Origin: Candidatus Aenigmatarchaeota archaeon
Lineage (GTDB): Archaea > Aenigmatarchaeota > Aenigmatarchaeia > QMZP01 > QMZT01
Length of the DNA stretch: 64,000 nucleotides
Direction of reading: 5' to 3'
NCBI GenBank assembly: GCA_026397315.1
Contig: JAPLVC010000006.1
Span: 117,108 to 181,107, forward strand
The translations under genes and the position numbers were made by a program. This document shows, one piece after another, positions 1-64,000 of the stretch (within the stretch, counting starts at the first letter, position 1; each line of letters begins with the position of its first letter). Below the pieces are notes generated by a model that was given only the letters and a program-made list of their open reading frames with translations, ran no database searches and was not told the origin of the DNA.

Positions 1-491
1 ATTTTCTGGCTCGGCAGTTCTATGAGCAACGAATCATTCGTCCTGAACTCGTTCTTGTCGGTCAGGATATTCCTGCCGTCGTGCAGGTTCAGCTGGAAGT
101 TCCCGCCCTTCACTATTTTCTTGTCCTGTATCCTGCAGAGTTTTTTGTCAGCCTCTTCAGCTTTTATGTCGTTGAGAAAAAGGCCGCTCTTGTTGACCAT
201 GACCCTGTAATGCTTGTCTATGCTCGGTATCTCGACGATGTCCATCAAGCCGACCGGGTAATTCGGATCCTTCCTGACTTTCTTGTCGACGAGAATCTCG
301 CCTTTCTTTATGACCATCGACGCCTCTTTTGCGTTCCTGCAGACCTTGAGGACGTCCCTCAGGACGACCAGAAGCGGTATGCACTCAAGCTTTTTGTGAG
401 GCCCCGGTCTGGGAGCTATGACGAACTTGCGCTCCTTTTTTGACATGTGCCAGTATTTCGGCATCGAGTATCTCTTGAGATGCATAATCAT
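1..491 (-). CDS. rps4e: 30S ribosomal protein S4e (3' part runs off the window start)
   Basis: Not in the ORF track. Manual translation gives M(IM)HLKRYSMPKYWHMSKKERKFVIAPRPGPHKKLECIPLLVVLRDVLK...DPNYPVGLMD...QLNLHDGRNIL. The start overlaps the L24 stop (ATGA); alternative start at 485. Confidence 0.95.
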   Translation of the reverse strand, partial: MIMHLKRYSMPKYWHMSKKERKFVIAPRPGPHKKLECIPLLVVLRDVLKVCRNAKEASMVIKKGEILVDKKVRKDPNYPVGLMDIVEIPSIDKHYRVMVNKSGLFLNDIKAEEADKKLCRIQDKKIVKGGNFQLNLHDGRNILTDKNEFRTNDSLLIELPSQK

Positions 492-931
492 TCACCCTTC
501 GCTTTATCCGTGTCTTTTACTGCCTTTGTTTTTTCAGCCTTGTTATTTGGCCTCGAGCGCTCCACAATCATCTGCCTTCTCTTGTCGTCCATCTTGGGAT
601 CGACCAGCAGGATGTTGGACGGATGAACAGATTTCATGATTTCGGAGCCGTCGACTTTCTTGACAGTGTGGCCTTCTATGTAAATCTTGCTGTGTTTCAG
701 GTCAACCCTGTCGACCTTGCCCTTGTGACCAGCGTTGGAGCCGCGCATTATCTTTACCTCGTCTCCTTTCCTGATAGGAAGCGAACGCTTGCCGAACCTG
801 TTTCTCAGTGCTTCGGAAAGATGGGCCGAGACGAATTTCTGCCTGATGTGCAGGGGAGCGTTGTACACATATTTCCTCTGCTTCCTCGGCTGCGTGCTCG
901 AGACCCACTTGTTTGACCATGCTTTTTTCAT
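488..931 (-). CDS. rpl24: 50S ribosomal protein L24 (uL24)
   Basis: SSTQPRKQRKYVYNAPLH, KOW motif IRKGDEVKIMRG, VHPSN; operon position. Confidence 0.97.
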   Translation of the reverse strand: MKKAWSNKWVSSTQPRKQRKYVYNAPLHIRQKFVSAHLSEALRNRFGKRSLPIRKGDEVKIMRGSNAGHKGKVDRVDLKHSKIYIEGHTVKKVDGSEIMKSVHPSNILLVDPKMDDKRRQMIVERSRPNNKAEKTKAVKDTDKAKGE

Positions 932-932
932 A

Positions 933-1331
933 TCATACCACTATCGTTGCGATTTTGCCGACGGACGGGAAGCGCTCGACCGCTTCTTTAGCGACCGGTC
1001 CCTTTATCTGCGTTCCCTTCGGCTCGCCTTTATCGTCAATTATGACCGCGGCGTTGTCCTCGAACTGGATGCGTATGCCGTCTGCCCTAGCGAACTCCCT
1101 TCGCTGGCGGATAATGACAGCTCTGAAGACCTGATGACGGACCTTTTCATCGCCGCTGTAAACCCTGCAGAAGATGAGGTTTCCTACGCCGGCTTTCGGG
1201 CGCATCCTTCTGCGGCCCTTGTAGCCACTGGCTGCTATCATTTCCAAAATCTTAGCTCCGCTGTTGTCAGCGCATTTGAGCTGCGTCTTCGTGAAGACGC
1301 CGTAAGTCATCTTGGATGTTAAGCCTTTCAT
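933..1331 (-). CDS. rpl14: 50S ribosomal protein L14 (uL14)
   Basis: CADNSGAK, FEDNAAVIID, KGTQIKGPVAKEA. Confidence 0.98.
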   Translation of the reverse strand: MKGLTSKMTYGVFTKTQLKCADNSGAKILEMIAASGYKGRRRMRPKAGVGNLIFCRVYSGDEKVRHQVFRAVIIRQRREFARADGIRIQFEDNAAVIIDDKGEPKGTQIKGPVAKEAVERFPSVGKIATIVV

Positions 1332-1332
1332 T

Positions 1333-1695
1333 TCATTCCCCTTTCGCTTTCTGCACGTTGACTATGACGAAATTTTTGGTTTTCGAGAGCGGCCTGCATT
1401 CCGCGACCGTGACGAAATCGCCTTCCCTAGCCTTCATGCACGGAGGGTTGTGGGCGACTATGCTGGACCTTCTCCTCTCGAATCTCTGGTATTTTTTGAC
1501 GAACCTGTGGTAGCCCCACTCGATGATGGCCGTGTTCTTTGCTTTCGTCGATTTTACCTTGCCTTCGAAAATTCTGCCGCGCACAGGAAGCTTTCCGTGC
1601 CACGCGCACTTTATGTCAGAACATGATTCCTTTGGCTGGGGCAAACCGAGGCCGATATCTCTTTCTTTTGTTTTACCGGACGTCATAATATTCAC
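1333..1695 (-). CDS. rps17: 30S ribosomal protein S17 (uS17)
   Basis: C-D-KC-WHG-L-VRGRIFEG, KKYQRFERR, ECRPLSKTK. Confidence 0.97.
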   Translation of the reverse strand: MNIMTSGKTKERDIGLGLPQPKESCSDIKCAWHGKLPVRGRIFEGKVKSTKAKNTAIIEWGYHRFVKKYQRFERRRSSIVAHNPPCMKAREGDFVTVAECRPLSKTKNFVIVNVQKAKGE

Positions 1696-1814
1696 ATAGA
1701 TGGATGTATTATTTAAATATTATATATTAATAGTTTTGACATATTCTTACAGATTATATAGGTTTATGGATTATACTAATAGCGTGAAATACTTATAAAG
1801 CCACTGGCTCGTGA

Positions 1815-2093
1815 CTACCAAGTCCTGAGCTTCTTTTTTATCCTGTCTTCGGGCCGGCCGACGATGATTCTTCCGTCAACCCTGACCCATGCGGAGCCTA
1901 TCTGAAAGGAGAAAATGCCCGTTTCTTTCGCTATCGAAATTTCGCTGCCATCAGCCTTTTCTATGACCAGCATGTTCCTCGTCTCGTTAATCACTTTTCC
2001 GGCCAGGCCAACCAGTTTCCTGTCGGTATCGCCGACTATTTTTATTTTGAGGCCTATGAGTTCGTGCCTGACCAGGTTTTCCGGGGTTATCAT
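1815..2093 (-). CDS. rnp1: Ribonuclease P protein component 1 (Rpp29/POP4)
   Basis: MITPENLVRHELIGL...G-V-NETRNML...GRPEDRIKK. True start is probably ATG 2093; the ORF-track extension overlaps SUI1. Confidence 0.93.
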   Translation of the reverse strand: MITPENLVRHELIGLKIKIVGDTDRKLVGLAGKVINETRNMLVIEKADGSEISIAKETGIFSFQIGSAWVRVDGRIIVGRPEDRIKKKLRTW

Positions 2094-2155
2094 AAATAGA
2101 ATATATTCTCCTGTTTGTAAAAAACTTCCTGTCCGTTGTCCCAGCGACTTTGCTA

Positions 2156-2461
2156 TCAGGAGACTTCTATTTTTTCCGTCGGGAAACCGATTCTTACGAG
2201 CAAGTCCTTTATCTTCTTCCTGTGGTCTCCCTGCAGCTCTATGACGCCGTCCTTCAGCGTGCCGCCGCATGCCAGCTTCATTTTAAGCTCTTTTAGGACG
2301 TTCTTTACGTCGACGTCCTTGCTTATGCCCATGACAGTCGTGACGCTCTTGCCGAATCTCTTCTTTATCGAGGATATCCGTATCTTTTCCTCTTCCTTGG
2401 CTATTGTCTGGCATGCGCATATGTCCTTTGGCAGGCCGCAATTGGGGCAAATTTCTGTCAT
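2156..2461 (-). CDS. sui1: Translation initiation factor SUI1/aIF1
   Basis: MTEICPNCGLPKDIC-C, LKMKLACGGT, IELQGDH; GGAGGGTG upstream of ATG 2461. Confidence 0.95.
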   Translation of the reverse strand: MTEICPNCGLPKDICACQTIAKEEEKIRISSIKKRFGKSVTTVMGISKDVDVKNVLKELKMKLACGGTLKDGVIELQGDHRKKIKDLLVRIGFPTEKIEVS

Positions 2462-2550
2462 TTCCTTAAAACACCCTCCGCTATTGAGAAAATGATGCTT
2501 TTTGTGTCCGAGAGAATAAGGCCTTTCGCTGAGTTGGAATAAGCCATCAT

Positions 2551-2754
2551 TCATTTCTTCCTTTTCTCTCTTTTAATAGTTTTTATCCTGGCAAGGGTCC
2601 TGCGCACTTCCCTTATCCTGCCGGGCGACGTGACGGATGCACCGATGTGTATGTTGGCGCGCTCCTTCGCGAGTTCGAGGTTAAGGTCCCTCGTCTGCTT
2701 TTCGAGTTCCTTTTCGTCCATTTTCCTGATGTCTTTCGGCCTGAGAATCGCCAT
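2551..2754 (-). CDS. rpl29: 50S ribosomal protein L29 (uL29)
   Basis: MAILRPKDIRKM...PGRIREVRRTLARIKT. Confidence 0.96.
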   Translation of the reverse strand: MAILRPKDIRKMDEKELEKQTRDLNLELAKERANIHIGASVTSPGRIREVRRTLARIKTIKREKRKK

Positions 2755-2759
2755 AAGAA

Positions 2760-3422
2760 TTACTCCTTCGTCGCTTCCTTTTCCTTCGCCTCTTCCTTGG
2801 GTTTTGTCTCGTGCTTTTTCGGCTTTTCTTTTTTCGTCTCCACCTTGTCGGTCGCTAATATCGGCACGGACTTCATTATCTTGACCTTGACGCCTATCTT
2901 GCCGGGCTTGGTCTGCGCTTCCTCGAACGCCGAGTCGACGAGCTCCTTCGCCGGCTGGCCGCAGTGTTTCAGGTAGCCCTGAAGGAACTTGCCAGTTCTC
3001 GATTTCGAGCCGCCCAGCTTGCCGGCTATCACTATCTCGACTCCGACCGCTCCTGCGTCCATGATCCTCTTGAGCATGATGTTGCCGATTTTCTTGTAGT
3101 TGTATCCCTTCTCGAGCGCGGTCGTTATTTTCTTCGCCATGATTTTTGCGTCGAGGTCCGGCCTGTTTATCGACTTGACGTCGACCTGCGGGTTCTCCAG
3201 CTTGAACTCGGCCTTCAGCCTGTCGGTCATCTCGTTTATCTTCCTGCCGCCGGAGCCGATTATCCTGCCCGGTCTGTCCGTGTGGATGATTATTTTTATG
3301 CCGAGTGGCGTCCGTTCGAGCTCGATTTTCGAGTAGCTCTCCTCCGGGAAGTATTTCTTGATGAACGCCTCTATTCGCATCTTCCTTACAGAGTAATCCA
3401 CGAAGAATTTTTTCATCAACAT
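2760..3422 (-). CDS. rps3: 30S ribosomal protein S3 (uS3)
   Basis: KH domain RPGRIIGSGGRKI, MDAGAVGVEIVIAGKL, KPGKIGVKVKI. Confidence 0.96.
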   Translation of the reverse strand: MLMKKFFVDYSVRKMRIEAFIKKYFPEESYSKIELERTPLGIKIIIHTDRPGRIIGSGGRKINEMTDRLKAEFKLENPQVDVKSINRPDLDAKIMAKKITTALEKGYNYKKIGNIMLKRIMDAGAVGVEIVIAGKLGGSKSRTGKFLQGYLKHCGQPAKELVDSAFEEAQTKPGKIGVKVKIMKSVPILATDKVETKKEKPKKHETKPKEEAKEKEATKE

Positions 3423-3433
3423 AACATCATACC

Positions 3434-3817
3434 TTATTTCTGGTGCAGGACAATCTGCACGTTCGTCACCTTTTTCTGCATCCTCTTCATTTTAGTTCGC
3501 CTTGGCCTGTAGAAAGTGAAACCCTGGTGCGCCGAAGCGTAAATAATCATCCTTGTCGTGTCGAGGCCCTTGAACTCGGCGTTCGATTCAGCTGATTTCA
3601 GGAGGCTGAGAATCTCCTTGGTCGTGTTCGTGTAGAACTTACCCTCGAGATTCCGCTTGCCATTCAGCAGGTCATCCAAAAGGCTCTTGCCCTTGATGAG
3701 ATTCATGCCGGAAATCACCCTGCAGATTATGACGGAGCTCTTCGTTGAAATCGAGAGCGACCTGCCATAGGCTCTGGCCGACTTCTTCGGATTCAGTTCA
3801 AGAGCGTATTTTAACAT
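3434..3817 (-). CDS. rpl22: 50S ribosomal protein L22 (uL22), short form
   Basis: ISTKSS-IIC-VISG, LLKSAESNAEFKGLD; operon position. Confidence 0.93.
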   Translation of the reverse strand: MLKYALELNPKKSARAYGRSLSISTKSSVIICRVISGMNLIKGKSLLDDLLNGKRNLEGKFYTNTTKEILSLLKSAESNAEFKGLDTTRMIIYASAHQGFTFYRPRRTKMKRMQKKVTNVQIVLHQK

Positions 3818-3828
3818 ACAGTATCACT

Positions 3829-4209
3829 TTACTTGAGCGGCACGAACTTCGAGGATCTAGTCGCGCCGAAACCGGGGGCAGAGTGCTTTACCTGCTTCCT
3901 GGTGGGCGAAAATTCTCCGAGCCTGTGGCCCAGCATGTCCGCCTTCATCTCGAGTATCACGTACTCGCGTCCGTTGTAAACGCCTATCTTTACGCCTACC
4001 ATTTCAGGCAGTATGAGCATGTCCCTTTCGTGGGTGCGGTGGAATTTCTTGGGGTTCTTCCTTATCTTCTCGAGCAGCTTCTTCTGCTTCTCGGTCATTC
4101 CCCTCTTAAGACTTCGTCTTTGTCTCGACTTCAGCAGGTTGCTGAACTCTTCCATGTTGAGCTTGCTTATGTCTTCGAATTTTTTCCCGCGGAATTCAAA
4201 TTTCGCCAT
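3829..4209 (-). CDS. rps19: 30S ribosomal protein S19 (uS19)
   Basis: RTHERDMLILPEMVG, MLGHRLGEFSPTRK, GATRSSKFVPLK. Confidence 0.98.
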   Translation of the reverse strand: MAKFEFRGKKFEDISKLNMEEFSNLLKSRQRRSLKRGMTEKQKKLLEKIRKNPKKFHRTHERDMLILPEMVGVKIGVYNGREYVILEMKADMLGHRLGEFSPTRKQVKHSAPGFGATRSSKFVPLK

Positions 4210-4242
4210 ACAGCATCACATTAAGTTATCCTTATTCTACTT

Positions 4243-4917
4243 TTATATCTTACCTTTCCTGCGGCCCGTTCTCCTCGCGCCCCATGCACCGACCTTTTGT
4301 CCCGGTGGAGCGTGCCTGCTGACAGTCTTGGGCCTTCCCGGCCTGGTGGCGCCTCCGAACGGGTGGCACAGCGGAGTCATGGCGCCTCCTGATGTTCGCG
4401 GATACTTTTTGCCGCGCGTGCGCATGGCCTTGAATCTCTTGCCTGCCTTCAGCCACGGCTTGTCTTTAAGGCCATCGCCTGCCGGCGTTCCGATGCTTGC
4501 CCTGCAGTTTAGGTCGAATTCTTTAGTCTTTTTCGAAGGCAACTGGACAATGCATCTGTCTTTCGCCTTCGTGAGAAGGATTGCGAACGTCCCCGGCGTG
4601 TTGCAGAGTTTCGGTCCGGAGTGCGGGAACAGCTCGATGCCGAATATCTGGGAACCCAATGGAATGCTGGAAAGCGTCTGGATGTAGTTGGTTGTGCTGT
4701 CGCCGACCTTTATGCCATGGGGTGCGATAAGGTAGCTTATTTTACCGTCCGAATACTTGACTTTCGCGACGGGCGCGTTTCTCCCGGGGTCGTCGACTAT
4801 GTCGATGACATTACCGCCGAAGTTCCTGTATTCAACGTTTATCCACTTGCCTCTCCTGGGGACCCTGTAAGTAGGCGTTCCCCGTCCCTTTCTTTGCGAC
4901 CTTATCCTTTTTCCCAT
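4243..4917 (-). CDS. rpl2: 50S ribosomal protein L2 (uL2)
   Basis: MGKRIRSQRKGRG, DPGRNAP, HPFGG, APPGQKVG-WGARRTG. Confidence 0.98.
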   Translation of the reverse strand: MGKRIRSQRKGRGTPTYRVPRRGKWINVEYRNFGGNVIDIVDDPGRNAPVAKVKYSDGKISYLIAPHGIKVGDSTTNYIQTLSSIPLGSQIFGIELFPHSGPKLCNTPGTFAILLTKAKDRCIVQLPSKKTKEFDLNCRASIGTPAGDGLKDKPWLKAGKRFKAMRTRGKKYPRTSGGAMTPLCHPFGGATRPGRPKTVSRHAPPGQKVGAWGARRTGRRKGKI

Positions 4918-4933
4918 GTTAAACCAACATAAT

Positions 4934-5278
4934 TTATATCATGCCAAGCTTTGAGGCGATGTCCGCCGCCGAGAACTCGGGGCTTATCTTGATATACGCC
5001 TTCTTCTGGCCGCGGGTCGTTATCTCCGTCTTGACCCACTTGACCTTGACGCCGAACTCGCTTTCTACCGCTTCTTTTATCTCCTTCTTGTCGGCGTCTT
5101 TGCTGACTATGAAAACAAGCTTGTTCTCAAGCTCGACCATGTTCATGGATTTTTCCGTAAGGTGCGGGTAGCTTATGATTGACCACGCATCCTTCGTCTT
5201 TGGTGATGGCTTTGCTTTCTCAACTTTAATATCCCTTTCTTCCTTTTTCGGTTTAGCAGCTTTACTTTGCTCTGCCAT
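4934..5278 (-). CDS. rpl23: 50S ribosomal protein L23 (uL23)
   Basis: YPHLTEKSM-MVELENKLVFIV, GQKKAYIK, DIASKLGMI. Confidence 0.96.
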   Translation of the reverse strand: MAEQSKAAKPKKEERDIKVEKAKPSPKTKDAWSIISYPHLTEKSMNMVELENKLVFIVSKDADKKEIKEAVESEFGVKVKWVKTEITTRGQKKAYIKISPEFSAADIASKLGMI

Positions 5279-6077
5279 GGACACCAAGCTCCTTCATTTC
5301 GTTTATGGCTGATTTCGTGTAAATAGCAAACCGTCCGGGCACAGTTCCTGGAGCGAGCATGCTGACTTTAAGATCCTTCGCCAGCGAGACGTCGACTCCC
5401 CGGATGTTGCTTATCGCCTTCATAACGCCTTCGTCCTTCCCTATGATTATGACCGGGCCTTTCTTGCCCCTGTAGCGTCGGCCGCGCATCTTGCCCCTGC
5501 CGGCGCGCACCTTCTTTTGAGAGCATCGCGTCAGCTCCTGTGCAAGGCCAAGCTTCATAAGAATCGCGACGACTTCGGACGTCTTGTTTATCTTCTGGAA
5601 ATCATCTTCTATAACGATGGGAACGTGCTTCGCTTCGGTTATTATGTGGCCTCTCTGCGTGACCAGCTCCTTTACGAGCGTCGCGGAGAGCGCGGACATG
5701 AGCGCTTTCATGTGCTCTTTCTGGTTCATCTTCATCGCCCAGACTCTCTCGATTTTCGGCGGGTGAGCTCTTCGTCCCTTTCGGGTGCGCGGGTTGAACC
5801 TTGCCGTCATGTTAAGATTACCCTGGCTGTGGATTCTTTTCTGCCTGGCCATTTCCCTGTTCATCTGCGAGTAGCGCGAATGCCTCATGCCGTGGTAATG
5901 CGCAGAAGTGCGATGGCCTGCAAGCGGGTCGCTCGCATATGGTTGACGCGTTTTGCTCGCTTCGACGACGACAGCTTTCTGAATAAGGTCTTTGCGCACT
6001 TTTTCGTCGAAAGCCTTGGGTAAGGAAATCTTTTCTTTCTCCTTCCCTGCCATGTCGAATACGGGCAACGTGTGCAT
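5262..6077 (-). CDS. rpl4: 50S ribosomal protein L4 (uL4)
   Basis: RQPYASDPLAG, GRRAHPPK, RAGRGKMRGRRY, LAPGTVPGRF. Confidence 0.97.
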   Translation of the reverse strand: MHTLPVFDMAGKEKEKISLPKAFDEKVRKDLIQKAVVVEASKTRQPYASDPLAGHRTSAHYHGMRHSRYSQMNREMARQKRIHSQGNLNMTARFNPRTRKGRRAHPPKIERVWAMKMNQKEHMKALMSALSATLVKELVTQRGHIITEAKHVPIVIEDDFQKINKTSEVVAILMKLGLAQELTRCSQKKVRAGRGKMRGRRYRGKKGPVIIIGKDEGVMKAISNIRGVDVSLAKDLKVSMLAPGTVPGRFAIYTKSAINEMKELGVHGRAK

Positions 6078-6163
6078 AAAGCGTCTCTTATTTTATTATT
6101 ATCCTATATATACGGTCAATGTAATGACACTTATTTATGTTAAACTAATTTAAATATATATAG

Positions 6164-6196
6164 TAAGCTCTTTTCAGGAAAGAGCTTAAGCAGAAA
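6164..6196 (+). repeat. Hairpin element, intergenic copy (family also found in tRNA introns)
   Basis: TAAGCTCTTTTCAGGAAAGAGCTTAAGCAGAAA matches 15674-15704 except for a 2-nt loop insertion. Further small hairpins follow to about 6260. Confidence 0.85.
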
Positions 6197-6297
6197 GGAG
6201 CATCGCTCCACTGCGTTTCGCTCGCTTCCTGGTGTCCAAAATCCGTCTTAAAGGCGGTGTTGGCAAAATGGTTTAAGGAAGCCGATATATAAACCTT

Positions 6298-6534
6298 GTG
6301 GTTACCTTGGCGTTCAAGAAAGACGAGATTCATGTGAAGGAGCTGAGCAGGAAGACCAAGGTCATCGTCGCGTTCCTGTGTTTTGCAGCTATCCTGCTGC
6401 TTGTTTACCTGACCGTATATGCATATAACAACGTGAGCCCGTTCATTGCCCTGCTGCTGATGCTGGTCCTGCTCATAGTGGCGGTGGTGGCGATTTTCGC
6501 GCTCGACGTCGCTCTTTACAGGGAAATATCGTAA
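6298..6534 (+). CDS. Small two-TM membrane protein
   Basis: Two hydrophobic helices; ATATATAAA shortly upstream; start uncertain. Confidence 0.7.
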   Translation: MVTLAFKKDEIHVKELSRKTKVIVAFLCFAAILLLVYLTVYAYNNVSPFIALLLMLVLLIVAVVAIFALDVALYREIS

Positions 6535-6566
6535 TCAGGAAAAAGAAGATTCAGACCTGTTTCTGC

Positions 6567-7298
6567 TTACGGTTTATCGAGTGTTTCGAGAAACTCTTTT
6601 TCAAGGAAGTGCAGCTTGCCCGGGATTATTATGACTGCAGGCGCGGGCAGTTCTATGTCCGCCAGGTCGCTGGTTTTGCCGTAAATGACGCGCTCGTTCT
6701 CGGAGCCGAGCGCCGAGCATATGACCGCCTCTTTCAGCAGGCTGCTCTTCTTCGCACTCTCGATGGAGAACAGGATGTCGAAAGCCTGCTTTGTTCCCAT
6801 GTTTACGTCCAGCAGCATGAGCGTGTGCAGTCCCTGTTTCTGGTTCTCGGCAAGAGCGTCGTAGAAGCCTTCGCTAGCGTAACCCTTCGCAGGCGTTATT
6901 ACGGTCGCCGTCCTGCCGAACTTGTACAGCTGAAGGCCGCTCTTCGCGATGGCAGTGTAAATCGATGAAGCATGCACGACTTCGTAATCAACTTTCTTCT
7001 GTTTGCATTCCATCACCAGATGGACGTGCGTCGTCGCAGTTAGCGGGTCGCCAGGCGCTAGCAACGCGACGTGCTTCGTCTTCGCTTCCTCGATGAGCTT
7101 GGCTGAATCGTCTTCGACGTCGGAGCGCTCGACGACCTGAATTTTTTTACCTACAAGCTTCTCCAGCTTCGCCAGGTCGCCTCCCCACGCGGCCGTGTAG
7201 AGCTCGCAGTAGAGCTTGTCCGCACGCTTGCAGGCTTCGATGCCGCGAATCGAAATGTCACGCTCGTCCCATATGCCAAGGCCTATCAATGAAAGCAT
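6567..7298 (-). CDS. dph5: Diphthine synthase
   Basis: MLSLIGLGI-DERDIS-RG, ELYT, GDPLTATTH, GLQLYKFGRT, GLHTLMLLD, LHFLEKE. Confidence 0.96.
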   Translation of the reverse strand: MLSLIGLGIWDERDISIRGIEACKRADKLYCELYTAAWGGDLAKLEKLVGKKIQVVERSDVEDDSAKLIEEAKTKHVALLAPGDPLTATTHVHLVMECKQKKVDYEVVHASSIYTAIAKSGLQLYKFGRTATVITPAKGYASEGFYDALAENQKQGLHTLMLLDVNMGTKQAFDILFSIESAKKSSLLKEAVICSALGSENERVIYGKTSDLADIELPAPAVIIIPGKLHFLEKEFLETLDKP

Positions 7299-7354
7299 GA
7301 ATAGAATTTCATTCGCGATTTTAATAGTTTTAAACCTTTGAGTGAAATCTGAAT

Positions 7355-8641
7355 ATGGCAGCTCACAACGATCTTTTCATGGCGACTCTTGACAACGACG
7401 CGGGTTTCGACCTGGGCGATTTCGCCAGGAAAAGCGGCAAGAAAGCTTATTTCACGTGGCACGTCGATGAAGGCGGGGGCAGCATAAACTCCTCACCTGT
7501 CATAAAGGGCAGTCACGTTTACATCGCCTCTCTCGACGGCTACATTTACAAACTTGAAAAAGCAGACGGAAAACTGGTGTGGAAATTCAAGGCTGGCGGC
7601 ATGTTCAGTGACGCTCATCCTGTCATAAAGGACGGCATAATCTATCTCGGCTGCTATGATCACAACATGTATGCTATCGACGAAACGACGGGCGAGGAGC
7701 TCTGGAGGTTCAGGACCGGCGGCAAGATAGACGGTTCGACCGTTCTACTGATTGACGACATGGCGATATTCAGTTCAAGGGATTATTACGTTTATTCCAT
7801 ACACCGGAAAACCGGCAAGATGATATGGGCTTTCAGGACCGGCGGCTGGTCGTATTCCTGCCCAACCGAACACGAAGGTAAAATATTAGTCAGCTCCTCG
7901 GACGGCAACATGTATTGCCTTAGCAAAGAAGGCAGAGAGATCTGGAGATTCAAAACGGGCGGCAATATTTTCATGCAGGACAGGCTATGCATACGCGATG
8001 GCGTAGCTTATTTCGGTTCGGATGATTTCAACGTATACGGCGTGCGGCTTTCGGATGGCAAAGAAGCCTGGCGCTTCAGGTGCGGCAGCTACGTGAATGT
8101 CATGCCGACAATACATGACGGCATTATTTACATATCATCTGACGACGAGAATTTCTATGCAGTCGACCTGGCCACGGCAAGAACAATCTGGAAGTTCAGG
8201 ATGGGCGAGCGTGCGGCCGGCAGCATGCCGGTCATACTTGGAAACAACGTGATATTCGGCTCCGCCGACCACAACGTGTATTGTCTTGATGCAAAGACCG
8301 GCAAAGAGGTCTGGCGCTTCAAAACTTACGGCCACATTTTCGGTGAGACTGTGATTGAGAACGGCAGAATATACGTGCCTTCATACGACTGCCATCTTTA
8401 TTGCATCACTATCGATGGCGAACTGATATGGAAGTTCCGCACGTCCACCATTAGGCAGAGCACATACAAATACGAAGAGGAAACCGTCATCGAATTCAAC
8501 GCGCCCAAATTCGAGGAAACTGCAGACGAGAAAGAAGATAGGTATGCAGTCAGTGCTGAAAACGTCGTGAGCCACGATTACGCCTTCAAGAGCGAGTACT
8601 CTTTCAAATCAGAATATCAGACCAAGAGCGAGTACGCCTGA
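7355..8641 (+). CDS. PQQ/BamB-like beta-propeller repeat protein with acidic KSEY-repeat tail
   Basis: About eight repeats of Y-GS-D--vYal---tGke-W-F-tgg. Confidence 0.9.
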   Translation: MAAHNDLFMATLDNDAGFDLGDFARKSGKKAYFTWHVDEGGGSINSSPVIKGSHVYIASLDGYIYKLEKADGKLVWKFKAGGMFSDAHPVIKDGIIYLGCYDHNMYAIDETTGEELWRFRTGGKIDGSTVLLIDDMAIFSSRDYYVYSIHRKTGKMIWAFRTGGWSYSCPTEHEGKILVSSSDGNMYCLSKEGREIWRFKTGGNIFMQDRLCIRDGVAYFGSDDFNVYGVRLSDGKEAWRFRCGSYVNVMPTIHDGIIYISSDDENFYAVDLATARTIWKFRMGERAAGSMPVILGNNVIFGSADHNVYCLDAKTGKEVWRFKTYGHIFGETVIENGRIYVPSYDCHLYCITIDGELIWKFRTSTIRQSTYKYEEETVIEFNAPKFEETADEKEDRYAVSAENVVSHDYAFKSEYSFKSEYQTKSEYA

Positions 8642-9844
8642 TTACTTGCTGAACAGTATCTCTATCACGTCGCCGTCCTTCACTTCGTGCTCCGCGCCCA
8701 ACTTGCGTTTCGTCTCGAAATCGACGCCGCCGATGAATTTGGCCGCCATCTCGCTGTGAACCTTAGCTGCAAAATCCTTGAGCGTCGTTCCTCTCGGCAC
8801 GAGCAGCGCGTCGGGAAGAACGGTCCCCTTTTTATCCGTCATTTTATTCACATTCGCTACCGGATAGACGACGATGTGGTCGAGCAGCTCGAACACCGCT
8901 TTGTCCACGCATTCCTGCACGCCGGTCGAGCCGAACTTTTCCAGTATGTTGTGCTTCACGAATTCCAGCGCCTTCTTCTGCCTGTCGCTGAGCTTGTCCG
9001 GTTCGAGTATTTCAAAACTATTGCATCCTGGAAGATATTTTATCAGGTCGTGCTTGTCCGCCTCCCTGAGGGCGAGTTCGCTTTCGGCTGAGCACGGTAT
9101 TATAGTATAATTAGGAAACTCCTCTTTCAGGCACTCTATGTTTTTGTCCGCGCCCGGCATGTCTATCTTGTTCGCCGCGATTATCATGCGCTTCGAAAGC
9201 TTGCGCAGCTCGAAGGCGAATTTGCAGAGGTCATCGTCGCTCCACCGTGTGGGCGAAGTTTCATACAAATTGAATTTTTCAAGCACCTTCAGTATCTGAT
9301 CCTCTGTTATCTTCAGGCCTGAAAACTGCTGGAAAAGCGAGTCGAGTATGTTTTTTTTGTTCATCTCCACGTCTTTCGAGAATTTCGACCAGTTCTTTTT
9401 CAGCATGCCGTAAAACCAGTAGCCTATTTCCTCCTCGAGAAAGCGGACGTCGTTAGCGGGGTCGTAGCTGCCGCAGGCGACGGATTCGCCGTTCTCGTTC
9501 GTCGAGCCTGACGCGTCTATGACGTGGATGAACGCGTCCGCCTGTCTCAGGTCATCGAGAAATTTCAGGCCGAGGCCTTTGCCGGCGTGCGCGCCCGGGA
9601 CGAGGCCAGCGACATCAAGAAGCTCGGTAGGCACGAAGCGCATGCCCTGTTTGCAATAGCCGACCTTGGGCTTGCACTGCGTCGCTATTTTCACGTCCGG
9701 ACATTTGACCTTGACGTATCCCATGGCGTGGTTAGGTTCAATCGTCGTGAAAACACGGTTCGATATTTCGACGTCCACGAGCGTGAGCGCCTTTAGAAGA
9801 GTTGATTTGCCAACGTTCGTTTTTCCCACAATCCCAATTAGCAT
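8642..9844 (-). CDS. ychF: Obg-family ATPase/GTPase YchF (archaeal type)
   Basis: [47 protein letters not shown], C-terminal TGS domain. Confidence 0.95.
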   Translation of the reverse strand: [400 protein letters not shown]

Positions 9845-9951
9845 GAAATCACTAAGAATAATCGGATTCGGGTTTAAAATGGTTTACATAGATGTCAAAT
9901 GATAATCAGGAAATTATTGAGCATTTTAAATACTAAAAATATCAGATAAGT

Positions 9952-10347
9952 ATGAAAAAACACGATGAAAATAAAGAAATGGAAAGTCATTTAAAACAAT
10001 ATAACATTTATGCTGGAAATTTGAGAAATTGGTTTGTTGGTTATGGTATCGGAGCATTGGTTCTGTTCATAACACAAAAAGAATTTTTTTCTACGCTTAG
10101 CCTTTCTGAAAAAAATTCAATATTAATATCCATAGCGATTGGAATTTTTTTGCAAATATTCATTTCAATGTGGAATAAATATACACAATGGTTAAGTTAT
10201 CAACAAATACATCGTTCTCTTGTAAATAGCAAATTGCACAAAATAGCAGGACGAATCACGAGAGTGTGGCAGATTGATTTTATTTGCGATGCACTCACAT
10301 TAATCGCGTTTGCCTATGCTCTAATCGTTGCTCTTAAAATTATTTGA
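9952..10347 (+). CDS. AT-rich hypothetical membrane protein (about 3 TM)
   Basis: Hydrophobic segments; clearly AT-richer than flanks; convergent overlap with the metG stop. Confidence 0.7.
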   Translation: MKKHDENKEMESHLKQYNIYAGNLRNWFVGYGIGALVLFITQKEFFSTLSLSEKNSILISIAIGIFLQIFISMWNKYTQWLSYQQIHRSLVNSKLHKIAGRITRVWQIDFICDALTLIAFAYALIVALKII

Positions 10348-12421
10348 CTTTGCCGTCTATCTTCTTGTCGACTTGGATTTCACCATCGCTCGTCTTGAGT
10401 GGCTTGTCCTTGTAATACGCTTTTCCATCCTTTGCTACGAGTTCGAATTTCGCGAAGTCCTTGATGGTCAGCTCTTTCGCCGGCCGCTTTTCGACGTCGT
10501 CGATGACGACGTGCGCGCCCGGCTTGTCTTTCGAAAAGAGAACTCCGACGTCTTTCCCGTCGTCCGCCGCCAGCAGCATGCCCTCGGATTCGATGCCTTT
10601 CAGATTCGCTTTCTTCAGGTTGCACACGACGACGATGTGCTTGCCTTTCAGGTCGCTTTTCGAATACTTGTCTTTCAGGCCCGCGACAAGCGTCCGCTTT
10701 TCGTCGCCCAGGTCGATAGTCAGAATGTAGAGCTTCTCCGCCTGCGGATGGTCTTCGACTTTCTCGACTTTCGCCACTCGCAGGTCGAGCGTCGCGAACG
10801 CGTCTGAGAATTCGACTCTCTCAATTTTCCGGAAAAGGATTTCCGGCTTGTTTATCTTGTGGTTTTCCAGCGTCTCCCTGAAGTCGTCCCATTTCACGTC
10901 CTTGAGATTGAGAGACTTGAATATTTTCTCGGAGAACACGGGAAGTATGGGATTAAGCGTGATGGCGAGCTTCTTGACCAGGTTCGCGGCTATCGCTAGC
11001 ACCTCAGCCATGCGTGCCGGGTCCTCTTTCGCGAGTTTCCACGGGGCGTTCTCCTGAAAATAGCGGTTGCCCACGTTGCTGATTTCGAGCGCGTTCTTCA
11101 CAGCCTCGCGCAGGGCGAATCCATAATAGTTCTTCTCGGCCTTCCTGACCAGGTCATCCGCTCGCTCAAGCGCCATGAGGTCCGCGTTTCTCGCGCCAAG
11201 CTTGCCTATCTTGCCTTCCGCATATTTATCGATGAACGTCAGTGTTCGATAGCAGAAATTCGCAATGTTCCCTATGAGTTCGTTGTTAGCCCTGTTCTTG
11301 AAATCCTCGAAGCTCAGGTCAATGTCGCCAGTCGTGTGCGTGAGATTCGATGCATAATGGTAACGCAGGAACTCCGGATCGAGAATCTGCAGGTATTCGC
11401 GCGCGGTTATGAACGTTCCTCTCGACTTCGACATTTTCTCCCCGTTCACTGTAAGGAAGCCGTGCACCACGACGTTATCAGGCGTCTTGAATCCTGAGCC
11501 CATCAGAACTGCGGGCCAGAATATGAGATGGAAGTAGGCGATGTCCTTGCCGATGAAATGGATTATCTGCGAATTCTTCGATTTCCAGTACGCTCCCTCT
11601 GCAGAGCACTTGTGGTCCTTGCAGTAATTCTCCGTAGATGCGATATACCCTATCGGCGCGTCCAGCCAGACGTAGAAATATTTGTCCTCTTCGCCCGGGA
11701 TTTTGAAGCCGAAGTAAGGCGAGTCGCGCGAGACGCACCAGTCCTCAAGGCCCTTGTCAATCCATGAGAGCACGTAATTCTTTATGTCGCTCTGCAGGTT
11801 TTTGTTGTCGTTGAGCCACGCGCGCAGCCGCTCGGAGAAGTCGCCAAGCCTGAAAAAATATTGCTCCGAATCTTTCATCGCCGGCTCGCTCCTGCATATG
11901 CCGCAGAACGGGGATTTAAGATCGATGGGTTTGTAAGTCGAGCCGCACGCTTCGCACACGTCGCCGTACTGGTCCTGCGCGCCGCATTTGGGGCACGTGC
12001 CTTTCACGAACCTGTCGGGCAGGAAGCGCTTGCATTTCTCGCAGTAGAGCTGCCTGAGCGTTTTCTTGTAGATGTGGCCGTTGTCCTTCAGCGCCTTGAA
12101 AATCGTGCGCGTGAAATTCTCGTTCTCCTTCGAGTGGGTAGTGTAATAGCTGTCAAAATGTATGAGAAAATCTGAAAAGTCTTTCACGTGCTGGTCATAC
12201 CAAATTTTGATGAATTCCTCGGGAGTCACGCCTGCCTTGAGAGCGGAAATCTCGATTGGCGTGCCGTGCGTGTCGTCGGCGCAGCAGTATATCGCGTCGT
12301 GGCCGCTGAACTTCAGGAAGCGCGTGTAGATGTCCGTCTCTATGTATTCCACCAGATGGCCCAGATGGACGGGACCGTTCGCGTATATCAGGGCCGCGGT
12401 TATCAGCGTCTTGTCAGCCAT
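10340..12421 (-). CDS. metG: Methionine--tRNA ligase with C-terminal tRNA-binding OB domain
   Basis: YANGPVHLGH, two Zn knuckles, YVWLDAPIGY, KMSKS, C-terminal Trbp/EMAPII-like domain (GIESEGMLL). Confidence 0.98.
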   Translation of the reverse strand: MADKTLITAALIYANGPVHLGHLVEYIETDIYTRFLKFSGHDAIYCCADDTHGTPIEISALKAGVTPEEFIKIWYDQHVKDFSDFLIHFDSYYTTHSKENENFTRTIFKALKDNGHIYKKTLRQLYCEKCKRFLPDRFVKGTCPKCGAQDQYGDVCEACGSTYKPIDLKSPFCGICRSEPAMKDSEQYFFRLGDFSERLRAWLNDNKNLQSDIKNYVLSWIDKGLEDWCVSRDSPYFGFKIPGEEDKYFYVWLDAPIGYIASTENYCKDHKCSAEGAYWKSKNSQIIHFIGKDIAYFHLIFWPAVLMGSGFKTPDNVVVHGFLTVNGEKMSKSRGTFITAREYLQILDPEFLRYHYASNLTHTTGDIDLSFEDFKNRANNELIGNIANFCYRTLTFIDKYAEGKIGKLGARNADLMALERADDLVRKAEKNYYGFALREAVKNALEISNVGNRYFQENAPWKLAKEDPARMAEVLAIAANLVKKLAITLNPILPVFSEKIFKSLNLKDVKWDDFRETLENHKINKPEILFRKIERVEFSDAFATLDLRVAKVEKVEDHPQAEKLYILTIDLGDEKRTLVAGLKDKYSKSDLKGKHIVVVCNLKKANLKGIESEGMLLAADDGKDVGVLFSKDKPGAHVVIDDVEKRPAKELTIKDFAKFELVAKDGKAYYKDKPLKTSDGEIQVDKKIDGKVK

Positions 12422-12542
12422 ATCAAATAGTTTTCGTTGTTTACTTAAAAAATGATTTGCCTATGAAATGCGCGCGAAAGCGTTCCGTAAGGATAAATAA
12501 CTAAATAATTATTATTATTCTGCCGGACGCTGGTTTGATCTT

Positions 12543-14102
12543 ATGACAGACGAAATACAGAAAATTGTGAGGGAAGCGGAGAGGGCGAAAGTCTGGCTGA
12601 AGGAAGCGAACCACATGCGCGTCGTATCGCATTACGATGCCGACGGCATAACGTCAGCTTCGATAATGGCCAAGACGCTCGTCCGCATGGGCAAGGACTT
12701 CCATTTGTCGATGGTCAAGCAGCTCAGCAGTCGCGTTCTCGAATCGCTGGCTGGCGAAAAGCGAGAGCTTTATATTTTCCTTGACATGGGTTCCGGTCAG
12801 ATAGAGGGTATAAAGACGGCGCTGGCGAACTCGAAAGTCATAATCTGCGATCATCATCAGCCGGGCGGCATCGCTAACGAAAACGTCGTCCACATAAACT
12901 CGACACTCGCCGGCATAGAGAACAGCATTTCGGGCTCTGGAGTGACGTATCTTTTCTGCAAAACGCTTAACCCTATAAACGAGGACCTCAGCCCGCTTGC
13001 GGTCATAGGCGCGATAGGCGATTCGCAGATAGACGCCATAGGTCTCAACTGGGGCCTGAGCGGGCCGAACAAAATAATTCTCAAAAGCGCGGAGGCGCAA
13101 AACAAGATACGCGTCTCGAAAGGCCTGCGACTCTGGGGGCGATACACGCGCCCGTTACATAAGGCGCTTGCATACTCCATCGATCCTCACATCCCTGGCA
13201 TAAGCGGTTCTGAATCTGCTAGCATCCAGTTTCTCACGGATCTGGGCATCCCGACGAAGAAAGGCGATGACTGGAGGACGATTGCTGATTTGACGACTGA
13301 AGAGCAGAAAACGCTCGCGAGCGGCATGATAAAGGAGCGCGTCCGCGCGAACCAGGAGAATCCCGAGTACATATTCGGCGACGTTTACGACCTGCTCGAC
13401 AAGGAAGGCGACTTCCGTGACGCGAACGAATTTGCCACCATACTCAACGCCTGCGGCAAGATGGGCCAGGCGAGCCTCGGTGTGGCACTGTGCCTCAACG
13501 TCAAGGACGCTTTCGTGAAAGTGAAGGACATATTCGAAAGCTACCGCAGGGAAATAGGCAAAGGCGTGAACTGGGTCGAAACAAACCTTAAAAACCCTGA
13601 CATAGTAAAGGATATGAACGGCGTTTACGTTTTCGCCGGCGACAACGTTTCGGAACACATGATTTCAAACGTCATTTCGATCATAAGCCATTCCGGCCTG
13701 CTGCCCGTCAAGCCGCTGTTCGGCATAGCGAACGCGGAGGACGGGATAAAAATATCGGCCAGGGCGCACGACTCGCTCGTCGAAGGCGGACTCAAGCTCA
13801 ACGAGATAATGAATTCGGTTTCACAAAAGCTCGGCGGCGAAGGGGGCGGCCACATGGGAGCCGCGGCGGCCGTCATACCGCGGGAAAGGCAGGAGGAATT
13901 TATAAATATGACCGAACTAATACTAACATCTATTATTGGTGAAAATAATGGGCATGAAGAACAAGCCAAAACTGAAGGAAGATGCGGAAGTCCAGAAGAA
14001 AGAAGCGACACTGGAGAAGGAAGCCACTCCGGACCAGGTGGAAGAGAAAATACAACTCAAAAAATGGAAAGGAAAGGACTGGTTCAATATATTGGCTCCT
14101 AG
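12543..14102 (+). CDS. RecJ-like DHH phosphoesterase (GAN/aCdc45-like)
   Basis: SHYDADG, DMG, CDHH, LNACG, ISAR, GGGHMGAAA; sits upstream of S3ae as in many archaea. Confidence 0.9.
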   Translation: MTDEIQKIVREAERAKVWLKEANHMRVVSHYDADGITSASIMAKTLVRMGKDFHLSMVKQLSSRVLESLAGEKRELYIFLDMGSGQIEGIKTALANSKVIICDHHQPGGIANENVVHINSTLAGIENSISGSGVTYLFCKTLNPINEDLSPLAVIGAIGDSQIDAIGLNWGLSGPNKIILKSAEAQNKIRVSKGLRLWGRYTRPLHKALAYSIDPHIPGISGSESASIQFLTDLGIPTKKGDDWRTIADLTTEEQKTLASGMIKERVRANQENPEYIFGDVYDLLDKEGDFRDANEFATILNACGKMGQASLGVALCLNVKDAFVKVKDIFESYRREIGKGVNWVETNLKNPDIVKDMNGVYVFAGDNVSEHMISNVISIISHSGLLPVKPLFGIANAEDGIKISARAHDSLVEGGLKLNEIMNSVSQKLGGEGGGHMGAAAAVIPRERQEEFINMTELILTSIIGENNGHEEQAKTEGRCGSPEERSDTGEGSHSGPGGRENTTQKMERKGLVQYIGS

Positions 14103-14772
14103 GGAGTTCGGATCGAAGCTTCTCGGACAATCGCCTGCAACGGACCCCAAGACACTTGTGGGAAGGACGATGGAATTCGGCGCTGCCGAAATCACGGGTG
14201 ACAATTCCAAGTATTACATGAAACTCAACGTCAGGATCATCAACGTCGAGGGCAGGACATGCCTCACGTCGTTCAACGGCTTTGAATGCACCCGCGACCA
14301 CCTGCTCAGGATGGTCAGGAAAAGAAATCAGAAAGTCGAGACAGTCATCGACGTTTCCACGAAGGACGGCTGGATTCTCAGGATGAAGCCGTGGACGATA
14401 CTCAACGGCAAGCCGCCCACGAAGGTCGAAACAAAGGTGCGCCATTTCGTCATGAATTTCTTCAACGACGTCGCCTCCAAGAGCAACATGAATGACATGC
14501 TGAGGAAGATACTCACGACCGAGATGCAGATGATGCTCAAGAAATCGGGCAGCAAGATTTATCCGATTCGTTTTTCTGAAGTGGCCAGGATAAAGGTGCT
14601 CAAGTCGCCTGAGTTCGTGCCTGAGACGGTAGCGCCAGCCGAGGAAGTTAAGGCAGAAACAGCAGAAGCCAAGGAAAAACCGGCCAAGAAGGAAAAGAAA
14701 AAGGCGCCCAAAAAAGAGAAAACCGAGAAGGCCGAAGAAAAGGAAAGCAAGAAAAAGCCGGAAGCCGAATAA
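13948..14772 (+). CDS. rps3ae: 30S ribosomal protein S3Ae (eS1) with charged tails
   Basis: KWKGKDWFNILAP-EFG, GRTME, RMVRK, KIYPIRFSEV; GGTGA precedes ATG 13948. Confidence 0.93.
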   Translation: MGMKNKPKLKEDAEVQKKEATLEKEATPDQVEEKIQLKKWKGKDWFNILAPREFGSKLLGQSPATDPKTLVGRTMEFGAAEITGDNSKYYMKLNVRIINVEGRTCLTSFNGFECTRDHLLRMVRKRNQKVETVIDVSTKDGWILRMKPWTILNGKPPTKVETKVRHFVMNFFNDVASKSNMNDMLRKILTTEMQMMLKKSGSKIYPIRFSEVARIKVLKSPEFVPETVAPAEEVKAETAEAKEKPAKKEKKKAPKKEKTEKAEEKESKKKPEAE

Positions 14773-14777
14773 ATAAC

Positions 14778-15569
14778 ATGGCTGATTCATCCGTTCTGAA
14801 AAAAGGCGTTGTCCTGATAGACAAACCTGCAGGCATGACCAGTTTCGACGTCGTCGAGAAGGCATGCAAACTTTTAGGCGCCAGGCGAGGAGGACACACA
14901 GGCACGCTGGATCCTAACGTCACTGGCCTAATGCTCGTCGCCCTCGAGGAAGCGAGGAAGGCAATGCCCGTCCTTTTCGGCATGGACAAAGTGTACATTG
15001 GTAAAATGCTGCTGCATCAGGACGTGGACAGAGTTGCGCTCGAGTCGACGTTCAAAAAATTCACAGGCGAGATTTTACAGATGCCGCCCGTCAAGTCGCG
15101 CGTCGCGCGCGTCGAGCGCAAGCGCACTGTGCGCTCGCTAAAACTGACGAAATTCGAAGGCCGCGAAGCCGAATTCCACGTCGTGTGCGAGGCGGGAACT
15201 TACATCCGCAAGCTGGTCCACGACATCGGCCAGTCGCTCGCTTCCGGCGCCCACATGACAGAGCTACGCCGCACGAAAATCGGCCCTTTCGACATAAGCG
15301 AGGCCGTGCATCTTTCCAGGCTGACCGAAAAGAACGTCATGCCGCTGGAAAAGATTCTGGAGCGCCTGAAGCTGAAAAAAGTCATAGTCAAAGATGATGC
15401 AATCGCTAAAATAAGGAACGGCAGCCCTGTTTTCAGCGACATGATAGAGAAAAGCGACAGCCTCGCTGAGAACGAAATGGCCGGCGTTTTCACAAAAAGC
15501 GGCGAGATAATAGCGCTGGCTAAAAACACTGGTGACAAGATAAAAACAGAGAGGGTTTTCTTGCCGTAA
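14778..15569 (+). CDS. truB: Cbf5/TruB-family pseudouridine synthase, compact
   Basis: DKPAGMTS, GHTGTLDPNVTG, QMPPVKS-V, CEAGTYIRKLVHDIG, HMTELRR; short PUA-like C-terminus. Confidence 0.92.
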   Translation: MADSSVLKKGVVLIDKPAGMTSFDVVEKACKLLGARRGGHTGTLDPNVTGLMLVALEEARKAMPVLFGMDKVYIGKMLLHQDVDRVALESTFKKFTGEILQMPPVKSRVARVERKRTVRSLKLTKFEGREAEFHVVCEAGTYIRKLVHDIGQSLASGAHMTELRRTKIGPFDISEAVHLSRLTEKNVMPLEKILERLKLKKVIVKDDAIAKIRNGSPVFSDMIEKSDSLAENEMAGVFTKSGEIIALAKNTGDKIKTERVFLP

Positions 15570-15626
15570 GCCGCCCACGCGTTTAACAACAAATAAAAAG
15601 AATCACTAGTATTATTATCACATCAA

Positions 15627-15761
15627 GCCTCGGTGGCTCAGTGGTAATTTCGAAGGAAGCAGATCGCTTGGTATAAGCTCTTTAGGAAAGAGCTTAAGCA
15701 GAAAACGAATATTCTGCTGACAAAAAGCGAAAGGTCGCGAGTTCAATTCTCGCCCGGGGCT
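15627..15761 (+). tRNA. tRNA-Thr(GGT) with 52-nt intron at 37/38 (15674-15725) and an irregular D-arm
   Basis: Acceptor GCCTCGG/CCGGGGC, anticodon arm TCGC-TT-GGT-A|A-GCGA, T-arm GCGAG-TTCAATT-CTCGC. About 10 extra nt in the D region are unresolved. Confidence 0.8.
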
Positions 15762-15850
15762 TTCCATTTTTTAATTTTCAAGTTGTCAGTTCCCGGAAAA
15801 CCAGTCACCAATATAAGAGAGCCGCTCCAAATAATAATTGAGGTGTTTTC

Positions 15851-15943
15851 ATGGCTCCTTGTGGTAGGAAGCGCAAAAGGAAAAAAATCAAGAAGCACAA
15901 ACTCAAGAAGAGAAGAAAAAAGATGCGCCACCGAAAGAAGTGA
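15851..15943 (+). CDS. 30-aa basic peptide, bS22/mS38 (AURKAIP1/COX24)-like
   Basis: MAPCGRKRKRKKIKKHKLKKRRKKMRHRKK; GAGGTG 5 nt upstream; below the ORF-track cutoff. Confidence 0.75.
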   Translation: MAPCGRKRKRKKIKKHKLKKRRKKMRHRKK

Positions 15944-16023
15944 TGGTGGGTTTCTAAATAATTAGAAAATAACTACTTTTTAAGAGTAAAAATGTATTTA
16001 AATACTCCAGAGAAGACTTAGGC

Positions 16024-16806
16024 ATGGGACACAGCCAGGAATATAGAGATAACACTATCATAATGGTCAATCTCGGCAAATATTTTCATGGTGAGCAATA
16101 CAAAGGCGAGCATGTTTCCGTAGACCAATTGCCTCTCTTCAATTTTAACGGCTTTTCCATGCTTTCATGGCTCGGGGAGAACGGAGGCGTATCGGAAAGT
16201 GACAGAAATCATATGAAAGATGTCATAGGGGCTTATGGCGAATTTCCGGTTAGAATAAAATGCGCCGGCAAAAAAGGAAAATGCGCAGAGACATCAACTC
16301 ATTTGGTGTTACCATATCAATATGTCCACAAGCACGAGAAGCAAAGCGGGCCAGAATTCAGAGAGCAATTTGATATTCCTCAAAGACCATTCTATTGCCC
16401 GAAATGCGCGGAAGAGTTTTCTTATGTCTACTCAGCAGGAAATATGCAAAAGGGCGCAGTCTCGTTACCGATAAATTTCACAATTTTCAAAAAGAGAGGA
16501 GATGGATGGGATTTTACATATTGTAATCTCGATCGCAACGAGCTTCACGGTCGCCTAAAAAGAATAGCAAACGCGATACTCACGCAGGGGCTGGACATAG
16601 ACCCTGACAGGATGGATCCGAATAGTAGGATGCGCATTGGCAGGAGTGAAGCCAGAGACATAGTTAAAAAACTTATCGGAATCACAGGTCAGCAGTGCCT
16701 TTTTGAAGATTTTGAAGAATATATGATAAAAAAACCACCGAAATTTATTTTTAATATCAAAAGAACCTCCAAAAAAATTCCTGGTCAGATGAGCCTGTTT
16801 TTATAA
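16024..16806 (+). CDS. Hypothetical protein with Cys pairs and clamp-binding-like motifs
   Basis: C-x6-C and CPKC; QQCLFEDF and terminal GQMSLFL; TTTAAATA upstream. Confidence 0.7.
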   Translation: MGHSQEYRDNTIIMVNLGKYFHGEQYKGEHVSVDQLPLFNFNGFSMLSWLGENGGVSESDRNHMKDVIGAYGEFPVRIKCAGKKGKCAETSTHLVLPYQYVHKHEKQSGPEFREQFDIPQRPFYCPKCAEEFSYVYSAGNMQKGAVSLPINFTIFKKRGDGWDFTYCNLDRNELHGRLKRIANAILTQGLDIDPDRMDPNSRMRIGRSEARDIVKKLIGITGQQCLFEDFEEYMIKKPPKFIFNIKRTSKKIPGQMSLFL

Positions 16807-16850
16807 GCGTCAACTAAAACATTTAAAACACCTGCGCATAATTCTATAAG

Positions 16851-17102
16851 ATGAACGACCTTAATGTTTCGAGAATATCGCTGAGCGTCCACACGGTTGC
16901 CGGCATACTGGCCGGATACGTTTCTCATGTTCTGGGCAGCAGCTACTATGCATTCGGCGCCATGCTGGCAATACTGCTTATCACCGGATACGGGACTGAG
17001 TTCGTGCTGAAGAAGAAAGGCATCAAGTGGTGGATGGCGAACGGCGGCGCGCTTTACATACTGGTCTGGCTCATAAGCTGGATTTTCCTTTTCAACATGT
17101 AA
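16851..17102 (+). CDS. Three-TM EMC6-like (DUF5379-type) membrane protein
   Basis: 83 aa, 3 TM, C-terminal KWWMANG--LYILVWLISWIFLFN pattern resembles archaeal EMC6-like proteins. Confidence 0.6.
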   Translation: MNDLNVSRISLSVHTVAGILAGYVSHVLGSSYYAFGAMLAILLITGYGTEFVLKKKGIKWWMANGGALYILVWLISWIFLFNM

Positions 17103-17119
17103 TCCGCTGGAGGGGTTTA

Positions 17120-18067
17120 ATGGTGCACCTTGGCAAGAAGGAAACGCAGTTTTATCTTTTCGCAGGCAAAGGCGGCGTCGGCAAGACCAGCATCGCCGCG
17201 GCGACGGCTCTTTATTTTGCAGGGAAGAAAAAGAAGACGCTGATAATATCGACTGATCCGGCGCATTCGCTTTCCGATTCTTTCGAGAAGAAGATAGGCG
17301 GGGATATCGTCGATGTGAGCAAGAACCTCTCTGCTGTAGAAATCGATCCCAAGAAAGCGATGGAGGAATACAAGCAGAAGATAGCTCCCAAGATGGACAA
17401 GCTCGATTTCCTCAAGGGCCTGGATCTCGGCGACGCTTTCGACTTCGCAGGCAACACGCCTGGCATAGACGAGCTCGCCGCATTCGACAAGTTCATGCAG
17501 TACATGCAGTCGAAAGAGTACGACGTCATCATATTCGATACCGCGCCTTTCGGCCACACGCTGCGCTTCCTCTCGCTTCCCGACCTGCTCGACTCCTGGG
17601 TGGGCAAGATGATAAACATCCGGCTGAAGCTGTCCGGCATGATGAACATGTTCAAGAAATTCGTGCCCTTCGGCGAAGATGGTGGCGACGCGAAGCTGGG
17701 CACGGAGCAGCTGGAGCTCGTCAAAAAGCGCATAGCGGAAGCGAGGAAGATACTCAGCGACAAAAAGCGCACGCGTTTCAACCTGGTCCTGATTCCCGAG
17801 GCGATGAGCATTTACGAGTCCGAGCGCTCCGTCAAGACGCTCGCCGAATACGGCATACCGGTCAATTCCATCTTCGTCAACCAGCTCATTCCTGAGAACA
17901 CGAAATGCGCATTCTGCAGCGAACGAAGGAAGATGCAGCAGGAGCGGCTGAAGGAAATCCGCTCGAAGTTCAAAGGCCTCGGCGTCACCCAGGTCCCCCT
18001 CTACAACAGGGAAGTCAGGGGCATGGCCATGCTGGCGACCGTCGGGAAGGAATTGTACGGAAAATAA
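17120..18067 (+). CDS. Get3/TRC40/ArsA-family single-domain ATPase
   Basis: GKGGVGKTS, STDPAHSLSD, PGIDE, DTAP-GHTLRFL, CAFC dimerisation motif; GGAGG before ATG 17120. Confidence 0.93.
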   Translation: MVHLGKKETQFYLFAGKGGVGKTSIAAATALYFAGKKKKTLIISTDPAHSLSDSFEKKIGGDIVDVSKNLSAVEIDPKKAMEEYKQKIAPKMDKLDFLKGLDLGDAFDFAGNTPGIDELAAFDKFMQYMQSKEYDVIIFDTAPFGHTLRFLSLPDLLDSWVGKMINIRLKLSGMMNMFKKFVPFGEDGGDAKLGTEQLELVKKRIAEARKILSDKKRTRFNLVLIPEAMSIYESERSVKTLAEYGIPVNSIFVNQLIPENTKCAFCSERRKMQQERLKEIRSKFKGLGVTQVPLYNREVRGMAMLATVGKELYGK

Positions 18068-18107
18068 CGCGTAACACCTTTATAATAACTACTTTTCAAT
18101 AATAACA

Positions 18108-18800
18108 ATGATAAATGGAGAATACAGGTCACCAAACGCTGAACCATTCTTGTACAAAGCGGTAAGAACAGCCATTGGTCAGGAAATTTTTAACAGAGTA
18201 GCTAGTGGGGACTACAATCTTATACAAAATCTCGAAATGAACACCAGCGCAAGAATAACAAATCAAAATTTTCTCGAGTTCGATTTCTCTCTGAATCCAG
18301 GCAAATCTTTCGATGCGCTTGAAATTGTAGGCAAAACTCCTCAAAAAATAAGGAAACTTTATACAGAAGAATCAATACGCAGTGATAGAATCCTTGACAT
18401 TGAAGATGCGATAGAGGTACATCTTTCCACTAAAGGCATGAAATTCTACATGAATAAACTGAAAAATTTACAAAGAACCATATTCATCTCACCTGATGAA
18501 ATAGCAGGCCTTATTTCAAGCGGTAAAATAAATCTTAACGCCTTTCAAAATCCGGAACAGGCAGGAAAAGAACTGCGCATGATGACGATGATAGTTCCGG
18601 ATAAAATCCAATATCTTGACACTGAGGGAATTGTTTATCACACGCTTAAAAATCCTGAATGGATGAGAAACGCTAGCGAGTATTCAAGATGGTTCTTCAA
18701 CGCAATCGGTAGAAGAGTTGAAGAAGAAAGCCAGCAAAACCAGCCACTAAAGGATGCAGTGAACAGGCTAATGGAAGATTACGCTCCTCTTTTTACCTGA
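18108..18800 (+). CDS. AT-rich hypothetical protein
   Basis: 230-aa ORF with TTTATAAT upstream; no recognised motif. Confidence 0.65.
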   Translation: MINGEYRSPNAEPFLYKAVRTAIGQEIFNRVASGDYNLIQNLEMNTSARITNQNFLEFDFSLNPGKSFDALEIVGKTPQKIRKLYTEESIRSDRILDIEDAIEVHLSTKGMKFYMNKLKNLQRTIFISPDEIAGLISSGKINLNAFQNPEQAGKELRMMTMIVPDKIQYLDTEGIVYHTLKNPEWMRNASEYSRWFFNAIGRRVEEESQQNQPLKDAVNRLMEDYAPLFT

Positions 18801-18814
18801 TCATTCCGGAGTGC

Positions 18815-20065
18815 TCAAGTCCCCTCTTTCCAGCCGGTCAGGTAGCGCTTCTGCTCGGGCGTGAGCGAGTCGATTTTCACGTTCATCGATTCGAGTTTCA
18901 GCCTCGCGACGTTCATGTCTATGTCTTCAGGGACGGTATACACTTTCGCTGCGAGCTTGCCCTTGTTCTTCGTTATGTACTCCGCGGAAAGCGCCTGGTT
19001 GGCGAAGCTCATGTCCATCACTTCGCTCGGATGGCCTTCTGCTGCGGCGAGATTGACAAGCCTGCCTTCAGCGAGCAGGTAGATTTTGTTGCCGTTCTTC
19101 AGTGTGTGCTCGTCGACGTTGGGCCTTATGGTCTTCTTCGATTTCGTAAGCGCATCAAGGTCCTTCTTGTTTATCTCCGCGTCGAAGTGCCCCGAATTCG
19201 CGAGAATCGCGCCGGATTTCATTTTTGAGATGTGCTCCTTTCTCACGATGTCCTTGCAGCCGGTCGCCGTCACGAATATGTCGCCGATTTCCGCTGCGCT
19301 GATGAGCGGCATGACGTAGAAACCGTCCATCACCGCCTCTAGCGCTTTCAGCGGGTCGACTTCAGTCACAATCACGTTCGCTCCCATGCCTTTCGCGCGC
19401 ATCGCTATGCCGCGAGAGCACCAGCCGTAGCCCGAAACGACGAAATTCTTGCCGCATATCAGGACAGACGTCGCGCGCAGGATGCCGTCGATGGTCGACT
19501 GACCCGTGCCGTAGCGGTTATCGAAAAGATGCTTCGTGTAAGCGTCGTTTATGGCAATCACAGGATACTTCAGGACGCCGTCTTTTTCCATGGCGCGGAA
19601 ACGTATGACGCCCGTCGTCGTTTCCTCCGTGCCGGCCACTATGTTTTTGAGAAGCTCCGGCCTCTTGGTGATTATCCTGGTGACCAGGTCGCCGCCGTCG
19701 TCCATGGTTATGTTAGGCTTCGCGTCAAGGACCTGGTCGATGCACCAGTAGTATTCGTCATTCGTCACGCCTCGCCACGCGAATACGTTTATGCCGTCTG
19801 CCGCTAGCGCCGCCGAGACGTCGTCCTGCGTGCTCAAAGGATTGGAGCCGCATATGTAAACATTAGCTCCGCCCGCTTTCAGCGTCTTCATAAGGACTGC
19901 CGTTTCTTTCGTGACGTGCAGGCAGCACGCCAGCGTCAATCCCTTCAGCGGCTTCTCTTTCTCGAAGCGTTTCTTGATGTTCATGAGAACGGGCATGTGG
20001 TCTTCGGCCCACATTATCTTAAGCGCGCCTTCCTTGGCCAGATTCATATCCTTTACCTTGCTCAT
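18815..20065 (-). CDS. ahcY: Adenosylhomocysteinase
   Basis: [50 protein letters not shown]. Confidence 0.98.
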
Positions 20066-20165
20066 AAGTCCACCCCTCTGAAATTAAAGTGAGTATCAAG
20101 TTTTATTCTTTTTTGCTTCAGCTTGATGTCCTACATTTAAAGTCCATAATATAAAAAATAATACT

Positions 20166-21182
20166 ATGCCAGCACATGTGGAAGAGATGCTCGAGGCGAT
20201 GCAAAAGCCCGGCACGTATGACGAGCGAGTCGACGCGATCAGCATGGTGCAAACGCACATATCCTGGGTTTTTCTCACAGGTAGCTTCGCATACAAGATA
20301 AAGAAGCCGGTCAACTTCGGCTTCCTCGATTTCACGACGCTCGAGAAACGCAAGCGGTTCTGCGACATGGAGCTGGAAATAAACAGCATGTTCTCGCCTG
20401 AGATTTATCTCGGCGTCGTGCCGCTCAAAAAGTCCGGCAGCGGCCTTCGATTCTCAGGCACGGGCGAGACGATAGAATACGCCATAAAGATGCGCCAGCT
20501 TCCGCAGGAGGGCCTGATGAACAGGCTCCTCGACCGGAACGAGATAAAAACCGATGTCATAGACAAGATAGTTGCCAAGCTCGCGGATTTTTATTCCAAG
20601 ACCCATACATACACGAAAAAAGACGCCACCGGCTCGCTGGCGACGGTCGCGTTCAACTGGAAGGAAAATTTCGAGCAAACGCTCCCGTTCGTCGGCAAGA
20701 CGATAAACCAAGAAACTTTTGATTCTTTAAAGAAAAAAACCGAGACCTTCATGGCGGACAATGAGCGGCTTTTCGCGCGGAGGGTGAGGAACGGCAATGT
20801 TAAATGGTGTCACGGCGACCTGCATTCGGGCAATATTTTCGTCATCAATGGCGACGTATACATATTCGACGCCATCGAGTTCAACGAGCGCTTCGCGTGC
20901 TCCGACGTGGCCAGCGATATCGCCTTTCTCTGCATGGATCTCGATTTCCGCCACAGATCATACCTATCTGATTATTTTATCAAAAAATACATAGAGGAAA
21001 GCGGCGACAGCGAAATGCAGCGACTGCTTGATTTCTACAAGTGCTACCGCGCGTACGTCCGCGGGAAGGTCATCGGCTTCCGGATAAACGACCCTCACAT
21101 ACCTGAAAAAGAAAAGCAGGAAGCAGCCGGTACGGCGAGGTTGTACTTTCAGCTGGCCCTGCAATACGCGAAGAATTTTTAA
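20166..21182 (+). CDS. Aminoglycoside-phosphotransferase-like kinase (COG2187 type) without the AAA domain
   Basis: QTHISWVFL, YKIKKPVNFGFLDF, CHGDLH-GNI, FDAIEFN, YRAYVRGKV. Confidence 0.88.
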   Translation: MPAHVEEMLEAMQKPGTYDERVDAISMVQTHISWVFLTGSFAYKIKKPVNFGFLDFTTLEKRKRFCDMELEINSMFSPEIYLGVVPLKKSGSGLRFSGTGETIEYAIKMRQLPQEGLMNRLLDRNEIKTDVIDKIVAKLADFYSKTHTYTKKDATGSLATVAFNWKENFEQTLPFVGKTINQETFDSLKKKTETFMADNERLFARRVRNGNVKWCHGDLHSGNIFVINGDVYIFDAIEFNERFACSDVASDIAFLCMDLDFRHRSYLSDYFIKKYIEESGDSEMQRLLDFYKCYRAYVRGKVIGFRINDPHIPEKEKQEAAGTARLYFQLALQYAKNF

Positions 21183-21186
21183 ATCG

Positions 21187-21531
21187 TCACATTGCCCGTA
21201 TGAATTCGCATCCGGGATCGACTTCAATGAAATGATGTGCATTGCCTTCACGGAATTCGAGACACTGGTTTTCAGGCAGGTCATCAATCGTCTGTCTTGG
21301 CGAGTGCGCGACATCGCAGACCCAGTCGCTTATGCCCCATTCCGGATTGTTATCTGAAAGGCACGGGCTCCTGTCAGACATGTCGGAGCTTATCGTCGTG
21401 CATATGTAGATGCATTTTCCCTTTGCCGTTTCAAAAATCTGCTGCGTTCCCTGGCTTGTTTGCTGCGTGCAACCGGAAATGAGGATTAAACCTGCTAGCA
21501 GAAGCAACATCAATTTCATGGATTCTCTCAT
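21187..21531 (-). CDS. Small Cys-rich lipoprotein
   Basis: Lipobox LISGC; six further Cys (C-x3-C, PCLS, WVCDVAH-PR, NQC, GC). Confidence 0.8.
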   Translation of the reverse strand: MRESMKLMLLLLAGLILISGCTQQTSQGTQQIFETAKGKCIYICTTISSDMSDRSPCLSDNNPEWGISDWVCDVAHSPRQTIDDLPENQCLEFREGNAHHFIEVDPGCEFIRAM

Positions 21532-21641
21532 TGCATAATTAATTTTTGAAATTTATATTTATTCGGGCAACATATTATCATTTTTCATCTTCGATGCCGC
21601 TTCGCTAAAATGATATAAGCCGCCCTCATGAATTATCAATC

Positions 21642-22385
21642 ATGAAATTAAAATTTCATTCAAAAATTGAATTAAGCAAAAGAGATAAAGAAAAAGGTTT
21701 GATTCTGCCTAAAAAATCGTCCGAAGATCTTGCTTATTTATGTGGTGTTTTGGCTGGAGATGGAAATATTAACGTGAGAAAAGAAAGATATGATTTTGCC
21801 ATAAAGTGTGTGGGGAACCCGAAAGATGAGATTGAATTCTATGATTATGTCATCAAAGAAAAATTCCATAAAGTTTTTGGGGCTGAGATTAAACCAAAAC
21901 TGCACGATAAAGGAACTACCTATGGATTCAGTTTCTGGTCAACGTCATTGGTTAGATTTTTAAATGAAGAGATAGGTTTGCCTATTGGTAAGAAATATGA
22001 TAAGTTAAAAATCCCTTCTATTTTCAAGTCTGATAAAAAATTATCAGCGGCTTTTATAAGGGGTTTGGCTGATACTGATTTTTGTTTGACTTTCAAGAAG
22101 AATCGCAAAACAGTTCCTTATTATCCTGTCATAGTTGGAGTATCAAAAAGTGAGCTTTTTATGAAAGAAGTAATGAATCACCTGAAAGGTTTAGGTTTTT
22201 CTGTTTGTTTCGAGAATCGCAGAGAATTTGACAAAAGAGTAAACAAAAACGTTTTCACTTCAAAAATTTATCTCAATGGAGAAAAACAACTAGCATTATG
22301 GATGTCTGAAATTGGGTTTGAACATCCAAAAAATCTGAAAAAGTTCAATTCTCATATGAAATATAATAGCGGGGGATGGATTTGA
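21642..22385 (+). CDS. Free-standing two-motif LAGLIDADG homing endonuclease-family protein
   Basis: LAYLCGVLAGDG and AFIRGLADTDFC motifs; AT-rich; the stop codon lies inside the antisense of tRNA-iMet. Confidence 0.88.
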   Translation: MKLKFHSKIELSKRDKEKGLILPKKSSEDLAYLCGVLAGDGNINVRKERYDFAIKCVGNPKDEIEFYDYVIKEKFHKVFGAEIKPKLHDKGTTYGFSFWSTSLVRFLNEEIGLPIGKKYDKLKIPSIFKSDKKLSAAFIRGLADTDFCLTFKKNRKTVPYYPVIVGVSKSELFMKEVMNHLKGLGFSVCFENRREFDKRVNKNVFTSKIYLNGEKQLALWMSEIGFEHPKNLKKFNSHMKYNSGGWI

Positions 22386-22571
22386 ACCATCGACCTTTTC
22401 CCGAATCGTGATTTTCATCACGCTTCACTGGGTGTCCCACTGGAACTAGTTCCAGCGATCCTAGAGCCGCTATGGTACTGGAATCCATTGTTTTCACAAA
22501 GGATTGGCCCAGCGAGCACTCCAGGCGTTGAGAGCAACCGAATAATTCGATATGCTTTGCTCCACCCCGCT
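22367..22571 (-). tRNA. Initiator tRNA-Met(CAT) with four introns (14/15, 32/33, 37/38, 43/44)
   Basis: Exons 22571-22558, 22526-22507, 22475-22471, 22433-22428 and 22396-22367 join to AGCGGGGTGGAGCAGCCTGGAGTGCTCGCTGGGCCCATAACCCAGAGGTCGATGGTTCAAATCCATCCCCCGCTA (A1-T72 pair, three G-C pairs in the anticodon stem). Each intron has a BHB-like junction. Confidence 0.9.
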
Positions 22572-22596
22572 GTGTTATAATTTATGATAAGGAGTG

Positions 22597-22604
22597 TTTA
22601 TAAA
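22597..22604 (-). promoter_or_regulatory. TATA box for tRNA-iMet
   Basis: TTTATAAA about 26 nt upstream of the tRNA 5' end. Confidence 0.6.
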
Positions 22605-22631
22605 TAACTTTCACTGTCGCTGTAACAGGTT

Positions 22632-23171
22632 TCACTTTTTTCTAGTCGGCTTTTCCTTGTCCTCTTTTTTGTATTCCGCAGCCTTGTGTTTGTGGCTCGA
22701 AAACCTGTCGTAGAAAAGGCCTAGTATGTAGCCATACGCCACGAAGAATGCCGCGCTGATGGGTGCTAGCAGGATGAAGCGCGTCTGCACCATGAACAGG
22801 CCGCCTATGAAACCGGGGTATGCAAGTTCGCCCAGTATTATACCGGCAAGCAGCAGCAGGCAGAGGAAAATTCCCTTCTTTCTCGAGTTGCCGCCCATCA
22901 GGCTTTCATACATCAGGGCGAATATTACGGCCATTACTATGCCCACTATGATACCGCCGACTATCGAGCCTGGTATGGCGGACATCATGCCTATGTCGGC
23001 AAGCTGGTCCATGGTCATGGGTATGTTCGCGTTGGATGGTATCGCTGCCTTTATCATCTCTTTTATCTGTTCCCTGTAGAAAACGTATGAGAAAACGCTG
23101 GTTATGCCCTGCATCACACCGTAAATGATGCCTGAAACCAGCCCGGTTTTAAGCACCCTGGAAAAGTCCAT
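22632..23171 (-). CDS. Four-TM membrane protein
   Basis: Gly-rich hydrophobic helices and a basic tail. Confidence 0.8.
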   Translation of the reverse strand: MDFSRVLKTGLVSGIIYGVMQGITSVFSYVFYREQIKEMIKAAIPSNANIPMTMDQLADIGMMSAIPGSIVGGIIVGIVMAVIFALMYESLMGGNSRKKGIFLCLLLLAGIILGELAYPGFIGGLFMVQTRFILLAPISAAFFVAYGYILGLFYDRFSSHKHKAAEYKKEDKEKPTRKK

Positions 23172-23223
23172 GAATATACATGGTCTTGCGTGTTTTTATT
23201 GGTTCATACCCCATAAAATAAAT

Positions 23224-23400
23224 ATGAGCAAAAAAGGCATCATGCCGAAATGGACCCTGGCTATACTGGGCTTCCTGCTTTTGGTTATCGGGGCTTACAC
23301 AGCAATAACTTTCTTCGCGATACCAGCGTTCTTCTGGACAGGTCTGATTCTGGCAATAATAGGCATAGTGATGATATTCATCACTGCGGTTCTGCCTTGA
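23224..23400 (+). CDS. Small two-TM membrane protein
   Basis: MSKKGIMPKWTLAILG...; probable start ATG 23224. Confidence 0.65.
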   Translation: MSKKGIMPKWTLAILGFLLLVIGAYTAITFFAIPAFFWTGLILAIIGIVMIFITAVLP

Positions 23401-23416
23401 TGCGCCTGTTAAAAAA

Positions 23417-24166
23417 TTACTCTTCCACGCGCGGCGCCAGGATGAATGACAGGTGTATCTTGTCTATGTCCTTGAACACCATCTTCAGCGGGTAGTCGTT
23501 CGAGAATTCGAGAAGGACCTTGTCCGCGAACTTCGACGCCTTTATCATCTTCTTCAGGTACTCGATGGGGTAGCGGGATTTCAGCGCCTCCGGAATCTCG
23601 ATTTTATCGAGGCCATGATCGCCCCTCTTGAGTTCCATCTGGGAAGAATTCACGTCGCCCTTTGCCCATATCCTGAAGGCATGCGGCTCTCCTTCGAACA
23701 CGATAGAATCGTCCACGATGTCTGCGTCCGTTATGCCCTCTTCGAGCACGTTAGAGTCAAGCTCTAGCTTGGCCTTGAATTTGAGCTGGTCCAGCGGAGG
23801 CTTCTCTGCTGTGATGTTGAGCAGGGGAATTTCGAATTTCCTCGTGCCTTTGCCTTTCATGACGATCTCCAGCGTGTTGGAGTCGTCGTTCTTTGAAAGG
23901 GTGACCTTATCGCCGGACTTTATTCTCTTTATGACGGCTACGAGGTTCGCCAGGTTGAGGCCGAGCATGTTCTCGCCGGTCACCTTGAAATCCTCAAACG
24001 CCGTAGAAAGTAGCTGGAAATCGACAAGCGCTATCATGCTCCTGTCCGGGGAGACGAGAGAAAGGCCTTTCGCGTCGACCTTGAAAACGCCCTCGTCTAT
24101 GATCTCCGATATTATCGGTATGGAATTCTTAATCAGATCCGCATTACCCAAAGTTATCTTGAACAT
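23417..24166 (-). CDS. pcn: PCNA sliding clamp
   Basis: IIDEG-F, DRSMIALVDF-L---FEDF, YP-EYLKKM, DYPLK, FILAPRVEE. Confidence 0.97.
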   Translation of the reverse strand: MFKITLGNADLIKNSIPIISEIIDEGVFKVDAKGLSLVSPDRSMIALVDFQLLSTAFEDFKVTGENMLGLNLANLVAVIKRIKSGDKVTLSKNDDSNTLEIVMKGKGTRKFEIPLLNITAEKPPLDQLKFKAKLELDSNVLEEGITDADIVDDSIVFEGEPHAFRIWAKGDVNSSQMELKRGDHGLDKIEIPEALKSRYPIEYLKKMIKASKFADKVLLEFSNDYPLKMVFKDIDKIHLSFILAPRVEE

Positions 24167-24232
24167 CTAACGCACCTCCACTCAAAGACGGTTTCAATAT
24201 AAACTCTAAACTCAACTTGTCAGCCAAGTTTT

Positions 24233-24568
24233 TTATAGGCCTTTTTCCAGCTCCACGGCCTTTTTGTAGAGGCTGACATCGACATTGCCCATGTCCTGCA
24301 GGATCTCGCCCTCGATTTCGTAGCCTTCTTCCGCAGGCATGACCTTGCCGAATATCCTCACGGTCCTGCCGAGCTTCGCTTCCACGGGGTCCCTGAAGTT
24401 CACGCTTATCTTGCCCGTGCCGTCGTCGATGACGACAAGGCTGTCGCTATTGTGTATCACGGTGCCGAAAAGCCTGACGCGCATGTCTTCCTTGGTTATT
24501 TCAGATATTTTTTTTTCGTGTGCGGCGAGCCTTCTCGGCGCGGCAAAACCCTCAAGACCTTCTGGCAT
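24233..24568 (-). CDS. Small OB-fold protein, RPA small-subunit-like
   Basis: RVRLFGTV, IDDGTG-I, VRIFGKV, C-terminal helix; adjacent to PCNA. Confidence 0.75.
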   Translation of the reverse strand: MPEGLEGFAAPRRLAAHEKKISEITKEDMRVRLFGTVIHNSDSLVVIDDGTGKISVNFRDPVEAKLGRTVRIFGKVMPAEEGYEIEGEILQDMGNVDVSLYKKAVELEKGL

Positions 24569-24625
24569 TATTTCAATTTAAAAACAAAATTTATAAGCTT
24601 AACTTCACCTTCGGCGCGGGCAGCA

Positions 24626-25975
24626 TCAAACAGGTATCACGTCTTCTTTGGCCTTGCATTTTTTCAGGTCTTCATAATAGTTGAAGGTGTAAGTCAGCTT
24701 CTGTCCAAATACGCCAGGATCTATTTCCACGGCATAGCTGCCTTCTGGTGGTTTTCCCTGACCACAAAGGAAATTGCTCACGGTATATTCATCAAAATAC
24801 TCCCCGTAAACTTCTACGGTATTTTCGCAAAGCTTCTGTGAGCCGGGGCCACTGACTGTGATGTTTTCAACACCGAACCTGGAAAGGCCGTTATAGTATA
24901 TATCTATGGTTGTCTGGTTGCCGCATACGTTGGCGCCGTCGATGAAAAGGCGGTCATTGACATAAAACCTAAGCTCTGCCCTGCCAGGAGAACTCGACGG
25001 GTTAACAAAGCCTTTCATTTCTTCCAGTTTTTTCCAGCAGTTCTTGAAGTCGCGCTTTTCAAGGCAGTCTATTATCTTTACTTTTTTCATGATGAAAAAA
25101 TTCGGGTTAAGTATTTGACCCATTTCGTTGCCTATTTTGCCGCAGCTGTTTTCCACGTCACTGTTCAGGTTCTCGAATATCTCACCACCGATGTAGCCCT
25201 CGTTAAGGCTGAATATTATCTGGTTTATGTAAGCGCCTGTCACCACCCCCTGCGTCATGAAGCTGTTCAGTGAAGTCGCTAGGAATGCATCGCCGTTTTC
25301 GGCGTATGTTGATGCCAGCAGGCTCGAATTGGTCAGAAGCCCGGTAGCTTTGCCCGCGGGACTGCTTGCCTGCATAATAGCGCCGCCGAGCTTATAGAAC
25401 TCGCTTTCGTATGAGTCAAGCTCGCTCTCAAAGCTGGTCCCGAGATAAGAGCATACGCCCAGGTTAAAGGCAGACTCCTTGTCAAAGTTCTTTATCTGTT
25501 TGAAATCCGCGGATAGCTTTGCCTTCTGGTTTTCGATGCTTAGCGCGCTGTTCTCGAAGACGGGAGTTATCACGATTTTGCCGTCGTATTTGTCACTGCC
25601 TATGGAGTTGTTTGAAAACTTCCTGTAAAAATACAGGTTCAGGTTGCATTCAAGCGGATTGGCGCTCTGCAACTTTACCATAGGGTCGATAATGAAGTAA
25701 CATGTGTGAAGGTTCTCGTTGCGCGTGCAAACATCGTTGTATGTTTTTATTTCTGTCTTGCCGCATGAAAGCTCAAGGTCGGCTTCAATCTCGTTTGCCT
25801 CGCTTCTCACGGTGACGTAGAACTGGTTATTCACCATCTGGCATTCAGGCGCGGTGTTTATTATCTGGCACGCGAAACTGGTTCTGGAAACTTCTATAAT
25901 CTTGAAATCTTCCGCCATAGCGCTGGCGCTGAACAACAACACGAACATTGCCGCCATTAAGATTATCTTTTTCAT
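24626..25975 (-). CDS. Secreted Cys-containing hypothetical protein
   Basis: Sec signal MKKIILMAA...AMA; paired Cys; directly follows the 25977 gene. Confidence 0.75.
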   Translation of the reverse strand: MKKIILMAAMFVLLFSASAMAEDFKIIEVSRTSFACQIINTAPECQMVNNQFYVTVRSEANEIEADLELSCGKTEIKTYNDVCTRNENLHTCYFIIDPMVKLQSANPLECNLNLYFYRKFSNNSIGSDKYDGKIVITPVFENSALSIENQKAKLSADFKQIKNFDKESAFNLGVCSYLGTSFESELDSYESEFYKLGGAIMQASSPAGKATGLLTNSSLLASTYAENGDAFLATSLNSFMTQGVVTGAYINQIIFSLNEGYIGGEIFENLNSDVENSCGKIGNEMGQILNPNFFIMKKVKIIDCLEKRDFKNCWKKLEEMKGFVNPSSSPGRAELRFYVNDRLFIDGANVCGNQTTIDIYYNGLSRFGVENITVSGPGSQKLCENTVEVYGEYFDEYTVSNFLCGQGKPPEGSYAVEIDPGVFGQKLTYTFNYYEDLKKCKAKEDVIPV

Positions 25976-25976
25976 G

Positions 25977-27788
25977 TCATACACACGGAACTGTTACACT
26001 CTGCGCCTGCTCGCTCACTATATCCATGCCGCATTTCTGCATGGCGGCCTCCAGCTTGTATATATCTCCGGGGCTTAGCGACGTGAGCTGGCCTTCCACT
26101 ATTGGCACATACACATACAATTCTTTCTCGCTGCCGCCGGACATGTAGCTGCCGTCGGCGTATCCCGCAGCATTGCCGTTGCCCGTATCTGTTGCCGCGA
26201 TGAAAATATCAAAAACCTCTGACCTTAGGGATGCGTTCGAAAATCCAGTGAAGCCGTTCGCGCCGATGTTGTAAAGCATTATGCTTTCGCCGCTGCCCTG
26301 CTTGATGTAAGCAAGCACGAAATACTTTTTGGAAAATAAATCAATTGATCTGGGCTGGCCCGTGACAGTATAATCCTTGTATGCCCCTCCGCCCATAAGC
26401 TCCCCGGGTTTCATGGGCACGCCGTAGAAGTGAACAGTTATTTCACCGGTGTCCTTTCCCATCACGGCAGTGTAATCCCTGAGCTCGGAAGACTTTACCA
26501 GTTTTTTGTATTCCATGTAACCATCCTTTTGCACCGCCATTTCACCTATCATGCAGGGCACTTTTGAGCTGACAAAGCCCAAGCTGTTAGTTTCACCCAG
26601 AGTGCAACCGCCGAAAGTCACGAGTGCGCCGTTAATCCCGAGGCCGTCACTATCTTTTACCTGGACATGCGCTTCGCAGGCGCTTTCTGCAGTGCATCTC
26701 TCAAAATACGCGTCTTCGCCAGGTGACGAAAACCCGCAGCCCGGCTTGTTGTCGTTTATGTTGACCATAATGGCGAAAGTGAAAAGCTGGCCGAGCGGCT
26801 CATCCTTTATGGCAACTATTGCCGGATATCGCATTGAATATTTGACGTTCATGATCTCTATGCATTCCGACGAAAAATCCAGTATATGCCGCGGATAGAA
26901 TGCCGCCGGGCTGGGATTGACCGTGAGCTTTGAGACAAGGTTCCAGCCGTCCGGGTATACGAAGGCGACGTCCATAGGCACGTCAGAGATGCCCATTACG
27001 TAAAACGGGTTCCCGTTCAGGTTCATAACGTCCCTGTTGAATACCGTGTGGCTCGTGGTGTACTTTACAATTTCCTCCATGGAGCTGGTTATTTCGCTGT
27101 CTGTTTTGAAAAAAGCACCGGAACACCCGGTTTTCAGGTCCGCAGTGGGCAGCCACATATTATCTGGATTCGAATGAAGCAGCGTGTTTATTGTCGCTGA
27201 CTCGAGGAATTGCGAGGCATTGTTCTGGCTTACTATCTGCTGTGCGGTTGCTATTATGTTCTTGAGAGTGCTCTGCATGAAAATGCTGTATGGCTGGGGA
27301 ATGGCTGAATTCTCCACGGTCGTCGGCATGGCAACGTCAATCTTTATGCCGTTGCCTTGAAGGCTCACAGTAACGTCAATCTTTTTGACGTCAAAGCGCG
27401 CGGTCTTGCCGGCAAAATCCATCTCGGATTTGAAGGTTTCCTTGAGCTTTTTTTCAAGCCGTGTTTCGAGCGTTTTTTCCACGTTTGGAATCGCGATGTC
27501 GCCGCAGTCATACCACACACCCACGTCCCTCGTGCCGTATTTTACAGTATAACCGGTCGTGTTAAGGGCCCCGCCGGTTTTGTAAAGCTCGAGCAGTTCG
27601 TCTCTTGCGTATGCCCTGATGGCGTTAGTGACGGAGTCGCTTACGGTTTTCTTTTCCTGCTCGAGCCCGGTGACAGCGGGGTTGGCCTCCGGGACCACGG
27701 CAGAGCGCGAGGCGATGACCACCACGACCACACCAATCAAAACTAGCGCGATTATGACTATGAACTCGACCTGCGCCTTCATCTTCAT
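25977..27788 (-). CDS. Large protein with class III (type IV pilin-like) signal peptide
   Basis: MKMKA|QVEFIVIIALVLIG; carboxypeptidase-regulatory-like beta domain (GINGALV...GETNSLG...KDGY). Confidence 0.75.
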   Translation of the reverse strand: MKMKAQVEFIVIIALVLIGVVVVVIASRSAVVPEANPAVTGLEQEKKTVSDSVTNAIRAYARDELLELYKTGGALNTTGYTVKYGTRDVGVWYDCGDIAIPNVEKTLETRLEKKLKETFKSEMDFAGKTARFDVKKIDVTVSLQGNGIKIDVAMPTTVENSAIPQPYSIFMQSTLKNIIATAQQIVSQNNASQFLESATINTLLHSNPDNMWLPTADLKTGCSGAFFKTDSEITSSMEEIVKYTTSHTVFNRDVMNLNGNPFYVMGISDVPMDVAFVYPDGWNLVSKLTVNPSPAAFYPRHILDFSSECIEIMNVKYSMRYPAIVAIKDEPLGQLFTFAIMVNINDNKPGCGFSSPGEDAYFERCTAESACEAHVQVKDSDGLGINGALVTFGGCTLGETNSLGFVSSKVPCMIGEMAVQKDGYMEYKKLVKSSELRDYTAVMGKDTGEITVHFYGVPMKPGELMGGGAYKDYTVTGQPRSIDLFSKKYFVLAYIKQGSGESIMLYNIGANGFTGFSNASLRSEVFDIFIAATDTGNGNAAGYADGSYMSGGSEKELYVYVPIVEGQLTSLSPGDIYKLEAAMQKCGMDIVSEQAQSVTVPCV

Positions 27789-27823
27789 ATTTATATAAAT
27801 TTATTTATCAAGTAATTAATAAT

Positions 27824-30800
27824 ATGAATAAAAACAAGCCAACTTTGCTCTTTTTTTCAATTTTCATTGCGTTTTCCATCCTGTTTTCTTCATCAGGTGC
27901 CGCGGCGTCACAAATAATGGATACTAATCACATACTAGGCAACCCCCCGACGCAGGCCACAGAAATTCTGAGCGACATCTTTTCACAAACCGATGTCATA
28001 ATATATGTGTATTTAAGCGGCAACGACTTTTCAACACACGAAAGTCTAATACAAGATGCAAGTGAAACTTTCCATCTAAATAATCTTAGTGTTGCCGGGG
28101 TTCCCAAATACAATCTCCTTATATATTCTGCAACGGTCAACGGCAAGCAGTATATTGAATATGTTCCCAGCAAGGAGTATGTGTGCAAGAGTTTCGTTGA
28201 TTTCCTTAATCAGAACCTTGTTAGCGGAGAAATAACGCTCGACAAGGAAACTCTTTTATCGAAGCTGCAACAGATTTCTGACTTCATAGAATCAGAAAAA
28301 AAAGCACAAGGCGGGGACTGGCCGAAATGCGTCGGCTCTGTGGAAACTAAAAAAGAGGAAACGGAGCTTCAGGTTGGAAAAGAAGTTTATCTTATAGATG
28401 ACACGAATTGGAAAAGCGTCCTCAGCCTTATACCACTGACTACCCGGCATTTCATGCCCGAAGGCCTGGAATCGTTGTCAGATGCCCAGAAACTTGCGGA
28501 TAGAAAAAATCATGTGCAATACAGCCCAACGTTCGTATATCACAGCGAGAACGAACAGGTGGATTTGGATTCCGTTATCCTTTTGCTTAGACAATTTTCT
28601 CCAGTAAAAGTTACCATAGTCCATGACGAATCGGTGCCAAAGAAGATCGCGAGCGTTATGGAAAAAGAAAAATGGCAATATGCATACCTTTCGCCGTCAG
28701 ATTATGCCGACAAATGGAAAACAGAAGGTTATGACTCTGTTGTCTTGTCCCAGAATGACTACAAAACAGGCATGATGGCAAGCGTTTTCGCCTCTTACAT
28801 TCGTGCGCCGCTGATTTTCTCCGCTTCCGAACTGGATGATTACAAAAATTATAAGACAGTTTACTGCATAGGCAGCGTGCAGGCCGACGCGTGCACCAAA
28901 AATTTCACGCTGAGCGGGCTGCAGGAATATTATAAAAACATAACAGGCACGGACAAGGCCATCCTCGTGAACCCGAAAGACATAGAAGAAAAGAGCTGCG
29001 AGAGTTTCGAATACACCCGCGAGTTCGGCAGATTGACTAAGGCGTATTGCAAGGACTCGCTTGTCTCGCCGATTCTTGCCAGCGTAAAGAACGAACTTAT
29101 GATATTCACCGATGCCGAACCTTTGAGCCGCGGCGTAATAACAGAAGGAGCCCAGGCAAACGATGCGAATAAGTTTGAAGAGGAGATTCTGCAGAAATCC
29201 GGCACTGTCAAAAGCGACATCAAAAAGCAGGTCCAGATGTCCGATAACAACTATCTCACCGTTTTCGCCTCGCCGAGAGCCGTGCCTTTAAGCGCATCAA
29301 GCGATGTGAATTACAGAAAAGCGCTCGATACGGAATATTCTGAAGGGAAAGCCGTGGGAAGGATTTTCGGCATAACTGTCTCGGATACGTCAAGTTACGT
29401 TAACAGAGTCCTGGTGTTTTCTGTTAAAGATTATTCTTACGTGCCTCAAAATAGCAAGCTGGAAAAATTCACCAACACGCTTTTGCTCGCAGCCAAGGTA
29501 CCTGAACAGAAGGGATACATACCTGCCTTCAACGAACAGCTAAAAAATAACGGATACGCTACTTCATGCTTCATCGAGGACGCCGTGCTTAAAACAAACG
29601 GCTGCCAGGACGTTTCTTATCTCGATGAAGACAAGAAGGGCACGCTTGAAAAAAGCAACATAATAATATACGATGACGACGGCAGCAATTCCGCATGGAG
29701 TTTCACAGGAGTTTCGTCATCTTACCTGAAAGACGTCACTCTCAGCTCGCCGGTCGTCATAGCAGCCGCATGCAGCGGCCTTGATTATTATGCATCAAGC
29801 CAGGACGGACTTTTAGGCTCCAATTTCATAAAAAGCGGCGCGCTTGGATATTACGGAGCCGTGAGCGTGACAAAGTTAAGTTCGATAGGAAGCGAACTTG
29901 GATCCAGACTGCTTGGAACTGACAGCCCCAGCATTCGCTTGGAAGGTTATGATTTGGGCAACGCGCTCACATCCGTGATGAATGACAAAGATGTTTTGGA
30001 ATACTTCGAAATAGGAAAACCGGGGCCATTCAACTACGTCCTTCTCGGAGACCCGACCGTTCTCCTGGCTCTGCCTAAAAAGATAAACCTTGTTTACACA
30101 AAACCAAAGATGTTAGAGGAACCAATTTATTGCGGAGTGGACGGATGTGCTAGATACTGTAAGGAATATACCAGCGATGTTTGCGAAAGTAGAAAGTCTT
30201 CTATTAGTGGATTTTTCAATTGTAAATTGAATAGAAACGAAAATCCTCCAAAATGTCAAGAAATATTATGTGATAATGTCAAACCTTTCGTTGAAGAAGG
30301 CATAACTTATCTTAAAAATGTGGTTTCTGGAAATTCCCTATGGTCACAAAATAAGTGTGATGGCGATCCATGCTCTCTGTGCAGCAGCGGAAAAGCTACT
30401 TTTGATAATACGGCAACTGCTAGTAAGAAATGCTACTGCTCTTCTGCTCCAGTGGCCTCTGGCAACAAAATATGCTCATCCACTTCTGATTATGTTGCGA
30501 TAGAAAAACTCAGTATTTGTGGTGAAACCAAAACTAAAGCCGATTTGGGTAACATACAGCTGATGGTCAACTGGAAACAAAAAACCATCACGAACATGCT
30601 TCCCGTATGGTGCAATTTCCCGGCAACACTCAAGCTTGATAGTTTAGATAAAGAATGCAAAGAATATCGCTGCAAGGATGAATCCTGTACTCCAGCTGCA
30701 TGTAATTGCTTCAAAACACAGAAATCTCCTCCGAAAGACTCATGCCTTTCATATGGAAACTGCGAATCATGCGTCGAGGACACCGTAAACAAATGCAAAT

Positions 30801-31192
30801 GGTCGCTCACTGACAATAAATGTTCTGCTACTTGTTACCAGAACTGTGCAAACATCAAAAGCCAATGCAAACAACCAGAAGACGAGACACTACCAGAAGA
30901 TGTTTACATGTGCACTTACATTAAAAATCCAGGTGAACAAGAATGCTCTTGCACAAAATGCAAAAATTCTGTTCAGGGCAGAAGAGGGATTGACATATGG
31001 AAGGTCAAATGTGATGGCAAAGCCTTTTACGAACAAACTCTTCCTTCGGAAGAAGCTGAAACTGCTCTGGTTAACAACATAGACAAGACCTATCTTTGCA
31101 TAACTGCATGCAGCGAAGACGGAAAATGCGCAACAACGAAAAAATATTATACGGATATGATCTTTAATGCTCTGGGCTTCGGGAATAATTGA
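27824..31192 (+). CDS. Secreted C25 (gingipain-like) fold protein with Cys-rich C-terminal region
   Basis: Signal peptide; AVGRIFG, IIIYDDDG, AAAC, GALGYYGA, LLGDP; many Cys after about 30100. Confidence 0.75.
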   Translation: MNKNKPTLLFFSIFIAFSILFSSSGAAASQIMDTNHILGNPPTQATEILSDIFSQTDVIIYVYLSGNDFSTHESLIQDASETFHLNNLSVAGVPKYNLLIYSATVNGKQYIEYVPSKEYVCKSFVDFLNQNLVSGEITLDKETLLSKLQQISDFIESEKKAQGGDWPKCVGSVETKKEETELQVGKEVYLIDDTNWKSVLSLIPLTTRHFMPEGLESLSDAQKLADRKNHVQYSPTFVYHSENEQVDLDSVILLLRQFSPVKVTIVHDESVPKKIASVMEKEKWQYAYLSPSDYADKWKTEGYDSVVLSQNDYKTGMMASVFASYIRAPLIFSASELDDYKNYKTVYCIGSVQADACTKNFTLSGLQEYYKNITGTDKAILVNPKDIEEKSCESFEYTREFGRLTKAYCKDSLVSPILASVKNELMIFTDAEPLSRGVITEGAQANDANKFEEEILQKSGTVKSDIKKQVQMSDNNYLTVFASPRAVPLSASSDVNYRKALDTEYSEGKAVGRIFGITVSDTSSYVNRVLVFSVKDYSYVPQNSKLEKFTNTLLLAAKVPEQKGYIPAFNEQLKNNGYATSCFIEDAVLKTNGCQDVSYLDEDKKGTLEKSNIIIYDDDGSNSAWSFTGVSSSYLKDVTLSSPVVIAAACSGLDYYASSQDGLLGSNFIKSGALGYYGAVSVTKLSSIGSELGSRLLGTDSPSIRLEGYDLGNALTSVMNDKDVLEYFEIGKPGPFNYVLLGDPTVLLALPKKINLVYTKPKMLEEPIYCGVDGCARYCKEYTSDVCESRKSSISGFFNCKLNRNENPPKCQEILCDNVKPFVEEGITYLKNVVSGNSLWSQNKCDGDPCSLCSSGKATFDNTATASKKCYCSSAPVASGNKICSSTSDYVAIEKLSICGETKTKADLGNIQLMVNWKQKTITNMLPVWCNFPATLKLDSLDKECKEYRCKDESCTPAACNCFKTQKSPPKDSCLSYGNCESCVEDTVNKCKWSLTDNKCSATCYQNCANIKSQCKQPEDETLPEDVYMCTYIKNPGEQECSCTKCKNSVQGRRGIDIWKVKCDGKAFYEQTLPSEEAETALVNNIDKTYLCITACSEDGKCATTKKYYTDMIFNALGFGNN

Positions 31193-31201
31193 TGGTGTGA
31201 A

Positions 31202-32008
31202 ATGAAAAAATTAACGCTTTTGGGATTGGCATTTTCGGTTTTCATTTTTCTGGCTGTGCCTTCGCATGCGCTTAAAATAGTTAATCTGGCGGAATTCGAA
31301 GGCAAGACATTCTACCCAAGCGATACTGTTGATCTTGGGATCGTTCTTTTGAACAACGAAAGCAGACAGCTTAACCTGACAGTTGAACAGTTCCTGACTT
31401 ATCCGGGAATAAATCCGATTCCGCTTTATGAACAAGTGACTATAGGAGCCGGTAATAATACACTTATATCTGATTTTAGTTTCGACGTTTATGATTATTC
31501 AAAACCTGGTATGTACATACACTCGGTCAGGGTATATGAAGATGAAAAACTCGTGGCCGATAAAACATCTGAGTTTAGCGTGAAAGGGACGATACAATTC
31601 TTCGGCGATTACGATTTAATAACATGCACTGACGTGGCATGCAGCGACGTGACTTCTATTTTTGATGCTGGAGAAACAGTGTATATATACTTAGAATCCG
31701 ACGAGAATCCAACCATAGAAGGCTACGTCGACAGGCCTGACGGCGGCCTTACTAACGTGTTCTTTACCAATGGTGTAACGGAATTCGTGCCTGCTTATTC
31801 AGGAGAGTACAAAGTGAACGTGATTCTATCGAAAGATGGTTTCTCACCGGAAAAAATAGAGAAAGATATAACCGTCGTCGGAAGCGCGGCGAACCTTCCT
31901 GGTAGCGCGCCGGTTGAGACCCAGTTTATTGCGATTTTAGCGGTCGCGGCCGTGGCTGCCATTGTCATCATAGCGGCGATACTTTTCTTCAAGAAGAAAG
32001 GCAAATAG
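31202..32008 (+). CDS. Secreted Ig-like protein with C-terminal membrane anchor
   Basis: Signal peptide, beta-rich domains, TM followed by KKKGK. Confidence 0.8.
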   Translation: MKKLTLLGLAFSVFIFLAVPSHALKIVNLAEFEGKTFYPSDTVDLGIVLLNNESRQLNLTVEQFLTYPGINPIPLYEQVTIGAGNNTLISDFSFDVYDYSKPGMYIHSVRVYEDEKLVADKTSEFSVKGTIQFFGDYDLITCTDVACSDVTSIFDAGETVYIYLESDENPTIEGYVDRPDGGLTNVFFTNGVTEFVPAYSGEYKVNVILSKDGFSPEKIEKDITVVGSAANLPGSAPVETQFIAILAVAAVAAIVIIAAILFFKKKGK

Positions 32009-32038
32009 TATTTATTCTGTCCGCGCAAATTAGATTAT

Positions 32039-33499
32039 ATGAAAGGGTTTTTGATAGCGTCAATAACTTTTCTGCTGATAGTTTCTTTTGCAGCTCATTT
32101 TGCGAATGCGCTTGAGAGCGGCACCGTTTTCTCCGTGGGTCCGGACACGGGATACAAGTGCGTTTACGTGAACCTGCCCCAGGACCTCGGCATCGGCGCG
32201 GTTAACCAGAAATCAGAAACAATCATAGAGTCTAACAAAGTCAACAGCCCGTGGGTCGACACGACATACAGCAAGGTCGTCATAGAGCCCGGTGTGCAGA
32301 ACAAGAATCCGGTATGCTTCTATTATTCAGGCAGGGAGGAAGGCGAATTTTCCTTTTACAGCATAAAGCTGTCGTCACTCGGTCTGGGGGTCAAGAATAC
32401 GATTTCTGGCGGACTCTGCATCTCAAATTATGCGGACGTTGACACGGGTGTGGATACTGAAAATACAACCGATGTTTGCAAGCTGCTCAATGACAATGCC
32501 GACATAATAGACCTGAGCTTCGCAGAGGACACGACACAGGCGAAACCGGGCGAAGTAGTGAGCAAAACTCTTTACATCACATCTTATGCGAACCTACGCA
32601 TAAGGCTGTCCATAGAATCCGACATGCAGAACGATTTTGGAGAGCCTGTCGTGACAACATCGCCTTCTAAACCCATGGTGAGCAGGACGTTCAAAATAAA
32701 GGCGCCTGACCATGAGGGTGATTTCGGGTTCACGGTAAAGGCCCAGGTAGAGGGATGCAACATAAACGCCTGCACCAAGCAGAAGCAGGGCATAATATCC
32801 GTAAGCCAGACCGCAAAAGAGGGCTTTTCTGTTTCTGTCATACCCAGAAACATAAACCTGAAAAGTCCAGAAGAAATGCTTTTCAGGATCGTCATCACCA
32901 ACAAAGAGGATACCAAAGATTTCACCATAGAGGCAACCTCGGACCTCTCGCTAGCGATAGAGCCGGAAACCAAGACGGTGAGCATCGAGAAGGATGAAGA
33001 AAAGACAACGCTTTTCAAAGTCACGCCGGGCAGCGAAAAGCTTTACAGACTTGATTTCAAGATAAGCACGCCGGACGAGGAAAGCACAACTAGCGCATAC
33101 GTAACCATAGGCGAACTGCTCAGCGACGCTCTCAGATACGCGGAAGAAGTGGAGAAGGACGCTTCGCCAAGCCTTTTGGAAGAAATAACAAAGGCCAAGG
33201 AAAATTATGAGGTAAAATACAACCAGACGTCTTATGGTGACGACCTGAAAGATTACGAGGAATTCCAGAAAACGCTCGATGACGCGCAAATGGAGATTGA
33301 TGGCGGCGAGAATAACACGACGGTCACGCCGCCGAAACCTGACAATGGCGGCGGCTTCAACATCATGTTCATTGCCATACCCCTGGTCATCGTCGCAGCC
33401 GTCGTGCTGATTTTCATAGCCTTCAAGAAAGCGAAATCCGGTTCCAGCGATGCGGGTGGCTATCAGGCCGGCTACGGTCCCAGGGACGAACGCTATTGA
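32039..33499 (+). CDS. Secreted multi-Ig-like protein with C-terminal membrane anchor
   Basis: Signal peptide, beta-rich domains, helical linker, TM. Confidence 0.8.
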   Translation: MKGFLIASITFLLIVSFAAHFANALESGTVFSVGPDTGYKCVYVNLPQDLGIGAVNQKSETIIESNKVNSPWVDTTYSKVVIEPGVQNKNPVCFYYSGREEGEFSFYSIKLSSLGLGVKNTISGGLCISNYADVDTGVDTENTTDVCKLLNDNADIIDLSFAEDTTQAKPGEVVSKTLYITSYANLRIRLSIESDMQNDFGEPVVTTSPSKPMVSRTFKIKAPDHEGDFGFTVKAQVEGCNINACTKQKQGIISVSQTAKEGFSVSVIPRNINLKSPEEMLFRIVITNKEDTKDFTIEATSDLSLAIEPETKTVSIEKDEEKTTLFKVTPGSEKLYRLDFKISTPDEESTTSAYVTIGELLSDALRYAEEVEKDASPSLLEEITKAKENYEVKYNQTSYGDDLKDYEEFQKTLDDAQMEIDGGENNTTVTPPKPDNGGGFNIMFIAIPLVIVAAVVLIFIAFKKAKSGSSDAGGYQAGYGPRDERY

Positions 33500-33586
33500 A
33501 GCCGGTCCGCGCGTGCCGAAAGCATAAATATTAATTCTGATGCGAAATAATTCAGATACCAAATCATATTCAGGGAGGTCATTGGC

Positions 33587-33883
33587 ATGAAAGAGGTATT
33601 TTTCATACACATGGAGAATTACTCGAAAGCGAAGAACGTGGTCTTCACGGACGACGTGGTCGCTAGGCAAACGGTCAACTTCAGGGAAGCGCGAGCGTTA
33701 GGCATGCAAAAGGACGGCTATTACCTGGAGATAGACGGCCCGCAGGAAGCGATACACAGGGCAAAAGAGCTTCTCGCAGAGATAGCGAAGGTAGTCGAAC
33801 ACAAGGAGAAGGAAGAAGTTCTCCACAAGATAAAGGCAGAGGAAGACAAGGCGGCTGAGGGTTTTGGCAGCCTTTTCGGCTGA
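33587..33883 (+). CDS. Small hypothetical protein
   Basis: GGAGG upstream; ends AEEDKAAEGFGSLFG. Confidence 0.8.
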   Translation: MKEVFFIHMENYSKAKNVVFTDDVVARQTVNFREARALGMQKDGYYLEIDGPQEAIHRAKELLAEIAKVVEHKEKEEVLHKIKAEEDKAAEGFGSLFG

Positions 33884-33971
33884 GCAGGAAGCATTTAAAT
33901 TTAAGCTCGGCAAAGAAATAATACACCTATCGTTGACCGACGCAGATTTATCTGCGTCTTTCGATGGTCAT

Positions 33972-34044
33972 GCGTCGGTAGTCTAGCCTGGTAGGACACA
34001 GGCTTGCCAAGCCTGTAACCCGGGTTCAAATCCCGGCCGACGCA
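33972..34044 (+). tRNA. tRNA-Gly(GCC), intronless
   Basis: GCGTCGG/CCGACGC acceptor, CAGGC-TT-GCC-AA-GCCTG, CCGGG-TTCAAAT-CCCGG. Confidence 0.96.
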
Positions 34045-34131
34045 TATTGAAAAACCGGCAACTAACGCCCGTAAAAGCAGAAAACGGTGACCCGAAAAAC
34101 CTATTTATTATCTAAATGGGATATTATAAAC

Positions 34132-34683
34132 ATGAAGTTTCTCAAAATGCGCTCCAAAGAAGTAAAGGAGTTGCAGCCCGAAGCCCAGGAAAACGCCGCT
34201 AGCGACGAGAACATCCAGGCTCCGGTTCAAGCGGGAGATGACAAATACGGCCCGCCATCAAAGCTGCCTGAGATAAAGAGGGCGCTTCCAAGGCCTGCAC
34301 CGAGAGTCGCTTCTTCGTCCGGTTCGCCGCCGCTTTTCATAAAAGTCGACAAATACAGGGAAATAGTCAAAGGCATACGCGAACTCAGGTCTTACATTCT
34401 CAACCTCAAGGACACGCTGGACGTCCTCAGCGACATGCAGCGCGAAGTCGGGAACGGCGTCCAGATAGCGCACAAATCACTCGACGAGCTCAATTCGCTG
34501 GTTTCCGATCTTGACTCTTTCTTCATGAAGCCGCAGACCGTTAGCGGCAGCAGGATACAGGAATACGACGCTGACGACATAGAGGACGAAGCGGACACGC
34601 ACGCGAACGAAATACGCAGCTCCATGAAAGACGTCTACGGACAGCTTGAAAAGTTGCGTGCCCAGCTCAGGTCCATACAGTAA
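34132..34683 (+). CDS. Coiled-coil hypothetical protein
   Basis: Pro-rich N-terminus, PPLFIKVDKY motif, heptad-rich helices. Confidence 0.8.
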   Translation: MKFLKMRSKEVKELQPEAQENAASDENIQAPVQAGDDKYGPPSKLPEIKRALPRPAPRVASSSGSPPLFIKVDKYREIVKGIRELRSYILNLKDTLDVLSDMQREVGNGVQIAHKSLDELNSLVSDLDSFFMKPQTVSGSRIQEYDADDIEDEADTHANEIRSSMKDVYGQLEKLRAQLRSIQ

Positions 34684-34717
34684 TTTAAATAAATAGCTCC
34701 ATTTCTAAATTCTATAT

Positions 34718-34836
34718 GCGGGGGTAGCCAAGCGGTTAAAGGCGATAGAACGGTCTTGAACTCTGATTCAAGATGATGTCGACGCTCAAGACCTATTCAC
34801 TTAGTGTGTTCCAGGGTTCGAATCCCTGCCCCCGCA
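34718..34836 (+). tRNA. tRNA-Leu(CAA) with 35-nt non-canonical intron at 30/31 (34749-34783)
   Basis: ATAG|G-CT-CAA-GA-CCTAT; long variable arm; BHB helix CGAT/GTCG. Confidence 0.92.
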
Positions 34837-34873
34837 TTAACTGCTAAATAAGTATTAATGAGGGTTCATTTTT

Positions 34874-35455
34874 ATGGCAAAGGTAAAGGTTCTTATTGAA
34901 GGGTATGCCCATGAAGGCAATGGATGTTATGAAGCAACTAGCACTACTGTTTTGATTGAAGATTCTGGAAAGAAAATAATTGTTGATCCTGGCTGCAATG
35001 AAGAATTGCTGTTGCAAGCGCTGAAAGGAGAAGGACTAACACCAAAAGATATTGATTTGATTTTTTTGACACATTATCATATTGACCATGTTCTGAACAT
35101 AAGACTGTTTCCTGGGAAAGATATCTTGGATGGAAACATAATTTATCGTGGCGACAAAGAATTCTCTTTTAAAGAAAAAATACCTGGAACAAATATTGAA
35201 ATTATCGAAACCCCCGGTCACGCACATGAGCATACAACACCCTTAGTCAAAACGGAAAAAGGGATTATAGCAATAGCAGAGGACTTATGGTGGTGGGAAG
35301 ATGAAAAACAAAAAACCGACAAAAAATCGTTGTTATCTTTAAAAGATCCTTTTGTTAAGGATGAAGCGGCTTTGTTAAAAAGCAGAAAAATAATCATAGA
35401 AAAAGCGGACTTCATTATTCCAGGCCACGGAAAAATGTTTAAAGTTGAAAAATAG
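34874..35455 (+). CDS. MBL-fold metallo-hydrolase (MBLAC1-like)
   Basis: VDPG, THYHIDH, TPGH, IIPGHG; AT-rich. Confidence 0.9.
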   Translation: MAKVKVLIEGYAHEGNGCYEATSTTVLIEDSGKKIIVDPGCNEELLLQALKGEGLTPKDIDLIFLTHYHIDHVLNIRLFPGKDILDGNIIYRGDKEFSFKEKIPGTNIEIIETPGHAHEHTTPLVKTEKGIIAIAEDLWWWEDEKQKTDKKSLLSLKDPFVKDEAALLKSRKIIIEKADFIIPGHGKMFKVEK

Positions 35456-35479
35456 CTGGCTAGCGGGTTCTAATGGCGA

Positions 35480-35503
35480 TTCGAATCCCTATCCCCGCAT
35501 TAA
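35480..35503 (+). repeat. Duplicate of the tRNA-Leu 3' end (att-like)
   Basis: TTCGAATCCCTATCCCCGCATTAA matches 34817-34840 at 22/24 positions. Confidence 0.85.
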
Positions 35504-35610
35504 AGCCTTTTGGAAAAAGGCTTTATCGAAAAACGACGATGAGGTTTGGCGAAAACGACGGGCGGATTTGCGAAAGCCGGTTTTCCGCGGCCGCTTTTTC
35601 CAAAAGGGCC
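35502..35610 (+). repeat. Hairpin element, intergenic copy with a degenerate inverted second copy (MITE-like)
   Basis: 32-nt exact match to the tRNA-Ser intron start; GCTTTTTCCAAAAGGGC at about 35593 is a near reverse complement of the first hairpin. Confidence 0.75.
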
Positions 35611-35648
35611 CTTTTCGCGTTTTTAAAGCGGTTTTTCAACTTTAAAAC

Positions 35649-35900
35649 ATGAGCGACAAGAAGCTCGTGGGAAAGGTAAGGCATTACTTCAGCAACATAA
35701 ACGTCGCCGTCATCGACTTGACAGCGAATCTCAAGGTCGGCGACGAAATATCGATAGAAGGCTCTTCTACGAACGTTACGCAGAAAGTCGATTCGATGCA
35801 GATCGAGCACAAAAGCGTCGAGGAAGCGAAGAAGGGGCAGTCCATCGGTCTGAAGGTCGCGGACAGGGTGAGGGAAGGCGACGTCGTATTCAAGATGTAA
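35649..35900 (+). CDS. Small translation-factor-like beta-barrel protein
   Basis: VGKVRHYF--INVA, LKVGDEI, SMQIEH, VREGDVV. Confidence 0.85.
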   Translation: MSDKKLVGKVRHYFSNINVAVIDLTANLKVGDEISIEGSSTNVTQKVDSMQIEHKSVEEAKKGQSIGLKVADRVREGDVVFKM

Positions 35901-35951
35901 CGAAGCGGCTGCAGCAAACCTTTTAAACATGAGCACGGTTTAATAACTAAT

Positions 35952-38156
35952 ATGCCTTACACCCTGATAATATCCGAAAAACCCAGCGCAGCACAGAGGA
36001 TAGCGCAGGCCCTAGCCGAAGGCAAGGTCGAAAAAGTCGGCAAGGCTACTTATTATTTCAAGTTCAAGCGCGGCGGCAAGGATATGATAGTCGTCCCGGC
36101 CGTCGGGCATTTGTTCGTTCTAGACGAGAAGAACAAGAAGGCGAAGTGGACGTATCCCGTATTCGACGTCGAATGGAGGCCGACTTTCGCAGACAAGAAC
36201 AGCCAGTGGGCAGAGAAGTATTATGAAGCGATTGCGAAGCTTGCGAAAGGCGCCAGCGAATACATCTCGGCATGCGACTACGACATCGAGGGCTCGACCA
36301 TCGCTTTCAACATCATTCGCTTCATATGCGGCGCCAAAGACGGGAGGCGCATGAAATTCTCGACTCTTACCGACGAGGACATAGTGGAAGCCTTCAAGAA
36401 CGCGTCACCGCATCTCGACTTCCCGCAGATAGAGGCCGGCCTGACCAGACACACGCTGGACTTCATGTGGGGCATTAACATGTCACGAGCGTTAACGCTG
36501 GCCTTGGAGAAAGCGAATGGTTACTGGACGCTCTCAATCGGAAGGGTGCAGGGACCGACGCTCAAGATTCTGGAGGACAGGGAGCGCGAAATCGAAAGCT
36601 TCGTGTCCGAGCTTTTCTGGACACTTGAAATGCACGGTTCGGTCAAAGGCAACAAGATAATCGCTTTTCATGCGACGGACAGGTTCTGGGAAAAGGAGCA
36701 GGCCGCCGACGTTTTCAGCAAGTGCAGCGGCAAAAAAGCCATGGTTGAATCCCTGGAGAAGAAGATGGTAAAGCAGATGCCGCCCACGCCTTTCGATTTG
36801 ACGACGCTGCAGCGCGAAGCGTTCAACTGCTTCGGCTACTCGCCCAAAATGACTCTCGACGTCGCTCAAACGCTTTACGAGCAGGCGCTTATATCATATC
36901 CTCGCACGTCGAGCCAGAAGCTGCCGCAAAAGCTCGGCCTCAAGGCCATTATAGAGAAGCTTGCGGGCCAGAAAGATTATGCGGTCATCTGCAGCAAGCT
37001 GGCCAAGAAACCGGAGCTAGCGCCGCGCGAAGGCGAGAAGGAAGACATGGCGCACCCGTCGATATTCCCGACAGGCCAGATGCCGGGTAAGCTCAACGGC
37101 TACCAGCACAACATTTATGATTTGGTTGTTCGACGCTTCCTGTCGACGTTCGGCAACCCCGCGATAAGGGAACGCATAACGGTCGTGATAGACTCGAACG
37201 GGGAGAAGTTCAAGTCTTTCGGCGTCAGGACCATCAAGCCCGAATGGATGGAGTTCTACGGCAGATTCGCGAAGTTCAAGGAGCAGCTGCTGCCTGCTAT
37301 GGAGAAAGACGACGTCGTCGACAAGCCGGATATAAAGATGAACGAGAAGGAGACGACTCCGCCAGATCGCTTTTCACAGGCTTCGATACTCAAGAACATG
37401 GAAGATCGCAACTTGGGGACGAAGGCGACGCGCGCCCAGATACTCCAGACGCTTTACGACAGGGATTACATAAAGGACAAGTCGATACGCGTCACGCCTC
37501 TCGGATCGGCCGTGGTCGAGTCGCTCGAGAAGCACTGTCCTGAAATAATTTCCGAAGATCTGACCAAGACTCTCGACGCGGAGATAGAGCTCATACAGAA
37601 AGGCAAGAAGAAGCGCGAGGATATAATCGCGCACGCGCAGAAGGACCTTGAAGCCGTCCTCGGCAAGTTCAAGGAGCACGAGTTGCACATAGGCAACGAG
37701 CTGAAGGAGGGCGTGAAAGAGTTTCAGGAAATAGCCCATTACGTGGGCGTGTGCCCGACCTGCGGAGGCGAGCTGCGCATAATACGCTCCCACATGACCA
37801 AGAAATATTTTGTCGGCTGCTCAGGCTACCCGAAGTGCAGGCAGAGCTACCCGCTGCCGCAGAAAGGCCAAGTCGTAGCGAGCGACGAAAAATGCGAGAA
37901 GTGCGGCCTAAACATCGTGCTTATCAGGCAATTCAAACGCAGACCGTGGAAGCTGTGCGTCAAGGACGGCTTTGTTGGCATGAAATTCGACAAGAAAAAG
38001 AAAGGCGCCGAAACCAAGGAGTCCGCCAAGGAAACAGCAAAAACAAAGGAAGCGCAAAAAGTTGCTGAAAGCAAAACCGTTGCGAAAAAAGAAGCCGTGC
38101 CGAGGGCCGCCATCCAGCTACAGAAGAAGCCGCAGACTGCAAAAACCAAGGTTTAG
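35952..38156 (+). CDS. topA: DNA topoisomerase IA
   Basis: ISEKPSAA, ACDYDIEG, SIGRVQGPTL, active-site ISYPRT, LGTKATR, C-terminal Zn ribbons. Confidence 0.97.
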   Translation: MPYTLIISEKPSAAQRIAQALAEGKVEKVGKATYYFKFKRGGKDMIVVPAVGHLFVLDEKNKKAKWTYPVFDVEWRPTFADKNSQWAEKYYEAIAKLAKGASEYISACDYDIEGSTIAFNIIRFICGAKDGRRMKFSTLTDEDIVEAFKNASPHLDFPQIEAGLTRHTLDFMWGINMSRALTLALEKANGYWTLSIGRVQGPTLKILEDREREIESFVSELFWTLEMHGSVKGNKIIAFHATDRFWEKEQAADVFSKCSGKKAMVESLEKKMVKQMPPTPFDLTTLQREAFNCFGYSPKMTLDVAQTLYEQALISYPRTSSQKLPQKLGLKAIIEKLAGQKDYAVICSKLAKKPELAPREGEKEDMAHPSIFPTGQMPGKLNGYQHNIYDLVVRRFLSTFGNPAIRERITVVIDSNGEKFKSFGVRTIKPEWMEFYGRFAKFKEQLLPAMEKDDVVDKPDIKMNEKETTPPDRFSQASILKNMEDRNLGTKATRAQILQTLYDRDYIKDKSIRVTPLGSAVVESLEKHCPEIISEDLTKTLDAEIELIQKGKKKREDIIAHAQKDLEAVLGKFKEHELHIGNELKEGVKEFQEIAHYVGVCPTCGGELRIIRSHMTKKYFVGCSGYPKCRQSYPLPQKGQVVASDEKCEKCGLNIVLIRQFKRRPWKLCVKDGFVGMKFDKKKKGAETKESAKETAKTKEAQKVAESKTVAKKEAVPRAAIQLQKKPQTAKTKV

Positions 38157-38163
38157 TTCTGAT

Positions 38164-39057
38164 TCAGACGTATTTCGCAGTGTCGAGTATGTTGTTTCTG
38201 TTGTCAAACACCACGAAATACTTGTCCATGTGCTTGAACATCGCCACAGCGTCTTCGTGGCCGTTCACGCCGCTGCCGCAGTTTATTATGTACTGAGAGT
38301 GCTGGTCGCGCCCGTTTCTCTTGACGTCTATTGCCCTGACATAAGGCAGGCTTTCTATTTTGTTTGAAACCAGACACTCCCCATCCCTGCTGATCTGCTC
38401 GAAATAAGTGTCGTGGGTGTGGCCGAGTACAAGGAACCTGACATTGCTTCTGTTGGACAGCGACTGTTCCACGTTCTTGTAGAACTTGTCTTTGTGCCTG
38501 TATTCATTTCCGTTTTTCTTTTCCGTCAGGTGTTCAAACCACACATCTATGTCCTTGTTGAAATATCTTTCAAGAAGGCCCAAAAACCTAAGTGCGGGCT
38601 CCTCTATTTTGGGGTTGCCTATTATCAGATTTGACGCAGAGTAAAAATGGCCGTGCTCTGCCTCCAGATTGTTTCCACCATACATCGGGACAAACAGTCT
38701 GCTTCTGGGGTTGAATCTTTTCCACACCCTTGCCAGTTTAACGTCGTGGTTACCGCGTACGTATCTGGCTTTTCCGCTTGCCAGCATCTCCTCAACCTTT
38801 GCTATAGTCTGGGGATGGGCGTCCTTTATGAATTTGTATAGGTCGCATGAATCCAGCTTAAATATGTCAAATATGGAGTTTCTTTTTACATCGAATGCCT
38901 GGTTTAAATCTACTATATCACCCACCAGAAACAGATCGGCCTCCTTGTCCTTGTTTATTTTTTCGAGAAATTCGGGCAACTGCTTTGGGTTTGTAGTGTC
39001 CTCTGCTTTGCTCCCGTCAACCAGATGCCAGTCGCTGGTGAAGATGCGCTTCTTCAT
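38164..39057 (-). CDS. Calcineurin-like metallophosphoesterase
   Basis: SDWH, GDIVD, GNHD, EHGH, GHTH. Confidence 0.9.
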   Translation of the reverse strand: MKKRIFTSDWHLVDGSKAEDTTNPKQLPEFLEKINKDKEADLFLVGDIVDLNQAFDVKRNSIFDIFKLDSCDLYKFIKDAHPQTIAKVEEMLASGKARYVRGNHDVKLARVWKRFNPRSRLFVPMYGGNNLEAEHGHFYSASNLIIGNPKIEEPALRFLGLLERYFNKDIDVWFEHLTEKKNGNEYRHKDKFYKNVEQSLSNRSNVRFLVLGHTHDTYFEQISRDGECLVSNKIESLPYVRAIDVKRNGRDQHSQYIINCGSGVNGHEDAVAMFKHMDKYFVVFDNRNNILDTAKYV

Positions 39058-39131
39058 GCTTTAATGTTAAAAACAAGCTTTAAATTCACTACTTTTTGGT
39101 TATTTATAAACTATAAATAATCTTAAAATTT

Positions 39132-39818
39132 TTAGAAAATCCTGAAGCCGGCGGGCTTGACACCATCTTGCACTATATCGAATTTCACGGTTTTACCTTC
39201 AGGTATTGAGCGATGCTTGATTATCGTCGCCTTGCGTTCGCTCATCCTGCCCGTGCGCTCGAGAAAGACCATCGACTTAGACCAGTATTTTATGGCATCA
39301 CCGCCTATTATCTGTTCCTCGTTGCTTTCCCATTTCCTGAAAGAGTGCGCCGTTATAAGGACGGGGATTTTCATTTTCCTGGCAAGATTCGAAAGGAATG
39401 AAAGCTGCACAGACAGCTCCTTGTTGGCTTCCTTGGCCTCGCATTCATGGTCGGCGCATTTTAGGCGATATAGCGCGACCGCGGAATCGAGAATCACCAT
39501 GCCGATGTCCCTGAACTGGTTTTCCAGGTTTTTTATTATCACACCCTGTTCCTCAAAGGTCTTGGGCTCCATGACTATTATCTTGTCGAGATCGCTCTCG
39601 TTACCGCTTATCTGCAGTATGCGTTCTGGCGAGAGTCCGCCTTCCGTGTCTATGTAAACCACTTTCCCTCCCTTCCTCACGCATTCCAGCGCGGCCAGTA
39701 TGCAGATGTTCGTTTTGCCCGTGCCCGGGTTGCCGTAAAAGTTGGTCAGGGCGCCCTTTTCTATGCCGCCCGTGAGCGAATGCAGGGGCTCAGGCAGAAG
39801 CAATCGTTCTTCATTCAT
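39132..39818 (-). CDS. radB: DNA repair protein RadB
   Basis: GNPGTGKTN, YIDTEGGLS-ER, LDS, GG-AIKYWSK, KHRS motif. Confidence 0.93.
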   Translation of the reverse strand: MNEERLLLPEPLHSLTGGIEKGALTNFYGNPGTGKTNICILAALECVRKGGKVVYIDTEGGLSPERILQISGNESDLDKIIVMEPKTFEEQGVIIKNLENQFRDIGMVILDSAVALYRLKCADHECEAKEANKELSVQLSFLSNLARKMKIPVLITAHSFRKWESNEEQIIGGDAIKYWSKSMVFLERTGRMSERKATIIKHRSIPEGKTVKFDIVQDGVKPAGFRIF

Positions 39819-39847
39819 GCTAAACACTTAATCCTGATAATTAAATA

Positions 39848-39997
39848 CGCCGGGACTGGGATTCGAACCCAGGACCCCGTAAGGAGACTAGCTGTCTGGG
39901 AAAATCTCAAAACGCAAACACGGAGTTTCGTTTTTTCGATAAAGCCTTTTTCCAAAAGGCTTTCCAGGCTAGCGCGTTACCGTTCCGCCATCCCGGC
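39848..39997 (-). tRNA. tRNA-Ser(GGA) with 68-nt intron at 37/38 (39961-39894)
   Basis: GCCGGGA/TCCCGGC acceptor, CTAGC-CT-GGA-A|A-GCTAG, long variable arm, BHB helix CTGG/CCAG. Confidence 0.94.
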
Positions 39998-40010
39998 GTG
40001 ATATTATATT

Positions 40011-40199
40011 CTAGCGCCTTATTTTTAAGTTTGATTGTGACGCCGGCCTGCTTTCCACAATTTTAAGCCTGTGCCTGCACCGCGGGCAGAAGCCGGATGT
40101 GAAGTCGTAATGGTCCGCGCATACGATGGCCCCGCATGACAGGCAGGAATGGGGCGTTTTGGTCGCCTTGCCGCATATGGAGCACAAGCCCGTTATCAT
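40011..40199 (-). CDS. Small zinc-finger protein
   Basis: CSIC, CLSC, CADH, CPRC; GGTGA upstream; ATGA overlap with the preceding gene. Confidence 0.8.
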   Translation of the reverse strand: MITGLCSICGKATKTPHSCLSCGAIVCADHYDFTSGFCPRCRHRLKIVESRPASQSNLKIRR

Positions 40200-43100
40200 G
40201 TTTTCACCGCCTTTTTACTCGCTTCTGCGTGTCTCTCTATCAGGAGGTAAGCCAGTATCGAGACAAGCGCTATAGCAAGGAATGCCATGATTATTTCGTT
40301 GAGCGGAAGGTTTAGCGTTTCAGGTGTGACCCTGCGTTTCGTCGCATTAGAATAGCTTATTATGTCCCTGCAGTTGTCCAGCGCCGTTTCGGTCAACTCT
40401 TGCGCCTTGTTCATGTTGTTCTGGCCTATCTCCGTCTCGGCCTGGACGATCAGCTCCATGAGGTCCAAGCATTCGGGGTTATCCTCGAAAAGGTCTTTCA
40501 CGAACTGCAGCTTCTCTTCGACTTTCGTCTCGTTGAATATGGGCCTTATGTAAATGACGGACGTCTGGTTCAGCTTGGGGTCGCTTGCGGCGGCCGTGAG
40601 CTTTATTTCATAGCTGTCCTTGGTCAGCTGGTATGTAATGATGTTAAGGGTCGTGGTGGCGCTCTGGTCCACGCCAAGCGAACTTATGTAAGAAGTCGTG
40701 AGACTCGGCGTTATCGCTTTGCTATCACTAGCGTCTGCTGAGATGCGTATGCCGCTAAGGGCGACCTGGCCAGTGTTCTTCAGTGTGACGAGAGCGGACG
40801 TCCTGTTGTATGACTTTATGTTTTCCATGGAGGCGATTGTTATGCTCAGCGAAGCGATTTTCGTGCCCGTCGCGCTCCCACCACCGCCACCTCCTCCTGA
40901 CTGCTGCACGATGGTCTGAGTCTGGGTCTCCGTGTAGCTAACATTGAGCGAGATGTTGTTGCTGCTCACGGCGAGCAGGGAATCATTGACCGTGAAAATT
41001 ATGTATTCGTAGCCGTGCCAGTCAGTCTGCGGCGTGAGAGTCACGACCGCGGAGCCCGTCCAGTTCGACGCGGGGATGGTCACGTTTCCCGTCTGCCCGT
41101 CTATAAGGACGGCTATGTGGCCGGGGTTAGTGTAAGTGATGGTCAGGTTGCTGTCGTCGTTTGTCACGCCGTTGATATTGTCAGGGTCGCGGAAATTGTA
41201 GGAGAGCACAATATTCCTGTTTACGGTGTTCATGTTCCACGTCTGGTTTTGTATCGGGTATACCATTTCTGGCGCTCTGTTAAGATTCACTATGGTCACG
41301 CTCGTTTCTGTGTGCGACGTTACGATAGAGTCTGAAGCTTCCAGCCTTATAGTCCAAGTGCCCGATTCATCGAAACCTGGCGTGTAAGTCCAGCTGTTGT
41401 GACCTCTGCAGTTGTTGACAGAATCGATTTCAGTGGCATTCCTGAACCAAGTGCATTGCAGCTCGTCGCCATCCGAATCCGAGACGCTTATGGCAAAAAT
41501 GACGCTGTCGTTTTCCATGAAAATGCTCGCTGGTATGACGCCGGCTATGCTCACCTCAGGCGCGTGGTTGAGCGTAAGCACGCGCATATTCACAAGCTTC
41601 CAGCCGGTGGCATTGTATGGGGTTATGTTGTTGTTCGTGTCGCGCGCCGTTATGTTGAGCGTATAGTTGCCGGCATCCTCTTCAAGAACAGTGAAGTTTA
41701 TGATACCCGTCGTCTGGTTTATGACGAACACCGAGCAGTTGGTGTCTGTGACATTGTCTTTGGAACAGTTAACGGCCGTGATATTGAAAAGTAACGGCAG
41801 GTTGTTTTCTTCATCAGTCGTTCTAGCGCTGAAATTTTCATAAAAGGATGTGTTGGCGTAAACATTCGTGTCGCTGTAGTTTATTGAGGGCGGGTCGTTG
41901 ACAGCAAAAACTGTTATGTTGGTAATTAGCGAGTCCACGAGGCCTGCTGCGTCCGTGACCGTTACGTTGAGGACATATGTGAAGTTGAAAGTGTTGTTGG
42001 CCCACGTGTCGTTGGAGGCTGTGAAATTTATCACGCCAGTCGACGAGTTTATCGAGAAAAGCGGCTGGCCGACCACAAAGGAAATATTGTACGTGATATT
42101 GTCGCCATAGGGCGTCTGCTGGTCAGGGTCGGTCGTATTCTCCCCGACGTTGCAGTAATAACCTATCAGGTTGTATACGGTGTGCTCGTAAGTGTAATTC
42201 TCGCATGAGAAGTTCAGCACGGGCGCGTCGTTGGTGTTGTATACCGTGAAATTGAAGTTGGAATAGTCTTCCCTGCCCAAGCTGTCGTTGACTATCAGCC
42301 TTATCGTATAGTTGCCGACGTGGGAGTTGTTTATGGGCGTGTAATTCATTATTCCGAAAGCCGGTCCCGGAGGCCAGGACGACGCGCCGGTTTGCACGGA
42401 GAACTTTGTCGGGATCACGGCACTGCCGTTGTAATAGTATGTTTCCGTCCTGAATGTGAGCATGTCAGTAGCGTTGTCCGCGTCCGTGGCGTTCACTGAC
42501 AAATAGAAAGTCTGTCCCTGCATCGCTGTCTGGATGGATACAGAGTCGATTTCGGGCGCATAATCCGGGATGACGGTGAAATTGTAAACCAGCGACGAAG
42601 CCAGGTTACCGCCGTCCGTGACGGTCAGATTTATGGTGTAGTTGCCAGCGTCGTTTCTCAGCGGGTTGGTATAGTTTATGAAACCGGACGTCGCATCTAT
42701 GGAGAAAATCGAGCAGTTGATGTCGCTCGCATTGAAAGTCTTGTTGCAGTAGGTGAAGTTGATGCCGTAGGTGAGCGTGCCATTTACGGCGTCCGAATAA
42801 GGCACGTATGAGGCGAACGCGTCCGGGTCGGTCGTGTTCTGACTCACGTTGCAGCGGAAAGGCAGTTCCTGCACGGAATAGTTGGCGCATGAGAAGTTCA
42901 ACGCTGGCGCGTCGTTTATGTTTGTAACGGTGAAGTTGACCAGCAGCGCATACGTTCCGTTCGCACGGCCGTCGTATACGGATATGTTTATCGTGTAGTT
43001 GCCCACATGGCTGTTAACCAATGGATTGAAACTGAATGTGGCATTGCCCATGCTCGTGCCGTTGTCGAGATATGTAGTATGGTTCGCTGAAATCGGAAAG

Positions 43101-44404
43101 AGTGTGGAGTTGTAATATGCGGTCAGGTTCCTGTAAAGCGTGGTCGCGCTGAAAACAAGCGTTCCGTTGTCTATGTCGCTAGCGTTGATTACCAGCATCA
43201 CGTTCTGACCCTGGCCCCACACTTGCGCAGGGACGCTGTCTATCAGCGGCCTGTCGTTTATGTCTATCACCGTGAAGTTTATGACGCGCCAGTCTGTCTG
43301 GTTGGCTAGCCACGTATATGGTGGGATGTTTTTCGCCGTCGTGTTGTCTCCGCTATCCGTCACGGTGATGTTGAGCGTGTAATTGCCGACCTCGCTGTTG
43401 GCGAATATGACGCTCCTGTTTATCACGCCCGTCGTGGAGTTTATAGCGAACAGGCCGGAGCAGTTGGTGACGTTCGTGTGCTCGCTGTTGAAAGGCCTGT
43501 AGCATGCGATATATGTTACGTTGAAAAAGAACGGGCCGGTCGCGTTCTCTTCGTCGGTCGCGTCCATGTCCTTATACATGGTCGAGTTCTGGAACGACGA
43601 ATTCTGGGTGCTGCCTAGGACCGGGCGGTCGTTGACGGCGTTAACGACAAAGCTCTTGTTGGCAAGCGCTCCGTCGCCTGGCGGGTCGCGGACGGTCAGC
43701 GCCACCCTGAAATTGCCGCAGCCCCCGTCGCTGGTCACGCTCACAGTCACGTTGCCGTTCGCGGTGTTTATGCTGAAACCGGTGAATTCGGTCCCGGCCT
43801 CGTAGCCATATACAAGGCTGCTCCTGTCTATCACGTCGTCGTCAGAGCAGTTGGCGCTGAAGTTGTAATTGCATATCGTATCCTCGTAACATGTCCTGTT
43901 GACCAGGGGGACGTATATTTTTGCCGGAGTGTTGCTAACGGTTATGTTGTCCGTGGCATTAAGGTTGTCGAAGTTTTGGGACGAACCATAACATGTCGCG
44001 TTCCATGCGTAAAGCCCTCTGGACGTGAAGCTCCTGTTGTATTCGTATAATCTGGTAGATGAGTTGAAAATCATGTTTGCGGGCGTCGTCAATGAACCGG
44101 AGATGTTGAAGCTGATGTTGCACTCGACGCCGGTCCCGTTTATCGATTCTCCTGAGGTGATGTTGGTGTAGTTTGCATAGAAGAACGGCAGGGTCGTCGA
44201 GCCGGAGCCGCCTGCCATCGAACTGCCTTCAGCATACACGTAAAGAGAGCCGCCTTCTGCGTCGTTAACGTCCCATAAAGAGAGGCTTGCGTTCTCGCCT
44301 GTCGTGAAAATGAAGAAGCCAGTGAAGCTAAGCGGGCGCAGGATAACGACCACTGCCGCGAACAATATTATCAAAGCTATCAATAAGCCCGCTTTGCCAT
44401 TCAT
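40196..44404 (-). CDS. Large surface glycoprotein with cadherin/Ig-like repeats
   Basis: N-terminal TM; repeats ending VNDRP/INDRP/INDAP/TNDAP/VNDPP/LNHAP/LNRAP; dense N-x-S/T sequons; Gly linker; C-terminal TM. Confidence 0.88.
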   Translation of the reverse strand: MNGKAGLLIALIILFAAVVVILRPLSFTGFFIFTTGENASLSLWDVNDAEGGSLYVYAEGSSMAGGSGSTTLPFFYANYTNITSGESINGTGVECNISFNISGSLTTPANMIFNSSTRLYEYNRSFTSRGLYAWNATCYGSSQNFDNLNATDNITVSNTPAKIYVPLVNRTCYEDTICNYNFSANCSDDDVIDRSSLVYGYEAGTEFTGFSINTANGNVTVSVTSDGGCGNFRVALTVRDPPGDGALANKSFVVNAVNDRPVLGSTQNSSFQNSTMYKDMDATDEENATGPFFFNVTYIACYRPFNSEHTNVTNCSGLFAINSTTGVINRSVIFANSEVGNYTLNITVTDSGDNTTAKNIPPYTWLANQTDWRVINFTVIDINDRPLIDSVPAQVWGQGQNVMLVINASDIDNGTLVFSATTLYRNLTAYYNSTLFPISANHTTYLDNGTSMGNATFSFNPLVNSHVGNYTINISVYDGRANGTYALLVNFTVTNINDAPALNFSCANYSVQELPFRCNVSQNTTDPDAFASYVPYSDAVNGTLTYGINFTYCNKTFNASDINCSIFSIDATSGFINYTNPLRNDAGNYTINLTVTDGGNLASSLVYNFTVIPDYAPEIDSVSIQTAMQGQTFYLSVNATDADNATDMLTFRTETYYYNGSAVIPTKFSVQTGASSWPPGPAFGIMNYTPINNSHVGNYTIRLIVNDSLGREDYSNFNFTVYNTNDAPVLNFSCENYTYEHTVYNLIGYYCNVGENTTDPDQQTPYGDNITYNISFVVGQPLFSINSSTGVINFTASNDTWANNTFNFTYVLNVTVTDAAGLVDSLITNITVFAVNDPPSINYSDTNVYANTSFYENFSARTTDEENNLPLLFNITAVNCSKDNVTDTNCSVFVINQTTGIINFTVLEEDAGNYTLNITARDTNNNITPYNATGWKLVNMRVLTLNHAPEVSIAGVIPASIFMENDSVIFAISVSDSDGDELQCTWFRNATEIDSVNNCRGHNSWTYTPGFDESGTWTIRLEASDSIVTSHTETSVTIVNLNRAPEMVYPIQNQTWNMNTVNRNIVLSYNFRDPDNINGVTNDDSNLTITYTNPGHIAVLIDGQTGNVTIPASNWTGSAVVTLTPQTDWHGYEYIIFTVNDSLLAVSSNNISLNVSYTETQTQTIVQQSGGGGGGGSATGTKIASLSITIASMENIKSYNRTSALVTLKNTGQVALSGIRISADASDSKAITPSLTTSYISSLGVDQSATTTLNIITYQLTKDSYEIKLTAAASDPKLNQTSVIYIRPIFNETKVEEKLQFVKDLFEDNPECLDLMELIVQAETEIGQNNMNKAQELTETALDNCRDIISYSNATKRRVTPETLNLPLNEIIMAFLAIALVSILAYLLIERHAEASKKAVKT

Positions 44405-44529
44405 GTGGTTAACCCTCTATACCTAATAATTGGTTATGAACAATTAAATAAGAAGCAGCGTCGTCGGCATCCTCTTTCCGTCCAATCTTCAATCTTCAAA
44501 ATTTATATTGGAGGCGACAATAATTTACT

Positions 44530-45522
44530 ATGGGTGAGGGCGAAGGCATCGACGAGAGGACGATTGACGCTCATAGAGAAAAACTGGAAAACGTCAAGCG
44601 CGAAATAGGAAAGCTTATTGTCGGACAGAAAGAAGTCGTTGACGGCCTTTTTCTCGGCTTGCTGTGCAACGGCCACATACTTGTCGAGGGCGTGCCTGGT
44701 ATAGCCAAGACTCTAATTATCCGCACGCTCGCGAAAGCGACTGGCTGCGATTTCAACAGGATACAGTTCACCGTAGACCTGCTCCCCACGGACATAACGG
44801 GCATAACCGCCTACAACAAGGACAAGGGCTTCTACGTCGTGAAAGGCCCCGTCTTCACCAATTTCATCCTAGCAGACGAGATAAACCGTGCGCCGCCGAA
44901 AACGCAGTCCGCCCTGCTCGAGGCGATGGGCGAGCGGCAAGTCACGATTGGCAAGGAGACATTCATACTGCCGAACCCGTTCTTCGTCATGGCCACGCAG
45001 AACCCGATAGAATCCGCAGGGACGTACAGCCTGCCCGAAGCGCAGATAGACAGGTTCCTGCTCAAGCTTTTCATGGACTACCCGACATGCGACGAGGAGA
45101 TGAAGATACTCAAGAAGAACATAAACCTTTACAAGTTCGACGATTTCAATATCAAGGCCGCCATAACGCCGCAGGAAATACTGAAGATGCAAGACGATAC
45201 GAAAAAGATATACATGGGCCAGAAGGTCGAGCAGTATTGCGTCAATCTCGTCGACGCCACCAGGAGGCCGAAAAAATACGGCATCAAGCTCGGCAAATAC
45301 ATAGAGATAGGCTCGTCGCCTAGGGCGTCGATAGGCCTTTTCATAGTGTCGAAGGCGAACGCGCTCGTCCACGGCAAGAACTTCGTCATCCCGGATTTCG
45401 TCAAGGAAATCGCACACATAGTCCTGCGCCACAGGATAATCCTGAACTACGAGGGCATGGCTGAAGGGATAAAGACGGATGACATAGTCAAGGAAATCCT
45501 CGAGAAAGTCCCGATACCGTAA
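44530..45522 (+). CDS. moxR: MoxR-family AAA+ ATPase
   Basis: GVPGIAKT, RIQFTVDLLPTD, ADEINRAPPKTQSALLEAM, ATQNPIE, LPEAQIDRF. Confidence 0.96.
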   Translation: MGEGEGIDERTIDAHREKLENVKREIGKLIVGQKEVVDGLFLGLLCNGHILVEGVPGIAKTLIIRTLAKATGCDFNRIQFTVDLLPTDITGITAYNKDKGFYVVKGPVFTNFILADEINRAPPKTQSALLEAMGERQVTIGKETFILPNPFFVMATQNPIESAGTYSLPEAQIDRFLLKLFMDYPTCDEEMKILKKNINLYKFDDFNIKAAITPQEILKMQDDTKKIYMGQKVEQYCVNLVDATRRPKKYGIKLGKYIEIGSSPRASIGLFIVSKANALVHGKNFVIPDFVKEIAHIVLRHRIILNYEGMAEGIKTDDIVKEILEKVPIP

Positions 45523-45575
45523 TCTCCAGCGAACTGTTCTTGGAATTTTTAACTAATGGCGGACAATATTATTTT

Positions 45576-46469
45576 ATGAAGAGGCTGCGCGTCGATGTTG
45601 TTTCTTTGCTGAAAGAACTGGAGATAGTCATAAAGATGCTCATCAACACCAAGGTCACCAGCAAATACAGGAGCGTCTACAAGGGCAAGGGTCTGGAGTT
45701 CGAGGATTACAGGGTTTACACGCCTGAAGATGATGCAAGCAGGATAGACTGGAAGGCCAGCGCCCGCACGAACGACACGCTCATAAAGGTCTTTCGCGAA
45801 GAGCGAAATCTCAACGTCTACATATTACTGGACACGTCTTCGTCGATGATTTTCGGCTCCACCAAAAAGCTGAAGATGGAATACGCCGCCGAGCTGGCGG
45901 CTGCTTTTTCGTATTTCATTCTTGACGCGAACGACAGGGTCAGCGTGCTCATGTTCAACGACAAGATAGCCAAGATGATACCGCCCGGAGTGGGCAAGAG
46001 GCATTTCTACGTGATACTCAATTCGCTTGTCAATGCAGAACTTTACGGCGGCGGCTTCGACCTGAAAAAAGCGATAAATTTCGTCATGAAAACGTCGAAG
46101 GAACGCGGCCTCATGATAATAATATCCGACTTCATCAACGTGAAGGGCGACTGGGAGAAAGACCTGAAAATAGCGGCTGCCAAATTCGACATAATCGGCG
46201 TGCGCGTCCGCGACCCGAGGGACGAGGCCATGCCTGATGACGATGTAGGCCAGATAGTCCTGCAAAGCCCGTTCGCTAGCGACAGCGCTCTGGTCGACCC
46301 GAGGAAAATAGCGGACGCATACAAGAAACGCGTCCAGGCCGAGGACAACAGAATCGAGACCGCGTTCCTGAAAAGCAGAATAGACCTCATGAAGCTCTCT
46401 ACCGCAGATTCGTTTATCAAGCCGCTCGTCGAATTCTTTTTAATAAGGAGGAAATGGTCATGGAGATAA
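45576..46469 (+). CDS. DUF58 domain protein
   Basis: GLEFEDYRVY---DDASRIDWKASAR, DTSSSM, ISDF. Confidence 0.93.
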   Translation: MKRLRVDVVSLLKELEIVIKMLINTKVTSKYRSVYKGKGLEFEDYRVYTPEDDASRIDWKASARTNDTLIKVFREERNLNVYILLDTSSSMIFGSTKKLKMEYAAELAAAFSYFILDANDRVSVLMFNDKIAKMIPPGVGKRHFYVILNSLVNAELYGGGFDLKKAINFVMKTSKERGLMIIISDFINVKGDWEKDLKIAAAKFDIIGVRVRDPRDEAMPDDDVGQIVLQSPFASDSALVDPRKIADAYKKRVQAEDNRIETAFLKSRIDLMKLSTADSFIKPLVEFFLIRRKWSWR

Positions 46470-47398
46470 CGTTCGCAAACCCGCTTTATCTCTGGTTCAT
46501 GGTAGCCATTCCCCTGATGGTCCTGGCGCATTTCATAAGCCTGAAATTCGTAAGAAAAAGGGCGCTGAAATTCGCGAATTTTCCGGCAATCGAATACGTC
46601 ACAGGCGAGCGGATTCTTTCGAAAAACTACACCATGTTGGCCATGCGCCTCGTCACTTTGTTCTTCCTGATACTGGGCGTGTCAGGAGCCGTACTATGGT
46701 ATGAGAGCCAGGCGGGCGACGTGAGCTTTGTTCTAGCGATAGACGCTTCAGGCAGCATGATGGCCAACGATTTTCAGCCGACCAGGCTCGATGCAGCCAA
46801 AAGCTCGGCGCTGGTTTTTGTGGACACGGTTTCTGAAAACACGGAGATAGGCGTTCTCTCATTCGCCGGAGTCGGTTTCATAAAACAGGCGCTGTTGACC
46901 GATGCGGCCAGGACGCGCACCTCGATAAACAACGTGACCATCGAGATTGCCGGCGGCACAGGCATAGGCACGGCCATAATATCGTCCGTCAATCTTCTGT
47001 CGGGCAGCAGCAAGCCCAAGACCATAATACTGCTCACGGACGGCCAGAACAACGTCGGTCCCAGCATCGACGAAGCGATACTTTACGCCAACGACAACCA
47101 GGTCACCATATACACTATAGGCATAGGCACAGAGAGCGGAGGCAGCCTGGAAGAAATGGGACTGTCTTTCGTATCGAAACTCGACAGCGACACGCTCATG
47201 AAAATAGCCAGCGACACGAAAGGCAGGTATTACGAAGCGAGAAACGAGACAGCGCTGGCGAATGCGTACAGGGAGATAGCCACCTCGAACACCGCTAAAA
47301 TGCCTTTCAACCTCTCGCTCGTCTTCCTTACCGTGGCAGTCATACTGCTTTTCGCGGAATGGGGCCTGCTGAACACTAAATACAGGACGCTCCCGTGA
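46460..47398 (+). CDS. BatA-like membrane VWA protein
   Basis: FANPLYLW N-terminus, MIDAS DASGSM, GT-IG, LTDG, C-terminal TM LFAEW. Confidence 0.92.
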   Translation: MEITFANPLYLWFMVAIPLMVLAHFISLKFVRKRALKFANFPAIEYVTGERILSKNYTMLAMRLVTLFFLILGVSGAVLWYESQAGDVSFVLAIDASGSMMANDFQPTRLDAAKSSALVFVDTVSENTEIGVLSFAGVGFIKQALLTDAARTRTSINNVTIEIAGGTGIGTAIISSVNLLSGSSKPKTIILLTDGQNNVGPSIDEAILYANDNQVTIYTIGIGTESGGSLEEMGLSFVSKLDSDTLMKIASDTKGRYYEARNETALANAYREIATSNTAKMPFNLSLVFLTVAVILLFAEWGLLNTKYRTLP

Positions 47399-47424
47399 CG
47401 CTTAGAATTAATTAAAAAATCAAT

Positions 47425-49911
47425 TTATTTTAGTTCCAATGTTATGGCGTTGTAGAGCCTTATGATGCGGATGGTCTCGTTGTAAAGCTCTTTCTTTACT
47501 TCCGGATTAAAGCTGTCGTAAATATCCCTTATCTTTGAATAGGTTTTCTCAGCTTCATCGGGTTTGTGCGCTTTCATCGCTTTCTCGCCGTCCACTATAA
47601 GGTTCTGCAGCGTTTTTATGGCCTCTTTATCTTTCTCGGTCTTGACATATTTCTTTTCACTTACATCTGGCCTCACTTCCGGCAGCTTCACTTCCTCATC
47701 TTTGGGTTGCCATTTGTTTATCTCATCCTCGGCGCGCTTATCGAGCGATTCGTGGACCTTTATGCCGGTTAGCTTTTCTACTATTAAGGTCGCGCTCTTC
47801 ATGACGTTCGATATCTCGGAAAGCGACGCCTCCACGACGCCGTATTCTATCTCGGTCATCTTTATCGAGAAGTCCGTTATCCTGCTGGCGAGGGCTTTCT
47901 CGATTTTGTTCTTTCTCGCCACCTCGGCCAGCTCAATGTAGGTGAACTTCTTCTTTATGGCGAACGCTTTAGCGAAAAATTCCCTCATCACGGCCGAGAA
48001 CTCGGATATTATTATCCTCTCGGGCTTCTTGCCCATTTCCAGCTGTATGAGATGTATTTTCCTCAGCGTCGTCGCTCCCAGCATCTCCATGTCAGTGTAA
48101 GGCAGCGGGCTTATCTTCTTCCTGTAGAACACCAGCAGGAAGGCCGAGGTTCTGTAAAGGACTATTGAAGCGCCGCCGAGTATTATGACCACCAGCAGGA
48201 ACTGGCCCAAGGAAATGCCGCAGTCCTGGAAACATGCCAGTATCTCGCCCTCTTCACAGATGGCATTGCCGCATACTGGAAGCTGCTCTGGCGTGCATGG
48301 CGGGCACGGGCCGCCGCAATCGACGCTTTCCTCGCACGTTTTCCTGCCGCTCGGGAGCGTGTGACAGTTCTTTATCTTGTCGTCGCACGTCGAGCACGGC
48401 GGGCACGGCCCTCCGCAGTCTATCCATATCTCGCACCCGCCGTCGTGGCAGTTGATTATGCTGTCGGTGCAGTTGGGCTGCGGCGTGTATACGCACCCCC
48501 TTTTTTCTTCCGGCTTGTGAGTAGTTGTGCCACAGATATTGAGGTCTGTGCATGTTCTGGTCTGTATCTCGTATATCGGGCACATGGACCATTCCGAGCA
48601 TCTCCAGTTCTCTATGCAGGGCGGCGGCATAGCAGAGCCGGACGGGGGCGCAGTCGAAGAAGCCGGAGGAACGGCGTCGCGGACATACAGCGTCCACTCG
48701 TGCGAATCGAAAAGCAGACCGTCCGTGATTACTACCGTCACGTTGTGCGTTCCTGACGATGTGTAGCTGGCATAATACGTATATATATCGTTCGTTTCTC
48801 CTGTAAGGAGAATGCTGTTGAGATACCACTGCGTAGACGGAATCGTTCCGTCAGGATCGTATTTCGTTATGTTGAAATACTGGTTGCCGCCTTCCATCAT
48901 CTCAATCGTATCGTTGTAAGGATACCATGATATGATGTCGGGCGGGTGATTCTTCGGGACTATGGAGAAGCTTATGATTTCGTAATCCCACAGCAGGCCG
49001 TCCGTAACTGAAATGTTGATGAAATAAGTGCCGTTCATCGCATCGTCCGGAGTGAAGCTTATGATGCCCGTCTGCTGGTTTATTTCGAAAAATGAGGCGT
49101 TGTCGTAAAAGGATATGTTATGCCACTCCGGCCTGACGTCGACGTCGGTAACGTTCGCGTCGTATGTGTAGGACTCGTTTATCAGCGCGGTCTGGGCGCC
49201 TATCGTATGCAGGACCGGGGCGTCGTTGACGTCTATTATTTCGAAGTTCACCACCTGCCAGTCAATCCCTCCTCGTCCATCAAGAACCCATATCATGACG
49301 GACTGGTTGCCCACTTCCTGCTGGTCCGGCGTGAAATATATAACACCCGTCATGGAGTTTATCTGGAACATGGTCGTGTTGTCGCCGAAGAACAGCACGT
49401 CGTTGTCCGGGTCGCTGGCATTGACGTCGTAAATGAAAAGGTCGCTCTGGTTTATGACCTGGTTGGGTATGTAGTCCAGCACGGGCGGCCTGTTCTCATA
49501 TTCCACGGAAAGGAATATCAGCTTGGAGTCCGTCTGCAGGCCGCAGTTGGAAACGACCGTGATGTTGATGATGTAGGCGCCTTCGTCCGAAGGCGAAGGG
49601 GTGAATCGTATGACTCCGTTCGAGCTGTTTATGACGAAAAGCGGAGTGTCCTCGGAGAACGAGACGTTCAGGTCGTTGGCCACGCTCGTGTTGACGTCGT
49701 AGACGTATTCCCTGTTTATGTAGGCTATCTGCTCCGGGACGGCGTTTATTATTGGATGGTTGTCCAGGCACATGCCGAGAAAGCCGACAGCCGTCGCCTT
49801 GACTGTTATGTCTTTCTGCGCGATGTTGTAATAGACTGAAACCTGGAGCAGCGTGATGGTGAGGAATACTGCTATTATTAGTGCAATTACCTTGTTGGAC
49901 ATCTGATCCAT
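47425..49911 (-). CDS. Surface protein: cadherin-like repeats, Cys-rich repeats, TM and cytoplasmic helical domain
   Basis: NHP/NRPP/NDAP/NHPP repeats; CIENWRCSEWSMC; two DCGGPCPPC units. Confidence 0.85.
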   Translation of the reverse strand: MDQMSNKVIALIIAVFLTITLLQVSVYYNIAQKDITVKATAVGFLGMCLDNHPIINAVPEQIAYINREYVYDVNTSVANDLNVSFSEDTPLFVINSSNGVIRFTPSPSDEGAYIINITVVSNCGLQTDSKLIFLSVEYENRPPVLDYIPNQVINQSDLFIYDVNASDPDNDVLFFGDNTTMFQINSMTGVIYFTPDQQEVGNQSVMIWVLDGRGGIDWQVVNFEIIDVNDAPVLHTIGAQTALINESYTYDANVTDVDVRPEWHNISFYDNASFFEINQQTGIISFTPDDAMNGTYFINISVTDGLLWDYEIISFSIVPKNHPPDIISWYPYNDTIEMMEGGNQYFNITKYDPDGTIPSTQWYLNSILLTGETNDIYTYYASYTSSGTHNVTVVITDGLLFDSHEWTLYVRDAVPPASSTAPPSGSAMPPPCIENWRCSEWSMCPIYEIQTRTCTDLNICGTTTHKPEEKRGCVYTPQPNCTDSIINCHDGGCEIWIDCGGPCPPCSTCDDKIKNCHTLPSGRKTCEESVDCGGPCPPCTPEQLPVCGNAICEEGEILACFQDCGISLGQFLLVVIILGGASIVLYRTSAFLLVFYRKKISPLPYTDMEMLGATTLRKIHLIQLEMGKKPERIIISEFSAVMREFFAKAFAIKKKFTYIELAEVARKNKIEKALASRITDFSIKMTEIEYGVVEASLSEISNVMKSATLIVEKLTGIKVHESLDKRAEDEINKWQPKDEEVKLPEVRPDVSEKKYVKTEKDKEAIKTLQNLIVDGEKAMKAHKPDEAEKTYSKIRDIYDSFNPEVKKELYNETIRIIRLYNAITLELK

Positions 49912-49946
49912 AACAATTAAGAATTGTCAAAGAAACGTTAAATGTT

Positions 49947-51140
49947 TTACACGAGCTTCGTCTGCTTTTGCTTGCTGCCTGTTTTCTTCCTCTTCAAAAC
50001 GATCAGCGTTATTATCACGGCAGCTCCGGCTACTCCCGCGATGAAGACTATCAGTTCAAAGCTTAACGCGAAGCCTGGCTTGTTCAGTATTTCCACGCCC
50101 GTTTCCATGGTGTCGTTCTTGTCCAGATAATGCAGGACAGCGACCGCGGTGTATTTGCCGGGCTCTATGCCCCTGCTGGCGTCGAGATAGCTTATCACAA
50201 CCGGCGTATCGAACGCAGCGACTGTGATGCTCTCGCTTTTATGATAGCTCAAATCGTTTCCTTTCGCGTCCTTCACGAAAAGCTCCAAGTATGCTCCCGT
50301 TATCTCCTGGTTCCAGTAGCTCTTGATTTTGGTGTAAACCTTGCCTATGCTGCCGTTGACTACTGATTCGGCTGTGACGTTCACTATTTTTATCAGCGGC
50401 GCGCCGAGATTGAACTCCTTGATGTGCTTAGCTGTTTTGTCGTCGTAGTAAATCGTTAGCTGGGCTTTGTAAAGACCGGCTTCGACGTTGGAAAACCATG
50501 TTGCACGGAAAGTCTCCCTGGCGGTTGTGGCGACGGGCTTGCTTTCCAGTTGCATGATATCGATGGTCCTGTTGTCCTCATACATGACCTTGATTTCGCC
50601 CCACGCTTTTTCTATGTTCTCCTTTCCCTGGTTGACTATGTATGCCTCGAAAATGACCGTGTCGTTGACATTCGCGTTCTTGATGTCAAGCCATATGCCT
50701 GCATATTTTCCTGGATATGGCACCATCACCTCTGTTTTGATGCCGACCCTCACCTTGGCGATGGCCACGCCCGGCTGAGGCGCTACATACTCCTCCGCCC
50801 ATAGGATTGACGTGTGCGTGCCCGGCTCTTCAATGTTTTCAGGCAGCTTTATCTTGAACTTGAAAGCCTGGAAGCTGTGCGGTTCTATTATTAAGTGATC
50901 TTCCGTTGTTATGGTAAAATACTGCGCAATATCGCCATTGGGGTCGACGTATAAGTCGACTTCCCTTGGCTCGTCCAGGCTGTTCGATACCGTGCCGTCG
51001 AACTCCTGCTCATAACCCGGCACGAAGTTCATCGTTATTTTAGCTGGCGAAATGCCAAGGGAATACGCTGGTCTGGCTAGGATGAATAAGAAAAATAGTA
51101 AAAAAAGGAACAAACAGGCTACTCTTTTCATGGCATTCAC
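49947..51140 (-). CDS. Membrane-anchored three-Ig protein, DUF916/chaperone-like; paralogue of 55270-56487
   Basis: Signal peptide, LGISPAKI--NFVPG, FKIKLP----PG-H, VPYPGKYA, C-terminal TM. Confidence 0.75.
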   Translation of the reverse strand: MNAMKRVACLFLFLLFFLFILARPAYSLGISPAKITMNFVPGYEQEFDGTVSNSLDEPREVDLYVDPNGDIAQYFTITTEDHLIIEPHSFQAFKFKIKLPENIEEPGTHTSILWAEEYVAPQPGVAIAKVRVGIKTEVMVPYPGKYAGIWLDIKNANVNDTVIFEAYIVNQGKENIEKAWGEIKVMYEDNRTIDIMQLESKPVATTARETFRATWFSNVEAGLYKAQLTIYYDDKTAKHIKEFNLGAPLIKIVNVTAESVVNGSIGKVYTKIKSYWNQEITGAYLELFVKDAKGNDLSYHKSESITVAAFDTPVVISYLDASRGIEPGKYTAVAVLHYLDKNDTMETGVEILNKPGFALSFELIVFIAGVAGAAVIITLIVLKRKKTGSKQKQTKLV

Positions 51141-51166
51141 TAGAGATAATTGCCTTCGCTTATATT

Positions 51167-51838
51167 TTAAGCCGCCACGGCGCCTACTGTTATCATCACG
51201 CCTTTGGAGCCTGTTGCGTCGCTGGGCACGGTTATGTTGAAGTGTATTCTTATCTCATCGGAGCCGGAATTGCTGAAGTCAAGCGAGTTGCAGACAACTG
51301 TTTCCGATGTTGCAAGCGTTGTCCACGAGCCTTCTCCAAGCGCGCCGAAATCGATGCCGCATGCTGCCGTTTCGTTGTTCTTGCCCTTGAAGTAAGCTAG
51401 GCCGCCGGTTCCTATCCAGTCCGTCGCAGCCTGCGCAGCGCTCATGTTAATCGAAACGTTCACGTTGCCCGCGTTCTGGACCACGAACGGGAAAGCGCAA
51501 TAGGTATCCGTGCCGTCGCACGTTCCCCAGACATCGCCTCCGCTGGTGCCGTTGCCTTCAGTGCCGTCGCGGAAAGTGTCCCAGTTGTCCTGCTGCGTCG
51601 TAAGGGTCCTGATCGCGCCGCCAAGGGCACCCGTTCCGAAGTTGGTCACGCTTCTGATCAGTATTATGTCAGTGCTCTGCCCTATAGTGACGTTCGCCGT
51701 TCCTGTCCCTGTGGATGCTCCGCCTGTAGTCTTTATTTTCACTTTGCCGATGTTTGAAATTGTCAGGAAACTGAAACCGGACACTACTATAGCAATTACC
51801 AACAGAACCGCTATCATGTTATTGGTTATCTTAGCCAT
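51167..51838 (-). CDS. Putative filament/surface subunit A
   Basis: N-terminal TM, TGGAS-TGTGTANVTIG, PFVVQNAGNVNV, FNITVPSDATGSK; no C-terminal anchor. Confidence 0.75.
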   Translation of the reverse strand: MAKITNNMIAVLLVIAIVVSGFSFLTISNIGKVKIKTTGGASTGTGTANVTIGQSTDIILIRSVTNFGTGALGGAIRTLTTQQDNWDTFRDGTEGNGTSGGDVWGTCDGTDTYCAFPFVVQNAGNVNVSINMSAAQAATDWIGTGGLAYFKGKNNETAACGIDFGALGEGSWTTLATSETVVCNSLDFSNSGSDEIRIHFNITVPSDATGSKGVMITVGAVAA

Positions 51839-51941
51839 TATTTTCCCCCCATAGTTATATTATTAGCATCATTCGGACGGCAGTATCACGAGCCCGATGT
51901 ATCCGTTCTTCTGGTCCGTCGTCTTTTCAGGCGCAGGCAGA
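51801..51941. repeat. 141-bp exact direct repeat, copy 1 (5' leader and first codons of subunit A)
   Basis: Identical to 52690-52830 (offset 889). Confidence 0.95.
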
Positions 51942-51942
51942 A

Positions 51943-51948
51943 TTTAAA
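51943..51948 (-). promoter_or_regulatory. Putative TATA box for subunit A
   Basis: TTTAAA just outside repeat copy 1; absent at copy 2. Confidence 0.5.
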
Positions 51949-52058
51949 CTACTATTGTCACCATCGCTTTTTGCTGTTTTATAGTTCATTCTGTGAATGA
52001 TGTAAAATAAAATAAGAATTAAAAATAAAGAAAATTCAACCTTCTTTACCGCTAGCAA

Positions 52059-52727
52059 CTACGCTGCTATTGAACCGACTGTAAGCGTTACAGTCTTGTA
52101 ACCCGTAGCGTCCGTTGGTACCGTCAGGTTGAAGTGTATCCTTATCTCGTCTGAACCTGCGTCAGAGAAAGACAGGTTGTTGCAGACAAGTGTTTCCGAT
52201 GTTCCAAGCGTTGTCCACGAGCCTTCTCCGATAGCGCCGAAGTTCTGGCCGCACGCTGACGACTCGTTGTTCTTGCCCTTGAACGTCGCAGCTGCACCGG
52301 TTCCTATCCATGATGTTGCGACAGCCGACGCGGTTATGTTGACAGATACGTTTATGTTGCCAGCGTTTTGGACCACTACCGGGAAAGCGCACGTTGCTTC
52401 AGTGCCCACACATGTTCCGTAAACGACAGTCGTTCCAGTCGTGCCGTTGCCCTCGCCTCCGTCGTCGAACGTGTCGTAGTTGTCGGAGTTGGTTGTAAGG
52501 TATCTGGTAGCTCCTCCAAGCGAGCCGGAGTCGAAGTCGACTACGCTTCTCAACAGCACGATGTCAGTGCTCGAGCCTATCGTGACGTTCGCCGTCCCCG
52601 TTCCTGTGGATGCCCCGCCAGTTATGGATACGCCTCTCCAGTTTGAAACAGCCATAAGGCTGAAGCCGGACAAGGCTATCGCAGCCACTAACAGAACCGC
52701 TATCATGTTATTGGTTATCTTAGCCAT
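52059..52727 (-). CDS. Putative filament/surface subunit B (paralogue of A)
   Basis: Same architecture and four aligned Cys; T-rich terminator-like tract follows (about 52000-52040). Confidence 0.75.
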   Translation of the reverse strand: MAKITNNMIAVLLVAAIALSGFSLMAVSNWRGVSITGGASTGTGTANVTIGSSTDIVLLRSVVDFDSGSLGGATRYLTTNSDNYDTFDDGGEGNGTTGTTVVYGTCVGTEATCAFPVVVQNAGNINVSVNITASAVATSWIGTGAAATFKGKNNESSACGQNFGAIGEGSWTTLGTSETLVCNNLSFSDAGSDEIRIHFNLTVPTDATGYKTVTLTVGSIAA

Positions 52728-52830
52728 TATTTTCCCCCCATAGTTATATTATTAGCATCATTCGGACGGCAGTATCACGAGCCCGATGTATCCGTTCTTC
52801 TGGTCCGTCGTCTTTTCAGGCGCAGGCAGA
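52690..52830. repeat. 141-bp exact direct repeat, copy 2
   Basis: Identical to 51801-51941; supplies the last 18 codons of the upstream gene. Confidence 0.95.
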
Positions 52831-54673
52831 CTCCCACGATGCCCTTTTTCTCTATGATTAAAGTGCTGTAACCCTTGGGAACGGCAAGTGTCTTGTTAAG
52901 ATTTATCATGGAATTTTCTATTATGACCTTCATGCGATAGGAAGTGCCCAGGCCGAAGCCGAAGCTCGGCTCAGGCGACAGAAGAAACTCGTTTTTCTCC
53001 ACAGAAGGCATCCTGTTGTTTATTGTCGTCCACCTGCCTCTGGAGAAAACCAAAAAAGCTAGCGAATTGGCATACCGCTGGCTTGCGCCCATCGCATAGT
53101 CGCTGGCGCCTTTTTCCGTGAAGACCGATATGGGATTGAGCTGCGCGAACACCACCGCTTTCAACGCGTCCCCGGACGATGCTGCGATGTAATAATGGTC
53201 AGGTAAGGCGTATTCGTCAGTCGTTAGCGACGCGAACGGCGTTTCGCCGCTGCCCGGCACATAGATGCTGTCCGACGTGCTGTTGAGGACCAGCTTTATC
53301 TGGAAAGTCACGGGCAGAACTGCGATCTTGTTTAAGCCGAAGCCCTTCCTGTTGAAAGCATCGGAGGACGTGACGTTTATCGTCCACAGTCCGTCCGCCG
53401 TCCCGGGGAGCGTGTAATTATATTCATATATGTAGCCGTCCGTTATGTTGCTCACGTTAACCATCGGCTCTCCAGTGATTTTTTCCGCGCCCGTGCTGTC
53501 TTTGATGATGACTGTCGCGTTGAATATGTATTCCCGGCCGAAGCCGTAAGTCACGTGCGCCCTGACTCTTACCAGCCTGCCCGGCTTGAACATATCCGTC
53601 TCCGCCAGCGCGGAAGTGTACGCCTTCACCGAGACGGAAGGCGGGGATATGCCGTAAAGCCTCACGGTAACCAGCCCATTGCCCGTGATGTTAGCGTAAG
53701 TCTGGTTGGGATAGAAAGTGAACGCGGTCGCGTTGACGGTGTAGTTGCTGTAGTAAAACTTGCCCGTGAAGTTCTGGTGGAATTCCGTCAGGTTCTGCCT
53801 TGCCAGCTGGCCGGAAGAGTTGGTCGTGCCGCTGAAGACGGTCGTGTTGTATCTGTCACGACCAGTTACGTTAGCGCTGCCTATCGGAGCGCCTTCATTG
53901 CTCAATACGAGAATATCGGCATACCATTTAATGTAAACCGTTCCAGCATCGACGGTTATCTTTGACGCATTGGCACTCACGTTGAGGAAAACCGTGTCGC
54001 TGGACGCGAAATGATAGATGTTCTGCGACGCAGTGCTCATGTATATGTCGCGGAAGAAGTTGTCGTAAGACTGGTAAACGTAAATGCCCTGCGAGCTCAT
54101 GTTGATAATCGAGCCGCCGGACACGGTGTTGTTTCTGGACGTCGAATAAAACGATATGCCCAGTTCGCTGTTGACCAGGTCGTTGTGCGCTAGCGTGCTG
54201 TATGACGTGTTGCTGGCATATATGGCGTCGTTGACGCTCTCTATGCGGTTCGAGCTTACGTTGACATAACGCGAGTGCATGAGCTCAACGCCGTCGTTGT
54301 TGCTGGTGAAATTGCTTTTGTAAAGCGTGCTGTTGTAGACTGTGTCAAAGTAAACTCCATACCCCCAGTCCGTTAGGTTGCAGTTCTTTATGGTTATATT
54401 GGTCGCCGCTTTGGCATAGATGCCATTGGTGCTGCTCGTGTCGGTGCCATCCACAAGGCGATAATTGCAGTCAAACACTATGTTGCTGGCCGTTATGTTA
54501 AAGCAGGTAGTGTTGGCGCTGTTCGGAATGTCCTGCGTCAGGACGTACGTCTCCCCAGCCGTATTCAGCACAGTGCAATTGTCAACATTAGTCGCCGCCT
54601 GGGCGGTCCTCGTGCATGACAGCATGAAAACCGCAGCAAAAACGACAACCAGAACTTTAGTCTGCCAGCGCAT
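52775..54673 (-). CDS. Secreted right-handed beta-helix (NosD/CASH-like) plus Ig-domain protein; C-terminus probably replaced
   Basis: Signal peptide; YVLTQDI---CF-I-ASNIVFDC; beta-helix repeats; end read from the repeat. Confidence 0.8.
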   Translation of the reverse strand: MRWQTKVLVVVFAAVFMLSCTRTAQAATNVDNCTVLNTAGETYVLTQDIPNSANTTCFNITASNIVFDCNYRLVDGTDTSSTNGIYAKAATNITIKNCNLTDWGYGVYFDTVYNSTLYKSNFTSNNDGVELMHSRYVNVSSNRIESVNDAIYASNTSYSTLAHNDLVNSELGISFYSTSRNNTVSGGSIINMSSQGIYVYQSYDNFFRDIYMSTASQNIYHFASSDTVFLNVSANASKITVDAGTVYIKWYADILVLSNEGAPIGSANVTGRDRYNTTVFSGTTNSSGQLARQNLTEFHQNFTGKFYYSNYTVNATAFTFYPNQTYANITGNGLVTVRLYGISPPSVSVKAYTSALAETDMFKPGRLVRVRAHVTYGFGREYIFNATVIIKDSTGAEKITGEPMVNVSNITDGYIYEYNYTLPGTADGLWTINVTSSDAFNRKGFGLNKIAVLPVTFQIKLVLNSTSDSIYVPGSGETPFASLTTDEYALPDHYYIAASSGDALKAVVFAQLNPISVFTEKGASDYAMGASQRYANSLAFLVFSRGRWTTINNRMPSVEKNEFLLSPEPSFGFGLGTSYRMKVIIENSMINLNKTLAVPKGYSTLIIEKKGIVGVCLRLKRRRTRRTDTSGS

Positions 54674-54756
54674 ATTTTATAATTGTCTCGGCTCTAATAA
54701 AAACGGAATGCGCTTCAGGCTGTCAATTTAAATTTTGTGCCCCAATAACAGATTGA

Positions 54757-55200
54757 ATGGACAGGAGAATATACGTTCTGCCGGTCGCAAGCGTCATCAT
54801 AATACTGGTTCTTATACTCAGACCGGACATATCCGGTTTCGTGACAGCCAGGTCGCTTTCGCAGCAGAGTCTCATTGAAGCGAAGGCGAGCGTGACCATC
54901 GCTAGCGACGGGTTCATCCCTGAAAACGCGGTAGTGACTGTTTTTCTTGACGATGAATCCGCCTCCATGGAATTCGGCGATTTCGTAGAAAAGAGCGGCG
55001 CAGCATTCGACCGCAGGCGCGAGCAGGTTCCGTCAATAGGATACGACGGCTTTGGCTACGGCGGCGAATACACTTACTTTGTTGATATATCGCAGTTCGG
55101 CATTGACACGCTCGTTGGTCCGGGAGAGCATTCGCTCACGGTCGAGGTTGGCTATGGGGAATCCATGCTTTCAACAAGCTCGGAAAAAATAACCATCTGA
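54757..55200 (+). CDS. Small membrane-anchored beta-domain protein
   Basis: N-terminal TM followed by PDISGFV. Confidence 0.75.
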   Translation: MDRRIYVLPVASVIIILVLILRPDISGFVTARSLSQQSLIEAKASVTIASDGFIPENAVVTVFLDDESASMEFGDFVEKSGAAFDRRREQVPSIGYDGFGYGGEYTYFVDISQFGIDTLVGPGEHSLTVEVGYGESMLSTSSEKITI

Positions 55201-55269
55201 ACCTGATGATGGCTCATTCTAAACTGCTATGTTTATATATCAACTGATATAAAAATGATTTTTCTGGAC

Positions 55270-56487
55270 CTATTTCTTCCTTTTCCTGAAGTAGAAGAAC
55301 CATCCCACGTTTATGAACACCAGGATGACAACTATCGGGACAAGGTAATCAGCCGCCGGCCCTGGGCTGCCTTTCGCGCTTATGACCCTTGCAGTTATGC
55401 CCACTATCTCGGTGTCGATGCTTTCGAGGTTGACGTATGTCTTGAGCAGCTTCTCGGACGTCTTCTCGCCATAATGCAGGATAAGCTTCGCATCATACGT
55501 CCCCTTCTGGACGCCTTCCGTGTCCCAGTAGGCATACAGCGTCGCTCGTTGCAGCGGGTCGACGTCTATCGACGACGATTTTATGCTCGCTATCTGGTTG
55601 CCGTCGGCGCTGCTGAAAGCCATCTCGGCGAAGACGTCGCTTATCTTCTGGTTCCACTTGTTCTCCATGTTTATCTCGAACTTCGCTATGCCGCCGAGCA
55701 CGAAGTTCCTGACTTTCACGTCTATTATCTCGACTCTCATGGCGCCCACTGCGAACGTTTTTTCGATGGTCGCGACCTTGCCGTCATAATTTACGGTCAC
55801 CATGGCGTGATACATGCCCGGATTCACATCGGCTGTCCACGGCACGGTCATCTCGCCTATTTTTTTCGACTCTACGGCTATCTGCTCGCTCTCGATGGTA
55901 ACTATTTTTTCATTGGTCGCGCCCAGTATGTCGATGGTCGCGAAAGCCTTGTATATGTCCTCGTCGCCGAGGTTCACAACCTTGACTATGAAATTCGTGT
56001 CCTCGCCCGTGTCGCCCTCGTTGACGACAAGCTCGAGATCCGCGTATTTGCCGGGGTACGGGACCTTGACCCTGAGCTGGTGCACGACCGCTGTCGTGGC
56101 CATAATGACCTGGCCGCCGCCCTCCTGCTCGGAAGGCATCTCCATGACGACTATCTTTGCCCAGTGGTCGCCGGGCTGGTCCAGTTTGTCAGGCAGCCTG
56201 AACTTGTATGTGAACGGCTTCGAATCGTCGCTTTCCTTGAACTCGATTATGGTCTTTTCTGAAGTGACATAATCCTTGAGGTCGCCTTCCGCGTACACGA
56301 AGGCGTTGAAGTCCTTGTGGTCGTTGTTTATTATGGTGAACGTCACTGCCTGCTCGAGGCCGGGCTGGAAATCAATGGTCGTCCTGCCGGGCGTGATGCC
56401 TATCGCCTGCGCTTGGCCCGCGCTAAGGCTGAGCATTACAACCATCGCCACCAGCGCTAGTGCGCTAAGCCTGCTCTGCCTTGACAT
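55270..56487 (-). CDS. Membrane-anchored three-Ig protein, DUF916/chaperone-like; paralogue of 49947-51140
   Basis: Signal peptide, IGITPGRT--DFQPG, YKFRLP---PG-H, VPYPGKYA, TM followed by RKRKK. Confidence 0.75.
   Translation of the reverse strand: MSRQSRLSALALVAMVVMLSLSAGQAQAIGITPGRTTIDFQPGLEQAVTFTIINNDHKDFNAFVYAEGDLKDYVTSEKTIIEFKESDDSKPFTYKFRLPDKLDQPGDHWAKIVVMEMPSEQEGGGQVIMATTAVVHQLRVKVPYPGKYADLELVVNEGDTGEDTNFIVKVVNLGDEDIYKAFATIDILGATNEKIVTIESEQIAVESKKIGEMTVPWTADVNPGMYHAMVTVNYDGKVATIEKTFAVGAMRVEIIDVKVRNFVLGGIAKFEINMENKWNQKISDVFAEMAFSSADGNQIASIKSSSIDVDPLQRATLYAYWDTEGVQKGTYDAKLILHYGEKTSEKLLKTYVNLESIDTEIVGITARVISAKGSPGPAADYLVPIVVILVFINVGWFFYFRKRKK

Positions 56488-64000: not shown

Follow-up and report, generated by a model that had tools for sequence, protein, structure and literature searches.

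A dispersed palindromic cassette of Aenigmatarchaeota at the start of predicted tRNA and rRNA introns and in intergenic spacers

Four hairpin copies in a 64-kb window

The 64,000-nt stretch of an Aenigmatarchaeota genome analysed here (the window) contains two tRNA genes whose introns open with the same type of hairpin and an A-rich tail. The tRNA-Thr(GGU) gene (15627-15761, plus strand) carries an intron at the 37/38 junction (15674-15725) that begins with hairpin 1 and its tail (15674..15707, plus strand). The gene is damaged by the absence of 29 nt, among them the D-stem 3' strand, and a search of this genome for a second tRNA-Thr(GGU) copy found none. We considered AGAGC in the intron hairpin as a replacement for the lost D-stem strand and rejected it because its order is wrong for linear splicing. 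The tRNA-Ser(GGA) gene lies on the minus strand (39997-39848) and has a 68-nt intron at 37/38 (39961-39894); here the segment 39932..39963 (minus strand) comprises A36-A37 followed by hairpin 1 and tail. Both tRNA copies start at the 37/38 junction, as an earlier note on this DNA had claimed.

The Ser string (39963-39932, minus strand) is identical over 32/32 positions to 35502-35533 on the plus strand, part of a copy at 35502..35535. Upstream of this copy, at a distance of 2-3 nt, is a decayed 3' remnant of tRNA-Leu(CAA) (about 35461-35499), and an insertion of ~620 bp (about 34838-35460) parts the copy from its original tRNA-Leu(CAA), which is intact (34717..34837, plus strand). Among five draft genomes of the genus (G000, this genome, to G004; ~90% identical), G003, the closest relative, has the copy directly after an intact tRNA-Leu, and G001, G002 and G004 have none at the site. 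The fourth copy (6164..6229, plus strand) is intergenic, with a conserved TATA-like box on one side and a small ORF on the other. Its hairpin 1 and A-rich tail (6164-6198) are followed by a second hairpin closed by GGAG..CTTCC, and its first part (6164-6196) is the string that starts the Thr intron (15674-15704) with two extra loop bases. An 18-nt degenerate pattern of right arm plus tail had exactly four matches in the window, where 0 were expected from 100 shuffles. All four strings are found where the earlier note had placed them and the pattern matches only these; the note's description of two of them as free intergenic copies holds for 6164, but 35502 is a former tRNA trailer copy.

Structure and genomic contexts of the family

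With a covariance model we found 19 strong copies of the element in the 1.05-Mb genome (34-54 bits; the next matches score at most 25 bits). Copy number ranges from 0 to 28 per genome, G024 being the richest, and the family occurs in 42 of 61 relatives of the order and in 40 of the 151 genomes of a phylum sample. The element is ~35 bases long and consists of a hairpin and an A-rich tail (AAGCGAAAA). Hairpin 1 has 9-10 bp, with arms AAGCC-TTTT and AAAA-GGCTT and a loop of 3-5 nt, and the element ends are conserved as TAAG on the 5' side and CTTAAGC plus an A-run on the 3' side. About half of the copies (45/102) have the second hairpin downstream of the first, and this two-hairpin form spans 50-117 nt. 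In an alignment of 91 copies fitted to the model, 97.5% of the cells of the hairpin 1 stem are paired and five of nine base pairs have changed on both sides, which none of 500 shuffles equalled. This covariation bears out the shared design with compensatory stem changes that had been proposed from the window. The stem of hairpin 2 covaries as well (GGAGCC/GGCTTCC, GGAGGC/GCCTTCC, GGAGCT/AGCTTCC), and its apical part varies freely in length and sequence. An Rfam search of the window and six loci returned no RNA family for the element. The copies form one family, a dispersed, structured palindromic cassette of Aenigmatarchaeota.

We then surveyed the contexts of 102 copies. Half of them (50/102) form the beginning of an intron, either in the D-, anticodon- or T-loop of a tRNA or in 16S/23S rRNA, the rRNA host genes being confirmed with Rfam; all of these are in sense, and a search for antisense copies within tRNA genes found none. 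In this genome element-led introns occur in the D-, anticodon- and T-loops of at least eight tRNAs, with many more in relatives. A further 9/102 lie 1-3 nt after a tRNA 3' end and 41/102 are intergenic, often flush with a stop codon. The enrichment at tRNA introns and tRNA 3' ends, for which the earlier note had suggested a test, is huge.

The gene-end placement of many intergenic copies, retained in a streamlined genome, hints at a function of their own. The first bases of 12 of the 41 overlap the stop codon of a long same-strand ORF, and one copy makes up the entire 34-nt gap between two convergent genes, a placement conserved in G003. The nine trailer copies occupy the spot where other tRNAs of this genome have plain T-runs. 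Of its 12 non-intron copies, 7 of them intergenic and 5 in trailers of tRNAs, 11 lie in the sense of the adjoining gene. These observations would suit a hairpin that is primarily a gene-end signal, that is an oligo-U terminator or a 3'-end-stabilising hairpin that would work in both directions because it is palindromic, the intron copies being secondary. We consider this unlikely. T-runs are of equal length in intron and non-intron copies (means 4.58 vs about 4.5; p 0.51), though a terminator within a tRNA or rRNA gene would do harm; there are also antisense copies (C4:88572), copies in 5' leaders (6164 and C1:116424) and decaying ones, and the orthologous spacers of relatives manage without the element. 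The two-hairpin form could also be read as a small trans-acting RNA gene, expressed from introns, from tRNA-linked dicistrons or from its own promoter, like C/D-box RNAs. Its layout with two covarying stems, hosting in three modes that match known small guide RNAs, and TATA-like boxes ~25-30 nt upstream of some free copies all lend themselves to such a reading. It is nevertheless very unlikely given the free variation of the hairpin 2 apex, the half of copies that have no hairpin 2, and copies that come and go between sister genomes or decay; we also saw no C/D or H/ACA boxes and, as described above, no Rfam match.

Predicted splicing and turnover among relatives

In introns the hairpin directly follows the 5' splice site and, with a 4-bp exon-intron helix, makes a bulge-helix-bulge (BHB) or bulge-helix-loop (BHL) motif. 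The strict motif, with 9/9 pairs at the true 3' splice sites, is present in five of the eight intron copies of this genome, and minimum-energy folds give the same layout; the other three are two D-loop copies and the damaged Thr gene. In tRNA-Ser(GGA) the strict motif combines an exon helix of 5 bp and an exon-intron helix of 4 bp with two bulges of 3 nt. Apart from the element itself, the T-loop intron of tRNA-Arg(CCU) contains hardly anything, and there CGAA of the tail pairs with the T-loop TTCG. The genome encodes an EndA splicing endonuclease of 395 aa with a full-length match to PDB 4fz2/9w2k (E 3e-104), as well as RtcB (E 7e-157) and RNase Z. 4fz2 is the ARMAN-2 epsilon2 endonuclease, which cleaves both BHB and BHL motifs (PMC12397907), and by homology the enzyme of this genome is of the ARMAN-2 (epsilon2) type. 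The copies in tRNA and rRNA genes are probably spliced out.

A strict bulge-helix-bulge partner was also sought at the 11 non-intron copies of this genome. The single 9/9 match (Ile trailer) falls in the downstream ORF, and matches with 8/9 pairs are so frequent by chance (null 0.1-1.0) that they give no sign of splicing at non-intron copies. The idea that the endonuclease makes tRNA 3' ends at trailer copies was dropped, since a spacing of 2-3 unpaired nt would not put the discriminator last and RNase Z is present. A GGAGCC stretch after the Lys trailer copy was considered as part of a permuted or split tRNA, a reading we rejected because the stretch is the conserved second hairpin.

Comparison of the five genus genomes revealed turnover at orthologous sites. 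The site of the 6164 copy is empty in G004, has the hairpin only in G001 and two copies in G002, and in G003 is the same as here. The 37/38 intron of tRNA-Thr is near identical in G000 and G002, present as a variant in G004 and absent in G003 and G001. A 43-nt anticodon-loop intron of tRNA-Val(UAC) is found only in G003 and two intergenic copies only in G000. The hairpin of the tRNA-Ser(GGA) intron is retained as a variant with compensatory changes in four of the five genomes and is degenerate in G004. Parsimony on these five draft genomes, taken as an unrooted set, suggests three lineage-specific gains, including the new tRNA-Val intron of G003; repeated loss is a possible alternative, precise intron loss being evidently common. 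G000 has lost its Leu(AAG) trailer copy by deletion between TTTC repeats. In G000 the Pro trailer copy agrees with the Thr intron copy at 35/35 positions, and G002 and G003 have other variants at the Pro site; here one copy has been overwritten by another. Direct repeats of 4 nt were seen at two intron sites only (AAGC at Thr, AACG at Val) and could equally aid precise loss; no clear target-site duplication was seen at the insertion sites. No donor for the tRNA-Val intron of G003 was found within 3 mismatches in the five genomes. The earlier note had named two outcomes that would speak against it, no further copies in the genome or copies fixed in all relatives; neither applies, because the family is dispersed (19 copies here) and its presence varies at orthologous sites, as in the empty 6164 site, the intron-less Thr genes of two relatives and the apparent lineage-specific gains.

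These data suggest that copies insert, and we looked for an enzyme that could mobilise them. Y1_Tnp (HUH/Y1, RAYT) was not found in G000-G004 nor in G024, G009 and G013 (6-28 copies); nine of the 61 genomes have it, and its presence shows no evident link with element copy number. TnpB and reverse transcriptase (RVT_1) were not found in this genome, whose sole TnpB-domain match is below the cut-off (17 bits). The link to HUH/Y1 enzymes (IS200/IS605, RAYT) foreseen by the earlier note is not supported, no Y1 enzyme having been found in the five genus genomes or in the 28-copy G024. The note's broader proposal of a small mobile or REP-like element that uses or seeds BHB introns is supported in part, by the dispersed family, its enrichment and its turnover; the GTAG or CGTC tag of REP elements was not seen.

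Typical integrase attachment sites in tRNA genes are the anticodon loop, the T-loop and the 3' end. The positions of the element match these classical sublocations, and the ~620-bp insertion with its duplicated tRNA-Leu 3' end adjoins the 35502 copy, so that the copies could be what remains of mobile elements that an integrase inserted into tRNA genes, a model published for Caldiarchaeum (PMC3293823). We regard this as highly improbable. The insertion postdates the element, because G003 has the element without it, and it codes only for a metallo-beta-lactamase-fold fragment and no integrase; copies in D-loops, in rRNA and at protein-gene ends fall outside the model, and no partial tRNA duplications were seen beside other copies. 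Least credible of all is that right arm and tail form a BRE/TATA-like promoter and the introns terminator-promoter cassettes between separately transcribed tRNA halves: after tRNA-Pro, tandem right-arm and tail units do lie upstream of a gene, the last (a TTTATC variant) ~26 nt before its ATG, and several downstream genes begin 33-65 nt after a copy, but the minimal T-loop intron, with its 3' exon directly after the tail, leaves no space for a start site, the conserved tRNA-gene promoters here are pure A/T boxes elsewhere, one copy sits between convergent genes, and compensatory changes in the stem speak for a hairpin in RNA.

The reading we favour, with a probability of about 0.6, is that of a palindromic cassette that spreads to unrelated sites and persists as tRNA or rRNA introns where it can be spliced, and otherwise in short transcribed spacers. 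New copies would arise through a process at the DNA level, and would be lost through small deletions or overwritten by other copies. Inside a tRNA or rRNA gene a copy would survive only in sense and only where flanking bases can pair. The hairpin would then stand 0-1 nt after three unpaired bases holding the 5' splice site; the four exon bases preceding that site would pair with the end of the intron, and the 3' splice site would fall in a 3-nt bulge beside the exon helix. The resulting BHB or BHL motif would be a substrate for the broad-specificity epsilon2 endonuclease, with RtcB joining the exons. Other copies would persist in tRNA trailers, protein-gene 3' ends and 5' leaders. Spread may have run from spacer to intron or in the reverse direction. 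A doubtful variant is spread at the RNA level, in which an excised intron is re-inserted into a transcript with a helix-bulge context by a reversed endonuclease/RtcB reaction and then copied to DNA. This would explain why all copies in stable RNA genes are in sense, why spacer copies mostly have the orientation of the adjoining gene, and why copies start exactly at the ends of structured or coding units, with neither a transposase nor target duplication.

Significance and comparison with known systems

How archaeal tRNA genes gain protein-spliced introns is an unsolved question; none of the several arrival routes examined in a 2026 Asgard intron census was found. The element is a concrete lead that makes the question testable: it is a defined, searchable module with candidate donors outside tRNA genes, it has rRNA as well as tRNA targets, its insertions and losses fall between ~90% identical genomes, and the endonuclease of the host belongs to a well-studied type. 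It is also an example of a repeat family shaping RNA genes and the ends of genes within a symbiont-type genome of 1 Mb.

The closest parallel may be found in Thermoproteales, whose transposed BHB intron families (Fujishima et al. 2010, summarised in PMC4090602) served as the positive control in bioRxiv 10.64898/2026.10.13.758758. As there, closely similar intron sequences occur across different isoacceptors and positions, and introns would be gained at the DNA level with the splice motif limiting where copies persist. In contrast to Thermoproteales, the host here is of a DPANN phylum with an epsilon2 enzyme, gains and losses are seen between genomes ~90% identical, and what is shared is a defined hairpin and tail module rather than the whole intron. 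The module is also found in rRNA introns, tRNA trailers and intergenic spacers, so that candidate donors outside tRNAs are visible.

REP elements with their RAYT transposases and Rickettsia palindromic elements (PMC3733652, PMC12306157) resemble the family as 20-40-nt palindromes with compensatory variation and copy numbers that vary between relatives; the known elements lie mostly at gene ends and are transcribed as RNA hairpins, and those of Rickettsia also insert inside genes of reduced genomes. Unlike REP elements, the copies described here have no GTAG or CGTC tag at their ends in the alignments and no RAYT, and they number only tens (0-28 per genome), half of them inside stable-RNA genes from which they are predicted to be removed as introns. 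Miniature IS200/IS605 elements have subterminal hairpins at both ends where the basic unit here is a single hairpin, accompanied by no TnpA and by a TnpB match below the cut-off.

The non-canonical BHL-type introns cut by the ARMAN-2 epsilon2 endonuclease (PMC3239211, PMC12397907) share the endonuclease type, the intron locations (D-, anticodon- and T-loops) and the relaxed 5' splice site; those papers describe substrates and not a common repeat that builds them. Finally, Caldiarchaeum subterraneum, where intron gain was attributed to integration of a 1.8-kb recombinase-bearing mobile element (PMC3293823), likewise has a tRNA-Thr(GGU) intron that is polymorphic within one lineage, and insertions with tRNA fragments next to them, whereas the unit here is 35-110 nt, with no recombinase found.

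Structure and settings of the element

The hairpin family that the earlier note described in tRNA introns and spacers was confirmed in the window: the four quoted strings all lie at the coordinates claimed (6164, intergenic; 15674, tRNA-Thr intron; 35502, behind a tRNA-Leu fragment; 39963-39932, minus strand, tRNA-Ser intron), the Ser-intron copy and that at 35502 are identical (32/32), and the Thr-intron copy differs from that at 6164 in two loop bases. A degenerate 18-nt pattern of right arm and tail matched the 64 kb at exactly these four sites, with 0 matches expected from shuffles. In the genome that holds the window (G000; 1.05 Mb, 7 contigs C1-C7, G+C ~49%) we found 19 copies at 34-54 bits using nhmmer and a covariance model (R1) with 19 copies as its source; the matches next in rank scored at most 25 bits and were mostly reverse-strand echoes of the palindrome.

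The consensus consists of the arms AAGCC-TTTT and AAAA-GGCTT around a loop of 3-5 nt, followed by AAGCGAAAA. In an alignment of 91 copies from many genomes, itself fitted to the model, hairpin 1 is paired in 97.5% of cells and 5 of its 9 pairs have changed in both arms (such as GCC/GGC, GCT/AGC and ACC/GGT), which no shuffle reached. A second hairpin closed by GGAG..CTTCC follows in 45 of 102 copies; its closing stem covaries too and its top is free to vary in length. Some loci carry tandem extra right-arm-plus-tail units, and in many of the larger introns the 3' end holds a second, distal right arm with which the left arm can pair.

In the order, 42 of 61 genomes have the element, copy number ranging over 0-28 per genome, and 40 of 151 genomes of a phylum sample have it too. 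Eight G000 copies start introns, all in tRNA genes (four anticodon-loop, in Ser, Thr, Ala and Gln; two D-loop; two T-loop), four are trailers 1-3 nt past a tRNA 3' end (Ile, Lys, Pro and the Leu fragment), with a degenerate fifth behind tRNA-Cys, and seven are intergenic. This is an extreme enrichment at tRNA genes since these make up well under 1% of the genome. Among 102 copies from 30 genomes, 50 were placed in tRNA or rRNA introns (much of this class being assigned from 22 nt of upstream sequence), 9 at tRNA 3' ends, 41 in spacers and 2 in unclear settings. The rRNA hosts are two, both confirmed by Rfam, with a 16S copy near the 3' end of the gene and an internal 23S copy. Two crude detectors found no antisense copies within tRNAs.

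Of the spacer copies, 12 overlap with their first bases the stop codon of a long ORF on the same strand, 6 are 2 nt from the ATG of an opposite-strand gene, and one fills the whole gap between two convergent genes. A gene-end terminator or stabiliser would fit the spacer copies. That role sits badly with T-runs that are equally long inside introns, with antisense and leader copies, and with relatives in which the element is missing. Readings of the element as a promoter, a small-RNA gene or an integrase scar each explain a subset only.

Predicted splicing of the intron copies

We searched for a strict splice motif comprising a 5-bp exon helix, a 4-bp exon-intron helix and two 3-nt bulges, and in five G000 introns all 9 pairs are found at the true 3' splice site. 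Minimum-energy folds gave the same layout, with the 5' splice site in a stretch of 3-4 unpaired bases that separates the 4-bp helix from hairpin 1 and the 3' splice site in a clean 3-nt bulge adjoining the exon helix. Such a layout is expected to make a bulge-helix-loop or bulge-helix-bulge substrate of a kind that suits epsilon2 enzymes. In tRNA-Arg(CCU) the T-loop intron consists of little besides the element, whose tail pairs through its CGAA with TTCG in the T-loop. We therefore predict that the hairpin serves as a portable intron-side helix, and infer that element-containing introns are spliced.

The splicing endonuclease of G000 is a single protein of 395 aa (C1:34559-35746, minus strand; L070:1189-2376), which aligns with PDB 4fz2/9w2k from end to end (E 3e-104). 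That structure is the epsilon2 endonuclease of ARMAN-2, able to cut bulge-helix-bulge and bulge-helix-loop substrates alike (PMC12397907; PMC3239211). The G000 protein has more than 1000 homologues, many carrying the name Aenigmarchaeota; the named ones belong to Candidatus Aenigmarchaeota/Aenigmatarchaeota. A 2018 account limits the known hosts of this type to Micrarchaeum/ARMAN and Mancarchaeum (PMC5829648). RtcB and RNase Z were both found.

Most of the tRNA genes here are missed or shortened by Rfam and by ARAGORN without intron mode because they are interrupted. ARAGORN also gave wrong isotypes (Trp, Pyl, Stop) to tRNAs with non-canonical introns, at C6:145383-145508 (by eye Glu(CUC)), C7:47308-47428 (by eye Gln(CUG)), C3:51703-51828 and C5:47352-47485.

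Turnover among same-genus genomes

G000 was compared with four relatives, of which G003 is ~88-94% identical over flanks and G001, G002 and G004 are ~70-80% identical. The Thr 37/38 intron is shared with G002 (2 differences in ~52 nt), G004 has another variant, and the genes of G003 and G001 lack the intron and are precisely joined. At the 6164 site G004 is empty, G001 has the hairpin only and G002 has two copies. The Ser intron carries a hairpin variant with compensatory changes in 4 of 5 genomes and a degenerate one in G004. By parsimony, the 43-nt anticodon-loop intron of tRNA-Val(UAC) seen, among the five genomes, only in G003 (essentially the element plus 9 nt) would be a gain, as would the two-hairpin intergenic copies at C1:23090 and C4:88572, found only in G000, one of these sitting within an older hairpin's loop.

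Trailer copies vary as well. Of the five genomes, G000 and G003 alone have that of Leu(CAA). The Leu(AAG) copy of G003 is missing from G000, where a deletion between TTTC repeats leaves the left arm as a plain T-run. The G000 Pro trailer copy is identical (35/35) to the Thr-intron copy 21 kb away, G002 and G003 having other variants there, which from sequence comparison points to overwriting by another copy; the Leu trailer and Ser intron follow the same pattern and would likewise reflect overwriting.

Behind tRNA-Pro stand three tandem right-arm-plus-tail units (C7:111470-111562; L098 in G003), of which units 2 and 3 are kept in G003; the last, a TTTATC variant, may be the promoter of a prepilin-peptidase-like gene, whose ATG lies ~26 nt past the end of that unit. 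tRNA-Thr(GGU) (window 15627-15761), the only such gene detectable in the assembly, is missing 29 nt that G002 and G003 have (part of a D-loop intron, the D-stem 3' strand and the anticodon stem's first base), and is probably a pseudogene or a population or assembly variant. Directly behind tRNA-Leu(CAA) lies a ~620-bp insertion (window 34838-35460), which G003 lacks and which has a decayed tRNA 3'-end duplicate at its border; its 193-aa ORF (34874-35455) covers no more than the first part of a metallo-beta-lactamase fold (Pfam E 6e-15). No integrase was found in the insertion. The tRNA-Leu(CAA) gene itself (window 34717-34837; orthologues L065, L066, L068) has a ~40-nt variable-arm intron in G002, G003 and G004 and none in G000 and G001; this further intron polymorphism has nothing to do with the element. 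At C7:151025-151078, C5:47020-47075, C3:187434-187490, C6:6205-6261 and C1:55775-55830, a second hairpin family, not related to the first (GACGCAG-loop-CTGCGTC and variants), stops ~12-15 nt upstream of at least five tRNA genes. In G013, another element-bearing genome, a 5S rRNA match (L109:1606-1787) spans 182 nt against a 120-position model, which suggests a ~60-nt insertion or intron.

Search for mobilising enzymes, and known systems

Y1_Tnp, TnpB and RVT_1 were not found in G000 (91% complete). Y1_Tnp occurs in only 9 of the 61 genomes of the order, with no visible relation to element copy number. Consistent target duplication was not visible at element sites; 4-nt direct repeats flank the intron at two sites (AAGC, AACG). 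Our search for a donor of the new tRNA-Val intron found none. The earlier reading was right in substance, the repeat family being real, widespread and dynamic and the unit from which many tRNA and rRNA introns are built, but the enzyme link that it proposed was not supported, no Y1_Tnp being found anywhere in the genus or in the element-richest genome (G024).

Literature searches turned up no paper on this family, nor on DPANN intron modules common to intergenic repeats and rRNA introns. The element looks much like REP elements and Rickettsia palindromic elements in form, but neither the tag nor the RAYT association that defines the former was found (PMC3733652). The closest precedent is the transposed intron families of Thermoproteales (PMC4090602).

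Follow-up and report, generated by a model that had tools for sequence, protein, structure and literature searches.

An aenigmatarchaeal genome carries an initiator tRNA-Met (iMet) gene that is interrupted by four introns and overlaps a gene for a free-standing LAGLIDADG endonuclease, homologs of which adjoin iMet genes in other DPANN genomes, mostly with an intron in the same stretch of the tRNA. The locus is very probably a working single-copy iMet gene, and the sequences compared here make it reasonably probable that nuclease and 43/44 intron have spread together at the iMet gene by collaborative homing. All positions given without a contig name refer to the window, that is, the whole stretch of 64,000 nucleotides that was analyzed (positions 117,108 to 181,107 of contig JAPLVC010000006.1, assembly GCA_026397315.1). 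An earlier note on this window had described the tRNA gene and was silent on the LAGLIDADG gene at 21642-22385, the more informative part of the locus.

An initiator tRNA gene in five exons

The gene, which lies on the minus strand (a point absent from the earlier note), reads as alternating exons and introns of 14/31/20/31/5/37/6/31/30 nt (Table 1). ARAGORN calls the joined 75 nt tRNA-Met(CAT), and the product has the cloverleaf and the marks of an initiator, namely, A1-U72 and three G-C pairs (29-31/39-41) at the foot of the anticodon stem; C33 and a discriminator A are also present. Compared with the intron-free iMet of relatives, 68 to 72 of the 75 positions are identical. The earlier note had arrived at the same five exons, with the anticodon on the 5-nt one, and our parse agrees with it exactly in the size and position of each intron. 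Its account of the helices also holds: the central helix has 4 bp in introns 2 (CTGG/CCAG) and 3 (CCCA/TGGG, complete only once intron 2 has been removed), and 3 bp plus a mismatch in introns 1 and 4. The helix of intron 2 involves the 5' side of the anticodon stem, and introns 1 and 4 have an inner helix as well.

Table 1. Features of the iMet locus, in window coordinates
Feature	Position	Strand	Description
iMet gene	22571 to 22367	-	205 nt
Exon 1	22558..22571	-	tRNA positions 1-14, 14 nt
Intron 1	22527..22557	-	31 nt at 14/15, hairpin, relaxed BHB (3 bp + G.A)
Exon 2	22507..22526	-	Positions 15-32, 20 nt
Intron 2	22476..22506	-	31 nt at 32/33; 4-bp central helix, 5-bp inner helix
Exon 3	22471..22475	-	CCATA, positions 33-37, 5 nt (C33, CAU anticodon, A37)
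Intron 3	22434..22470	-	37 nt at canonical 37/38; 4-bp central helix, no regular inner helix
Exon 4	22428..22433	-	ACCCAG, positions 38-43, 6 nt
Intron 4	22397..22427	-	31 nt at 43/44; relaxed BHB (3 bp + A.A), GAAA-capped hairpin
Exon 5	22367..22396	-	Positions 44-73, 30 nt; CCA not encoded
BRE and TATA box	22597..22612	-	TTTATAAA at 22604-22597, read from sequence; likely promoter of the iMet gene
LAGLIDADG endonuclease gene	21642..22385	+	Free-standing, two-motif; 247 aa, GC 32%, Pfam LAGLIDADG_3
AT-rich spacer upstream of nuclease	21532..21641	+	89-90% identical in L137, L140, and L142 (neighboring gene, 72-77%); likely nuclease promoter

A generic intron-aware parser ranked the five-exon structure first, and none of 100 shuffles of the 161 inner bases matched its score (54.9 versus 41.1 ± 4.5); an earlier, looser version of the parser favored wrong parses, and parser ranking alone is no proof. 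Rival parses (two or three longer introns, a 44/45 boundary, or other anticodons) obtained lower scores from the stricter parser and are contradicted by empty sites in relatives (see below). Misassembly, which the earlier note had considered, left no sign at the locus, where a 16.5-kb Logan contig (depth 24, possibly from the source run) is identical to the window over 21500-23500. Short contigs match parts of the gene exactly, in a run of another study over 22442-22592 and in a second sample of the same study over 22473-22737. The four-intron iMet gene is real and its parse correct, and it probably functions. The BRE and TATA motif from which it is likely transcribed is also found upstream of iMet in the sister genome. 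As the earlier note had expected of standard annotation, neither ARAGORN nor Rfam calls the gene in the window, and with introns in 56 of the 61 iMet genes parsed in the order, such initiator tRNA genes are easily missed.

The host genome amounts to 1.05 Mb in 7 contigs (91% complete), and the closest named relatives of the PCNA gene located 850 nt upstream of iMet are Aenigmatarchaeota. Another iMet gene, for which the earlier note had suggested looking, was not found in this 91%-complete genome, and the locus is the only initiator tRNA-Met found; elongator tRNA-Met and tRNA-Ile(UAU) have separate genes. Among the approximately 40 tRNA genes parsed, iMet is the only one with four introns.

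Introns of the iMet gene in relatives

The sister genome (G087/L002), with PCNA 97% and EndA 95% identical, has an identical intron 1, and an intron 3 with one change (36/37 identical). Its sites for introns 2 and 4 are empty, and it has a T-loop intron not shared with the gene studied here. Intron 1 is absent from G086, G088, and G089, and the first two of these have an identical mature 75-nt iMet with one other intron apiece. Intron 2, absent from the sister, is identical in G089 (EndA 78%) and at locus L140. The splice points of introns 1, 2, and 4 are thus fixed by relatives that are free of them, and, since relatives with an uninterrupted anticodon arm have C33 too, this base is a lineage trait and no parsing error. 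The 5-nt exon 3 was also found in G078, G079, G080, and G089 and at 11 metagenome loci.

The 61 iMet genes parsed in the order contain zero (5 genes), one (14 genes), two (17 genes), three (18 genes), or four (7 genes) introns, and 182 of 185 parsed iMet introns have a 3- or 4-bp central helix, with boundaries chosen partly by this same criterion. In a metagenome scan for the 32/33 intron, one locus (L133) proved to be interrupted at the same four positions, and three others had five introns each, at 14/15, 32/33, 37/38, 43/44, and 59/60 (Ga0315275_10000160, SMTZ1_10000556, and Ga0180438_10003076; the 43/44 helices of the last two are weak, with 2 bp). A fourth five-intron iMet lies on JACPVU010000062.1. 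Homologs of intron 4 occur at 8 loci, with changes on both sides of the inner pairs (pairs were tallied from intron alignments for introns 1 and 4 only), and a search allowing up to 3 mismatches did not find intron 4 in 370 other genomes of the class. Introns in general are better conserved than the flanking genes. Very long introns were also noticed in iMet genes of relatives, a 255-nt T-loop intron with internal repeats at L119 (G064) and introns of 97 and 115 nt, possibly composite, at L024 and L025.

These comparisons bear on whether the locus could be a relic, with the true iMet gene lying in the 9% of the genome that is unassembled. Some six further tRNA types are likewise not found: tRNA-Trp, Pro(TGG), Arg(GCG, CCG), Leu(CAG), and Thr(CGT), which are either unassembled or too interrupted for the parser; Pro(TGG) and Thr(CGT) are found in the sister. 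Against a relic, the exons match the mature iMet of congeners without a difference, and the locus is in synteny with the one iMet gene that each relative has. Compensatory changes are seen in the intron helices, and versions with four or five introns occur repeatedly, all of which makes a pseudogene here extremely improbable.

Splicing enzymes and predicted order of intron removal

The genome encodes a single EndA of 395 aa (C1:34562-35746), which matches the ARMAN-2 EndA (4FZ2) from end to end (E, 3e-104) and has the catalytic Tyr, His, and Lys as well as the ASL lysine in place. By its sequence, this enzyme, the type of which the earlier note had left open, is an epsilon2 EndA of broad specificity; a specificity-loop lysine is required for cutting strict and relaxed motifs (Hirata et al.). 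An RtcB ligase is also present (E, 7e-157). The 205-nt precursor would be cut by EndA at its four BHB or relaxed-BHB junctions, and RtcB would join the ends.

Folding predictions make it quite probable that introns 1, 2, and 4 would leave the primary transcript before intron 3. For introns 1, 2, 3, and 4, forcing the BHB in the precursor cost 0.7, 2.3, 13.3, and 0.6 kcal/mol, respectively, and the cost for intron 3 dropped to 6.5 kcal/mol after removal of intron 2 and to 4.7 kcal/mol after removal of introns 1 and 2, still ca. 5 kcal/mol in the best intermediate of what is a rough model. Keeping intron 4 to the last would raise its cost to 2.4 to 3.1 kcal/mol. Intron 3 behaved alike in L133, L140, and L142. 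The earlier note had argued that the full BHB of intron 3 forms only after intron 2 is removed; the folding prediction supports the dependence, with the drop in cost just described, and the reason given was incomplete, for the helix of intron 3 already has 3 bp in the precursor, like those of introns 1 and 4. The larger predicted effect is that intron 3 lacks a regular inner helix and relies on the anticodon stem for its outer one; one strand of that stem is occupied by intron 2 and the other by intron 4. Intron 3 is thus predicted to be the last one cut, following removal of intron 2 and formation of the anticodon stem. In agreement with this, in sets not selected for such an intron, each of the 11 genes interrupted at 43/44 or 44/45 also had an intron at 29/30 or 32/33, versus 23 of 62 others, a co-occurrence that hitch-hiking across short exons would produce as well.

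Nested introns with ordered removal have already been described (PMC3978253), and in C. merolae the motif at 37/38 is the final substrate (PMC3728597). The iMet gene would offer a small, naturally occurring substrate on which an epsilon2 enzyme removes several introns in order.

A mobile LAGLIDADG gene at the 3' end of the tRNA

The LAGLIDADG gene converges on the 3' end of iMet and has its stop codon in the T arm, with a 19-nt overlap; its GC content contrasts with ca. 50% in the surroundings. The predicted structure (pLDDT, 95) has the two-motif homing-nuclease fold (alpha-beta-beta-alpha-beta-beta-alpha) and matches I-Tsp061I (E, 2e-9); further fold matches are archaeal intein nucleases and the bifunctional maturases 1p8k and 2ab5. 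Catalytic aspartates D40 and D146 are invariant across 121 homologs, and the second motif ends in D-T-D-F, not D-x-D-G.

The gene is absent from the sister genome, which likewise lacks introns 2 and 4. In three hosts (L137, L140, and L142), the nuclease is 86 to 91% identical to the one studied here, and their flanking genes are 72 to 77% identical. Among these four, nuclease dS was 0.31 to 0.62 and dN was 0.02 to 0.05 (dN/dS ratio of about 0.07), while the flanking genes had dS values of about 1.3 to 2.4 or were saturated. The nuclease dS lies far below that of the flanks and the dN/dS ratio is low; therefore, the nuclease has moved between species under selection. The LAGLIDADG gene is, on these comparisons, optional, horizontally spread, and under purifying selection. 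The AT-rich spacer upstream of it travels with the gene and is likely its promoter. No viral carrier was found in viral contigs with this query.

Association of the nuclease with introns in one part of the tRNA

We took 12 homologs of the nuclease (about 47 to 87% identity) blindly from a protein search and then inspected their contigs. All 12 adjoin an iMet gene, and 11 of these genes (one, at L180, parsed by eye) have an intron at 43/44, 45/46, 47/48, or 53/54, versus 12 of 58 nuclease-free genes (p, 6e-6), a background drawn from the order, whereas the blind set includes other DPANN lineages; this and the following p values treat kin as independent. Within the order itself, all three carriers have an intron at 43-54 (at 43/44 or 44/45), again versus 12 of 58 (p, 0.013). 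Introns at the 5' end, 29/30 to 32/33, 37/38, and the T loop showed no enrichment beside the nuclease (p, 0.35 to 0.75). The one exception in the blind set, L185, adjoins an intron-free iMet with a variable loop and T stem of different sequence, and no nuclease lies beside any of the three intron-free iMet genes that have enough flank. More distant homologs (33 to 36% identity) adjoin other tRNA genes, one of which, Ile in G003, has a 16/17 intron only. The partner introns in the blind set share neither a common sequence nor an exact position, and the occurrence of unrelated introns at four different positions suggests that the association arose independently several times.

Could the protein instead be a maturase, which would bind the precursor and aid EndA at a weak 43/44 junction? 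The 43/44 helix has only 2 to 3 bp in the clade, and bifunctional maturases are among the fold matches. This reading is nevertheless quite improbable: introns at 43/44 or 44/45 occur with no nearby copy of the gene in L138, L143, G029, and G059 (the last two having no homolog at an E value of 1e-30 with this query), the catalytic aspartates are invariant, horizontal spread and AT-rich composition suit a selfish nuclease, and the diversity of the partner introns in sequence and position also speaks against it.

A different LAGLIDADG family is found upstream of iMet in relatives, where an intron at 7/8 or 14/15 is present in 6 of 6 carriers versus 17 of 55 others (p, 0.002). Its members often lie, as at L002:7570-8190 (nuclease at 7628-8176), L003, and L011, behind the tRNA promoter and a duplicate of the first 12 nt of iMet, which could be the ribosome-binding site of the nuclease, and a full tRNA copy comes after the ORF. 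A third family was seen at L133 and L150 (G089), 77 to 97 nt downstream of iMet and co-directional with the tRNA, and both carriers have 32/33 and 37/38 introns. RNase HII adjoins the nuclease-iMet pair at 8 of the 12 blind loci (L177-L187), a conserved neighborhood in other DPANN. Elsewhere in the genome studied here (G000), another LAGLIDADG ORF (C1:57528-58262, minus strand) has its end on base 1 of a tRNA-Ser(GCT) gene without introns, the counterpart of which in the sister has a 29/30 intron.

A collaborative-homing model

A free-standing nuclease has to leave the chromosome that encodes it uncut, which an intron placed in the target achieves. In the reading that we favor, free-standing LAGLIDADG nucleases would target the conserved single-copy iMet gene, which would owe its introns in part to such targeting. 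The nuclease at 21642-22385 would recognize the intron-free sequence around tRNA positions 43-54, and the 43/44 intron would split this site and render its carrier immune. Repair of a cut intron-free allele would then copy in the nuclease gene and the intron jointly, by co-conversion, and neighboring introns would hitch-hike across the 5- and 6-nt exons. The upstream family may act likewise near the 5' end of iMet in relatives. Such homing covers the spread and retention of introns, not the first origin of one.

The alternative is that introns arise and are kept independently as a host defense against elements for which tRNA genes are sites of integration or cleavage, in which case the nuclease would survive where the target is protected and would carry no introns. 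In line with this, homologous 43/44 introns are found with no copy of this nuclease at L133, L138, and L143, and conservation is generally higher in introns than in the flanking genes. Nor does the similarity of intron 4 track nuclease dS: the introns of G000 and L142 have 28 of 31 positions in common at a dS of 0.60, and those of L137 and L142 are more distant at a dS of 0.35. Strict agreement between the trees of nuclease and intron 4 was sought without success; the four low-dS hosts all have homologous 43/44 introns, with discordant pairwise similarities. On the other side, an intron-protected allele would be a poor entry point for homing because it cannot be cut, yet the nuclease has spread between hosts whose flanking genes are saturated in dS, and intron 2 is identical in G000, G089 (EndA 78% identical), and L140 and missing from the sister (95%). 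Weighing both, we regard independent host defense as unlikely.

In a broader form of the homing model, which we consider just slightly favored, several free-standing LAGLIDADG families in DPANN, each targeting a different stretch of iMet, would spread small protein-spliced introns, successive sweeps would stack up to five of them, and the short exons between them would tie them together as blocks that can be spliced in one order only. If true, this would be a DNA-level route for ORF-less archaeal tRNA introns between species.

Comparison with known systems

The earlier note gave three introns as the most described per gene. That was the maximum for an archaeal tRNA gene in 2011 (PMC3239211), and it has been overtaken by Asgard genes with four introns, some called by tRNAscan-SE (PMC11291895 Supplementary Data 4, 2024), and with up to five introns in one gene (bioRxiv 10.64898/2026.10.13.758758), which rule out a record in intron count for this gene. 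In the literature searched, we found no report of four- or five-intron tRNA genes in DPANN. The multi-intron tRNAs known from Thermoproteales and ARMAN, which have one to three introns (PMC3239211), are alike in their short BHB and relaxed-BHB introns at canonical and noncanonical sites, in a broad-specificity EndA (epsilon2 as in ARMAN-2), and in nested introns with enforced order (PMC3978253), whereas here there are four introns (five in relatives) and exons of 5 and 6 nt back to back. Unlike in the intron transposition of Thermoproteales, no donor copy of or intron similar to any of the four was found in other tRNA genes of the genome. The Asgard list includes a three-intron iMet and, by its coordinates, a four-intron gene with a 7-nt internal exon, comparable to the short exons of this gene, which belongs to another phylum (DPANN, Aenigmatarchaeota).

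The mechanism by which archaeal tRNA introns spread was called unknown in a 2014 review (PMC4090602), and a recent study tested three arrival routes, none of them general, with homing nucleases unmentioned (bioRxiv 10.64898/2026.10.13.758758); they are not mentioned by Chan et al. (2011) either. We found no paper in which free-standing LAGLIDADG genes drive tRNA introns of archaea, in a search that covered mostly nonsubscription literature and is a weak negative. Collaborative homing has been described for phage group I introns (PMC2988022), and in that system, in F-CphI (PMC6083498), and in T4 SegB in a tRNA region, the nuclease gene likewise lies outside the intron and beside a conserved target gene, the intron of which would interrupt the nuclease site. 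The present putative case differs from these phage systems in being chromosomal, archaeal, and LAGLIDADG based, with protein-spliced BHB introns of about 20 to 45 nt at several positions within an 11-nt window. I-DmoI and I-Tsp061I (from rRNA BHB introns), PI-PfuI, and TliVMA (intein) share the two-motif monomeric fold and are the best sequence and structure matches, at about 15 to 21% identity; in contrast to them, the nuclease described here is free-standing, tied to iMet, and outside any intron or intein. The intron count is of modest interest, and it is the link to a mobile nuclease that makes the open question testable, with a named protein and a predicted target window of ca. 11 nt that are amenable to a cleavage assay.

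Other tRNA genes of the genome

Several other tRNA genes of the same genome also deserve mention. tRNA-Thr(GGT) (15627-15761, plus strand) has a 37/38 intron that is absent in the sister, and it is ca. 29 nt shorter than the sister's gene, missing the 3' part of the 20/21 intron and exon positions 21-26; either a hairpin collapsed in the assembly or the gene is broken. A tRNA-Leu with an AAG anticodon (C3:50144-50282, minus strand; L128) also occurs in the sister, and the helix of its 37/38 intron pairs with the AA of the anticodon. A34 is rare in archaea. The T-loop introns of tRNA-Asp(GTC) (C3:187524-187633) and tRNA-Ser(CGA) (C5:46910-47068) share a core hairpin and are absent in the sister, which makes copying between tRNA genes within the genome likely. 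A hairpin that recurs as a side branch in many long tRNA introns of this genome, AAGCYTTTT-loop-AAAAGGCTT, may be a small mobile repeat, with hosts Ala-GGC, Ser-GGA (39848-39997), Tyr, Glu-CTC, Pro-CGG, and Gln-CTG. Finally, tRNA-Ser(TGA) (C4:33596-33862, minus strand; L126) spans about 270 nt with three introns, of which the one at 37/38, about 120 nt long, contains box C/D-like motifs and is conserved in the sister.
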